From NCBI RefSeq assembly GCF_001194135.2, contig NC_069000.1, positions 41,051,175 to 41,091,954 of the forward strand: a stretch of 40,780 nt of DNA. The letters are read 5' to 3'. Both the position numbers and the translations under genes were made by a program. Of the stretch, positions 1-40,780 are shown one piece after another (positions within the stretch are counted from its first letter, which is position 1; the number at the start of each line of letters is the position of its first letter). Below the pieces are notes generated by a model, which had not been told where the DNA came from, did not search any database, and saw nothing but the letters and a program-made list of their open reading frames with translations. This DNA comes from Octopus bimaculoides (lineage: Eukaryota).

Positions 1-28
1 ATATATAAGAAGTTCACTTTGCAGTTAC

Positions 29-109
29 GTAATTTTGAGGTTACTCCAACTGTGCGCCATGGACGACAAATGTTTTCCAAATTCCAGTGCTGTCCAATGC
101 CTTGTGAAA
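29..109 (-). CDS. Peroxidase-like gene A, candidate coding exon 5 (VSQGIGQHWNLENICRPWRTVGVTSKL)
   Basis: AG acceptor at 111-110 is phase-compatible with the upstream phase-1 donor (G+TT=Val) and the frame is open. ICRPWRT..KLRN loosely resembles MPO CIPFFRS..IRNQ. The polypyrimidine tract is weak and the donor (gtaact at 28) is uncertain. Confidence 0.45.
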
Positions 110-279
110 CTGTACGTTATCTTGCCACACACGTGTGTTTTTGTATTTCTGTATGTGTGTGTGTATTAAGAGACGGAATATGCTGAGGAGCGAGAAAGAG
201 AATAGGAAAGAAAAAGGAAAGAAAAGTAAAACAGAAACTCACATCACAAAAAGAAACGATGTCACTTTGTAGCACTTAC

Positions 280-456
280 CTGTAATGCTTCTTTCTGTGT
301 CAAACATATCAAACATGAGGAGTTGTCCATAAATTGAAAAAAGGTGTGTTGCATCCGATGTTGTGCCGTTATGACAGGGGAACAACTGCAAACTTACATT
401 TCTGGGTAAAGGGAGACGATCTTGACCCAAGAAACTCTGGTAATTGGGAGCTCCAG
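280..456 (-). CDS. Peroxidase-like gene A, coding exon 4 (distal-site exon)
   Basis: Acceptor ttcgctttag, donor gtaagt, 177 nt, phase 1/1. Translation GAPNYQSFLGQDRLPLPRNVSLQLFPCHNGTTSDATHLFSIYGQLLMFDMFDTERSIT. LPLPRNVS matches LP-x-R-x-VS, and YGQLLMFDM aligns with MPO WGQLLDHDL. Confidence 0.92.
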
Positions 457-569
457 CTAAAGCGAAGAAATAAACGACAAATTTATTTGAGTAAATATAT
501 TAATTGGCATATATTAACTTCTTTCTATATGAAAATGTTTATCATTGCGTAATTACGTTATATTATTAT

Positions 570-848
570 TATTGTTCAGTAGTTTTATTTTTATAACGTG
601 CTTTCACTTCACTACCGAGCGCAGCTCTGTGCGCCTTGGGTATGTGCTGTGGTTTGCTGTGGTGCTCTTATGGTTACTGTATTGAAAGTGTTTTGCGTAG
701 GATGTGTACAGTGCCCAGTAGTGCAATTTTCTGTATGTTATATATATTTGTAAGTCCTGGTGTTTTTGTTATGTATTTGTCTGAATATTTTTTTATTATG
801 CCTAAGGCACCTACTATAATAGGAAATGTTTCTGTTTTTAGATTCCAC
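570..848 (-). mobile_element. 3' end of an R2/R4(Dong)-like REL-endonuclease non-LTR retrotransposon
   Basis: Minus-strand NLKTETFPIIVGALGIIKKYSDKYITKTPGLTNIYNIQKIALLGTVHILRKTLSIQ* is typical of the C-terminus of this clade, followed by a short 3' UTR and an (AAT)n tail. The 5' part lies in the gap. Confidence 0.75.
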
Positions 849-1821
849 ANNNNNNNNNNNNNNNNNNNNNNNNNNNNNNNNNNNNNNNNNNNNNNNNNNN
901 NNNNNNNNNNNNNNNNNNNNNNNNNNNNNNNNNNNNNNNNNNNNNNNNNNNNNNNNNNNNNNNNNNNNNNNNNNNNNNNNNNNNNNNNNNNNNNNNNNNN
1001 NNNNNNNNNNNNNNNNNNNNNNNNNNNNNNNNNNNNNNNNNNNNNNNNNNNNNNNNNNNNNNNNNNNNNNNNNNNNNNNNNNNNNNNNNNNNNNNNNNNN
1101 NNNNNNNNNNNNNNNNNNNNNNNNNNNNNNNNNNNNNNNNNNNNNNNNNNNNNNNNNNNNNNNNNNNNNNNNNNNNNNNNNNNNNNNNNNNNNNNNNNNN
1201 NNNNNNNNNNNNNNNNNNNNNNNNNNNNNNNNNNNNNNNNNNNNNNNNNNNNNNNNNNNNNNNNNNNNNNNNNNNNNNNNNNNNNNNNNNNNNNNNNNNN
1301 NNNNNNNNNNNNNNNNNNNNNNNNNNNNNNNNNNNNNNNNNNNNNNNNNNNNNNNNNNNNNNNNNNNNNNNNNNNNNNNNNNNNNNNNNNNNNNNNNNNN
1401 NNNNNNNNNNNNNNNNNNNNNNNNNNNNNNNNNNNNNNNNNNNNNNNNNNNNNNNNNNNNNNNNNNNNNNNNNNNNNNNNNNNNNNNNNNNNNNNNNNNN
1501 NNNNNNNNNNNNNNNNNNNNNNNNNNNNNNNNNNNNNNNNNNNNNNNNNNNNNNNNNNNNNNNNNNNNNNNNNNNNNNNNNNNNNNNNNNNNNNNNNNNN
1601 NNNNNNNNNNNNNNNNNNNNNNNNNNNNNNNNNNNNNNNNNNNNNNNNNNNNNNNNNNNNNNNNNNNNNNNNNNNNNNNNNNNNNNNNNNNNNNNNNNNN
1701 NNNNNNNNNNNNNNNNNNNATATATATATAGTGTACTGTTCCGTGATGGAATATATGTATGTATGTGTGTATGGTGCATGCATGTATGTATAGGGAAATT
1801 ACAAAACACTTTCTAACATAC

Positions 1822-1961
1822 CATATGGTAAATGTGTTAAATATCGAGCATAGGGTGACGCTGCACTGCCTGCACGTCTCGGATCATCTTTATTACACTG
1901 GCCGTTTAATTCATAGTAGTTTGTATTGAGACATGGTAATGTGATGGGATTAGGACAGTGA
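1822..1961 (-). CDS. Peroxidase-like gene A, coding exon 3
   Basis: Acceptor ttctctatttttcaacag, donor gtatgt, 140 nt, phase 2/1. HCPNPITLPCLNTNYYELNGQCNKDDPRRAGSAASPYARYLTHLPY matches the family N-terminal C..C..YR.xDG.CN..P..G...F.R.L...Y pattern. Confidence 0.9.
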
Positions 1962-3036
1962 CTGTTGAAAAATAGAGAAGAAAGTACACAAGAAATGCAA
2001 GGAAAATTTCCAGGTTTGTGTATGTATCAGATTTATATATTTATGAAACGTTCACATTATTGTATATATTTTTGCATCTACATACTTGCCTAGATAATTA
2101 CATAACTAAACAGTGCAAACCTAAGTGTCCAATGTAGCTCTCAAGAAAAATTACACGTATCTCTATCAATTAACTACTCACACGCGCAAATTAAAACACA
2201 CGCAAACGAAAACACGCATAAACACACACATACACACACAGTGAGGACATTTATTGCATAAGACCCGAAAGTGAGGGTAACACTCTCCAATTTTTTCGTG
2301 GGTTATTGCTCACAACATTAATATTCAGTATGTCAGACTTCACCGACAAACTATAAGGAGACTAATCCATTAACAAGTGGAAACAGCTCTGATCACCTCT
2401 ACTGTTTGGAACGCTTACGGGAATATTAACTAAATTAAATGTGGAAGAGTCAAGAAATTCTTGCTCTGAATTTTTTATATAAGAGACAAATGACTAAAAA
2501 ATATGTGTTAGTCTAACTGCCATGTACTGAGATCATTCCGTTTCTGAAATTCTCATATCAGAGAAACCTTTACATCAAAAATTTTGCATTTAAATACGCA
2601 TAAGTATACATATGCACGGTGGTGCACCAGCATGACCGCAGCCACTTGGCTGAAACACATAAATAAATAAATAAATAAATAAATAAATATGTCTCTAAAA
2701 ATACATTATGAAATGAGACCAAAATGCCTCCAAGATGTTTGAACAATACTTCATTTCATTGAATGAGAATGAGTGGGTAAATTATGAACAAAAGCGTTCC
2801 AAACATGAACAATCCACCTTTTAAGAAATACAGTTGCAAGATCAGTGCTGAATTTTAGAAAACTTTTGATCCCCTAAATTTATGCTGTTTTTTCTTTAAT
2901 ACAGTGGATGTGTATATTTGTACTCTAGTCTCTACAAAACATTTTCATTATACGAACGGATAATACTGATAATTTAGTAACTCTTATAGACACACGCAAG
3001 AGCATTCAAATGAATTTATTGGCATTATCTACTTAC

Positions 3037-3052
3037 TTGTCTCCACTGCACT
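3037..3052 (-). CDS. Peroxidase-like gene A, candidate 16-nt microexon (E-C-S-G-D-N)
   Basis: A long pyrimidine tract precedes tgttgcag and the donor is a perfect gtaagt. Phase 1/2 exactly bridges the phase-1 signal-peptide exon and the phase-2 exon at 1961. Confidence 0.6.
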
Positions 3053-3199
3053 CTGCAACACCAGTCGAAATGAACGAAGGAAAAAGAAAGATATAGACGT
3101 TATTATTTTATAATAATATGTATTTCATAAACAATATTACAATTTCTTTACAACTGTAAATTTTATAAAATCAAGTTTTCTGGAACATTCAATTATTTT

Positions 3200-3815
3200 T
3201 CTGCCTTAGAAATATTATCCACATGACAAACAGAATATAATGAATTCCACTGAGAATAACCTGATGATTTGTAGAAAACTGTTGTGGAAGGATTCTGACC
3301 ATCCTCAACTGACTAAAGGGTAGATTCACTTATTGTTATAAAACGAAGAACTGTGAGTGATTGGCAGAAAGATGCAAATAAAACTGAAGAAAAAGATTGT
3401 TCTCAGATTCAAGCATGACGATCGGTAACGAATAAGAAAATAGACAAAAAATATCAAGACCGAATCCGTGTTATGGCTGCGGGGGTCTACATTATAAAAA
3501 TCACGGTCCGTTTAAAAATATAAACTGCTACAAGTGTGGTAAAACAGGCCACAAAAATTCGCAATGTAGGATAGAACCTAAGAAACAGTTTAACAGAAAG
3601 AATCGCGTAAAAAGATTATCGGTGACAAATAATACGAACGATCCTGAAGGAAAATTTCTGTATGTAAAAATCAATAACACAAAAGATAAGTTATCATTGG
3701 ATACAGGCATCGACTTTTAATAATGTCACAGATACATAGAAACAAATCGACAGACCTAAATTAAATGAAACCTCGAAGAATTGGCCCAAGAGTTTCAGGA
3801 AAATATTATATTTTA
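3200..3815 (+). mobile_element. Degenerate Ty3/gypsy gag-protease fragment
   Basis: Two zinc-knuckle-like motifs, CYGCGGLHYKNH and CYKCGKTGHKNSQC, then the retropepsin-like LSLDTG and KQIDRPKL with stops and frameshifts. Confidence 0.75.
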
Positions 3816-4715
3816 AGAGGAAGGAAGTATGGCACAGTGGAGGTTCGTTTCGCGACGGAAGATGAAGTGATAAAGTACTCCACTGAAGCCATAAAAACGG
3901 AAGAATGGGTACCTTTGCCGACGTACTGTGGCAAGCGTGTTGCCAGTGTGAGAATTGGCAAAGTACCCCCAGAAATAAAGGAAACATGGCTGATGGCAGC
4001 CATTATGCTTAACATGGAAGAAGAAGCTAAAATACTCAAAGTGACGAGGTTGAATTGAAGGGGGTTGGGCATAGAGATGGCTATACAAACAAGTTTGGAA
4101 GATCTGAACAGGATTGCAGAAGAAATAGTTCTGCCCGAGGATATAAGACTGAGAGTGGTGGTGGAGGATAGGCCTCCCATGTACCCCCATGTGGAGAGAA
4201 GGGCTATATGAAGGCAAGGTGCCCCTAGAGAGAAAAAGAACAACAAATGGAACAAACTGAGGAGCGGGAGAGTGTGGACCAAGTGGTGCGCGATGATGTA
4301 AAGAAGACGACAAGAACAGAGGAGGAATTCACAGTAGTCAAAAAGCGAAAGAGAAGTGAAAGAGTGAGCTCTCCGCCAGAGAGGCAGAAAGAGAAAAAAG
4401 AAGTGGTTAAAGAGGTAGAGAAAGAGGTTGAGAAAGAAGTCGAAAAGGAGGAAGGTGAGAAGATTGTTGACAAGGAGATCGAGAAGGAGCTTGAAGAGGA
4501 GCTCGAGGAGGAGTTTGAAAAGGAGGAGGAAGCTGCAAGATTTAGGCGAACAACAGCATGAGAATGGGGCCCATGCAGCCATTTCATTTTCATTATATAA
4601 TATATTTTTCATTTTCATTCGTTTTGTGTTTTTGTCCCCACTGTGGTGTTCTGTCTGTCCTTGTGCTGTCCTCTCTGTGTTTTAGCTGTAGTGCCAAAAT
4701 AAAGAATTATTATCA
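3816..4715 (+). mobile_element. Internally deleted L1/Tx1-like LINE: ORF1 fragment, E/K-rich low-complexity stretch and 3' end
   Basis: RKYGTVEVRFATEDEVIKYSTEAIKTEEWVPLPTYCGKRVASVRIGKVPPEI is homologous to the ORF1 at 26901. Ends in aataaagaattattatc, like the 3' end at 29330. Confidence 0.65.
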
Positions 4716-5144
4716 TGTTAGTAGTAATTCACTAGCAAGGATATAAAAAATATATGGCATCGCGAAGTGAAGTATTTAGCCAATCTTTATTTCAAATTGA
4801 AAATTCAATTAATTTTAATATGCTGATCTAATATACGATACATTTTCTCTCATTCAATATAATGTATGCTTCTCTTGTATTTCATTGTCTTTTTCTCCTG
4901 CCCTCATTCTTTGACAAAAGATATTCCAACCATAATCGACTCATCTCTTTTCGAATATTCTGTATGTCTAAAACAACAGTATCAAATGGTTTACGTAGGC
5001 TGTAATTCAAGAGAAGTTTGGTTGTTAGTAAAAATGTGCAGATGACAGGCTTTTTATAACCACAGTAATATACCAACTCTCCTTTAATTACAAAATAAAA
5101 ATGTAAGTCAAACACAGGCAGTTGTAGTTTTAAGGAATACTTAC

Positions 5145-5190
5145 CCTGCAGAAAGACAGCTAGAGTAGTCAATAACAATGCAAAAAACAT
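5145..5190 (-). CDS. Peroxidase-like gene A, first coding exon (signal peptide MFFALLLTTLAVFLQ)
   Basis: Acceptor tttttccag|G ATG, hydrophobic 15-mer and donor G|gtaagt (phase 1). The joined product MFFALLLTTLAVFLQECSGDNHCP is a plausible cleavable signal peptide. The upstream acceptor implies a non-coding 5' exon, which was not located. Confidence 0.75.
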
Positions 5191-5258
5191 CCTGGAAAAA
5201 ATATATATACGCACATTAATGCATAGGTACATAGATACATACGCACGATATAATATGC

Positions 5259-5302
<44 letters not shown>

Positions 5303-7194
5303 TTGTGCATATAAACTGTTTGGAAGTGGTGTACGGATTTTAAATAAGAAAAACGAGGAAGACATGATTTCAGATAATTATCTAGTTAGCTTTTTTTTTA
5401 TTTCTTTTGAGAGATTCATCGNNNNNNNNNNNNNNNNNNNNNNNNNNNNNNNNNNNNNNNNNNNNNNNNNNNNNNNNNNNNNNNNNNNNNNNNNNNNNNN
5501 NNNNNNNNNNNNNNNNNNNNNNNNNNNNNNNNNNNNNNNNNNNNNNNNNNNNNNNNNNNNNNNNNNNNNNNNNNNNNNNNNNNNNNNNNNNNNNNNNNNN
5601 NNNNNNNNNNNNNNNNNNNNNNNNNNNNNNNNNNNNNNNNNNNNNNNNNNNNNNNNNNNNNNNNNNNNNNNNNNNNNNNNNNNNNNNNNNNNNNNNNNNN
5701 NNNNNNNNNNNNNNNNNNNNNNNNNNNNNNNNNNNNNNNNNNNNNNNNNNNNNNNNNNNNNNNNNNNNNNNNNNNNNNNNNNNNNNNNNNNNNNNNNNNN
5801 NNNNNNNNNNNNNNNNNNNNNNNNNNNNNNNNNNNNNNNNNNNNNNNNNNNNNNNNNNNNNNNNNNNNNNNNNNNNNNNNNNNNNNNNNNNNNNNNNNNN
5901 NNNNNNNNNNNNNNNNNNNNNNNNNNNNNNNNNNNNNNNNNNNNNNNNNNNNNNNNNNNNNNNNNNNNNNNNNNNNNNNNNNNNNNNNNNNNNNNNNNNN
6001 NNNNNNNNNNNNNNNNNNNNNNNNNNNNNNNNNNNNNGTGTGTGTGTGTGTGTGTGTGTGCGTGTGCGTGTGCGTGTGTGTGTGTGTGTGTACGTATGTG
6101 CGTATAATACAAATTTATTTTATTTCACACGGATGAAAATATAGAAGAAAGAAGTTGAAAATGCACTGGAATTGGTTTAGATTTTATATTTTCAAATTTT
6201 TAAAGTCTTAGTCGGTTTCACAGATTTTTCTGCAGGATTCGAGTACATTTTCAACACACTTTTACCATTTATATATACAACGGTTGCTAAGAAGTTCACA
6301 TGGTTTAAGGTTCGTTTCCACCTCGTCGTTGGCAGGGTGACTGCTTTTTTTACTTAGTTTAGAGTTGTCTAATACATTATAAGCGCAATTACACAACGAA
6401 AACTTGCAGAAAACCATGGTATCTCTAACTCCCTCCCTCCCTCTATCCATTTCTCCCCCTCTCTCCCTCCCTTCCTCTCCAGCTCTCTGTAAAATCTATT
6501 GTAGTGTGAAGTAAAACACTGAGATGAGAGTGAGATATATATATGCCTCAGTTTTTCTGTGTCTGTGTAAACTGCACAGAAATATTTACTTACAGAGAAG
6601 TCACAACTAATCCATTAATACTTCAAAACTTACGTCGCAAACGTGTTGTTTCACAAAATGTTAGTGATTAGAGATAGAACCCTTGTCCTTATACAAAACC
6701 TTTCATTTCTGAAAACACGTCACTTCATATATTACTATGCATGCATACGAAACATGTTAAATTAAAATTAATTTTTTATATATTGGCGTTTTCAAACTTC
6801 TTTTTTATAAATATATACCCACTCGTATGCCACCTACACTTGTTTANNNNNNNNNNNNNNNNNNNNNNNNNNNNNNNNNNNNNNNNNNNNNNNNNNNNNN
6901 NNNNNNNNNNNNNNNNNNNNNNNNNNNNNNNNNNNNNNNNNNNNNNNNNNNNNNNNNNNNNNNNNNNNNNNNNNNNNNNNNNNNNNNNNNNNNNNNNNNN
7001 NNNNNNNNNNNNNNNNNNNNNNNNNNNNNNNNNNNNNNNNNNNNNNNNNNNNNNNNNNNNNNNNNNNNNNNNNNNNNNNNNNNNNNNNNNNNNNNNNNNN
7101 NNNNNNNNNNNNNNNNNNNNNNNNNNNNNNNNNNNNNNNNNNNNNNNNNNNNNNNNNNNNNNNNNNNNNNNNNNAGGTGTGTGATAGGAGGATG

Positions 7195-7225
<31 letters not shown>

Positions 7226-7701
7226 ACATACAAACATACAAAGATGCACACAAACTATATGTGTATACATTTCTGAGGCAGTGTATTATTATCCATGCCT
7301 ATTGCTTTCTTCACACCTGTCTAGAAATAAGTACCAGATATCTGAAAGAATTATCAGGAGTCGATATGACCGACTTCATTCTCGAAGTGTGGTTCACAAC
7401 ATGGCTGCATTTCTATGATTGCAACTAATAAAAAAGCAAAAAAGTGCAAACTGCAATAGAAGAATATCTCACAAAATTTTCAGTAAGGGCCTACCTCTCT
7501 TGTCTTTTTTTTTTTCCTTGCCGAAGGAAAATACTGCAAATATTCAGATATGACCAAGGTTTACGCAGAAGTTTCGAATTCAGAACTAGTTACTGGTGTT
7601 TCTGGTCCGGAGCAAAGTAATAAAATCGTGAATTTTCTCTATATTTATAGGCATAGCAAAACAAAATGTGATATTTAATGGCCAAGAAAAATGAACTACT
7701 T

Positions 7702-7768
<67 letters not shown>
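7702..7768. repeat. (TAC)n microsatellite
   Basis: Perfect trinucleotide run; source of the spurious poly-V/L/Y ORFs. Confidence 0.95.
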
Positions 7769-8010
7769 AACAACACTTTTTTCACTTTTTCCCTTCTTCA
7801 TTTCGATTTTCCGTTGTCCGCCCTTGCAAGCTCATTGTTCATTTCAAAGGAGTTAAATATTTCTCGTTCATTTTATTATGAAATAAAGAAAAAAGACTGG
7901 TTTTGTAAGTGTTGATTTCTTTTATCCTGTTATTGTTGTTTTTGATGCCCATGTTTTATTGTCATTAAAGTATTTTGGCCATAACTGTGTCAAGATTTTG
8001 AGTACAAAAG

Positions 8011-8415
8011 GTATCTGCACTTACCAACCATATGCTTCCGGGTTCAGTCCCACAGCGTGGCACCTTGGGCAAGTGTCTTCTACTATAGCCTCAGGCCGAC
8101 CAAAGCCTTGTGAGTGGATATGGTAGACGGAAACTGAAAGAAGCCCATCGTATATGTGTGTGCGTGTGTATATATATATTTATTTGTGTATGTGTGNNNN
8201 NNNNNNNNNNNNNNNNNNNNNNNNNNNNNNNNNNNNNNNNNNNNNNNNNNNNNNNNNNNNNNNNNNNNNNNNNNNNNNNNNNNNNNNNNNNNNTCTTTGT
8301 ATCTGTGTTTGTTTCCCCCCCACCACCACCACCACCATTGCTTCGCAACCAATGTTGGTGTGTTTATGCCCCCTTAATTTAGCGGTTCGGCAAAAGAGAC
8401 GATAGAATAAGTTCT
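8011..8415 (+). mobile_element. Abundant SINE-type repeat (family 1), interrupted by a gap
   Basis: ttccgggttcagtcccac..gtggcaccttgggcaagtgtcttctactatagcctcaggccgaccaaagcc with a B-box-like GGTTCAGTCC; a related copy lies inverted at 10850-11060. Confidence 0.75.
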
Positions 8416-8590
8416 GAGTGCTCCAGTACTGCAACGTAAAAAAAAAGTAAAAGAATAAAAGGATATACAATACATACGTGTGTGTGTGTGCGCGTGTGTG
8501 TGCGCGCGTGTGTGTGTGTATTTAGTGCTTCATGTGTGTTTTGAGTTCTTATTTTCCTAAAAAAAGAATTACACGCACACACACACACGC

Positions 8591-8638
<48 letters not shown>

Positions 8639-9684
8639 CACACACAGATACACGTAATTTTATTTCAGAATGCACGGGCTCTGTATCTATATATCATATC
8701 GATCGTATCGACTTCACAAGTTATCCACTTGCACTTTCCTAGATCTCTAACTTTCGAGCTGCCAGATCATAAAACCTCAATGGACACATCATAAACAACA
8801 TCCTAGACCGTAAACATATGCGGAGTACATACATACATACATACATACATACATACATGCATACATAGACACAAAAATCCTCGATATTATTTTTTAAAAT
8901 ATACGTTTATTATGAGTCTCCGTTAACACATACACAGTAACCTCTTTGATACTGTCTCTTGCCAGAATGAAGTGTTCATGACCGGACTACAGTTTATGCG
9001 CATACACGAGGGCAAGAACCCTCTCATTTGAAATTTTTCTTGGTAAACACTCCATGTTCGAATCTTGAACTTCATTTGTTGTTTGTGTTTGATATAAGCT
9101 TTTCAAAAATTGTCATGGGTTTTCTTACACATTTAGTATCATTAATAGTATGTACATTCTTTCTGCTTTCTAATACGAATGTTGTAAGCTTGTTTCAGTT
9201 GCTAACAAACTTCTGCGTTGAACACCTTTCGGCTGTAGGATGGATCTTATTATTACAGCTCACGTTTCATTGTGTTTTTTCAGTTAATATTCTTAATTTA
9301 TTCATCGTTGCTTTTTAATATTAAATGCCCATTCCATTTAAAGAATAGAAGGAAATCGCAGAGTTCAATATAAGAAGTTATTTTGGAAATAAGTTCTTAT
9401 ATTGAACTGTTATTTCCTGCTATTTAACTATCGCATATCATCTCTGATGATGGGATATCCTTTATATCCCTTATACAGCTGTAAGACTACCTTTTTCTTC
9501 ATAAATGTCCTAGAGATTACACACTGTCTTGGCTTTGTTGTCTCATTTTATTTAACATATACATGCTCACACAAGACTCGTCTTAGACTCCTCACTTATA
9601 CTATTATCGAACCGGGAGTCTAACACCGGTCCTTCCATAGCACTTACATAGCCTTACCTGCATTTTGGGGTCTTTTTCTCTCTG

Positions 9685-9720
<36 letters not shown>

Positions 9721-9721
<1 letters not shown>

Positions 9722-9875
9722 ATAAACTTACTTGGGAATGGATGCGTAGCGTTCAATCATATATATATGAAGTTCTAGATTCGAACATGGAGTGTTTACC
9801 AATATATATATTTTATATAAAAAAATTTTATATGATTGAAAACCACGCATCCATTCATTTCCAAGAAAGTTTATC
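9721..9875. repeat. Fold-back/MITE-like element with ~40-bp imperfect terminal inverted repeats in (TA)n
   Basis: 9721-9760 gataaacttacttgggaatggatgcgtagcgttcaatcat is near-reverse-complementary to 9832-9875 atgattgaaaaccacgcatccattcatttccaagaaagtttatc. Confidence 0.7.
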
Positions 9876-9916
9876 TTAATAATTTTGATGCGAATCTACC
9901 CTGTACTCTTCTCTCT

Positions 9917-9985
9917 CTCTTCCCTTTCGTTTTCTCTCTCTTCCCTTTCGTTTTCTCTCTCTTCCCTTTCGTTTTCTCTCTCTTC
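9917..9985. repeat. 21-bp pyrimidine tandem repeat, ~3 copies
   Basis: Unit ctcttccctttcgttttctct is repeated, followed by (CT)n. Confidence 0.85.
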
Positions 9986-10085
9986 CTTTCTCTAATTCTT
10001 TTTTCTTCACTTCTTCCCCTTTCATTTTTTCGCTCTCATCCTTTCTCTAATTCTTTTTTCTCCCCTTCACCGTTTTCTATCTGCC

Positions 10086-10135
<50 letters not shown>

Positions 10136-10849
10136 TCCTTTACTCTCTTTTGTTGCTCACATGCGACCATCGTCCATTTTTCTTTTTCTCACATGATCAT
10201 CTTTCTTTTCCTTCAGTCTGTCGCACAGACCAGGTGCATTCTTATCTGTCTCCTCTTCTATCTTTTCTTTTGTCAAAGACAATATTCCTCCAGTGTTCGC
10301 TACCTTACCTCGTCTGGCCTAACGTCTCTCCATGTTTGTTTTCGTTTGGCTTGTTGTATGTCTCCACTGTCCTGTTTTGTTACCAAATTTGACCCTCCGC
10401 AAATCCTAAATTTTATTTTGGATCGCGGGAGTAACAGTTTATTGAAGTCTCATATTGTCGTTAATTACTCGAAATGTGGAATATATGAACAACCGACAAC
10501 TGATGAAGGGTTGTTCTTTACGTTACTTGTCTTGTTTTCCACTTGTTTCTCTCGTTGTTCGCACACCCAAGTTTGCCTTCGTATTTCATGTTGTTTACGT
10601 GTTGTGACGTCCTGTACCCATATATGCATATATATACATATATATGTAAGTATGTACATATATGTATGTATATATGTATGTATATATGTATATATATANN
10701 NNNNNNNNNNNNNNNNNNNNNNNNNNNNNNNNNNATATTGTATTTTGTATTTTGTATTTGTTGCAGCCATTAGATCTAAGCTATGGGCATCGCTTTGAAA
10801 GAATCTTAGTCGAATAAATTGACCCCATGATCTATTTTTTAAACCCTAG

Positions 10850-11060
10850 CACTTATACTATCAGTATCTTTTATCGTACCGCTAGGTTACGGGAGCGTAT
10901 ATAACAGTCTTCTTTGAGCTTCTGTCTATCAGATTCACTCTTTGGTCGGCCAGTGGCAAGGATAGAAAACACTTGTCGAAGGTACCTTGCAGTTGGACTG
11001 AACCCAGAATCATGTGGTTGAAAAGTAAACTTCTTAACACACAGCGACACTTGCTCCTAC
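10850..11060 (-). mobile_element. SINE family 1 copy
   Basis: Reverse-complement similarity to 8011-8415 (ggactgaacccagaatcatgtggttg; acacttgtcgaaggtacc). Confidence 0.65.
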
Positions 11061-11550
11061 AGGTACACACGCACGCACACACACGCACACACAGGCATAT
11101 ATATTCACACATATGTATGTAGAAAAGATTAGGATAAACAGATTTCATTTATTTTAAAGTTCCTATGCTCGTACTATAACTATGGTTGTTTGGAAGATCC
11201 AAGTGCATATAGATGCCCAGCCACAACTGTTATTTGTTAGATGTTATTGATAGATTTGTCATATGCCATTGGTAATAGGTAGTATTGTCCTAGCAACTAC
11301 TAAAGGTAAGAACCATCACATAATAACTTAATTGTCCCTCTACGTCATACAATACTGACAGTAGCTCTGGATGATGATATTGGTATTGCTTAAATATCCA
11401 AGTGGGTAGAGTGAAGGTATGTTTGTTTTAAGAGAAGGAAGAAAGCACATATTTGATTACCTATTGGTTATTCGCATTAGTACATTGTTAGACATTACAG
11501 AAATAAATGCATAATAAATTGGAAAAAATATAACATAAATATACACACGT

Positions 11551-11639
<89 letters not shown>
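11551..11639. repeat. (CA)n microsatellite
   Basis: Long perfect run; others occur at 12503-12603, 5261-5300 and next to most gaps. Confidence 0.95.
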
Positions 11640-11641
<2 letters not shown>

Positions 11642-11736
11642 CATTCACTCACTCATATATATATTGAGATTAACCTACACAAATTTGAATATATCGGAAA
11701 CATTTTCAATATTTCAGGCTTTGAAATATTGAAAAT

Positions 11737-11946
11737 GCTGTGAGCTGGCAGAATCATTAGCACGCCGAACAAAATAATCAGCGGCATTTCGCCTGTCTTT
11801 GCGTTCTGAGTTCAAATCCTGCCGGGGTCAGCATTGCTTTAAATCCTTCGGTATCTTTAAAATACGTTCCAGTTGAGCATTGGGGTTGATGTCATCGGCT
11901 TACACCCTCCTCCAAAATTTCTGGCCTTGTGCCAAAATTTGAAACC
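11737..11946 (+). mobile_element. tRNA-derived SINE (family 2)
   Basis: A-box-like gagctggcagaatcattagc and B-box-like gagttcaaatcc. The same family recurs at 23975, 30006, 31965, 32128, 35790 and 38705. Confidence 0.75.
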
Positions 11947-12510
11947 AATATTTTAGACTTCAAACTATTGTGGACATATCTTCTGTGTCTTTCTTTACAG
12001 ATCATTGTTAATGCAAATATCGTACATGCTTAAATATGTTCGGTTATATAGCGTACAAAAAATATATTTATTAGATTTCATCCAACAACAAGAAACAAAA
12101 AGAAGCAAAAAGAAAAAAACACAATTTAGAAAGTAAAAAGTTATGGATCATAAAATTTTTAACTGGAAACGGACTGAGGATAGTTGCATAATTGTAGCTG
12201 AGTGCAGCGTATGTTTCTGTCAGTTCACACCAGCATATTACAATAAAATATATTTCATTTTATTGAGTTCTATTATTTCAAAACTTTTTTATACTGGGAA
12301 ATTTTGTGCTTTTGTATTTCCTCCACTTTTGTCATGTGAATATTAAAAACATAAAACATGTATATAATATAAATATTTTCCCAGAATTATATTTTTTCTG
12401 AATAGATTTGATATAAGTTTTAAAAACATATTCATAGGGTTCAATATTTCGCGTAAGTAAAACTAATTCAATAGGATTATTTGTGTTCACACACATACAT
12501 ACGCAACCAC

Positions 12511-12608
<98 letters not shown>

Positions 12609-14934
12609 ATGCACACACATACACATACACACTGACACACATACACACCCACAGAAGAGTAAAGCTAACGAGAAAGGCTAAGAAACACGCACACATACAC
12701 ATACATACATACATACATAAATACATACATACATACACGCGCACACCCACACATTATTGTAGGGTAAACAAATAGGTCTCTGTTTCTGAGTATTCAAGGA
12801 GTTAACTAACTTATATTCAATAATGTTGTAAATGGCTGAGTATTCCACTGGCGCATGTTATCCTAATGTAATTCTCAGGCATTAACAGTGTGATAAAGGA
12901 AGTAAACCGGACCTCTGAAGACATTCCAACGAACTTCCGCAGACATTCAGCTAACCCTGTTTCGTTTACGTGGCTTTGGTCAACTCAAGGCTTGAGTAAA
13001 ATCATTTCTGCAGAATGTTAGAAACTGCGACCGAACACAATACCACATGTTTGTGAGGCAAACTTCTTGTCCACTCAAAAATGAACGCGAGGGATGCATG
13101 CTTACAGTTAAGAATGAATGACGCCCTTGACGATTTCGATGTTTATGTGTTAATGTGGGTTATTGTTTGTGAGTGTGTTCAAAAACCATGTAAGGTATGT
13201 CAGCAGAAAGATCTCAAAAGCGTTGACTATGAGGCAGCGGCTGCTTAGTGTAATAAGACTTCGTCAGCCAGTGAATGAAAAGATCGCATTACTTAAATGC
13301 CTGTTCCTCGAACCCACTATAAAAAAAGCACACCGCCGCAAAACCATCTGTTTGCTCTTTTTCTCTCACATAACGCGATGATCTACATGTATATAGTTTT
13401 TCTTAAATTAGTGGCTAAACACGATATATAGAGAAAATTCCAAAAGATGGAAGGACGGATTAAATTAAGCTGGCGTGTGTAGAAATAAAGCCTTACGGCA
13501 GGGATACAAGTTTTCACAGGCACAGGGAGGAATATCGATGTTGCACGGACAACAGCCGGCCAGGTAAGAAAGATCAAGCTTGGTCGAACCCCGGTAACGT
13601 GGGAAGAGAAGAGAAAGAGGTAGAGACAGAGGGACAAAAGAATTAAGGAGAGGCGAGAAAAAAATGACAGGGACACGGTGAAGTGAAAAGTGGAGGGAAA
13701 GTGAGCAAGAAGAGAAGGCAAGGAAATGTGAGAGAGGGGGAACGAAAGAAAAAGAGTGGAATGAACGAATAAAAGTGAAAGGGCTGATAGACAGAAATAG
13801 AGTTGTACAAGATTTGGAAAAATGTATACTTACATAAAAGAGCCCAAAGTGTACGTACGCCGCCATATATATATATATATAAATAATACAAAATGGGACA
13901 AGAACGCAAAACATCCAGACAGTTAGGTGATACAAGAAAAAGGGACAACAAAACATCCAGATAGACGATACAAAGAAAACAAGGACAGGTCATTCGGAGT
14001 TTTCTTTCACCAGTCGATATATATATATATATATATATGTGTGTGTATGTATGTATATGTATATATACATGTATTTATATATATATTTCAATAATAATAA
14101 AAGGGCAAAATTAATTAATTAATGATTAATAATTTTATCAAGTAGTCTGTACGTTGAAATAACTTTTTTAAGTAAAATTATACAAATATCCTATAATTAT
14201 AAACATAATTATAATTATAAAATATTTGGGTGTGTATATACATCAATGCATAAATGTACATATAAAGTTATATATGAATACATACATCTACATTATATAT
14301 TCATGATGTACACAAATACATGACAGGTATATATAATACTGAAATACGCATAAAGTAAACAGATGCAGACAAATATATTAATATAACAAATTAAGAAAAT
14401 AATAAAAACATACAATCAATGAAGAAACAAAAAAGCAGTAAGATGAAACATGTTCATTTTATTAAGTATTTCTGTTTATTTAGAAACCTACAATGAACAG
14501 GTCATGTCACAGAAGCTAGACTATAAATTTCACAGGGTACAACCTTAAAGTTGACACCGATCCACAAAACGCAGAAAATTTCTGTCTCGCTTTTGGCTAG
14601 AAATAGAGAGTTTTCCCGATTTTTAAACTTCTTTAACTTTTTCCTCCAATTCTTTTTTCTACAACTTCAAACCTTCATAGCAACGAGACTGGAAGACTAC
14701 ATTATTATAGCTGATTTTCAGATTTTTTTCCTTCCCTTTAAAAAATGCATATTTTGCGATGAAGAAAACTAGATCCAAATAAACGACTTGTTTCTACATT
14801 CACAAAAAGTTTATTTGTCAATTTCGAAAATAATGACTAAAAAAATTCCGTTTCCAAAATTCTGGTGACCTCCTCTTTTCTCAATATTCAATATCTGAAC
14901 ACCACTTCTAACACTCTATACATACATACATACA

Positions 14935-14965
<31 letters not shown>

Positions 14966-15599
14966 GGGAGAATTTACGAAATAAACAACAGACGAAGACA
15001 GGTGGTGTAAACAACAAATGGATGTATTAGTTTAATGCTCGGGAATAGAGAAAGTCTTTGACGTTTCGAGCTACGCTCTTCAACTGAAAGGAACACAGAA
15101 AGAAATAATGAGAGAAACAAAGAGAAAAAAATATAAATGTAGTGGTCAGCGAATTTGTGTCGGTGTGTAAAGAATAATAAAGTTACAACATGGTCTGGTT
15201 TTCATGTTTTTTTTATTATTGTATAAAAAGAATTTCTACAATGTTGAAGTGTGTTAAACATTAAAAAAAATTTTGTAATATTCATAAAGTTCAATTAGCG
15301 CTTTCATACGTTCGTAGTAATCATCAGATTTCAAAATGTATTTAACTGACAGTTGATCGCTTGACAACTGTAGTAAAATTACTGACTTCTTCCTTTTTAT
15401 ACCTTTTAGAGAGCTTCAAGGAGCTGAAGTTTTGAAATATGGATTTTACCAGTCCGCATGCAGCATAAACGTCAGTTTGCCGGGCGCATAGATATTACTG
15501 GCATAGATCCCGCCTTTATTTCAACCAGTTAACATGCAGTTTACATGTAAGCAAACTTTGTTTTTATTTCAGTCGGTGGGAGTCTTCTGTAATTTCTTT

Positions 15600-16130
15600 G
15601 TATTCATATGTTATTAAATCCACATCATCAACTGGTCCTTATATTATTGTTGTTATTTCCGCTCAGAACAGGTTTGAACATTTTAATAAAACATTTTTCT
15701 TTTATCTTTCTTCCAACCTTACTTGTGTCATGTAGTTTGTGGAAAAGAAAAATTGGAAATATTTTCTGACTACATGTTTCTATATGTTCACTCAATGGAA
15801 TTCGGTGAACATTAGTGTTCCGGATTTGTTGTCTATATACTCATGAGCGTTCTGATAATGCATTCCCTGTCTCGCCAATATATGGTTACTCGCAATTCGG
15901 GCATTTAATGCAGTAGATCAAATTTCTGCTTTTGCAGTTCATATCTGAATTTGTGAAAATCTGCCCATATTTTGTTCCATTAGATCCATTAGAACAAAAA
16001 TGGTTCGTTATGCAGCCTGCGTCTCCACATTCCTCGAGTTTGTTTTCATAACGCCCAGTGTTTCGAACACGAGCGGCGTCCATGTTATCTGCACGAGGAA
16101 CCATTATATCTATTAGAGTAACGATTTTCT
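15600..16130 (-). mobile_element. Penelope-like element, GIY-YIG endonuclease remnant
   Basis: Minus-strand MNCKSRNLIYCIKCPNCE*PYIGETGNALSER..YRQQIR..RIPLSEH has the YCI/CxxC/YIG signature, with stops. Confidence 0.8.
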
Positions 16131-16387
16131 TTCTTTCACACCATATGATGATATATATATATATATATATATANNNNNNNNNNNNNNNNNNNNNNNNNNN
16201 NNNNNNNNNNNNNNNNNNNNNNNNNNNNNNNNNNNNNNNNNNNNNNNNNNNNNNNNNNNNNNNNNNNNNNNNNNNNNNNNNNNNNNNNNNNNNNNNNNNN
16301 NNNNNNNNNNNNNNNNNNNNNNNNNNNNNNNNNNNNNNNNNNNNNNNNNNNNNNNNNNNNNNNNNNNNNNNNNTGTATGTATGTATG

Positions 16388-16418
<31 letters not shown>

Positions 16419-16655
16419 ATGCTTGTGTGTGTGGGTGCACAGTATATTAAAAAAAAATTATTTTGTTCTCTTGTTGCAAACATTTTTAATACTGAGAAAT
16501 ACTGAGATATTGAATACTGAGAAATTTTGCTTTGTGTACCACTCCTGTTATAGGAATATTAAACAAAAAAAAACAACAAATGTTGTTGTGTGGACGTGCT
16601 CATATTGTTTTGCGTACATGTGTATATTGAGGCAAGTGTGCGCATCTGTATATGG

Positions 16656-16684
<29 letters not shown>

Positions 16685-16690
<6 letters not shown>

Positions 16691-18165
16691 TGGAGGAATA
16701 CGCACGCGTGCACACACATGCACACACATACACACACATAAGTATGCAAGCGGAAAACAAACGTTGGGGGTTGGTGTGCGTTGGGGGTTGATAAACGTTG
16801 GCGATTGGTAAATGGCGGTCCTGCTCATAGGATTGGCATTAGTAACCTTGACATCAAAATTATCATGAATGCCAGAAAGTCAATTCTGAAGAAGGCGGCG
16901 TCTCTATGGGGAGCTTTGACAGGCCTGAAATCGCCGATCTTGTCGGGTTATAAATCTTGGATACTCTGAAGAAGCGTACCCATCCACATAGGTCGACCCT
17001 CTATAGGGACGACGGCCTGGCTATCGCAAGCCATATGAACTGCCACACTATGGATAGGAAGTAATTGATGAACATATTTCAGGAGTTCGACCTGTCCATA
17101 ACGGTTACCACCAGTCTGACTACGGTCAATTTCTTGGACGTAACCTTAGACCTCTCAGTGCGGTAAAGTATTACCCATACAGGAAGCCAAACGAGGATAC
17201 AGTACACATCCACCAGAGCTCAAACCATCTCCCCACTGTAATTAGAAACTTGGTTCCAGACCTGAGTAAACGGCTATCTAATCTCTCGGCCAATAGAGAG
17301 ATCTTTAACAGGGCCGCCCTCACTACAACGATGCTTTAGCTAGGAGCGGGTTTACTGAGAAGCTCACGTATATGGATAACCACCAAAAATCCTCTCCTCA
17401 CCCCAAAATGATTAGGAGAAGGAGAATTATTTGCTACAACTTCCTCCCCCACTTTTAACCTAGAAGTTTCCACCAACATAGCTAGGGGCTTCCTGTCGTT
17501 AAGAAACACTTCCCAAGAGAACATAAGTATTATAAACACTGCAGCCCTCTTAATGTCAAGGTGGGCTACTCCTGATTAGACAACATCGCATCTAACATCG
17601 CACGCATGAACAGACGTAAAAATGCACCCACACCACCCCAAACTGCAACTGCCAAAACCCATCACGTGCCCTCTAGAAAGATCTTGCCTCTTAAGGGCCG
17701 TAGTATACAGAGCCATCCTTATACCATCCGATAGCATTACTTGACATTATACGGGTATGACAGCTAACGTCTTCAAGGGAAGATATTACCAGCACATGCA
17801 CTCGTTCAGATACAGGGATAGAGAGACCCGCAACAAGAAATACGATTTATCGTATTGCTGTCACCAGAAATATGCCTTTCTGGCAAATTTCAGGCCTTTG
17901 ACCTCCGACAACCTGGAGATACCACCTTAGCACTAGCTGTTATTTTGCACCACCTGCACCGAGGTTATCGCTACCAACCAACCCCATAAGCAGTACCGCC
18001 ATTTAACAATCGCCAACGTTTATCAACTCTCAACACACAACAACCCCCAAAACTTACCAATTCTCAACGTTTATTTTGCGTTTGCATACTTATGCGTGTA
18101 TGTGTGTGCATGTGTTCGTATGTGTGTGTATGTGAGCGCACGCGCTTGCGTATTCCTACACACTC
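16685..18165 (+). mobile_element. Penelope-like element (RT + GIY-YIG remnant) bounded by ~150-bp inverted repeats
   Basis: MGSFDRPEIADLVGL, LYRDDGLA (RT YxDD), NFLDVTLDL, PYRKPN, CNCQNP..CPL and YTGMTANVFKGRYYQH, all frameshifted. 16685-16830 is the reverse complement of ~17983-18165. Confidence 0.85.
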
Positions 18166-18517
18166 ACATATAGAGTTATATACTTGCACATGCTGCCCTT
18201 TCTTACTTCACCTCCAACAACCTGACCCACTTCTAGTTTATTTCATGTCCTGCACGTGGTCAATTTCCTGTTCGGCATGCTGTATTTTGCAACTAATTTT
18301 TGCTCATATACCAACATCAACCCACGTGTGGCCTTCCTCGATTAATCGCAACCCACCTTACGGTAATAACAGTCAATTTCTGTAATTCAAATTTAAAATG
18401 GCTGACGAATAGCATCGCGCTTGAAATTCAAGAGTACCAACGAATTTGAAACTGTTTTGATCCATACATGTGACTGCCAATAAATTGGTTGTGTCCTTTC
18501 ATTTGTCCTCTCACACG

Positions 18518-18567
<50 letters not shown>

Positions 18568-19609
18568 NNNNNNNNNNNNNNNNNNNNNNNNNNNNNNNNN
18601 NNNNNNNNNNNNNNNNNNNNNNNNNNNNNNNNNNNNNNNNNNNNNNNNNNNNNNNNNNNNNNNNNNNNNNNNNNNNNNNNNNNNNNNNNNNNNNNNNNNN
18701 NNNNNNNNNNNNNNNNNNNNNNNNNNNNNNNNNNNNNNNNNNNNNNNNNNNNNNNNNNNNNNNNNNNNNNNNNNNNNNNNNNNNNNNNNNNNNNNNNNNN
18801 NNNNNNNNNNNNNNNNNNNNNNNNNNNNNNNNNNNNNNNNNNNNNTATATATATATATATATGCATATATAGTGATTGATGAGTGAGAAACTAACACTAT
18901 TATTATTATTATTATTATCATCATTATTATTATTATTAAGAAGATGGTGGATTGACATAATAGCTAATACGCTGGACAATATGTTTACCGGCATATGTAT
19001 ATATGAGGGTAAAGAGTAAAAGACCCCCTTTATGTTTGTTCTGTTTGCTTTGTGCGTGTGTAAGTTAGACACCTCGTCGTTACATCGCTTTACTCTTGTA
19101 GGGAATATCGTGAATACAGGAAAACATTTTGATCCTACACATAATCAATATGTAAATTGCGAATATGACATCTGTGACTCGCCAACCAGTCTTTTGTGAC
19201 ACCCAACTGCACAGGGTTTATACTCACGGCCACCGTCAAACGAAATAAGACACGTTACTTTTGGAGCGTTACTGCAAGCTGATTTTTCGTTGAGTAACAT
19301 CCTATATTGTGCTCTTTTTTATGAGACATTTCAGCTTGTATGTCTATTTGTAATAATTATCATATTTTGTATTTATTCTCTCCTTAATGTAAGACAATCT
19401 TTTTCGGAAATTCTGTTTCCTAATCATTGTAAAATGTTCTAGAAAATAGAGCTTACAGCAATACTTTAACTAATATTTTTATCACGAAATGTAACAGGTA
19501 ATGATTATAAATATTCTTTTTTTCATTGGCTCAATAATGAAGGCACTTAAAATAATGCAGATTGAAGGGCTGGCATTTGAAAATTCACTTTCCAAAAATA
19601 GTACATACT

Positions 19610-20120
19610 TTTCGTGAGATGATCTGGAACGAATAGTGGATTTTTGCGAGTGGTACTAGGCAAGTTGTGCAGAAAAGGCACAGGTTCCAACGTAGACTGG
19701 TTGAAGTAATGAGGCTATATTGAAATCAAACGTCTCGATTAATAGCCACAGTTGCACGTGATGAGGCTATCAGAAATCGCATAATGCGGATGAACTTCAT
19801 GTTAACCACTTCAGAAGTATGGTGCATCTTATCATAAAAGTATTAAATGGATCATTCGTTTTGACTGTGCTGTGGCTAATCCCTTTTTGCTGAACTTAAT
19901 ACGACGATCTGTCATACCAAATACTCAAGAAGACTTTGGTGCTGTAGGGGATATTTCCATTCTAGTGCACTCCACACTACCATACTACCGTAAGAAACTA
20001 CCTTGATGAAATTTTGCTAAGAAAAATTGGCGAACTGAGTGCAACCATTGGCCGAAAGAAATGATTCTTGGCTGTTTGTTCGCGATTTCATTGCTTCGTC
20101 TTATCAGTTGTATGGACAAG
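19610..20120 (+). mobile_element. Degenerate Tc1/mariner-superfamily transposase
   Basis: FCEWY, SNEAILKSNVSINSHSC (SDEA.FxLNG.VNRHNC) and PHYHTTVRNYLDE (PPHY..VR.YLD), with many stops. Confidence 0.7.
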
Positions 20121-20479
20121 TGCGTGGACATGAACGGAATGTTGTTTGAAATCAGGTTTTCAAAAGGTATTAAATTGCGGGTGTATGTGTGTGTGTGTTG
20201 GTGAAGAACGTGTGTATGAAATTTATATATGTGTATGTGTTTGTACGGGTGTGCACGTGCGTTTACAAGTTATTGTGTGCGAGTAGGAGGTATGCGCATG
20301 CGCGTGTTCTTTTTGTCCTATTTAGGCGCATGCGCGTGTTCTTCTGTCCTATTTAGGCGTATGTGTGTGTCGTGGGGGTGGGGTAATGAGTTAAACGGTG
20401 TAGAGAAGTTGCCGGTGGAGTAGAAATGGAGGGAGAATAAGAAGGTAGGTTTCAAACTATATCGACTGACCACTATACA

Positions 20480-21070
20480 TTAGAGACAATAAAAATATAA
20501 TGACATCTTTTCTAGTAGTAATTTTGGAGTTGGTTATTCTACTAATAATAATGTTGGTAACATTATCTCACCCTTTAATAAATTTAAATTGAATAAGTTT
20601 TACAATAACAAATCAATTAATGCTTCTAACAATAATAATAAGGACCAGAACATAATTAATTGTACATGTAGAGATAAGACTAAATGTAAAATTAATAATA
20701 AATGTAATTTGGAGGATGTAGTATATAAATGGGTAGTGATTATGTATGATGATAATAATAGGAATGGTTATTTATATAGGGTCAACTTCTAATAAGATTA
20801 AGTCACGGGTGGCTCAACACATGAATTCTTTTAAAAATATAACTTTAATCAATTCTACTGGCCTTAGTAAATATATATGGGAACTAAAATCTAAAAGCAT
20901 TAAGTACAATTTAAATTGGGAGATAGTTTGTAAGGCAAAATCTTATCGAATCGGCAGTAAGTTTTGTTTATTATATACTAATCAACTTAAGGAGATATTA
21001 TTAACTAACAATAAAACATTGATTAATTCCTTCGATGAATGTAAATTTAAATGTAGACATAACTGAAATT
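20480..21070 (+). mobile_element. Penelope-like element 3' part (GIY-YIG)
   Basis: NCTCRDKTKCKINNKCNLEDVVYK, IYIGSTSNKIKSRVAQHMNSF..STGLSKYIWELK..WEI..CRHN, with one frameshift. An AT-rich tail follows to about 22000. Confidence 0.85.
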
Positions 21071-22051
21071 ATTTATATAATAAGTTTAGATAATGTGTTT
21101 ATATCGACCCTGCTTTACGTTACTAATTGTTGTACTTATAATTCGTAGTAGTAAAATACGTATAATTAACATGACATTATTTAGAGGACAATACATAATT
21201 AGAATAAAATTAACTACGCTATTTATTAATAAATATATAATTTAATGAAAATATATTAATTTATAAAAGATTAGCATTATTTACGTACTTCATATATATA
21301 TATATATTACGTATTTTAGTTTTAAATTATTTAGACTATAAAAACATCCAGAATTTAAAATTTTCCAGTAAATGGTATATTACAGATCAATTTTTCTTAT
21401 TCTGAAATAAATTTTGTCATTTTATTAACTGAAATACGTACTTCTCTCTACTTTTAGTGACACCATACTGTCACGTGATATATTTCTTATAAATGTTACG
21501 TTTAAAATTTTAGTTCACAGAAATTCGTCGATAAAATAAGTCATGCTTTTAATTTTAAATAATATTGTTAAATATTCTCATTTATTTATTGTATTAACAC
21601 GGATTTTTTTATTTTTGTTTCTTTTCTTAATGGATGATTATTATTAACTTCACAGTAATTATTCGATAGGATAAACTATGCTTTTAATTTCAAGTAATAT
21701 TATTAAATGTCTTTCACTTAGTTATTGTATTAACACGTATTTATGTATATTTATTTCTATTTTTAAATAATTATTATGTGGTAAGATACTTACATTGATT
21801 TTTTGATTTTTATTCTAGACTTGATGAGTGACAATATTTTTTAAATAGAATTAAATTTGGATCGATTTATTTTTGAATTGAATTAATTTTATCTGTCCTA
21901 ATATAGCCACGAAACGCGCGTAGTCAATTTACTACTATTAACTTTTTATGCTTTATTGAATTCTTAGATTAGTATTTTTATAGTGTATTTTTTCTGGATG
22001 GTGTCATTGAGGTCTTTCATTGTCTGAATTGTATAATAGGGGTTCTTCCTT

Positions 22052-22091
<40 letters not shown>

Positions 22092-22846
22092 CATATATCT
22101 ATGAATATATATATAAATATGTATATATATATNNNNNNNNNNNNNNNNNNNNNNNNNNNNNNNNNNNNNNNNNNNNNNNNNNNNNNNNNNNNNNNNNNNN
22201 NNNNNNNNNNNNNNNNNNNNNNNNNNNNNNNNNNNNNNNNNNNNNNNNNNNNNNNNNNNNNNNNNNNNNNNNNNNNNNNNNNNNNNNNNNNNNNNNNNNN
22301 NNNNNNNNNNNNNNNNNNNNNNNNNNNNNNNNNNNNNNNNNNNNNNNNNNNNNNNNNNNNNNNNNNNNNNNNNNNNNNNNNNNNNNNNNNNNNNNNNNNN
22401 NNNNNNNNNNNNNNNNNNNNNNNNNNNNNNNNNNNNNNNNNNNNNNNNNNNNNNNNNNNNNNNNNNNNNNNNNNNNNNNNNNNNNNNNNNNNNNNNNNNN
22501 NNNNNNNNNNNNNNNNNNNNNNNNNNNNNNNNNNNNNNNNNNNNNNNNNNNNNNNNNNNNNNNNNNNNNNNNNNNNNNNNNNNNNNNNNNNNNNNNNNNN
22601 NNNNNNNNNNNNNNNNNNNNNNNNNNNNNNNNNNNNNNNNNNNNNNNNNNNNNNNNNNNNNNNNNNNNNNNNNNNNNNNNNNNNNNNNNNNNNNNNNNNN
22701 NNNNNNNNNNNNNNNNNNNNNNNNNNNNNNNNNNNNNNNNNNNNNNNNNNNNNNNNNNNNNNNNNNNNNNNNNNNNNNNNNNNNNNNNNNNNNNNNNNNN
22801 NNNNNNNNNNNNNNNNNNNNNNNNNNNNNNNNNNNNNNNNNNNNNN

Positions 22847-22886
<40 letters not shown>

Positions 22887-23370
22887 TCATATACGGACAT
22901 ATGTGTATATATGCACACACACCCACACACACACACATATATATTCTTCTGTATGCATATTTATATTTATTCATTCGTAAGTGTATGAATTACAGATAGT
23001 TATGACTGTAATTCTATAGATTTGTGCGTTTAATATATTCATACATCTATGTGTTTGTGTCTGTCTATATATAATAATTACCTATATTACGTACGTGTCA
23101 CAAGTATGAATATAAACACACATGCGCACGCACATACACCCAGATACAATCACATGTAATTTGCAAACATACACTTAAGCATGTGTGCGCGCGTGTGCGT
23201 GTTTTTGTCTATTTTTTTATCTCTATTCAGTATTCTACAAATCAACATTATATACAGTTTGTATACACTGACTACTTCTATTTCTTTTACTCTTGTACTG
23301 TCGACACTACTACTGTTGTTATTCTGCTACTTATGTCACTGCTCCTCTTCACTTTCTAATATACTTTTCA

Positions 23371-23725
23371 CTAGAATAACATAAAGAATATCTCCCACAT
23401 TCTGTCGACCAGTTTGTAGTCATTACCCATGGTATAATAGGCTATGGATTGCGTGTCATTACCCATCGTCTGTGCGAGTATCTTACTCCGCATTATCATA
23501 ACCGGGTCCAAAATATTAAGTGAATTCGGAGATGGACATGGTATTATTTCAAATGGACTTCCTAGGCAAGGGCAAGCAAGTGGTCTGGTTGACTGACAAA
23601 GACGGTACTTTAATTGTAATCTAACACAAGGGACTGCAACAGTTACAAAAGCGGACCAATTCCTTGAAACACCACAGTATTTGCAAAAATCTATATCTGG
23701 TAAAGAAGAGCACTGGACCGTCGAC
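23371..23725 (-). CDS. Peroxidase-like gene B, terminal coding exon (end of peroxidase domain + TSP1-like module + tail, TAG stop)
   Basis: Acceptor tctttatctttcaag is phase-2 compatible with the exon at 29383. STVQCSSLPDIDF matches the family C..LP.iDl motif, then WSAFVTVAVPCVRLQLKYRLCQSTRPLACPCLGSPFEIIPC; stop at 23371-23373. Confidence 0.88.
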
Positions 23726-23974
23726 CTTGAAAGATAAAGAGAAGAGAAATAGATATACATCATAAGGGTAAACGAGAAGAAATAAAATTTACGAAATCCA
23801 AATATTAAAACCATCAATAATAACAACAACAGCAGCAAGATGCTGATCTGAAATTACATAAAAAGATGTTCAGTCATGACACAACAAATCTATCACTGGA
23901 CGATACAACAACTCTGTTCATTCCAGAAACTGGAATATACGGAAATTCTTTTATTTTATTGTTTCTTCTTTTCT

Positions 23975-24180
23975 ATTCTAGGCACCAGCCCGAAATGTTT
24001 GGGGAGGGGGCCAGTCGATTAGGTCTACCCCAGTATGTAACTGGTATTTAATTTATCGACCCCGAAAAGATGAAAGGCAAAGCCGACCTCGGCGGAATTT
24101 GAACTCAGACCGTAAAGACAGACGAAATACCGCTAAGCATTTCGCCCGGCGCGCTAACGTTTCTGTCAGTTCGCCGCCTT
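23975..24180 (-). mobile_element. tRNA-derived SINE family 2 copy in gene B intron
   Basis: atttgaactcagaccgtaaagacagacgaaataccgctaagcatttcgcccggcgcgctaac is the reverse complement of the family consensus. Confidence 0.75.
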
Positions 24181-26490
24181 TATGGAATATAAAAGAATTG
24201 TTCGTTTCAGGCAATGCAGGTAAATACAAAAGCCACATATATAGAAAATATCAGTAGTATAAATAAGGCAAAAAATATTGCAGAACATAATATAAACCAA
24301 ATTACAGGAAATTGTCAATCAGATATAACAACCTAAAGCCGTATACAACATAAAGCAGCTGAAAAGTCGTTGTTCATCACATAAATCATACGACAAACTG
24401 TAAAACACGAACCAAACTAATTAACAGCATCAATATCCCAAATACCGGCTACAACATACCGTTTATATGTAATCACATTCCAATAGCAAACTCACATATC
24501 AAACACTTCAAAAAATATTCACTGAAACCTGTACAAAACATAAGATTTTTAAACTGTTCCACACTATTCTATCAGATACTAGAAAATACTTTTTTTCAAT
24601 AGGTGTGGTGGGTGACAATTGNNNNNNNNNNNNNNNNNNNNNNNNNNNNNNNNNNNNNNNNNNNNNNNNNNNNNNNNNNNNNNNNNNNNNNNNNNNNNNN
24701 NNNNNNNNNNNNNNNNNNNNNNNNNNNNNNNNNNNNNNNNNNNNNNNNNNNNNNNNNNNNNNNNNNNNNNNNNNNNNNNNNNNNNNNNNNNNNNNNNNNN
24801 NNNNNNNNNNNNNNNNNNNNNNNNNNNNNNNNNNNNNNNNNNNNNNNNNNNNNNNNNNNNNNNNNNNNNNNNNNNNNNNNNNNNNNNNNNNNNNNNNNNN
24901 NNNNNNNNNNNNNNNNNNNNNNNNNNNNNNNNNNNNNNNNNNNNNNNNNNNNNNNNNNNNNNNNNNNNNNNNNNNNNNNNNNNNNNNNNNNNNNNNNNNN
25001 NNNNNNNNNNNNNNNNNNNNNNNNNNNNNNNNNNNNNNNNNNNNNNNNNNNNNNNNNNNNNNNNNNNNNNNNNNNNNNNNNNNNNNNNNNNNNNNNNNNN
25101 NNNNNNNNNNNNNNNNNNNNNNNNNNNNNNNNNNNNNNNNNNNNNNNNNNNNNNNNNNNNNNNNNNNNNNNNNNNNNNNNNNNNNNNNNNNNNNNNNNNN
25201 NNNNCCAATGAAGGAATCTATATGTGATTATTCGATTTGCTAGAACATTCGAAGAAGTCTTCTTTAAATTACACTCTGGTGTCTTTTAAAAGATGGTGCA
25301 TTGGACGGCATACTACAGTGCATTTTATTGCTGAAATTAAGGCGAGGTGATCATGGTTGGAATAACTTTAGGTTAACGTGCTATCCCACAAGAAGAAGGG
25401 ACCAGCATTACATGATCAAACTACAACAGTGTCGCCCAAGTCACAAACATTTTAATGTTGAAATGCCCTTTGTCATTTTCAACTAGATGTAAGCACCATT
25501 CATGTGGAACACCGGAACTACGAATCGAAGTTTGCTTTTCAGTTACAATTTTTCTACAACTGCTCAATGAAGGGCTGTACTGCAACAAAAATCGACATTT
25601 TCATTTGTACAAATGAGAATTAATATATGAAATATACAATATACACGAGAACATGAATATATGTATTTACACATAAATACACATATTTCACTCTCAATCA
25701 ATCAATGCATTCTTACATATGCCGATAACCAACGTTCTGTTGAACCCATTGTACTGTAGTGGTTGAATAACACATAGTCGTCTATTTAAAAGAATTCATA
25801 CATAAATTTAGACACAACAGTCATATTAAAATATCACAGAGTATAAATGTGAGTGGGCGAGTGAAAGAAGAAGATTAAACTAATTATCATTATTATTGTT
25901 GTCGCCGTAGGTGGACTTGTGTTCTGGATCTCCGTACGTTTGTGAGAATTTCACTTGTTTAAAAGGTTTTATACTTTATGTTTGGTTATTTAAATTATTT
26001 TACAAGCCAGCTGCTCTTCTGGAGAGCTGACTTTTGGGGGTGAGGTGCTATACAGCCCTTTTTTCTGTCTCTGTTTCAAAATTCTTCAAAATTCTTCAAA
26101 ATTCCTGGACGTGTTGTTTTGAGCTCGTAAGATGATATTGATTTTCGTTGCTTTCTAAAGTTTCGTTACCTGTTTTGTTGAAATGTTGTCGTTCTAAAAC
26201 ATTGTGTGTGCCCTGGAAGGGTTTGATGTAAAAGTTTGCACTTTCGAGTGCGAATTTTGGACATTCTTTCATCATTCANNNNNNNNNNNNNNNNNNNNNN
26301 NNNNNNNNNNNNNNNNNNNNNNNNNNNNNNNNNNNNNNNNNNNNNNNNNNNNNNNNNNNNNNNNNNNNNNNNNNNNNNNNNNNNNNNNNNNNNNNNNNNN
26401 NNNNNNNNNNNNNNNNNNNNNNNNNNNNNNNNNNNNNNNNNNNNNNNNNNNNNNNNNNNNNNNNNNNNNNNNNNNNNNNNNNNNNNNNNN

Positions 26491-29360
26491 CCGCTAGCAA
26501 CACACTCAACACAGAGATAAACTCTACTAAAAGCTCTTCCAACACCACCACCTCTAGTAACACCAACGACAGAAACAGAGAAAAGTTCAACAACTCAAGT
26601 GAGAATAAATCTGCAAACACTGAGACAGCCACCACAAACACGAACAACAATAGCAACAAGCCAAGCGTTTGCGAGATCGCCTCTATGGCGAAGCAAATTA
26701 AAGAAAGGTTCAATTACATAATCGAAGATATTAAAGGCTTGAAGGAGCTATTGGCAAGAAGTGGAAACAATATCTCTCTAAATACCCGAAATGAACTAAT
26801 AAGGGATACGAATAAGAAAACCCTCATTTACAAATGTGTGACTATAAATAAAAGACTATAACAAGCAATACGGTAGCGACTTGAGCTCATTTTAAAACCG
26901 ATGTGGAATGCAAAGACATATATAAAAAGAGGAAAACGTTTCGGCACTGCGTGGATGCGTTTTGCAACAGATCAAGAAGCAAGACACCATTCCACAGTGC
27001 CACTAAGATCTCAGGATTTTTCGCTCGTACTGACGTGCCTTGGTCGGTGCGTAACGAAAGTAAAAATTGGGGAGGTGCACCCAGAGATAAATATACGCTG
27101 GGTGGTTGATAGCGGCAGTCCTACTGGACATAGACAACACCGCCAAAATACTCAAAATACTGAAGGTGCACAAGTTGCACCAACAAAACCGGTCGGGTCA
27201 GTGGATGGAGGTCTTAATTCAAGTAGAACAAGGGAACATAGAATTCAACCCCGTTTTGTTCAGCCTACTGGACGGCACAAAACTCTACGAGGCCGTAAAG
27301 CACATAAGGCCGACGTGGTGACAAAAACCACCTCAAGGACTCTTGTCCCAGACAGGGAAGGGAGGAACGGCTGGCACTTTTACTCACACCAGCTTTGGTG
27401 CAATCTCCAGCGCAGCAGCATCAGCAGGTACTCTAGCTGCAGATGTCAGTGGCCAACACAGCAAAGATACCATCAATATGACCATCTTCACCACCACTAC
27501 CAACAACAACTCAGCAAAGGTACCATCAACATCACCATCATTATCACCACTACCAACAACCACAATACTGCCCTCAGCCACCGTCGAAACACCACCAACA
27601 GCAACTACAGCAACAGCACAAAAAAACCGACCTCAATATCAGTCAGAGTACCGTCACCAGCAGTAGTAGCAGCACCAGCAGATGCAGTCCTACCAAGTGT
27701 AACACTAAGCAGTGGCCCTCAAGTTATCCCCTTCCCGACCAGGGCAACTCAGACCTTCCAAGCACTGAGGTCGAGAAGGATGAATGGCTTACAGTCCCAA
27801 GTAAAAAGTGAAGAAAGAAAACGGCAAAACCACTAGAAGAAAAAGGTGGGGGGGCACAAAGTAGCTGAATATCCCAACAGCAGCAACACCCAAACACAAC
27901 CGCCAGCAACAACAAAAAAACCTCATTCACCTGCACAACAGCCTCATCCACAAACACAGGCAAGAACACAAATCCAAACACCAGGAGATTCCACAAACAT
28001 AACCAACCTGACAGCCATAAACACAAATAACATCGAACTCATGAACCATTTAAGAGATCACACAGACACCACAATAAAAATTTTGTTTTCCCGACACACA
28101 ACACACCACCATCACATATACAATTGTTTAAAATATCACAACAGACATACAAAATTTTTATATCAAATTACCCCGGAGCTGTTGGGCAGTTTCAGAAAAA
28201 AACATTACCAAAGGGCTTTTCAAAAATCTACTTGTGAAAACACGCATCCAAGAACAGTCTAAGGAACGGCGACTACACTTGCTCTCCGTCAAGCAAACGC
28301 TGGAGGTGCCACGGCCTGAGCGCATGCTTCTTCCACAGCTCGTCTGTTTGACTTATCTGCAATAACATTCGGGCCTGGGTCTAAGGATAATTTCCAGAAA
28401 TCCCTGGCCTGGCAGTAAATCTGGGGTGCACTATCTGTTCGAGATAAACTTTACAAGCACGGAAGTGCCGTCAGCTGAACCTACCCTAGCTGCGCGCAGA
28501 GCGAAGAAACCGTTCTCTACGCACTCGTTCAGTGCCTGAGCATTGCTGACCTGTAGGTTTNNNNNNNNNNNNNNNNNNNNNNNNNNNNNNNNNNNNNNNN
28601 NNNNNNNNNNNNNNNNNNNNNNNNNNNNNNNNNNNNNNNNNNNNNNNNNNNNNNNNNNNNNNNNNNNNNNNNNNNNNNNNNNNNNNNNNNNNNNNNNNNN
28701 NNNNNNNNNNNNNNNNNNNNNNNNNNNNNNNNNNNNNNNNNNNNNNNNNNNNNNNNNNNNNNNNNNNNNNNNNNNNNNNNNNNNNNNNNNNNNNNNNNNN
28801 NNNNNNNNNNNNNNNNNNNNNNNNNNNNNNNNNNNNNNNNNNNNNNNNNNNNNNNNNNNNNNNNNNNNNNNNNNNNNNNNNNNNNNNNNNNNNNNNNNNN
28901 NNNNNNNNNNNNNNNNNNNNNNNNNNNNNNNNNNNNNNNNNNNNNNNNNNNNNNNNNNNNNNNNNNNNNNNNNNNNNNNNNNNNNNNNNNNNNNNNNNNN
29001 NNNNNNNNNNNNNNNNNNNNNNNNNNNNNNNNNNNNNNNNNNNNNNNNNNNNNNNNNNNNNNNNNNNNNNNNNNNNNNNNNNNNNNNNNGAAAGGTGGGT
29101 GAATGTTGGAAAAATGGTTAGTGTGAAAGGACCTATCTTGAGCATGCACCTGTGAAAAATAAAAAAGAATGGGTTTGTGTTTTTTCCACGAGCAATCTTT
29201 AAATCACCTCCCCTTTTTCGGAGTTTCAATTGTTTATCTTCATTATTTCTCTGTTGACACGATTTAAAAACCCTTTTTATTGTCATGTTATGTCCTTTTA
29301 CGATATTTTATGTAAGCCCTTGTGGCTGATAAAAGAATAAATTATCATTATTATTATTTA
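26491..29360 (+). mobile_element. L1/Tx1-like LINE with internal deletion, antisense in gene B intron
   Basis: ORF1-like RGKRFGTAWMRFATDQEA..KVKIGEVHPEI with S/T/N-rich linkers. zf-RVT-like ORF2 C-terminus ALSVRDKLYKHG..CAQSEETVLYALVQC at ~28430-28545. 3' end ataaaagaataa + (TTA)n at 29330-29360. No endonuclease or RT core is seen; gaps flank and interrupt the element. Confidence 0.7.
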
Positions 29361-29382
29361 CAATGGTGAAATGAATACTCAC

Positions 29383-29482
29383 GAGTTATGTACAAAAGCA
29401 TTTTCTTTTACTTCAGTTAAACCCTCTACGTTACGACACAATAGTTGAGCCATAGTCACATTTCTGATCTCTGCAAGTTGCT
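29383..29482 (-). CDS. Peroxidase-like gene B exon (EQLAEIRNVTMAQLLCRNVEGLTEVKENAFVHNS)
   Basis: Acceptor ttttcgtatttcag, donor gtgagt, 100 nt, phase 1/2; matches the family QL.EIR..tla.iiCdN motif. Confidence 0.9.
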
Positions 29483-30005
29483 CTGAAATACGAAAAAAAG
29501 AGCAAAATAAATGTTTGCAGAAATGGTCGAACATCAAACAACAAAGAACAAAAACATCAATAAACTACAGTGTATGTCACATCATTACAGAATACAACGT
29601 ATATACAAAAAGGAAACAAGAACACTTGACATGAAAGAACACTTGAAAAGGCTAGAGGCAAATTTTATTGCCGAATCACACACTCTCTCCAAACCTAATT
29701 CCTGAAATTACAATTAAAACTGTAACATCCAAACTACATTATCCTAAAATGTATATCTGTCTTATTCATTACGACAGCAACAATATCTTTTCTCATGCAC
29801 TCTGAATTCAAATCTTACCTGAATCGATTATTTCGTCCATCTAATAAAAAAGAATAGAATGCGTGTACTGGGATTGCTTCATTCAACTGCAACTCGTTAT
29901 TCTTTAAATCTGTGGTGATAATCCTTATATTGTAATTACTAATAAGTAGCATGCGACTCAATTCCATAGAAAGATATCCTTTTTCCATATTATTAAGCTA
30001 TTGGA

Positions 30006-30350
30006 ATGCGGCGAGCTTTCGGAACTTTTAGCACGCCCGGAAACAAAACTTAACAGTACCTCGTCAGTCTGAGTTCAAATTCTGCTGTAGTGGTCTTCGC
30101 ATACAACACAATGTCAACAAAAATAGTGGTTTGAGCTATTGGAACGCGGTGAGCTTTCAGAAATGTCAGCACACCGGAAAAATTGCTTAGCATTACTTAG
30201 TCCGTCTTTATGTTCTGAGCTCATATTCCATGATGGTGGACTTCGCTTTTCATCTTTTCGGGGCAAAAAATAAGTACTATGTACAAAGGTCGATGTAATC
30301 CAGTAGCGGCTTCTCCCAAAATTTCTGCACTATTGCCAAAATTCGAAAGC
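30006..30350 (+). mobile_element. Two tandem partial copies of SINE family 2
   Basis: gagctattggaatgcggcgagctttc (~29994) and gagctattggaacgcggtgagctttc (~30134) each begin a SINE body. Confidence 0.65.
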
Positions 30351-30439
30351 ATTATTAAGCTACTGGGTGGCCAGATAAATTGTTGGATTTATTGCCATTT
30401 ATTTCAATTCTTATTCTTCATCAGCAATTTTTACGAATC

Positions 30440-31020
30440 GGCCGATAATGTATTCTCCTTCATTGTTCACAGCTCCTTGCCAACGTTGCGCTGGCTTGTC
30501 AGTGCCTTGAGCAGGTGTATTTGCTGAACATAGAGTTCTGCACTGACAGTTTAGTTGCTGTGAAGCATTTTTGTGGTGGATTAGCCCTTTCCAGTCCCAC
30601 CAAACGTAGAACAAACATTTTTTTGTGCAGATGCAACTCTGGCTTGGCTCTAGTTTTGGCCTTCTTGTCGGGACTCGGACGTCCTTTCTTCTTCTTCATA
30701 TTGACAGAAAGAAATCATGTTTCATTGCTCGTGATAATACGATAAAGGAATAAGTTTGTTCGCGAGCAGCATGTTCTCAAGCGAGCTAAATGGTAAATAC
30801 AGAGGAGTGCTCTTACATGCAAGGCAGGTGTCTTCCACTCCACGTGGTTTTTGGTCAATTCTTAGTGGATTGAGACAGATCTCTTGGATGAGTTGGTCCA
30901 ATAGAACCTCACTGAACTGAACAATTCGGCTTAAAAGCTGATGTATCAGAGACATCGCGCTTCCTCTCCTTGAATCAGGGTTACCATTTTTGTTTTGTTT
31001 TGTTAACCTACGGCTGAACA
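30440..31020 (-). mobile_element. Degenerate mariner transposase
   Basis: FLYRIITSNET*FLSVNMKKKK..SPDKKAKTRAKPELH.KKM and VWWDWKGLIHH are mariner catalytic-core motifs, with frameshifts. Confidence 0.85.
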
Positions 31021-31964
31021 CAATGTCCCGAATGCCTTTGACATCTTTGGAACCAAAGTAAAGAAAAGGGGGTATCGATAAATGCTAATTCTTTCTCCTC
31101 TTGGTACTTTAACGTCATGTACTTGAAAAGAGGTAAAATTTATTCAAATTTCAAACACGATACACAAAACGTTCAGAAGACTACAGCTATAAAGACCCAT
31201 AAAACACTGATATTTTCATATTAATTCAAATAACATTGAAAACAAATGAACGAATTTATCTGACAACTCAGTATTTGCTTACTGTGTTCAAATGACCTGG
31301 GGGTGATAAAATAAGAACCAGCCATAGATCACTTTATTATGACCGACTGTCTTGAAATACGTTGTTTTCTACCTTGTGGATGGTCGATGCTTGTTATGAT
31401 TATTGTCATTTATAATGGTCGTATGTCACATCAGCTACCGAACGTTTGTTGAATTTTGTTGAAAGCAATTTAGTTATGGTTGTGAACTTCTGCTGAAACT
31501 GAGTAAAGTCATGTACCTCACTGAAAAGGCTTTGAAACTGCACCCTAAATAACGTTCATGTTTGTGTTTTTCTTTTAATTCTGTTTGAATTTTGGAGTCA
31601 GTGACGCCTAATATTAAATTCAGAGATGAGGGAAGGAGTTTCGCTTTAAGGAACATTACTTCATCCTTATCGAAAGAGGATGTGTGATGGACTGAAAGGA
31701 CAGAAGACAGATAGTCCTCTTCAGTCAACGCTTTAACTTCTATTTGGAAAAGAAGTAATGGGTTGAAAGAAATGTACTCTCCACCCCACCCCAGAAATAT
31801 TATTGAAAAGTGAATTTCGCGAGAAAGACCGAAGCAGGTGGACCGGTAGGCTGAAGAATAAGGAAGAGTAAAGTAAACTTTCCACTGTACTCATGGTCAA
31901 AAGAATGGCTCGGGATCTGGGGAAGGGAGCTGACACAATCGTTTATTCGCACTGGGAAAAGTGC

Positions 31965-32220
31965 CTGTGGCGTTTCGTCCGTCTTTACGTTCTGAATTCG
32001 AATTCCGCCCAGGAATTTCGGGGTCGATAAATAAGAACCAGTTGAACTCTGGAGTTGATGTAATAGACCTAGCCACTTCATGAACTTGCTGGCTTTGTGC
32101 CAAAATTTGAAATCATCATTTTAATTAAGGCGATGAGCTGGCAGAATCGTTAGCACGCCGGATAAAATGCTTAGCGGCATTTCGTCCGTAACTACATTCT
32201 GAGTCAAAGTTCCACCGACG
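31965..32220 (+). mobile_element. Partial SINE family 2 copies
   Basis: ggcgatgagctggcagaatcgttagcacgccggataaaatgcttagcggcatttcgtcc at 32129, and a preceding 3' part ending gtgccaaaatttgaaa. Confidence 0.7.
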
Positions 32221-32463
32221 TCGATTCTTTTGGGATTCATCCCGACAGTAATGATCTTTCCAAATTTATTTGGCGGATTAAAACGTTAGAGGAAAAGGAA
32301 ATCATTGATATTGTATACAGATGATGAAACTGAAAACTTGAATCCTGATTCTTTAATTGATGCATAAATCATCATTTTCTATGTATTTGTGCACTGTGGT
32401 AAAGCTGTAACATTATTAAATTAAAGAAAGTCAAGTAAAAATGATAAATAATTTGTAACTTAC

Positions 32464-32624
32464 CATCTGTGAATACACCGGCGTTCTCAAAATAAAGTCT
32501 GTCATTTCTTTGCAATAAATTAAAAGTATCTTCGAATAATCTTTTTAATGTTGGTCCAACCATCGCGCCAGGAACTACGTTCTCCGATAAAGCCCCAGTT
32601 AAGAATTCAATGTCGAAGATGCTT
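32464..32624 (-). CDS. Peroxidase-like gene B exon (SIFDIEFLTGALSENVVPGAMVGPTLKRLFEDTFNLLQRNDRLYFENAGVFTD)
   Basis: Acceptor tattacag, donor gtaagt, 161 nt, phase 2/1; matches the DIDL..GGL.E...G..VGPT..C....QF..L..GDRF.FEN motif. Confidence 0.92.
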
Positions 32625-33612
32625 CTGTAATACACACACGTACACACATAGTTATTATGTGTGTATGTTTGCGTTACAAACAACACTATGGTTGCATCTT
32701 ACGATTTTATCAAGTGAATGATTAATTTGGGTAAATTTAAGAACATACAATTTATGCTTGAATTATATTTGAGATGAAATAAAGGAAAGTTGACATGGAA
32801 CAAGTAAAGATTGAAGAAGTAGAGAAATGAAGGAAACAAGGATTCATTCAATCTTAATATGATGATGTCTTATTTTGAAATTGTAGCGAATTTTATTTAA
32901 AACGGATGCCGAAAGACATAAAGGGAAGACTGATGAGAATAAATACTCTTTTTCTGCAACTTTTCAAACCTCAACGACATACCCTTTACAATTTGTTTAC
33001 TTATGTATGGTTGCAACGCTCCCAGTTACAATCTTTCGAATAATCGACATTGCGAAACTGAGTATTACAATTGCAGCTGCATGTGACAAACAAGATAAAT
33101 TCTAGAATTATATTGTATGCTATTTCACATAACCTAGTTCGTTTTCGTTATTCAAATATATGACACCGGTCACAATAAGTACTTTCTCAAGAATCCTTTT
33201 CGTTTTATTTATGCGAGTTACCTTAACCATAAATGTGCTCTTATCAATATGACTAAGTGTTTTGTCTGCCGAAGGTACTATATAAAAATTGCAATGTTGT
33301 TGAAAACTTGTGATGCAGAAAGATGTATTCACAGCTATCTTCTTGACTTGAGACAGATTATCTTTCGTTAATGACATATCAATTTTGGAGTCATTCTTGA
33401 TTCTTGAGATTATATTTCCTTCTAATTTGGCGTTTAATGATTTTCCATCAAGTAATTACTCTTTGTGGAAGGAGAGATAATTTCAATGAAACAAGAATTT
33501 ATATTTTATATTGTTTAAGATATCCTTAATAAGCTCTTTTTTCTCATATTTGTTTGTGCCGCGCGTGTGTGTGTGAGAGAGAGACAGAGCGAAATAGATA
33601 AAGGGAGAGTGT

Positions 33613-33662
<50 letters not shown>

Positions 33663-34000
33663 NNNNNNNNNNAGAATGAGTTTAAGTCCTATATGGTTAT
33701 TAATACGCTGTATGATAAATGAAATAGGGCTTAATTTCCGCCTACGTTAGTCACCCACTCTTGCATATTACTGTCTATGAAGCGGGAAAGTGAAGTATAA
33801 TATAATAACCACCGCCATTTTATACCTTACCGTGCATTTGTTGGTATATGTATTAATCAAGAATTGTTGTCGTACATATATAACTGATACTAAATCGTCG
33901 CCCGACCGCCGTTGCAAGATGAAACTGTATTATACACGTAAATTTTTTTTCAGTTGGTCTAAATACTAGTTTAAATTAATGGTACCTAATTATAGTAAGG

Positions 34001-34250
34001 GTGATGTGTGAGTGTTTATGAGCGAAACACCTAAGCTCTACGCGGCTCTAGCAGAAGGTAATGGAGAACTTCTGCTGACTCTTTCGCCACAACTTTCTCT
34101 CACTCTTTCCTCCTGCAACTAGCAGCTCACCTGTGACGGACCGGTGTCCCGTCCAAGTGGGGAACTTATACGCCAACGAAACCGGAATACCAGCCCTCAT
34201 GAATCAGGCATGGCCCGAAATGGATAAAGCAACAACAAGAATTATATTAC
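34001..34250. mobile_element. ~250-bp SINE-like insertion present only in the left arm
   Basis: The right arm reads ...tatagtag|ggttggctga continuously; the left arm has 250 extra bases between these flanks. Confidence 0.75.
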
Positions 34251-34597
34251 GGTTGGCTGAATTAATTATAGTTGTGTGTATTTGGTTGGAGCATGTTTTC
34301 GTACAGGTGACATATTCAGTTTAATGAATACTCAGGTCAAATCTATTAGCATCCGATTTCAGGAAAATAATAATTATTGCTCATGTTCTAATGATCTAAA
34401 ATTCCTAACTGCAAAATCTTGTTAATTCTATTCGTAGACTTACATAATTGCTGCTGAACCACACAGGCCAGATGCAAACAGATTACTTTTCACATAAATA
34501 TAAGAAAACATTGCAACTGTCAAGTTGGATGCGGCTCAACAATATTTTGAATAGTATACAACCAATTAAAAAGTAAAATACTTTAATATCCACTCAC

Positions 34598-34798
34598 TGA
34601 TGAGTATTTGATAAGGCAATTTTCATTGAAGTATTGTGGTGAGGCAAATCGGGAATACTTGTAGGCAAATTAGCAATCGGAACTGTGAGTGCCAGCCAAA
34701 CGAAGTACGGTGGTAGTCCTAAATAACGCGTGTCTTGGGTTAAGATTGACACTATATCGGAATATTGACAATTGTTTCGATAAGCACAGGGTATTTCT
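34598..34798 (-). CDS. Peroxidase-like gene B exon (EIPCAYRNNCQYSDIVSILTQDTRYLGLPPYFVW...)
   Basis: Acceptor tttttttcag, donor gtgagt, 201 nt, phase 2/2, open frame. DIVSILTQDTRYLGLPPY aligns with DLAALNMQRSRDHGLPGY of MPO. Confidence 0.92.
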
Positions 34799-35219
34799 CT
34801 GAAAAAAAAAAGAGAATTAGATATCAGAAAAAGGAAGTAATAAACTTAAAGGTGCATAATAATTTCTATAATTAGTAATACACCAGACATTCTAGGGAGG
34901 GATATAACGATTAAATTGATCCCAGTATTTTATTGTTTCTTATTTCATCTTCCGAAATATGACAAATAAAATCTACTTTGAAAGAACGTAAAAGGCAAAC
35001 TTTTTGTCCAATGATCAAACCATATTTTCATCCAGTAATTTCATGACGATTGTATAATTCACACACGCACAAACACATGTACATATGCGTGTTTGCCTAT
35101 ATAGATACATACATCCAAAATGGTATTTATTTTACAGACACCAGTGCTATCAAAGAATTGTCTGCTCTGATGGAATTTGAATTCAGTAAGTAGAGTTATC
35201 GAACGGAATATAGACTTAC

Positions 35220-35640
35220 CTTCCGATTTTTAAACTGCAGTTTGTCAGCATTCCATTAACAATGTTTGTCATCTCGGTATTTGAGGTTAATGGTACATCG
35301 TGCACAAGAACATTCGAACCTACAGTATCTCTCAACATCGAAGCCCCAACTAATTTATAGGCAGCGGCGAAAGAATTAGAAACCATAGGCAAATTTGTGC
35401 TATTGTAAGTATGAGTACTTGTATTCAAACATTTAACTGAGGTGTTCGTACCGAGCAGCAGTGGTAAATATTCGTTGCATATAATATGCTGGAACATTGC
35501 AATTAACAACGTCCTTGCTTCATTTCGGCAATCTGTATTGTTGCAAGTTTGATTAAGTCTACCGACAAGTCTATTGTGTTCACGAAGGAAAACATGATAT
35601 AATGCCATCACTAAGGGGTTTTCCCTGATTGGCGCTGAAA
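35220..35640 (-). CDS. Peroxidase-like gene B central exon (SAPIRENPLVMALYHVFLREHNR...FAAAYKLVGASM...)
   Basis: Acceptor tattttgcag, donor gtaagt, 421 nt, phase 1/2; family hallmarks FLREHNR, EAR, Q.I..EYLP.LLG and SNxF. Confidence 0.93.
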
Positions 35641-36555
35641 CTGCAAAATATAGAAAACATGTTTTGGTTTTATTAAACGAAGAAATTTCTTAGTGGAAGG
35701 AGATATATCTGTAAAGGCAACTGGCTCAAATTTAGCATATTAATGGTTTTAAATCTGGCTTAAATATAGCAATTTCGTTGAATCGATCCTAATGCTCAAC
35801 TGTTAGTTATCTTGTCAATACCGAAAGGCGAAGTCGACTTCGGTGGCATTTGAACTCAAAGCGTAAAGAGGGGAAAATGCCCTAAGCATTTTATCTATGC
35901 AGTAATGATTCAGCCAAGTCACTGCCTTGGTCACTTTTAGCATATTAATAACTATTATTCATTAAGTAACAATCGACTGAAATGCTTGTTAACATTCAAC
36001 AAGATATAATTTCAGTTCTGCTAATGTTTGAATGAAATCAAAATTCAGAGGAGAGTATTCTATTGCCTTGGCCATCTTAACTGGTACTTCTCTTAAAACA
36101 CGAACATGATCTATGAAATTCAAATATTTTCTCTAAATCTTAACTATTTTCAGGAAAAATTATTATGATGATACACTTGGTATGTATATTTGTTGTATGA
36201 CTGAAGGAGATGAGTACAACCAAAAATACAAAATATTCTACATATAACTGCCTACATCTTCAGGGATAACTTCTACCAAATAACTATTCAGGGCATCAAT
36301 GATTTCCTTCATTAAATTACTACATTGGAATAAATTAATGATATGGGTTGGATTTCAAGACTTTTACACAATTATTATCGATTCAAGCGCAAAAAAAATT
36401 ACTTTAAATCAGAGATGATTCCGACATTAAATTTGTCTTTTTTCATCTCATATAAAAGACGTACAGTATAAATTAACAAAGTTCTGACAAACGATGCTCC
36501 CTGACAATAATTAATACAATGAAAGCTTATCCCAGAACGTAAAATTGAAAGCATA

Positions 36556-36679
36556 ACGAGTTATAACATTATATAGCTAAAGTATAGCGTTCATAGCCTC
36601 TCTCCCTTAACAGTTCCCTGTAAACTAGCGTTCTTGTTTCTAACGGTCATTTACTTAGCTATATAATGTTATAACTCGT
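36556..36679. repeat. Small fold-back element with perfect 25-bp inverted repeats
   Basis: acgagttataacattatatagctaa (36556-36580) is the exact reverse complement of 36655-36679; 74-bp spacer. Confidence 0.9.
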
Positions 36680-36691
36680 ACGCAACCTTAC

Positions 36692-36749
36692 CATTAAGCG
36701 CATGTCTTGCTTTTGTAAGTTGGTTCCCTGACGATGAATTTATGTGCAT
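36692..36749 (-). CDS. Candidate upstream exon of gene B (MHINSSSGNQLTKARHALN)
   Basis: Donor G|gtaagg is phase 1, as the 35640 exon requires, and the frame is open back to an ATG. No good acceptor and no clear family motif; speculative. Confidence 0.3.
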
Positions 36750-36845
36750 TTCCAGCACCTCTTACTTCTTTGGAGTAGAGTGCACATATATTTTGAAACA
36801 TATGTTGGAATTAAAGGAACTTATTGATCATATGCGTTTTGCTCC

Positions 36846-36884
<39 letters not shown>

Positions 36885-37710
36885 TATCTANNNNNNNNNN
36901 TATACATGAGATATGTACCGTTGAAGTTTTGTAGTACACTTATTCCAAGAACACATACATTTTATGTATCTTCCATGAAAAGATGAAAAGTGCTTGTATT
37001 TGCACTTTCAAAGGGGCTTTGTCCCGTTTTATAAACCCCATTAGGTGGGGTTAAATAGTATTGTAAGATGGTGAAATTTTGGAAGTCGTCTTTATCTAGT
37101 ACCTAGTAGTTATGTTGCCATATTCATTGAAATCGGAGGTATTTGAAATTTCACTGGGGGTGTTTTTCCCACACTGACCAAAAATACAATGCAATTTCAA
37201 CCATTCAGAAAAGACCCATTTCTCTTTTTCTTTCTTTCTTTATTTATATATTCATTTCTTCCTTTCTTTCTCTCTTTTATTCTTTTTTTCTCTCTCTCAC
37301 CAAGACTCAAAAAATTGGCCACACGCACATACTTACAAATACATACATACACACATAAGCGCAAGCTTACACACAAACACAGACATAGACACACAGAGAT
37401 TAAAAATCCCAATACAGTTCGATCTTTTTCCAGCTAACTCAGGTACATATAAAAGGTATGAATTTTCTTCAAATAAATCATTCATGATGAATCTCTCAAA
37501 AGGAGATGAATGTTGAAGATAAATACTTATCCAAAATCCTCCGTTTTCTTTATGTGTATGTGCGTGCGTTTCCCTAATGTATATATATATATTATATGTG
37601 TGTGTGTGTGNNNNNNNNNNNNNNNNNNNNNNNNNNNNNNNNNNNNNNNNNNNNNNNNNNNNNNNNNNNNNNNNNNNNNNNNNNNNNNNNNNNNNNNNNN
37701 NNNNNNNNNN

Positions 37711-37754
<44 letters not shown>

Positions 37755-38996
37755 CACCAGAATAAAAGTAAAGACAAAACCAAATGTTGATATTTCGATA
37801 TTTTGAATGCATGTAATAGAGGCGGATGGGTTAGGCATGTAAGGTGGAAGTGAAAAAACATAGACAGATAAGGGGAAGCTGGATGAGGGAAAATCAAGTA
37901 CATAAATAGATAAATACATGATTAAACCGGCAATAAATCTGATTGGCAAAGAGTAGGAGACGAATGAGTAGAGGAAAACGGTTTTTTTTATCACGTGGGG
38001 TTACATAACGACTTCCTCATTGCACGCATGTGGCAGTTAAGCAGTTTTTTTTTATTCAATGGTGTTCAGTATGTTTTCGGTTTTTACTTTTGGGATAAGC
38101 TTTCATTGTATCAATTATAGTTAGAGAGTATCATTTGTGAGATCTTTGTTAATTTATACTGTACGTCTTTTATATGAGAGAGATGGAAAAAGACAACTTT
38201 AATGTCGGAATCATCTCTGATTTAAAGTAATTTTTTTCTGCGCTTAAATCGATAATAATTGTGTAAAAGTCTTGAAATCCAACCCATATCATTAATCTAT
38301 TCCAATGTAGTAATTTAATGAAGGAAATCATTGATGCCCTGAAAAGTTATTTGGTAGAAGTTATCCATGAAGACGTAGGTAGTTATATATAGAATATTTT
38401 GTATTTTTGGTTGTACTCATCTCCTTCAGTCATACAACTAACATACATACCAAGTGTATCATCATAATAATTTCTCCTGAAAATAGTTAAGATTTAGAGA
38501 AAATATTTGAATTTCATAGATCATGTTCGTGTTTTAAGAGAAGTACCAGTTAAGATGGCCAAGGCAATAGAATGCCTTCCTTTGAATATTGATTTCGTTC
38601 AAACATTACAGAACTTAAATTATACCTTGTTGAATGTTAAGATGCATTTCAGTCGATTGTGACTCAATGAATAATAGTTACTAATATGCTAAATGTGATC
38701 AAAGCGGTGACCTGGCAGAATCATTACTGTATGGACAAAATGATTAGTGCATTTTTCCGTCTTTGATTTCCGTCTTTGATTTCAAATGCCACCGAGGTCA
38801 CGTCGCCTTTCAGGATTGATAAGACAACTACCTGTTGAGCACTGGGGGTCAAATCCACGCAATTGCTGTCCTTGAACCAAAATTTGAAACCCTTATTACG
38901 CTAAATTTGAGCCAGTTGCCTTTACAGATATATCTCCTTCCACTGAGGAATTTTTTGTTTAATAAAACCAAAACATACGTTTTCTATATTTTGCAG

Positions 38997-39438
38997 TTGC
39001 GGAACCAATCATGAAAAACCCCTTAGTGATGGCATTATATCATGTTTTTCTCCGTGAACACAATAGACTTGTCGAGACACTTACCCCAGCTTGCGGCAGC
39101 ACAGGTTGCCGAAATGAAGCAAGGACGTTGTTGATTGCCATGTTCCAGCATATTGTATGTAACGAATATTTACCACTGTTGCTCGGCTCCTCAGCTAGAT
39201 GTTTGAATACAAGTAATTATACTTACGATAACACAAGTTCGCCTATGGTTTCTAATGCTTTCGCCGTTGCCTACAAATTAGTTGGGGCTTCGATGTTGAG
39301 AGATACTGTAACTATCGGTGGAAATTTAAATGTTTCTGTGAAAACTATACTGAACGACTCAACGCAAGTAGACTCAGATCTCGAGATGACGAACATTGTT
39401 AATGGAATGCTGACAGACTACAGTCTTAAAATCGGAAG
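38997..39438 (+). CDS. Peroxidase-like gene C central exon (AEPIMKNPLVMALYHVFLREHNR...FAVAYKLVGASM...)
   Basis: Acceptor tattttgcag, donor gtaagt, 442 nt, phase 1/2, open frame. Paralog of 35220-35640 with a net +7 codons. Confidence 0.93.
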
Positions 39439-39865
39439 GTAAGTCTATATTCCGTTCGATAACTCTACTTACTGAATTCAAATTCCATCAGAGCAGACAA
39501 TTCTTTGATAGCACTGGTGTCTGTAAAATAAATACCATTTTGGATGTATGTATCTATATAGGCAAACACGCATATGTATATGCGTTTGTGCGTGTGTGAA
39601 TTATACAATCGTCATGAAATTACTGGATGAAAATATGGTTTGATCATTGGACAAAAAGTTTGCCTTTTACGTTCTTTCAAAGTAGATTTTATTTGTCATA
39701 TTTCGGAAGATGAAATATGAAAATAAACTATTGAGATCCAATTAATCGTTATATCCCTCCCAGTATGTGTGGTGTATTACCAATTATACAAATTATTATG
39801 CAATTATAATTCCTATAAGTTTATTGCTTCCTTTTTCTGATATCTAATTCTCTTTTTTTTTTCAG

Positions 39866-40066
39866 AGAAATACCCTGTTCTTTTCGAGACGACTGCCAAT
39901 ACTCCGATATAGTGTCAGTCTTAATCCAAGACACGCGTTATTTTGGAATACCACCGTACTTCGTTTGGCTGGCGCTCACAGTTAATTCAACTGATATGCC
40001 TTCAACGATTGATAATTTGCCCTACCAGACACCTGCGAATCTAATAGCCACAGATTCATCTTATCA
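39866..40066 (+). CDS. Peroxidase-like gene C exon (EIPCSFRDDCQYSDIVSVLIQDTRYFGIPPYFVW...)
   Basis: Acceptor ttttttttcag, donor gtgagt, 201 nt, phase 2/2, open frame; paralog of 34598-34798. Confidence 0.92.
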
Positions 40067-40738
40067 GTGAGTGAATATTAAAATATTATACTTTTTAATT
40101 GGTTGTATACTATTCAAAATATTAGTGAGCCTCTTGCAACTTCATAGTTGTATTACTTTCATATGTGAAAAAAATTTGTTTGCATTTGGTCTGTGTGATT
40201 CAGTAGCAATTAGGTAAGTCTACGAATAGAATTAACAAGATTTTGCAGTTAGGAATTTTAGATCATTAGAACATGAGCAATAATTATTTTCCTGAAATCG
40301 GAAGCTAATAGATTTGACCTGCGTATTCATTAATCTGAATATGTCACCTGTACGAAAACATGTCGCAAGCAAATACACACAACTATAATTAAGTCAGCCA
40401 ACCCTACTATAATTAGGTACCATCAATTTCAACTAGAATTCAAACCAATTACGTTGTTTTCCATGAGAAAAAAAAATTTACGTGTATAATACAGTTTCAT
40501 CTTGCAACGGCGGTCGGGCGACGATTTAGTATCAGTTATATATGTACGACAACAATTCTTGATTAATACATATACCAACAAATGCACTGTAAAGTATAAA
40601 ATGGCGGTGGTTATTATATTATACTTCACTTTCCTGCTTCATAGAGAGTAATATGCAAGAGTGGGTGACTAACGTAGGCGGAAATTAAGCCCTATTTCAT
40701 TTATCATACAGCGTATTAATAACCATATAGGACTTAAA

Positions 40739-40780
<42 letters not shown>

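Follow-up and report, generated by a model that had tools for sequence, protein, structure and literature searches.

The window analysed here, a stretch of 40,780 nucleotides from Octopus bimaculoides chromosome CM046620.1, contains three spliced partial paralogues with a peroxidase fold, genes A, B and C. Genes A and B lie on the minus strand and C on the plus strand, B and C being set head-to-head. To the left, a region of about 75 kb contains at least three further genes of the family, and the O. bimaculoides cluster has at least six copies. The tandem and inverted cluster proposed in an earlier note on this DNA is thus borne out: A and B share a strand, and B and C are the arms of an inverted repeat. 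Its description of spliced, intact frames also holds, with AG/GT at all junctions, matching phases and open joined frames. Relatives occur in O. sinensis (about five copies), O. vulgaris and Argonauta hians, and these octopod proteins carry only automatic database names. Judging from the sequences compared, this appears to be a family of haem-less peroxidase-like proteins so far seen only in octopods.

Structure of the three genes

Gene A is represented by its 5′ part.

5141..5190, minus strand: exon 1, start Met and signal peptide MFFALLLTTLAVFLQG; phase-2 donor AA/GTATTC
1822..1961, minus strand: exon 2, HCPNPITLPCLNTNYYELNGQCNKDDPRRAGSAASPYARYLTHLPY; "G.CNN" N-terminal region of the peroxidase domain
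280..456, minus strand: exon 3, distal-site exon, reading GQLLMFDMF against canonical GQ..DHD
1..109, minus strand: candidate exon 4, VSQGIGQHWNLENICRPW...; phase-1 fit, extending past the window edge

Exon 1 was located by a scan for ATG, hydrophobicity and donor. The signal peptide that the earlier note saw in A aligns with those of relatives in O. sinensis and O. vulgaris, exon 1 also matching the N-terminal ends of P0155 and P0152, and no later hydrophobic or membrane segment was seen in A and its relatives, in agreement with the proposed secretion. Exon 2 is recognised by the family HMM (E = 3.4e-7) and by tblastn with P0002 and P0003, while exon 3 gives E = 4e-22 with the family HMM. Joined, exons 1-3 form an open frame of 122 codons with donor/acceptor phases 2 and 1. 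Exon 4 is uncertain, because the family HMM finds no match in 109-1 at E < 50; the span start at position 29 given earlier has a phase-compatible exon nearby, which lacks homology support from this HMM.

The visible part of gene B is a 3′ half in five exons followed by a stop.

35220..35640, minus strand: first visible exon (about 213-364 in family positions), with SAPIRENPLVMALYHVFLREHNR, EYLPLLLG and AYKLVGASML; Pfam E = 3e-18
34598..34798, minus strand: exon 2, EIPCAYRNNCQYSDIVSILTQDTRYLGLPPY; family HMM E = 2.8e-23
32464..32624, minus strand: exon 3, SIFDIEFLTGALSENVVPGAMVGPTLKRLFEDTFNLLQRNDRLYFENAGVFTD; Pfam E = 1.5e-10
29383..29482, minus strand: exon 4, EQLAEIRNVTMAQLLCRNVEGLTEVKENAFVHN; donor TC/GTGAGT; family HMM E = 2.6e-13; matches XP_014782530.1
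23371..23725, minus strand: last exon including the stop (coding 23725-23374); tblastn 98% to P0001

Once joined, the exons of B give a frame that matches XP_014782530.1 at 100% identity. The first visible exon of B opens at a conserved internal acceptor, with the same position and phase as in paralogue P0156. The earlier note had correctly taken this span for the 3′ half of a paralogue, but missed the identity of the last exon.

Gene C runs beyond the right end of the window, whose edge is a 2.6-kb gap.

38997..39438, plus strand: first visible exon, AEPIMKNPLVMALYHVFLREHNR ... AYKLVGASML, paralogous to the gene B exon; Pfam E = 4e-19
39866..40066, plus strand: exon 2
about 43953-44113, 46996-47095 and 53454-53805 (extended coordinates), plus strand: remaining three exons, beyond the window

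An NCBI model of 414 aa corresponds exactly to the gene C product. The NCBI models of B and C both begin at internal Met codons. The Pfam An_peroxidase check suggested earlier thus succeeded on three exons of B and C, whereas the distal exon of A (E = 4.3e-5, profile positions 44-90) fell just under the cut-off.

Self-BLAST resolves the B/C region into two arms, 87-90% identical, around a unique centre.

33630..36555, no strand: left arm, with the gene B 5′ intron remnant, exons 1-2 and introns
36556..38069, no strand: unique centre, holding a 10-N and a 100-N gap
38070..40780, no strand: right arm, with gene C; homology runs on past the window

The window has 14 runs of N, not the six listed earlier.

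850-1719: within gene A intron 2
5422-6037: upstream of the gene A ATG
6847 to 22846: six gaps between the gene B stop and the gene A start
24622-25204, 26279-26490 and 28561-29089: within gene B intron 4
33663-33672: within gene B intron 2
36891-36900 (10 N) and 37611-37710 (100 N): between genes B and C

All are intronic or intergenic, and each gap-bearing intron is spanned by continuous alignment to full-length relatives. The frames agree, and these gaps are predicted to conceal no coding sequence.

Haem-site residues, fold and C-terminal module

The earlier note had claimed that the haem machinery is lost, and PDB alignments and residue tables support this. In lactoperoxidase (LPO) numbering, the first visible exon of B has Arg255 replaced by Pro, Arg348 by Leu and His351 by Ala, with Glu258 retained; C has the same replacements at 255, 348 and 351, and its Glu258 is Lys. 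In both genes exon 2 carries Leu for Asn437 and Asp for Arg440, and in B it bears a family-specific Cys pair. The distal site of A keeps Gln105 and Asp110, with Asp108 replaced by Met and His109 by Phe. Across the three genes, the residues affected are the distal and proximal His, the distal Arg, the Asn that pairs with the proximal His, and the two propionate Arg, so that Phe, Pro, Ala, Leu and Asp now stand at the haem-ligating, hydrogen-bonding, anchoring and peroxide-splitting sites. Residue 440 is Asp in 13/13 family members against Arg in 79/79 canonical domains, while the former ligand sites differ between paralogues (351 is Ala, Asp or Tyr; 109 is Phe or Ala). Paralogues in which the relevant exons are visible retain Asp110 and the T-x-x-x-D-x-S calcium loop, and the helical core is conserved as well. 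Since nearly all residues for holding and using haem are lost, a binding function is more probable than an enzymatic one, and we infer that the A, B and C products are catalytically dead. The P0153 sub-family, located elsewhere, retains both His and the distal Arg; therefore haem loss may not hold family-wide.

The fold itself and its structural motifs are kept, as had been proposed. Family proteins match Pfam An_peroxidase at 1e-44 to 2e-87, and paralogue P0155, modelled by AlphaFold at pLDDT 73, matches LPO and myeloperoxidase (MPO) with TM 0.62-0.68 and probability 1.0.

In most family members the peroxidase fold is followed by a Cys-rich module and a helical tail. The last exon of B encodes this module as C..DFC.Y..W..C..R.C..CPC.G.PF..CP, then a three-helix tail. 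A Pfam search with the module found no family. It is confidently modelled (pLDDT 84.5), and the top Foldseek PDB matches are thrombospondin type-1 repeat (TSR) domains (E >= 0.6, not significant), so its predicted fold may be called weakly thrombospondin-repeat-like.

Divergence of genes B and C and alternative explanations

How much distinction has accumulated between B and C? Their proteins share 68% identity and differ by several in-frame indels and in their sequons. In exons 1, 2 and 5, 12-19% of aligned bases differ, against 3-6.5% in adjacent introns; non-coding mismatch averages about 8-9% and reaches 11.7% in intron 3, and some intron stretches reach identities of up to 100% across hundreds of bases. 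The frames of 411 and 418 codons are stop-free despite about 214 differences, and 0/5000 random-mutation simulations left the frame open. Indels are in frame in 4/4 coding cases against 14/62 non-coding ones. In the core blocks dN is 0.016, dS 0.093 and omega (dN/dS) 0.17; in the variable blocks dN is 0.32 and dS 0.25, this split having been chosen after inspecting the data. The overall dN/dS of 1.04, taken alone, is equally expected under relaxed constraint. Taken with the simulations, the indels and the core omega, the constraint claimed in the earlier note is upheld: by these sequence measures, selection appears to hold the B and C frames open, the core being conserved while the glycosylated loops change fast. 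The glycoprotein claim stands for B and C, with 11 and 9 predicted sequons, but sequons are not a whole-family trait because P0156 has none.

No peroxidase exon was detected in the centre 36556-38069 by the family HMM on six-frame ORFs or by low-threshold tblastn (best E 0.4), and the fetched loci contained no other copy. Accordingly the assembly shows B and C without their 5′ halves, and the products as seen have no signal peptide. Most likely, B and C are complete genes with 5′ exons in the unassembled centre. It could also be that only the 3′ half was duplicated in inverted orientation, leaving truncated copies that drift without function, while A or copies elsewhere are the real genes. The absence of an exon for family positions 1-213 from 35641 to 38996, the internal Met starts of both NCBI models and the overall dN/dS would agree with such truncation. 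We consider it unlikely, since open frames, in-frame coding indels and a constrained helical core all speak against drift, and exons outpace introns in divergence where neutrality predicts equal rates. Moreover, intron-like sequence precedes the conserved internal acceptor, as in the intact paralogue, and the 100-N gap, of the kind that usually marks joined scaffolds, lies exactly at the expected site of the 5′ exons. The central gaps, together with the near-identical intron stretches and the 2.6-kb gap at the window end, might instead point to an assembly artefact, in which the 100 N would link two haplotypes or a scaffold placed in the wrong orientation, so that only two loci really exist or B and C lie in tandem. 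This is the least probable of the alternatives: the proteins differ as described, the non-coding mismatch lies far beyond allelic variation, each arm has its own downstream exons and flanks over >14 kb, and mis-orientation would alter the inverted layout but remove no paralogue.

Binding of haem or another cofactor might also persist in these proteins by way of other residues (His in ALYH or QHI; or Tyr, Met, Cys), and with it redox or other catalysis. Here, Thr is replaced by His in ALYH in 12/13 members, a position where most canonical domains have no His, the QH of QHITY is invariant in the family, Glu258 survives in several members, and the P0153 sub-family has its distal His, distal Arg and proximal His. 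However, five to seven residues recognised as essential, including both propionate Arg and the proximal His-Asn, are replaced together in A, B and C, and the variable replacements at the ligand sites are unlike a new active site. We hold cofactor binding of this kind to be doubtful, less likely than truncation but not as improbable as the artefact.

Relation to known proteins and proposed role

The octopod proteins are homologous to lactoperoxidase and myeloperoxidase (PF03098) over the whole domain and share with them the core motifs FLREHNR, EYLP.LLG, VGPT and GDR.Y.EN, in paralogues also the calcium-site residues and, by prediction, the nature of secreted glycoproteins. They differ in the replacement of Asp108, His109, Arg255, Arg348, His351, Asn437 and Arg440 (among A, B and C, Gln105 is kept only in A and Glu258 only in B), and they add the Cys pair and the Cys-rich module with its helical tail. 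Human PXDNL, a paralogue of an active peroxidase, reportedly has no peroxidase activity owing to active-site substitutions; it has a multidomain LRR/Ig/vWC architecture and is encoded by one vertebrate gene, whereas the octopod family is a lineage-specific expanded cluster.

Haem-less peroxidase domains are already known. The peroxidase-homology domain of DUOX is without the proximal His and has lost peroxidase activity (PMC4420034), and DUOX1 structures are among the fold matches; that domain, however, forms the N-terminal, extracellular part of a membrane NADPH oxidase, while the octopod proteins are stand-alone, soluble, secreted and cluster-amplified. The first domain of salmon louse LsPxtl-1, invertebrate family-3-like, lacks the consensus distal and proximal motifs (PMC10579435). 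Such peroxinectin-like first domains, from flies and nematodes, are the best non-octopod matches of gene B (identity about 30-35%), and several are without most key residues, but they are fused to an intact second peroxidase domain, while the octopod chain is single-domain without an intact partner. Peroxinectins have been reported to be haem enzymes with activity (PMC4420034). They resemble the octopod family as secreted invertebrate peroxidase-fold proteins with a binding or adhesion role, and an RGD in gene C and KGD in P0153 and P0003 lie at the conserved GDR(F/L)Y motif; the tripeptide is nevertheless unconserved in the family and absent in B. New here are the lack of 5′ halves for B and C on either side of the 100-N gap, exons that outdiverge their flanking introns, and the Cys-rich C-terminal module.

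The explanation that we favour, and consider reasonably probable, is that the window is part of an octopod tandem and inverted cluster of "pseudo-peroxidases", non-haem secreted scaffolds whose core is under purifying selection. In each gene the exons are laid out as in an animal haem peroxidase, the product being a signal peptide plus a full peroxidase fold. The proteins would neither bind haem nor act as peroxidases; instead, the rigid, calcium-stabilised, glycosylated fold may serve as a scaffold that engages a partner, for instance matrix, a glycan, a foreign molecule or a cell surface, through its loops at the surface and its C-terminal module. Roles in adhesion, matrix, venom or recognition are guesses. 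The family would expand through local duplication, the B/C inverted duplication included, followed by purifying selection on the core and rapid change in loops and tail.

Gene structures and assembly gaps

The earlier note had described three paralogous spliced genes with consistent phases, and this description holds: every junction of A, B and C is AG/GT, and the intron positions and phases are those of P0156, a paralogue lying 46 kb to the left. The window has a G+C content of 35.7% and abundant microsatellites; a position p in it corresponds to p + 41,051,174 on chromosome CM046620.1 (GCA_001194135.2).

Exons of genes A, B and C (window positions)
Gene A, exon 1: 5190-5141, minus strand; Met start, codes MFFALLLTTLAVFLQG, aligned with the signal peptides MRMLVALLVTGIAVILQ and MRLFVALILTGIVAIIQG of relatives
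Gene A, exon 2: 1961-1822, minus strand
Gene A, exon 3: 456-280, minus strand; short distal exon, Pfam An_peroxidase E = 4e-5, family HMM E = 4e-22
Gene A, candidate exon 4: 109-1, minus strand; phase fits, without homology support from the family HMM
Gene B, five exons, then stop: 35640-35220, 34798-34598, 32624-32464, 29482-29383, 23725-23374, minus strand, upstream of A
Gene C, visible exons: 38997-39438, 39866-40066, plus strand; three further exons beyond the window

Exons 1-3 of gene A, when joined, give an open frame (phases 2 and 1), and the alignment of exon 1 with the signal peptides of relatives confirms the signal peptide proposed earlier. The 3′ half of this gene is outside the window. 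Its N-terminus found no match in a word-indexed protein search, and the gene is apparently without a protein model in that collection; a single window exon used as query in the same kind of search also found no match. The joined exons of gene B are 100% identical to XP_014782530.1, which NCBI names 'heme peroxidase 2' or 'peroxidase mlt-7-like'. An extra exon between 34598 and 32624 was rejected, since phases and alignment indicate a direct splice. The gene C product is represented by a 414-aa NCBI model. The public models of B (start 35608), C (start 39011) and P0156 (start 10001 of L002, the locus fetched to the left of the window) begin at an internal Met within an internal exon, so all three are 5′-incomplete. 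The open frame of P0156 extends upstream of its annotated Met (GGSGDVPYMSFYG...).

The gap list of the earlier note was short by eight: the window contains 14 N runs, none of which touches an exon.

N runs (window positions unless stated)
850-1719: in intron 2 of A
5422-6037: upstream of the ATG of A
Six runs within 6847-22846, including 18568-18845 and 22133-22846: between the stop of B and the start of A
24622-25204, 26279-26490, 28561-29089: three runs in intron 4 of B
33663-33672: in intron 2 of B
36891-36900 (10 N), 37611-37710 (100 N): between B and C
40781-43363 in extended coordinates (numbering continued beyond the right end of the window), 2583 N: the window ends at it

Alignment of A, B and C with full-length relatives is unbroken across each gap-bearing intron, and donor and acceptor phases agree. 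Judged from these alignments, the gaps in the A and B introns hide no coding sequence and the frames are consistent.

The 5′ halves of B and C present a different question. No exon for family positions 1-213 of either gene was found in the 3.4 kb between them with the family HMM run on all six-frame ORFs, and the best low-threshold tblastn match to 5′ exons between the arms of the inverted repeat that carries B and C had E = 0.4. It is possible that B and C are truncated duplicates. The most economical reading, however, is that their 5′ exons are unassembled. The first visible exon of both genes has the acceptor and phase of the sixth coding exon in the P0156 gene model, and the sequence before it is homologous to the P0156 intron; the five upstream exons of P0156 span about 10 kb. 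A 100-N gap usually marks a scaffold join. Minus-strand ORFs at 36965-37190 seemed to resemble exons 3-5 of a paralogue, a likeness dropped for want of statistical support.

Three open frames, 26901-27836, 3765-4058 and 20746-21066 (all plus strand), are intronic or intergenic and run opposite to the genes. A common N-terminal pattern, K..RGK.(F/Y)GT..(M/V)RFAT..E, is seen in the first two, which match no Pfam family; the third weakly resembles the GIY-YIG domain (E = 0.006, below the cut-off) known from Penelope-like elements. All three are probably remnants of mobile elements. Short repeats of 70-78% identity are scattered within the genes and between them, in either orientation (8019-8143 / 10909-11026; 11733-11944 / 23970-24181), with a further set of this identity at 23992-24180 / 30143-30325 / 32124-32223; none of them had an Rfam or tRNA-type match at gathering score. 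Nothing of relevance came from Rfam, from a tandem-repeat finder or from Pfam applied to the intronic ORFs.

Haem-site residues, fold and C-terminal module

A full-length relative and the window exons were aligned to solved lactoperoxidase (LPO), myeloperoxidase (MPO) and cyanobacterial peroxidase; this gave the register, which residue tables confirm. The register at Arg255 and Glu258 was fixed by the sub-family of the O. sinensis protein P0153, which still reads R-I-N-E there.

Haem-site residues in the visible exons (LPO numbering)
Gln105 (distal): kept in A; exon of B and C not visible
Asp108 (haem ester link): Met in A; exon of B and C not visible
His109 (distal His): Phe in A, within GQLLMFDMF; exon of B and C not visible
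Asp110 (calcium ligand): kept in A; exon of B and C not visible
Arg255 (distal Arg): Pro in B, Pro in C; exon of A not visible
Glu258 (haem ester link): kept in B, Lys in C; exon of A not visible
Arg348 (haem propionate): Leu in B, Leu in C; exon of A not visible
His351 (proximal His): Ala in B and C (GASML vs GHTML); exon of A not visible
Asn437 (partner of His351): Leu in B, Leu in C; exon of A not visible
Arg440 (haem propionate): Asp in B, Asp in C; exon of A not visible

The loss of haem residues that the earlier note had read from the visible exons is borne out, and the structural motifs which it listed as kept are indeed kept. Among the search hits, all 13 family members have Asp at position 440, where all 79 canonical domains have Arg. 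The calcium loop T-x-F-x-D-x-S is retained as T-H-V-I-D-A-S in most paralogues; the loop exon of A, B and C is outside the window. From these residues we infer that the proteins bind no haem.

One sub-family, P0153 and P0005 of O. sinensis with P0006 of Argonauta, keeps the distal His, distal Arg, Glu258 and proximal His (the last is Tyr in Argonauta), having already lost Gln105, Asp108, Asn437 and Arg440. It may represent an intermediate toward haem loss. Because this sub-family keeps both His ligands, the family allows the loss of haem binding to be studied step by step.

The fold is nevertheless recognizable. The An_peroxidase profile (PF03098), proposed earlier as a check, matched the window exons significantly (E = 4e-19, 3e-18 and 1.5e-10), as well as the proteins of gene B (P0001, 1e-44) and gene C (P0159, 1.8e-50), and full-length paralogues reached 2e-87. 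Superposition on MPO and LPO, the structural check put forward with it, was done for the AlphaFold model of P0155, a full-length O. sinensis paralogue (mean pLDDT 73; core 80-95), and gave a fold match with Foldseek E = 5e-19, probability 1.0 and TM 0.62-0.68. Together with the residue table this match indicates that the fold is kept while the residues bearing the chemistry are gone.

Most family members have a C-terminal extension of about 115-117 residues, coded in gene B by the last exon (23725-23374, minus strand). Modelled at pLDDT 84.5 from just five sequences, it forms a small beta module rich in Cys and, after this, three helices, with Trp, Arg and six Cys conserved. No Pfam family matched it, TSP_1 included. 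In a Foldseek search against the PDB, 12 of the 15 top hits were thrombospondin type-1 repeats (TSR), with E = 0.6-2 and a probability of 0.38 at most. The best neighbours include repeats of F-spondin, Unc5A, semaphorin-5A, properdin and complement C8/C9, and the rmsd to the semaphorin-5A repeat was 2.3-2.5 Å over 46 columns. With matches at such E values, this likeness is a lead and not a result.

Divergence of B and C and the octopod family

Genes B and C are arms of an inverted repeat (33630-36555 vs 38070-40780) whose homology continues beyond the window, to about 53.8 kb in the extended numbering (L003). How much distinction has accumulated between the two copies, and of what kind? Their proteins are 68% identical, and the overall dN/dS is 1.04, which taken alone could mean decay. 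Yet with about 214 differences between them the two genes keep open frames of 411 and 418 codons, a state that 0 of 5000 simulations of as many random changes preserved. The coding indels, four in number, all have lengths divisible by three; in the aligned non-coding sequence this is true of 14 of 62. The earlier claim that the reading frames are under constraint is therefore supported. The divergence is also patterned: with a block split chosen after the data were seen, core-helix blocks have dN 0.016 and dS 0.093, and loops plus tail have dN 0.32 and dS 0.25. All selection estimates come from one paralogue pair, B and C. As far as the sequence can tell, open frames, in-frame indels and patterned divergence argue against decay of these genes.

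Between B and C, 12-19% of aligned bases differ in exons 1, 2 and 5, and 3.3-6.5% in the adjacent introns; the figure is 1-4.5% for exons 3 and 4 and reaches 11.7% in intron 3. Exons changing faster than their own introns are not expected under neutrality. This mosaic could be explained by diversifying selection on the loops, by patchy gene conversion homogenising introns but not exons, or by both. Some intron stretches are 100% identical over 240 bases. P0156 was compared by eye as a candidate third paralogue that could have donated the variable patches, and neither B nor C has a tail copied from it. The suggestion that these are glycoproteins stands in part: B has 11 N-glycosylation sequons and C has 9, mostly in variable stretches, but P0156 has none.

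In a profile-free exhaustive search of 1.84 billion representative proteins, the tight group of matches (E = 1e-41 to 1e-69) consisted of octopod proteins only, from O. vulgaris, O. sinensis and Argonauta hians. The next matches, peroxidase domains of flies, nematodes, bivalves and others, drop to 30-35% identity. Among the matches in these representative proteins none came from a squid or a cuttlefish. Family members have a specific invariant Cys pair in IPCxFRxxC, with changes such as FRS to YKP.

The family is expanding, as had been proposed: the O. bimaculoides cluster has at least six copies (A, B, C, P0156 and a 1074-aa model beyond P0156), and O. sinensis has about five distinct paralogues. 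The 1074-aa model, an NCBI 'peroxidase' some 70 kb to the left of the window (L002 32495-38701, minus strand), consists of family exons, is an orthologue of O. sinensis P0157, and looks like two neighbouring family genes fused. P0154 of O. vulgaris (875 aa) is visibly such a fusion of two family genes. Identity between apparent orthologues in O. bimaculoides and in O. sinensis or O. vulgaris is just 49-60%, which may point to fast evolution. The cluster combines local gene amplification with a conserved core and fast-changing loops.

Comparison with other peroxidases and possible role

Loss of catalytic residues is already documented in this superfamily. In DUOX the peroxidase domain lacks the proximal His and activity is absent, and 'dead-end' clades have been mentioned (PMC4420034); in the two-domain LsPxtl-1 of the salmon louse the first domain is without consensus haem motifs (PMC10579435). 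A degenerate first domain, with most haem-site residues lost, was also seen in many two-domain proteins of flies, nematodes and crustaceans among the search hits of gene B (P0007, P0010, P0013, P0017, P0029, P0114 and others). Outside the octopods, gene B has its closest relatives in these degenerate first domains. In DUOX, transmembrane, EF-hand and NADPH-oxidase regions come after the peroxidase domain, whereas the octopod proteins end after the module of about 115 aa, with no hydrophobic segment past the signal peptide (maximum Kyte-Doolittle value 1.5) and no further Pfam domains.

A competent animal haem peroxidase has the distal His, distal Arg, proximal His-Asn pair and propionate Arg, which are substituted wherever the exon is visible in A, B and C. 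Peroxinectin joins an integrin-binding KGD or RGD to an active peroxidase domain; here the active-site residues are lost. RGD occurs only in gene C and KGD in P0153, P0003 and P0155, with neither in B or P0156. In exon 3 of gene C (about 44.0 kb, extended coordinates) the sequence is LQRGDRLYF, with RGD at the conserved GDR(F/L)Y motif, where gene B at 32.5 kb reads LQRNDRLYF. The KGD of P0153 and P0003 at this position recalls the integrin-binding tripeptide of peroxinectins.

What sets this case apart is a stand-alone secreted protein in a lineage-specific amplified cluster, with a C-terminal module of its own, and a gradation that leads from the sub-family still keeping its His to members in which the substitution is complete. 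No paper describing the octopod family was found when the literature was searched by accession and annotated name, and public databases hold its genes under automatic names only ('peroxidase mlt-7-like', 'chorion peroxidase-like', 'heme peroxidase 2'). In Paroctopus digueti the posterior salivary (venom) gland is reported to over-express a 'Peroxidase-like protein' transcript (PMC12607849), and in the oviducal gland of O. maya 'chorion peroxidase' peaks at fertilisation (PMC8976471); neither report gives a sequence that would tie it to the family. Papers on the octopus ink proteome, oviducal gland, salivary gland and Nautilus shell matrix give peroxidases by database name alone. Such names, taken over by transcriptome and proteome papers, lead to a reading as antimicrobial or chorion-hardening enzymes, which is probably wrong for the octopod family.

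These are secreted peroxidase-fold proteins which have lost the haem ligands and kept the core; calcium-site residues are retained as Asp110 in gene A and as the loop in most paralogues, and most members carry an extra Cys-rich module. Such a protein most likely works as a calcium-stabilised, glycosylated, haem-free scaffold that binds a partner through its loops and C-terminal module. The setting would be extracellular, and matrix, mucus, egg coat, saliva or venom, and immune recognition are named here without ranking. A bolder proposal, which we regard as rather unlikely, is that the octopod pseudo-peroxidases make up a repertoire of secreted proteins that serve in recognition or binding and are diversifying. 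The haem-less fold and TSR-like module would be its constant scaffold, glycosylated loops evolving faster than introns would set the target, and local or inverted duplication would give new specificities. If true, this repertoire would resemble immune receptors or venom components.

Enzyme folds without their chemistry, reused for binding, are a common route to new functions, and the accepted inactive examples in the peroxidase-cyclooxygenase superfamily are fused to other machinery, as in DUOX and the two-domain peroxinectin-like proteins. The octopod case differs from them: its proteins are stand-alone and secreted, have an extra C-terminal module, and are coded by at least five or six genes per species in one cluster.

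Follow-up and report, generated by a model that had tools for sequence, protein, structure and literature searches.

Exons diverge more than non-coding DNA between two inverted peroxidase-like gene copies of Octopus bimaculoides

Results

Exon excess in an inverted gene pair

The coding exons of two head-to-head peroxidase-like genes of Octopus bimaculoides differ from each other more than the non-coding DNA of the same inverted duplication does. Over 9,225 aligned columns covering the full arms, 15.9% of the exon positions differ, against 8.5% of the non-coding ones. This excess was significant in a circular-shift permutation (p = 0.0003) and in a random-segment test (p = 0.006). The original prediction that exons outpace introns was made on one pair of 201-nt exons (exon c), and the pattern turns out to hold across the whole gene pair. 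A recount of exon c returned the predicted figures: 51 differences (150/201 identical, 74.6%), with 29 codons changing the amino acid and 5 purely synonymous ones, and only 6 identities among its last 27 residues, as counted by hand on the translations. Within the span first considered, 100 of 614 exon positions and 133 of 1955 non-coding positions differ (Fisher p = 2e-11).

The window, i.e. the whole stretch of 40,780 nucleotides analysed, lies on the chromosome-scale contig C20. Each copy carries an annotation: gene E, on the minus strand, is named 'heme peroxidase 2', and gene F, on the plus strand, 'peroxidase mlt-7'. The inverted duplication that holds them has arms of ~15 kb each. F extends past the window end, and the right arm continues to ~55592 in extended coordinates of C20 (Table 1). 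Overall arm identity is ~85-91%. When exons were picked by their splice sites, their translations were exactly the annotated proteins P0001 and P0002 (100% for P0001), so that the exon and intron labels used in the prediction were correct.

Table 1. Features of the two arms and of the spacer between them
Feature	Position	Strand	Remarks
Left arm, gene E (P0001, 401 aa)	21306..36555	-	blastn chain to right arm, 82-90% identity
E exon g, Cys-rich C-terminal domain	23371..23725	-	76.1% identical to F; flanks 95-100%
E exon f	29383..29482	-	HMM positions 500-530; 93% identical to F
E exon d	32464..32624	-	HMM positions 442-509; 94.4% identical to F
Near-identical tract 1, E (inside intron c-d)	33674..33950		adjoins (AG)n and 10-N gap 33663-33672
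SINE-like insertion, E only	33999..34242		absent from F; 85-89% identical to many dispersed loci
E exon c (201 nt)	34598..34798	-	150/201 identical to F
E exon c hypervariable tail (last 81 nt, 27 codons)	34598..34678	-	37/81 nt differ from F
Near-identical tract 2, E (5' part of intron b-c and last 11 nt of exon b)	34941..35230		2 mismatches
E exon b	35220..35640	-	annotated ATG 35608, possible acceptor 35640; Pfam E = 5e-20
Conserved stretch upstream of E exon b	36040..36440	-	95-100% identical to F 38190-38590
Central spacer	36556..38069		without E-F homology; holds N gaps 36891-36900, 37611-37710
MITE-like element in central spacer	36556-36679		perfect 25-nt terminal inverted repeats
Right arm, gene F (P0002, 414 aa)	38070..40780, cut by window end	+	arm extension and exact translation
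F exon b	38997..39438	+	annotated ATG 39011
Near-identical tract 2, F	39428..39717		partner of 34941..35230
F exon c (201 nt)	39866..40066	+	hypervariable tail 39986-40066
Near-identical tract 1, F	40469..40746		adjoins (CT)n and 2,583-N gap after window end
F exons d, f, g beyond window	43953-44113, 46996-47095, 53454-53808	+	extended coordinates

The assembly is built from short reads and ridden with gaps, 14 of them within the window. Both spacer gaps lie beyond the arms (which end at 36555 and 38070) and interrupt no exon, and hence no reading frame. The 100-N gap has (TG)n/(CA)n on either side. The inverted homology is colinear for ~15 kb, through several contigs, and the arms meet only across this gap; being the sole link, it means that the inverted arrangement, with arms 1.5 kb apart, rests on a scaffold join. 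Comparison of the E and F sequences is independent of that join. Two more gaps touch the finding, one at the edge of the distal tract of E (33663-33672), the other, of 2,583 N, right after the window end in F. For the SINE-like element, a first look gave 18,235 candidate loci. The conserved stretch upstream of E exon b is a candidate for a new promoter or 5' UTR.

Divergence exon by exon

The two 200-nt windows of highest divergence in the arms lie in exons g and c. Within exon c the differences are uneven, 14 of the first 120 nt against 37 of the last 81 (46%), and this tail is also the most variable segment among the paralogs B-D of the same cluster. Exon b is 85.5% identical between the copies, with in-frame indels of 6, 6 and 21 nt. 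The 3' end of E exon d is contained in a near-identical tract (32267-32485), and the 3' part of E exon f together with the next intron is identical to F over 295 nt, up to an N gap at 29089.

Near-identical tracts and gene conversion

Both predicted intron tracts were found again. The first pairs 34941-35219 with 39439-39717 (279 nt), and its 2 mismatches are 4 nt apart, set between perfect runs of 151 and 134 nt. The distal one pairs 33674-33950 with 40469-40746 (277/278 nt), which differ by 4 mismatches and 1 indel. With only two copies of the distal tract genome-wide, a transposon is excluded. Between the arms there are perfect runs of 295, 167, 151 and 134 nt, where ~3e-4 runs of at least 100 nt would be expected under uniform divergence, with the caveat that some of the tracts are possibly collapsed by the assembly. 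Non-coding windows range from 0 to 27% divergence per 100 nt (variance/mean 3.9), and some of them reach 20-25%. Conversion homogenising the introns had been proposed: its patchy action is borne out by the perfect runs, its specificity for introns is not, as the tracts reach into exons d and f at their 3' ends.

Substitution patterns

At non-synonymous sites 168 of 946 positions differ (17.8%), against 681 of 8010 in non-coding DNA (p = 4e-17). When every non-coding window of at most 3% divergence was dropped, the non-coding rate rose to 11.0% (650/5900), still below the 15.9% of exon columns (p = 4e-6) and the 17.8% of non-synonymous sites (p = 1.6e-8). Against this filtered set, exons c and g together, with 109 of 421 non-synonymous sites changed, gave p = 4e-16. 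Clean four-fold sites differ at 12/120 (10%), the same as the non-coding rate, an estimate that uses replacement-free codons only and comes out too low if it mixes converted with unconverted tracts. Differences are at least as frequent at codon position 1 as at position 3.

The excess is not a matter of CpG content or of a mutational artefact, since exons diverge twice as much at non-CpG sites as well (15.0% in exons, 7.5% in non-coding DNA) and the spectrum is shifted: Ts/Tv is 0.91 in exons versus 1.66 in non-coding DNA (p = 3e-4), meaning that exons are relatively rich in transversions. Among non-coding windows of high divergence the ratio is 1.74 (p = 6e-4 versus exons). As a control, paralog B was compared with its O. 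sinensis ortholog, and the normal pattern was observed: 4.4% in exons, 7.5% in non-coding DNA (introns), and an omega of 0.48.

Codon tests and reading frames

For the whole gene, omega between E and F is 1.04 by NG86 and 1.20 by GY94 maximum likelihood (p = 0.36). Exon c gives ~1.0 (1.01). Values above 1 were obtained for exon g (2.71 by GY94, p = 0.013) and for sites variable among paralogs B-D (1.61, p = 0.048; 0.56 at conserved sites), significances that are nominal and would fail correction for the number of partitions tried. Older paralog pairs range from 0.35 to 0.73. NG86 dS in exons b, c and g is 0.17-0.31, above the intron divergence. Both frames are open, for which the probability after 193 neutral substitutions is 0.0002-0.0006 (~0.0004), all exon indels are multiples of 3, and amino-acid replacements are split near-evenly between the lineages (34 in E, 39 in F). 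The diversifying selection invoked in the original prediction thus receives a mixed answer. The exon excess, the intact frames and the change in both lineages speak for it; the whole-gene dN/dS of 1.0-1.2 and the value of 1.0 in exon c do not, and dN/dS exceeds one nominally in exon g and at the B-D-variable sites only.

A truncated peroxidase-like family

E and F belong to a cluster of six paralogs within 170 kb (A-D, E and F). Both proteins match the animal haem peroxidase family by homology (Pfam PF03098, An_peroxidase), exon by exon at HMM positions 207-370, 442-509 and 500-530; exon b alone scores E = 5e-20 and 3e-19 (positions ~207-370), and P0001 and P0002 carry PF03098 in their precomputed annotation. 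Exon phases are those of the full-length paralogs. The two proteins begin at HMM position ~207, and the N-terminal 40% of the domain is missing. About five 5' family exons, including the one for the signal peptide, are lacking; no N-terminal exons were found near E and F, while paralogs A-D have them. The annotated E and F models contain no signal peptide, whereas the full-length relative P0003 has one, and a search upstream for a shared replacement first exon encoding a signal peptide gave no convincing candidate.

The residues of an active enzyme are replaced. The distal histidine position, within the 'QFxxHD' helix, reads F (phenylalanine) in the full-length octopus relatives, and the 'RxxE' site is changed throughout the octopus clade. 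The 'FRFGH' motif, which by analogy with MPO/LPO we take to hold the proximal haem-ligand histidine, reads AYKLVGAS in E and F and AYELxxxS in other members of the clade, while a starfish outgroup retains it (LRLGHS). E and F are thus 5'-truncated peroxidase-like proteins and, from their sequences, predicted to be catalytically dead. The truncated peroxidase part folds poorly in silico (pLDDT 52 for the model), and the Cys-rich domain of exon g, which had no match in a Pfam search, reaches a pLDDT of 80-92 in the predicted structure. E carries 11 N-glycosylation sequons and F 9, with only 3 in common. Neither O. sinensis nor O. vulgaris yielded a protein of the E/F type, and our literature search yielded no paper on this octopus family.

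Discussion

We put about even confidence in the following explanation of the mosaic, a lineage-specific inverted duplicate shaped by three processes. E and F would derive from an inverted duplication of the 3' two-thirds (exons b-g) of a cluster gene, within an octopus-restricted animal-haem-peroxidase-like clade that has lost the distal and proximal histidines and carries a novel Cys-rich C-terminal domain. Neutral divergence would have brought the arms to ~9-11%, near the distance between O. bimaculoides and O. sinensis at paralog B. Arm-to-arm gene conversion would have brought stretches of 150-400 nt back to 0-1% divergence, both in introns and flanks and at the conserved ends of exons d and f. 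Amino-acid replacement would have accelerated in both copies, with frames intact, mostly in segments that are hypervariable in the family: the loops of exon b, the 27-codon tail of exon c and the greater part of exon g, which may in this way have reached 23-46% nucleotide difference. The exon excess would then be due to positive or diversifying selection and not to segments having escaped conversion, the strongly diverged segments may block conversion or be protected from it, and the two proteins would presumably be made and work outside the cell.

A different history, possible although we doubt it, is that the duplication is old (true divergence of at least 25%), that gene conversion at different times homogenised most of the arms, and that a few segments, which contain exon parts by chance or through weak selection, never converted and drifted nearly neutrally in truncated, dying or relaxed copies. 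Such exons could mimic the excess, because the four-fold estimate would then be biased low. The whole-gene omega near 1, a dS above the intron divergence in exons b, c and g, the strong over-dispersion of non-coding divergence, and the loss of 5' exons, signal peptide and catalytic residues all fit this history. However, the diverged segments are enriched for exons (p = 0.0003 to 0.006), both frames have stayed open with in-frame indels, the Ts/Tv of the exons is unlike that of equally diverged non-coding windows, and four-fold sites differ at 10%, not 25%. An old duplication also predicts an E/F-type protein in O. sinensis or O. vulgaris, and none was found.

We consider it unlikely that the near-identical tracts are collapsed repeat nodes, gap-closed into both loci, so that the real introns would be more diverged and the contrast, possibly also the inverted layout, exaggerated. 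The unplaced 288-nt contig C76584 is exactly 34942-35229 and ends where E and F begin to differ; three tracts (33674-33950, 29090-29384 and 25205-25548) run up to N gaps; and the number of gaps and the single 100-N link between the arms point the same way. Yet the contrast survives when the tracts are dropped (see above), the tracts retain copy-specific differences, and the E-only SINE and the many indels indicate two real loci. Moreover, a fork of the assembly graph at both ends of the contig would imply that reads link it to both flanks. Ectopic conversion, in which one of the paralogs A-D donated the strongly diverged exon segments to E or F and so made the pair look over-diverged there, is very improbable, for even with six paralogs within 170 kb, and an exon c that is nearer to B in E (66.2%) than in F (58.5%), E and F are mutually closest in every exon (exon c 74.6% versus 58-66% to B-D; exon g 76% versus 52-56%) and the replacements are spread over both lineages.

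The selection and conversion that we favour have precedents. Rates of introns and exons in PLA2 genes were reportedly treated by Nakashima et al. in 1993 and 1995. Like E and F, venom duplicates are recent paralogs whose introns and flanks are far more alike than their coding regions, with replacements that equal or outpace synonymous changes, short exon segments that are nearly unalignable (the 27-codon tail of exon c in our case), tandem clustering and a Cys-rich product. Fast evolution of duplicated venom genes has been described for Crotalinae PLA2 isozymes, for three-finger toxins, and as 'ASSET' segment switching (PMC2474615, PMC2711939, PMC6062510). Unlike them, the E and F models have no signal peptide and show no sign of a venom or secreted product, their whole-gene omega is not significantly above 1, a single pair is affected while older paralogs have an omega of 0.35-0.73, and the scaffold is a dead peroxidase domain instead of a small toxin fold.

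If the scaffold join holds, the two genes share with palindromes the inverted arms and the short spacer. They also share long, perfectly identical runs within diverged sequence, and, as in other duplicates, the diverged islands coincide with functional segments. Arm-to-arm conversion is known from the ampliconic palindromes of the human Y chromosome, and 'islands of divergence' from concertedly evolving duplicates. Y palindromes exceed 99.9% arm identity, compared with ~85-91% here, where the inverted adjacency depends on the scaffold join; as the arms are no more alike than this overall, conversion between E and F must be sporadic. Relative to the animal haem peroxidases (PF03098: peroxinectin, chorion peroxidase, MLT-7 and peroxidasin relatives), homology covers HMM ~207-530. 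E and F differ from these enzymes by the missing N-terminal 40%, by the loss in the octopus clade of distal His, 'RxxE' and proximal His, and by the extra Cys-rich domain.

A bolder view, which we hold to be improbable, is that the haem-less octopus cluster encodes hypervariable recognition or defence glycoproteins, in which the dead scaffold and the Cys-rich domain would present fast-changing segments. E and F would be a young pair whose exon segments were driven apart, or switched as in ASSET, while conversion maintained similarity elsewhere in the palindrome and the lost exons were replaced by a new 5' end.

We regard the pair as a real and moderately interesting case of a known phenomenon, with marginal codon tests and a weak assembly. 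If real, it is a clean invertebrate case in which, following a recent duplication, coding exons evolved at roughly twice the rate of their introns, a pattern that is elsewhere known chiefly from genes of venom, immunity and gamete recognition. An internal control within the same family, the orthologous pair, shows the normal pattern, and the palindromic setting allows selection and gene conversion to be told apart. The family itself, an octopus-only clade of dead peroxidase homologues with a novel C-terminal domain, is seemingly undescribed, and the finding, if real, marks a candidate for a rapidly evolving extracellular system of cephalopods.

Divergence between copies E and F

Six paralogs, A to F, lie within ~170 kb of C20, and the last two, copies E and F, fall at the locus G000:C20:41051175-41091954 (genome of 2.34 Gb in 145,327 contigs). 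By protein search, the organism is Octopus bimaculoides. Their exons were picked via splice sites, and the translations matched P0001 and P0002, the proteins of the two annotated genes, exactly. With downstream sequence added, E and F were found to occupy an inverted repeat of ~15 kb per arm, and in each arm the original prediction had covered just the inner 3 kb. The later exons of paralog D sit 8-25 kb upstream of the window; P0007, its annotated protein (395 aa), is likewise short at the N-terminus, probably from assembly gaps.

Features of the E/F locus (window positions) and identity between the two copies
Feature	Copy E / left arm	Copy F / right arm	Strand	E-F identity
Annotated gene	P0001 'heme peroxidase 2', 401 aa	P0002 'peroxidase mlt-7', 414 aa	minus / plus	
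Exon b (from ATG)	35608-35220	39011-39438	minus / plus	85.5%
Intron b-c				96.7%
Exon c	34798-34598	39866-40066	minus / plus	74.6%
Intron c-d				93.7%
Exon d	32624-32464	43953-44113 (past window end)	minus / plus	94.4%
Intron d-f				87.4%
Exon f	29482-29383	46996-47095 (past window end)	minus / plus	93.0%
Exon g	23725-23371	53454-53808 (past window end)	minus / plus	76.1%
Upstream flank				90.5%
Downstream flank				91.2%
Inverted repeat	21306-36555	38070 to ~55592		82-90%
Tract 1 (distal)	33674-33950	40469-40746		
Tract 2	34941-35230	39428-39717		
Stretch upstream of exon b	36040-36440	38190-38590		95-100%
SINE-like insertion	33999-34242			
MITE-like element	36556-36679			
Rejected exon 'Ea'	35989-36132			
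10-N gap at tract 1	33663-33672			
Gaps in central spacer	36891-36900, 37611-37710			
Paralog D, 5′ exons (N-terminal peroxidase part, window start)	281-454, 1820-1996		minus	

The prediction had been built on hand counts, which were all reproduced: 2 differences in 279 nt of intron (34941-35219 vs 39439-39717) and about 4 in tract 1 (4 mismatches and 1 indel), neither to be read as exact, then 51 of 201 nt in exon c, where 29 codons carry replacements and 5 only synonymous changes, and 6 identities among its final 27 residues. Divergence in exon c is lopsided, with 14 of 120 nt differing at its start vs 37 of 81 nt (46%) at its end. The claim that exons exceed introns in divergence extends beyond this exon to the whole gene pair. 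Over 9,225 ungapped aligned columns, 15.9% differed in exons vs 8.5% in non-coding DNA (p = 0.0003 by circular-shift permutation, p = 0.006 with five segments placed at random), and the top two 200-nt windows of the arms by divergence fall in exons g and c. Sliding-window identity had sharp edges at exon g, in-exon windows being at 65-87%, the intron just upstream at 98-100% and the 3′ flank at 95-97%. We conclude that the excess of exon over intron divergence is statistically solid, and real in this assembly.

Probable gene conversion and age of the duplication

Non-coding divergence per 100 nt ranged from 0 to 27% (variance/mean 3.9), windows piling up at 0-3% and again near 10-11%. Perfect E-F runs of 295, 167, 151 and 134 nt were found; under uniform divergence, ~3×10−4 runs of at least 100 nt are expected. 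The proposal that conversion homogenises introns was therefore upheld as regards the long identical tracts, but not as regards their restriction to introns, as they also reach into exons d and f at their 3′ ends and cover sequence upstream of exon b. In each exon the closest relative of E is F, and vice versa; nothing therefore points to a donor among A-D, and ectopic conversion from these paralogs was rejected. Intron b-c of C, D, E and F can still be aligned, at 65-69% (shuffled baseline, 46.5%). The ~400-nt stretch upstream of exon b, with a 99-nt perfect run, is better conserved than exon b, and may represent one more conversion tract or else a new promoter or 5′ UTR.

As a control, paralog B was compared with its O. 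sinensis ortholog (L031). There, 7.5% of non-coding sites and 4.4% of exon sites differed, and omega was 0.48 (p = 0.007 for a departure from 1): the usual pattern, at a neutral distance close to that of E and F. This ortholog (CM016876.1:8070800-8104482) spans ~30 kb vs ~13 kb in O. bimaculoides with the same exons, large intron insertions being the source of the difference. No E/F-like protein was found in O. sinensis or O. vulgaris, where the best matches are 44-47% identical, as would fit a duplication specific to the lineage and about as old as the neutral distance of the B orthologs implies. The 244-nt insertion present in E only, which postdates the duplication, is SINE-like and repeated in high copy number (dozens of listed loci, spread over many contigs, share 85-89% identity with it; first-look candidates number 18,235). 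Exactly at the end of E-F homology, on the spacer's E side, lies a MITE-like element whose 25-nt terminal inverted repeats, ACGAGTTATAACATTATATAGCTAA, are perfect.

Tests of selection on E and F

Diversifying selection had been put forward as a cause of the pattern. By the NG86 method, dN was 0.203 and dS 0.194 over 405 codons (omega 1.04). Because many codons carry 2-3 changes, NG86 dS is unreliable as a neutral yardstick here, and four-fold sites and a maximum likelihood codon model were added. At clean four-fold sites, 12 of 120 (10%) differed, equal to non-coding DNA (p = 0.51), an estimate that would be too low were converted and unconverted tracts pooled in it; this 10% suggests that NG86 dS is inflated by the multiple-hit codons. 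The pairwise GY94 likelihood gave an omega of 1.20 for the whole gene (p = 0.36 against omega = 1), and 0.83, 1.01 and 2.71 (p = 0.013) for exons b, c and g, respectively. Codons were also split a priori by the agreement of paralogs B, C and D: E-F omega was 0.56 at B-D-conserved sites, 1.61 at variable sites (p = 0.048) and 2.0 at sites where B, C and D are all different (p = 0.055). Omega in older paralog pairs was 0.35-0.73. Nominally, at uncorrected p values, omega exceeds 1 in exon g and at the family-variable sites; over the gene taken as a whole it is not significantly different from 1.

Differences at codon positions 1, 2 and 3 numbered 80, 68 and 66. No stop interrupts either frame in its more than 400 codons, where the probability of meeting no stop given 193 neutral substitutions is 0.0002-0.0006, and every exon indel is a multiple of three. 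The transition/transversion ratio was 0.91 in exons vs 1.66 in non-coding DNA (p = 3×10−4) and 1.74 in the most diverged non-coding windows (p = 6×10−4). Outgroup-polarised replacements fell 34 on E and 39 on F, which excludes one dead and one conserved copy.

Our best reading, on which our confidence is evenly balanced, is that E and F would be a young inverted duplicate pair, in which exon segments hypervariable across the family would have gathered replacements, in both copies, roughly twice as fast as neutral change, with the background of neutral divergence patchily wiped by arm-to-arm conversion. The main rival, which we find doubtful, is that the diverged exon segments were simply never converted, the copies being truncated and under relaxed constraint. 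A whole-gene omega near 1 permits this, but it is countered by the open frames, the shifted substitution spectrum, the four-fold sites and the enrichment of exons among diverged segments.

Reliability of the assembly

An assembly artefact is improbable as the source of the pattern. It could, though, inflate the identity of the tracts. Unplaced contig C76584 (288 nt) is an exact copy of 34942-35229 and ends where the E/F differences start, as would a contig bounded by assembly-graph forks. Tract 1 is bordered in E by a 10-N gap, and several further near-identical tracts stop at N gaps. This contig and these tract ends make exact difference counts inside the near-identical tracts untrustworthy. 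The exon/non-coding contrast nevertheless remained when non-coding 100-nt windows at ≤3% divergence were dropped: non-coding divergence was then 11.0%, vs 15.9% for exon columns (p = 4×10−6), 17.8% for non-synonymous sites (p = 1.6×10−8) and 25.9% for the non-synonymous sites of exons c and g (p = 4×10−16). The contrast does not hinge on the near-identical tracts.

Neither gap of the 1.5-kb central spacer falls within the homologous arms or within an exon, and hence no reading frame crosses them. The 100-N gap, bordered by (TG)n/(CA)n, is the sole connection of the two arms; an exact 100 N among size-estimated gaps looks, from common practice, like a scaffolder's join, so that E and F are placed head to head by scaffolding. 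The E-F sequence comparison is independent of this join. Directly past the window end, 2,583 N lie within F intron c-d. A second unplaced contig, C9924 (217 nt), is identical to F over the aligned F stretch and 94% identical to E 32871-33087; together, the redundant contigs C76584 and C9924 show that the locus was patched together. The window holds 14 N gaps (10 to 870 nt, many of them between 850 and 29089) and the 190-kb cluster ~19% N; given this N content, claims on copy number or structure of the cluster depend on a long-read assembly.

Other explanations were rejected. CpG/GC mutation bias does not account for the exon excess, as CpG sites differed equally (24% in exons vs 23% in non-coding DNA) and non-CpG sites were two-fold apart (15.0% vs 7.5%). 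'Hard-wiring' of A-to-I editing predicts a coding-strand A/G excess, and A/G made up 27% of exon and 31% of non-coding differences. A transposon origin was dismissed for tract 1, with just two copies in 2.34 Gb, and for tract 2, whose matches are E, F, the redundant unplaced contig and, at 70%, paralog D. A haplotype (allelic) duplication is ruled out by the 8.5% non-coding divergence, the E-only SINE and many indels.

Encoded proteins

Exon b matches Pfam An_peroxidase (E = 5×10−20), and the exons span HMM positions ~207-530. The ~five upstream exons of the family (signal peptide, distal-His helix) are present for A-D; none was found anywhere near E and F, and looking for a substitute first exon that carries a signal peptide yielded weak candidates only, none convincing. 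The acceptor of exon b to which such an exon might be spliced is at 35640 in E and 38997 in F. The upstream exon 'Ea', with its peroxidase 'FIDH'-like motif, was discarded, its frame being broken by a 1-nt deletion in F and no consistent donor being found. Across the octopus clade (proteins P0001-P0008), the distal His, the Arg/Glu site and the proximal His of 'FRFGH' are replaced, which makes its members pseudo-peroxidases; their next relatives are just ~28% identical.

The domain encoded by exon g is rich in Cys and matches nothing in Pfam (pLDDT 80-92). In the C-terminal ~115 residues, from exon g and its homologues in P0003-P0008, six or more conserved Cys are followed by three helices, and this predicted fold may be an undescribed domain added to a dead peroxidase in octopuses. 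AlphaFold2 pLDDT averaged 52.5 and stayed under 50 over most of the truncated peroxidase part, so that the variable sites are not mappable to the surface loops on which selection had been proposed to act. Raw counts of N-x-S/T sequons, in proteins of Asn/Ser/Thr-rich composition, were 11 in E and 9 in F vs 0-4 in B-D; since just 3 are common to E and F, sequons appear to turn over rapidly.

Relation to known systems

Our literature search found no paper on this peroxidase-like gene family or locus. Duplicated venom and recognition genes undergo accelerated evolution and ASSET-like segment change (PMC2474615, PMC2711939, PMC6062510), the kind of change seen in E and F, and conversion between the arms of palindromes is likewise of a known kind. 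The phenomenon is known; the gene family and the organism are new for it.

What the first reader, a model, noticed from the sequence alone, without database searches (positions are those of the whole stretch)
34598..40066. Genes B and C share loss of the proximal haem ligand network
FAAAYKLVGASM (B) and FAVAYKLVGASM (C) align with the family F..AafRfGHs motif, giving Arg333 to Leu and proximal His336 to Ala. DIVS(I/V)L(T/I)QDTRY(L/F)G aligns with DLAALNMQRSRDHG, giving Asn421 to Leu with Arg424 and His428 lost. Identical substitutions in both copies imply the loss predates the duplication and has since been conserved rather than decayed.
Basis: partly seen in the sequence, partly recalled or inferred. 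Interest (0 to 1): 0.7.

Follow-up and report, generated by a model that had tools for sequence, protein, structure and literature searches.

The report
Haem-less peroxidase-like gene pair in octopus
Two neighbouring, oppositely oriented Octopus bimaculoides genes belong to an octopus-only family of peroxidase-shaped proteins that lost the residues holding the haem long ago and have probably been kept for some non-enzymatic job; this is an interesting but not unprecedented kind of "dead enzyme".

Summary
The window is Octopus bimaculoides chromosome CM046620.1. Gene B (minus strand, XP_014782530.1) and gene C (plus strand) both carry AYKLVGAS where the family has AAFRFGHS, so proximal His336 is Ala. 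Both carry QDTRY(L/F)G where the family has QRGRDHG, so Asn421 is Leu, Arg424 is Asp and His428 is lost. Distal Arg239 is also lost, replaced by Pro.

Both assembly gaps lie in the non-coding spacer between the two genes. No exon crosses them.

The loss is much older than the B/C duplication. It is shared by an octopod-only clade found in O. vulgaris, O. sinensis and Argonauta hians. Full-length members of that clade have also lost the distal His, yet they keep the Ca2+ site, a signal peptide and a predicted lactoperoxidase fold.

B and C are intact over five exons, with no stop codons and only in-frame indels. dN/dS is 0.30 at family-conserved positions. Overall, though, dN/dS is about 1, and the exons have diverged about twice as much as the introns.

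Both gene models lack the six 5' exons. The two genes sit head to head across a 100-N gap, so their completeness is unresolved.

Best reading: non-catalytic, fast-evolving secreted pseudo-peroxidases.

The parts
35220..35640 (-). Gene B exon e1 (equivalent to exon 7 of the full-length O. sinensis paralogue). It encodes ..SAPIRENPLVMALYHVFLREHNRL.. and the proximal-helix motif FAAAYKLVGASM (35336-35371). The annotated start Met is at 35608.
   Evidence: AG acceptor and GT donor; Pfam profile positions 212-367; exact spliced match to XP_014782530.1
34598..34798 (-). Gene B exon e2, with DIVSILTQDTRYLG (34717-34758) in place of DLxxxNxQRGRDHG. Its 3' third is hypervariable between B and C.
32464..32624 (-). 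Gene B exon e3 (IFDIEFLTGALSE...DRLYFENAGVFTD)
   Evidence: Pfam profile positions 442-509; in-frame canonical splice
29383..29482 (-). Gene B exon e4 (EQLAEIRNVTMAQLLCRNVEGLTEVKENAFVHNS)
23371..23725 (-). Gene B exon e5, the last exon including the stop codon. It encodes a Cys-rich beta region and three C-terminal helices with no Pfam match. B/C dN/dS here is 1.88.
38997..39438 (+). Gene C exon e1, with FAVAYKLVGASM (39260-39295). The annotated start Met is at 39011. The Glu242 equivalent is Lys (MKNP).
39866..40066 (+). Gene C exon e2, with DIVSVLIQDTRYFG (39906-39947). Exons e3-e5 of C lie beyond the window, after a 2583-N gap.
33673..36555 (.). Arm of the inverted duplication carrying B e1-e2. 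Homology with C continues leftwards, past the 10-N gap, to about 22900.
38070..40780 (.). Opposite arm carrying C e1-e2. It continues beyond the end of the window.
36556..38069 (.). Unique spacer between the two arms. It holds both assembly gaps (36891-36900 and 37611-37710), no family exon, and a MITE-like element at 36556-36679.

Best explanation
B and C are two young paralogues arranged head to head. They belong to an octopod-specific, tandemly clustered family derived from animal haem peroxidases.

The family keeps the lactoperoxidase/myeloperoxidase fold, the Ca2+-binding loop, a signal peptide and a C-terminal Cys-rich domain. In the subclade that contains B and C it has lost nearly every residue that ligates, positions or covalently links the haem: Asp94, distal His95, Arg239, Arg333, proximal His336, Asn421, Arg424 and (in most members) Gln91.

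Inferred mechanism: the proteins no longer bind haem or turn over peroxide. They act as secreted, glycosylated, non-catalytic binding or matrix proteins. Their helical core is held by purifying selection while surface patches and the C-terminal domain diversify quickly.

Shown here: the substitutions, how widely they are shared across the clade, the intact ORFs, the heterogeneity of selection, and fold retention in predicted models. Inferred only: absence of haem, secretion of B and C themselves, and the binding role.
For: Source and identity: O. bimaculoides CM046620.1; B = XP_014782530.1; C = the 414-aa model.

Residue table across 15 octopod proteins and canonical controls:
- distal FG[KRT]LL[KM][FA]DMF where the family has GQFxxHD;
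- V[SG]D.I[NSK].NP where the family has GDxRxNE;
- AY[KE]L..[AD]S where the family has AAFRFGHS;
- QD[TS]R where the family has QRGRDH;
- the Ca2+ loop T.xID.S and Asp96 are kept.

Phylogeny: octopod clade 100 %; His-less subclade 97 %, including an Argonauta sequence; B+C 100 %.

Fold: the AlphaFold model of full-length paralogue P0176 has pTM 0.79 and TM-scores of 0.70-0.76 to lactoperoxidase. The B model has mean pLDDT 81 and matches the MPO heavy chain.

Selection: no stops (P about 3e-4), 5 of 5 coding indels in frame, and dN/dS of 0.30 at family-conserved columns against 1.2-1.4 at variable ones. dN at variable columns is 0.325, against 0.093 non-coding divergence.

Glycosylation: 11 and 9 N-glycosylation sequons in B and C.

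Genomic context: at least 5 family members within about 140 kb.
Against: Neither B nor C has the six 5' exons (signal peptide, distal-site helix, Ca2+ loop). These are absent both between the two genes and within about 10 kb beyond their 3' ends. Secretion and a complete fold for B and C are therefore assumed, not shown.

Overall B/C dN/dS is 1.04, which alone is compatible with neutrality.

The intact ORFs, and the low dN/dS at conserved sites, could partly be imported by gene conversion from functional paralogues.

No expression data were available, and no tool here can model the haem or its cavity. A sister subclade (P0005/P0153) keeps both histidines, Arg239 and Glu242, so haem binding may persist in part of the family.
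Confidence: 0.6

Rival explanations
1. B and C are 5'-truncated, non-functional gene pieces. A fold-back (inverted) segmental duplication with a breakpoint in intron 6 copied only the 3' five exons. Their open frames persist because the copies are young or are repeatedly patched by gene conversion from functional neighbours.
For: Homology between the arms stops about 915 bp upstream of e1 in both copies. No exon 1-6 equivalents lie in the spacer or in the flanks. Both public gene models start at an internal Met. Overall dN/dS is 1.04. Identity along the arms is mosaic, with 96-100 % blocks next to 74-85 % blocks, which suggests gene conversion.
Against: About 7.7 stop codons are expected under neutrality and none is seen. 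All 5 coding indels are in frame, against 20 % of non-coding indels. dN/dS is 0.30 at positions conserved in the other paralogues. All splice sites are intact in both copies. The spacer contains a 100-N gap of unknown true size, and the whole region is a patchwork of short contigs.
Confidence: 0.22
2. The proteins still bind haem, or another tetrapyrrole or metal, through a substitute axial ligand such as the nearby Tyr or Lys of AYKL. They would then retain some redox or ligand-carrier function.
For: The fold and the helices lining the pocket are retained in the models. Tyr in AY[KE]L is almost invariant in the clade. The sister subclade keeps both His residues.
Against: The position one helical turn before the lost His alternates between Lys and Glu among paralogues. 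The conserved Tyr is five residues away, so it should face off-axis (inference from helix geometry). The propionate-binding Arg333 and Arg424, the H-bond partner Asn421, the distal His and Arg, and the ester-link Asp94 are all gone together. Glu242 differs between B (Glu) and C (Lys).
Confidence: 0.08
3. Assembly artefact: B and C are two haplotypes, or a mis-joined or mis-oriented copy of one locus, rather than two genes.
For: Both motif-bearing contigs are short (about 3 kb) and bounded by gaps. The join between them crosses a 100-N gap flanked by mutually reverse-complementary microsatellites.
Against: The copies differ at 8.7 % of aligned non-coding sites, with 79 indels, and at 31 % of amino acids. 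That is far above allelic variation. Orientation is consistent over at least two contigs on each side: B e3-e5 run leftwards on the minus strand, and C e3-e5 run rightwards on the plus strand. A mis-orientation would change the layout but not the finding.
Confidence: 0.05

Closest known systems
Animal haem peroxidases (Pfam PF03098; chordate peroxidases MPO/LPO/EPO and invertebrate 'chorion peroxidase'/peroxinectin-type enzymes of the peroxidase-cyclooxygenase superfamily)
   Same: Clear homology (E down to 1e-87 for family members). The fold is predicted to be the same, with TM-scores of 0.70-0.76 to lactoperoxidase. Paralogues keep the Ca2+ loop and the REHN and GDRF(Y/F)YE motifs, and they are secreted.
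   Different: The haem-ligating and catalytic residues defined for the family (Gln91, Asp94, His95, Arg239, His336, Asn421; PMC3533774) are replaced. There is an extra C-terminal Cys-rich/helical domain with no Pfam match.
Peroxidasin-like protein PXDNL (human)
   Same: A peroxidase-domain homologue in which conserved active-site residues are replaced. It has no measurable peroxidase activity, and a non-enzymatic role is presumed (PMC8533639).
   Different: PXDNL changes only a few distal residues (Gln->Trp, Asp->Glu) and keeps the multidomain LRR/Ig architecture. The octopod clade has lost both the distal and the proximal networks and is a single-domain protein with a short C-terminal extension.
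Peroxidase-homology domain of dual oxidases (DUOX1/2)
   Same: A peroxidase fold used as a non-classical extracellular domain. It appears among the structural matches (7d3e, 6wxr). From my own knowledge, the human domain lacks key haem-site residues and classical activity.
   Different: The DUOX domain is fused to a membrane NADPH oxidase. The octopod proteins are free-standing. Structural similarity is weaker (TMq 0.5-0.6, rmsd about 8 A).
Cephalopod tandem peroxidase clusters (Euprymna scolopes light-organ halide peroxidases; Belcaid et al. 2019, PMC6386654)
   Same: Lineage-specific tandem expansion of haem-peroxidase genes in cephalopods. That paper notes independent clusters in squid and octopus, with high gene turnover or gene conversion suggested.
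   Different: The squid light-organ enzymes are active halide peroxidases. The papers I could search make no mention of haem-ligand loss in the octopus cluster.

Membership tests
Animal haem peroxidase domain (PF03098) | Significant match to the family profile | tested here: met
   B scores 153 bits (E 1e-44) and C 172 bits (E 2e-50), against a cut-off of 25 bits. Only profile positions about 220-530 of 530 are covered.
Animal haem peroxidase domain (PF03098) | Mainly helical LPO/MPO fold | tested here: met
   Paralogue P0176 model: pTM 0.79, TM 0.70-0.76 to LPO. B model: mean pLDDT 81, about 340 columns aligned to the MPO heavy chain. These are predictions, not solved structures.
Catalytically competent animal haem peroxidase | Proximal His336 as axial haem ligand | tested here: not met
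   Ala in both B and C under both MAFFT and HMMER alignments.
Catalytically competent animal haem peroxidase | Asn421 H-bonded to the proximal His; Arg333 and Arg424 at the haem propionates | tested here: not met
   Asn421->Leu and Arg424->Asp. Arg333->Leu by MAFFT, or Lys by HMMER with a one-residue gap.
Catalytically competent animal haem peroxidase | Distal Arg239 | tested here: not met
   Pro in B (SAPIRENP) and in C (AEPIMKNP).
Catalytically competent animal haem peroxidase | Distal Gln91-x-x-Asp94-His95 | tested here: inconclusive
   The exons that would encode it are missing from B and C. In paralogues of the same subclade His95 is Phe or Ala, Asp94 is Lys or Met, and Gln91 is Lys, Arg or Thr. 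Neighbouring gene A has GQLLMFDMF.
Catalytically competent animal haem peroxidase | Glu242 ester link to haem | tested here: inconclusive
   Glu is kept in B but is Lys in C. Among paralogues the position varies between Glu, Lys and Gln.
Catalytically competent animal haem peroxidase | Haem binding and H2O2-dependent oxidation | not testable with these tools
   This needs expressed protein with spectroscopy and activity assays.
Inactive peroxidase homologues (PXDNL / DUOX-domain type pseudo-enzymes) | Retained fold with replaced active-site residues, maintained by selection | tested here: met
   Lack of activity itself was not tested.
Peroxinectins (cell-adhesive peroxidases) | [quoted passage not shown] | tested here: inconclusive
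   At the xGDRF site B has RND. C has RGD, in its exon e3, which lies outside the window. Paralogues vary (KGD, TGD, NSD, NAD). The motif is not conserved in the family, and adhesion was not tested.

The most novel reading that the evidence does not exclude
The octopod clade may be a family of haem-free, peroxidase-fold recognition proteins under diversifying selection. Exons have diverged about twice as much as introns at both silent and replacement sites. Variable patches are rich in glycosylation sequons, and the C-terminal domain has dN/dS of about 1.9. This would be comparable to the accelerated evolution seen in reproductive, immune or venom proteins. B and C would be its newest members, possibly acting at the egg coat, in fertilisation, or in host-microbe or prey interaction.
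Probability: 0.25. Interest if true: 0.6.

Novelty: new member of a known kind. Interest (0 to 1): 0.4.

Why it matters
Dead-enzyme relatives of animal haem peroxidases are known (PXDNL, the DUOX domain), but few have been examined. This case is a whole lineage-specific, tandemly expanding family that stripped out the complete haem-binding network while keeping the fold.

It also has an internal contrast. One subclade still carries both histidines, which gives a natural series for asking what a peroxidase scaffold does without haem.

There is a practical point as well. Public annotations call these proteins 'heme peroxidase 2', 'peroxidase mlt-7' or 'chorion peroxidase-like'. Transcriptome studies that read them as oxidative enzymes would be misled.

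Tried and rejected
- A word-indexed protein search with exon e1 alone found nothing. The full HMMER scan was needed.
- Repeating the profile search at a looser E-value added only two distant hits.
- The search for 5' exons was negative: six-frame ORFs in the spacer, and tblastn with full-length paralogues on the window, L001 and L003.
- The FGHS at 26256 (plus strand) is a chance match and not part of a peroxidase exon.
- The spacer sequences are unique, and homology does not resume beyond the MITE-like element.
- I first thought exons were far more diverged than introns because the adjacent introns are 98-100 % identical. Over all 7.3 kb of aligned non-coding DNA the contrast is about two-fold and also affects silent sites. 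Simple positive selection on amino acids is therefore not the whole story.
- Variable residues are not enriched in loops over helices.
- The C-terminal domain has no Pfam match.
- The O. vulgaris locus for P0002 is not on record.
- Literature searches by accession or name found nothing.
- The qPCR primers for the O. maya oviducal-gland 'chorion peroxidase' do not match the window.
Full report
WHAT THE WINDOW IS

The window is AT-rich eukaryotic DNA with 14 runs of N, microsatellites and introns. An exhaustive HMMER scan with the spliced product of gene B returned a 100 % identical protein, XP_014782530.1 / A0A0L8GBG9 of Octopus bimaculoides. Public databases name it 'heme peroxidase 2' or 'peroxidase mlt-7-like'. 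The encoding locus is GCA_001194135.2, chromosome CM046620.1, and it is base-for-base identical to the window.

THE OBSERVATION

All four peptide strings are present at the stated places: B on the minus strand and C on the plus strand. The exons that carry them match Pfam An_peroxidase.

In a MAFFT alignment with canonical family members, AAFRFGHS becomes AYKLVGAS in both copies. This gives Arg333->Leu and His336->Ala. DLASMNIQRGRDxG becomes DIVS(I/V)L(T/I)QDTRY(L/F)G. This gives Asn421->Leu, Arg424->Asp and His428->Leu/Phe.

A pairwise HMMER alignment to eosinophil peroxidase inserts one residue, which pairs Lys with Arg333, but it still puts Ala under the proximal His. The His loss is therefore robust, while the Arg333 assignment depends on the alignment.

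Distal Arg239 is Pro in both copies. The Glu242 equivalent is Glu in B but Lys in C.

THE GAPS

The gaps at 36891-36900 and 37611-37710 lie in the 1.5-kb unique spacer (36556-38069) between the two genes. That spacer contains no family exon. Each e1-intron-e2 unit sits in one uninterrupted contig. No reading frame crosses a gap.

The 100-N gap is flanked by (TA)n(TG)n on the left and (CA)n(TA)n on the right. The window itself ends at a 2583-N gap.

GENE STRUCTURE

B has five exons on the minus strand: 35640-35220, 34798-34598, 32624-32464, 29482-29383 and 23725-23371. All have AG/GT boundaries, and the spliced translation is exactly the database protein.

C has exons e1 (38997-39438) and e2 (39866-40066) in the window. 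Exons e3-e5 lie beyond it, and the spliced product matches the 414-aa public model.

The two genes are the arms of an inverted duplication. The B arm runs from 36555 leftwards to about 22900. The C arm runs from 38070 rightwards to about 54200 in window-equivalent coordinates. Orientation is consistent across at least two contigs on each side.

The arms differ at 8.7 % of 7312 aligned non-coding sites and by 79 indels. They are therefore paralogues, not haplotypes.

WHAT IS MISSING

The full-length O. sinensis paralogue P0176 has 11 exons. Exons 1-6 encode the signal peptide, the distal-site helix and the Ca2+ loop, and they lie 4-18 kb upstream of the exon equivalent to e1.

No such exons exist between B and C, whose e1 exons are 3.4 kb apart. 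None exists within about 10 kb beyond either 3' end. Both public models start at an internal Met.

Either the 5' exons are unassembled, given the 100-N gap of unknown size and the highly fragmented region, or both copies are truncated. I could not resolve this.

THE FAMILY

The nearest relatives are all octopod: O. vulgaris, O. sinensis, Argonauta hians and another O. bimaculoides gene. On the same chromosome there are at least five members within about 140 kb:
- a P0178-like gene;
- P0177;
- a gene whose 5' exons are at window 1961-1822 and 456-280 (minus strand);
- B;
- C.

Full-length members carry a signal peptide. The Ca2+ loop (T.xID.S) and Asp96 are kept. The distal motif GQFxxHD reads FG[KRT]LL[KM][FA]DMF, and GDxRxNE reads V[SG]D.I[NSK].NP.

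A neighbour-joining tree gives 100 % support for the octopod clade. It splits into two subclades:
- P0005/P0153 plus an Argonauta sequence (99 %). In P0005/P0153 both histidines, Arg239 and Glu242 are retained, but Asn421 and Arg424 are lost.
- The remainder (97 %), including another Argonauta protein. Here the proximal position is Ala (Asp in one lineage).

B and C pair with 100 % support. The proximal-His loss therefore predates the Octopus-Argonauta split and is far older than the B/C duplication.

An unnamed transcript-derived protein, P0023, is sister to the octopod clade at 70 %. It also lacks the proximal His but keeps the distal His and RDHG. The order of the losses is therefore not settled.

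FOLD

An AlphaFold2 model of P0176 has pTM 0.79 and mean pLDDT 76.5, with values of 85-94 over most of the C-terminal two-thirds. It superposes on lactoperoxidase and myeloperoxidase with TM-scores of 0.70-0.76.

The B product alone gives mean pLDDT 81 and matches the MPO heavy chain. Confidence collapses around residues 93-106 and 130-151. The second stretch includes the helix that would carry Asn421, which fits a need for the missing N-terminal half.

The proximal helix and the 'Asn421' helix are predicted as helices. No coordinates are returned, so I could not inspect the cavity.

SELECTION BETWEEN B AND C

Amino-acid identity is 69 %. dN is 0.203, dS is 0.194 and dN/dS is 1.04. By exon, dN/dS is 0.66, 1.01, 2.2, 0.47 and 1.88.

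Coding divergence is about twice the non-coding divergence (JC 0.093), at both silent and replacement sites. Differences are strongly clustered along the coding sequence.

Despite this, there is no stop codon, where neutral simulation expects about 7.7 (P = 2-5e-4). All 5 coding indels are multiples of three, against 16 of 79 in non-coding DNA.

I then classified codons by conservation among the other paralogues, which is independent of B and C. dN/dS is 0.30 at conserved columns (p = 0.007), 1.17 at intermediate columns and 1.38 at variable columns.

The core is therefore constrained, while the surface patches and the C-terminal domain evolve at or above the neutral rate. Patchy gene conversion is also evident, with 96-100 % intron blocks next to 74-85 % blocks. 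It may contribute to these patterns.

B and C carry 11 and 9 N-glycosylation sequons, against 0-2 in P0176 and P0177.

INTERPRETATION

The most likely reading (0.6) is a secreted, non-catalytic pseudo-peroxidase family. Haem ligation was lost before octopod diversification, and B and C are young, fast-diverging members.

The main rival (0.22) is that B and C are truncated relics of a fold-back duplication. Residual haem binding through another ligand (0.08) is disfavoured for three reasons. The whole network is gone together. The residue one helical turn before the lost His alternates between Lys and Glu among paralogues. Glu242 differs between B and C.

COMPARISON WITH WHAT IS KNOWN

The residues that define catalytic competence are listed in PMC3533774. 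Inactive homologues are documented for PXDNL (PMC8533639) and, from my own knowledge, for the DUOX peroxidase-homology domain.

Independent tandem peroxidase clusters in squid and octopus were noted by Belcaid et al. (PMC6386654), without comment on haem-site loss. I found no paper on this clade.

I file it as a new member of a known kind (dead peroxidase homologues), of moderate interest.

Noticed in passing
window 1822-1961 (-) and 280-456 (-): These are 5' exons (equivalent to exons 2 and 3) of a third family member that runs off the left end of the window. The distal motif reads GQLLMFDMF: Gln91 is kept, Asp94 is Met and His95 is Phe.
   Followed up: partly
window 36556-36679: A 124-bp MITE-like element with perfect 25-nt terminal inverted repeats sits exactly at the inner edge of the inverted duplication on the B side.
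   Followed up: partly
window 37580-37760: The 100-N gap is flanked by (TA)n(TG)n on the left and (CA)n(TA)n on the right. These are mutually reverse-complementary microsatellites, so this may be a scaffolding join or a local palindrome centre.
   Followed up: no
window 3436-4055 (+) and 26877-27833 (+): Gag-like ORFs, one with two CCHC zinc knuckles (3436-3717), and two related ORFs sharing an RFAT.(D/E)(E/Q) motif. These are retroelement remnants, and the second lies inside intron 4 of gene B.
   Followed up: no
window 35229-34929 vs 39430-39727; 36486-36092 vs 38139-38538; 33952-33673 vs 40465-40764: Intron and flank blocks are 96-100 % identical between the arms, directly next to exon and intron stretches that are only 74-91 % identical. 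This mosaic suggests recent gene-conversion tracts.
   Followed up: partly
P0005/P0153 (O. sinensis) and first half of P0175 (O. vulgaris), not in the window: A sister subclade keeps the distal His (FGLFLMHDMF), GDDRINE and a His at the proximal position (AYKLAVHSM), but has lost Asn421 and Arg424. It is a possible intermediate, or partly haem-competent form.
   Followed up: partly
L004 (CM046620.1 40.976-41.015 Mb): Two more family members (P0177 and a P0178-like gene) lie 46-75 kb to the left of the window, so the family forms a tandem cluster. The 875-aa and 1074-aa public models appear to be fusions of neighbouring genes.
   Followed up: partly
B and C products: B has 11 and C has 9 NxS/T sequons in about 400 residues, against 0-2 in paralogues P0176 and P0177. 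Many of them lie in the hypervariable patches.
   Followed up: no
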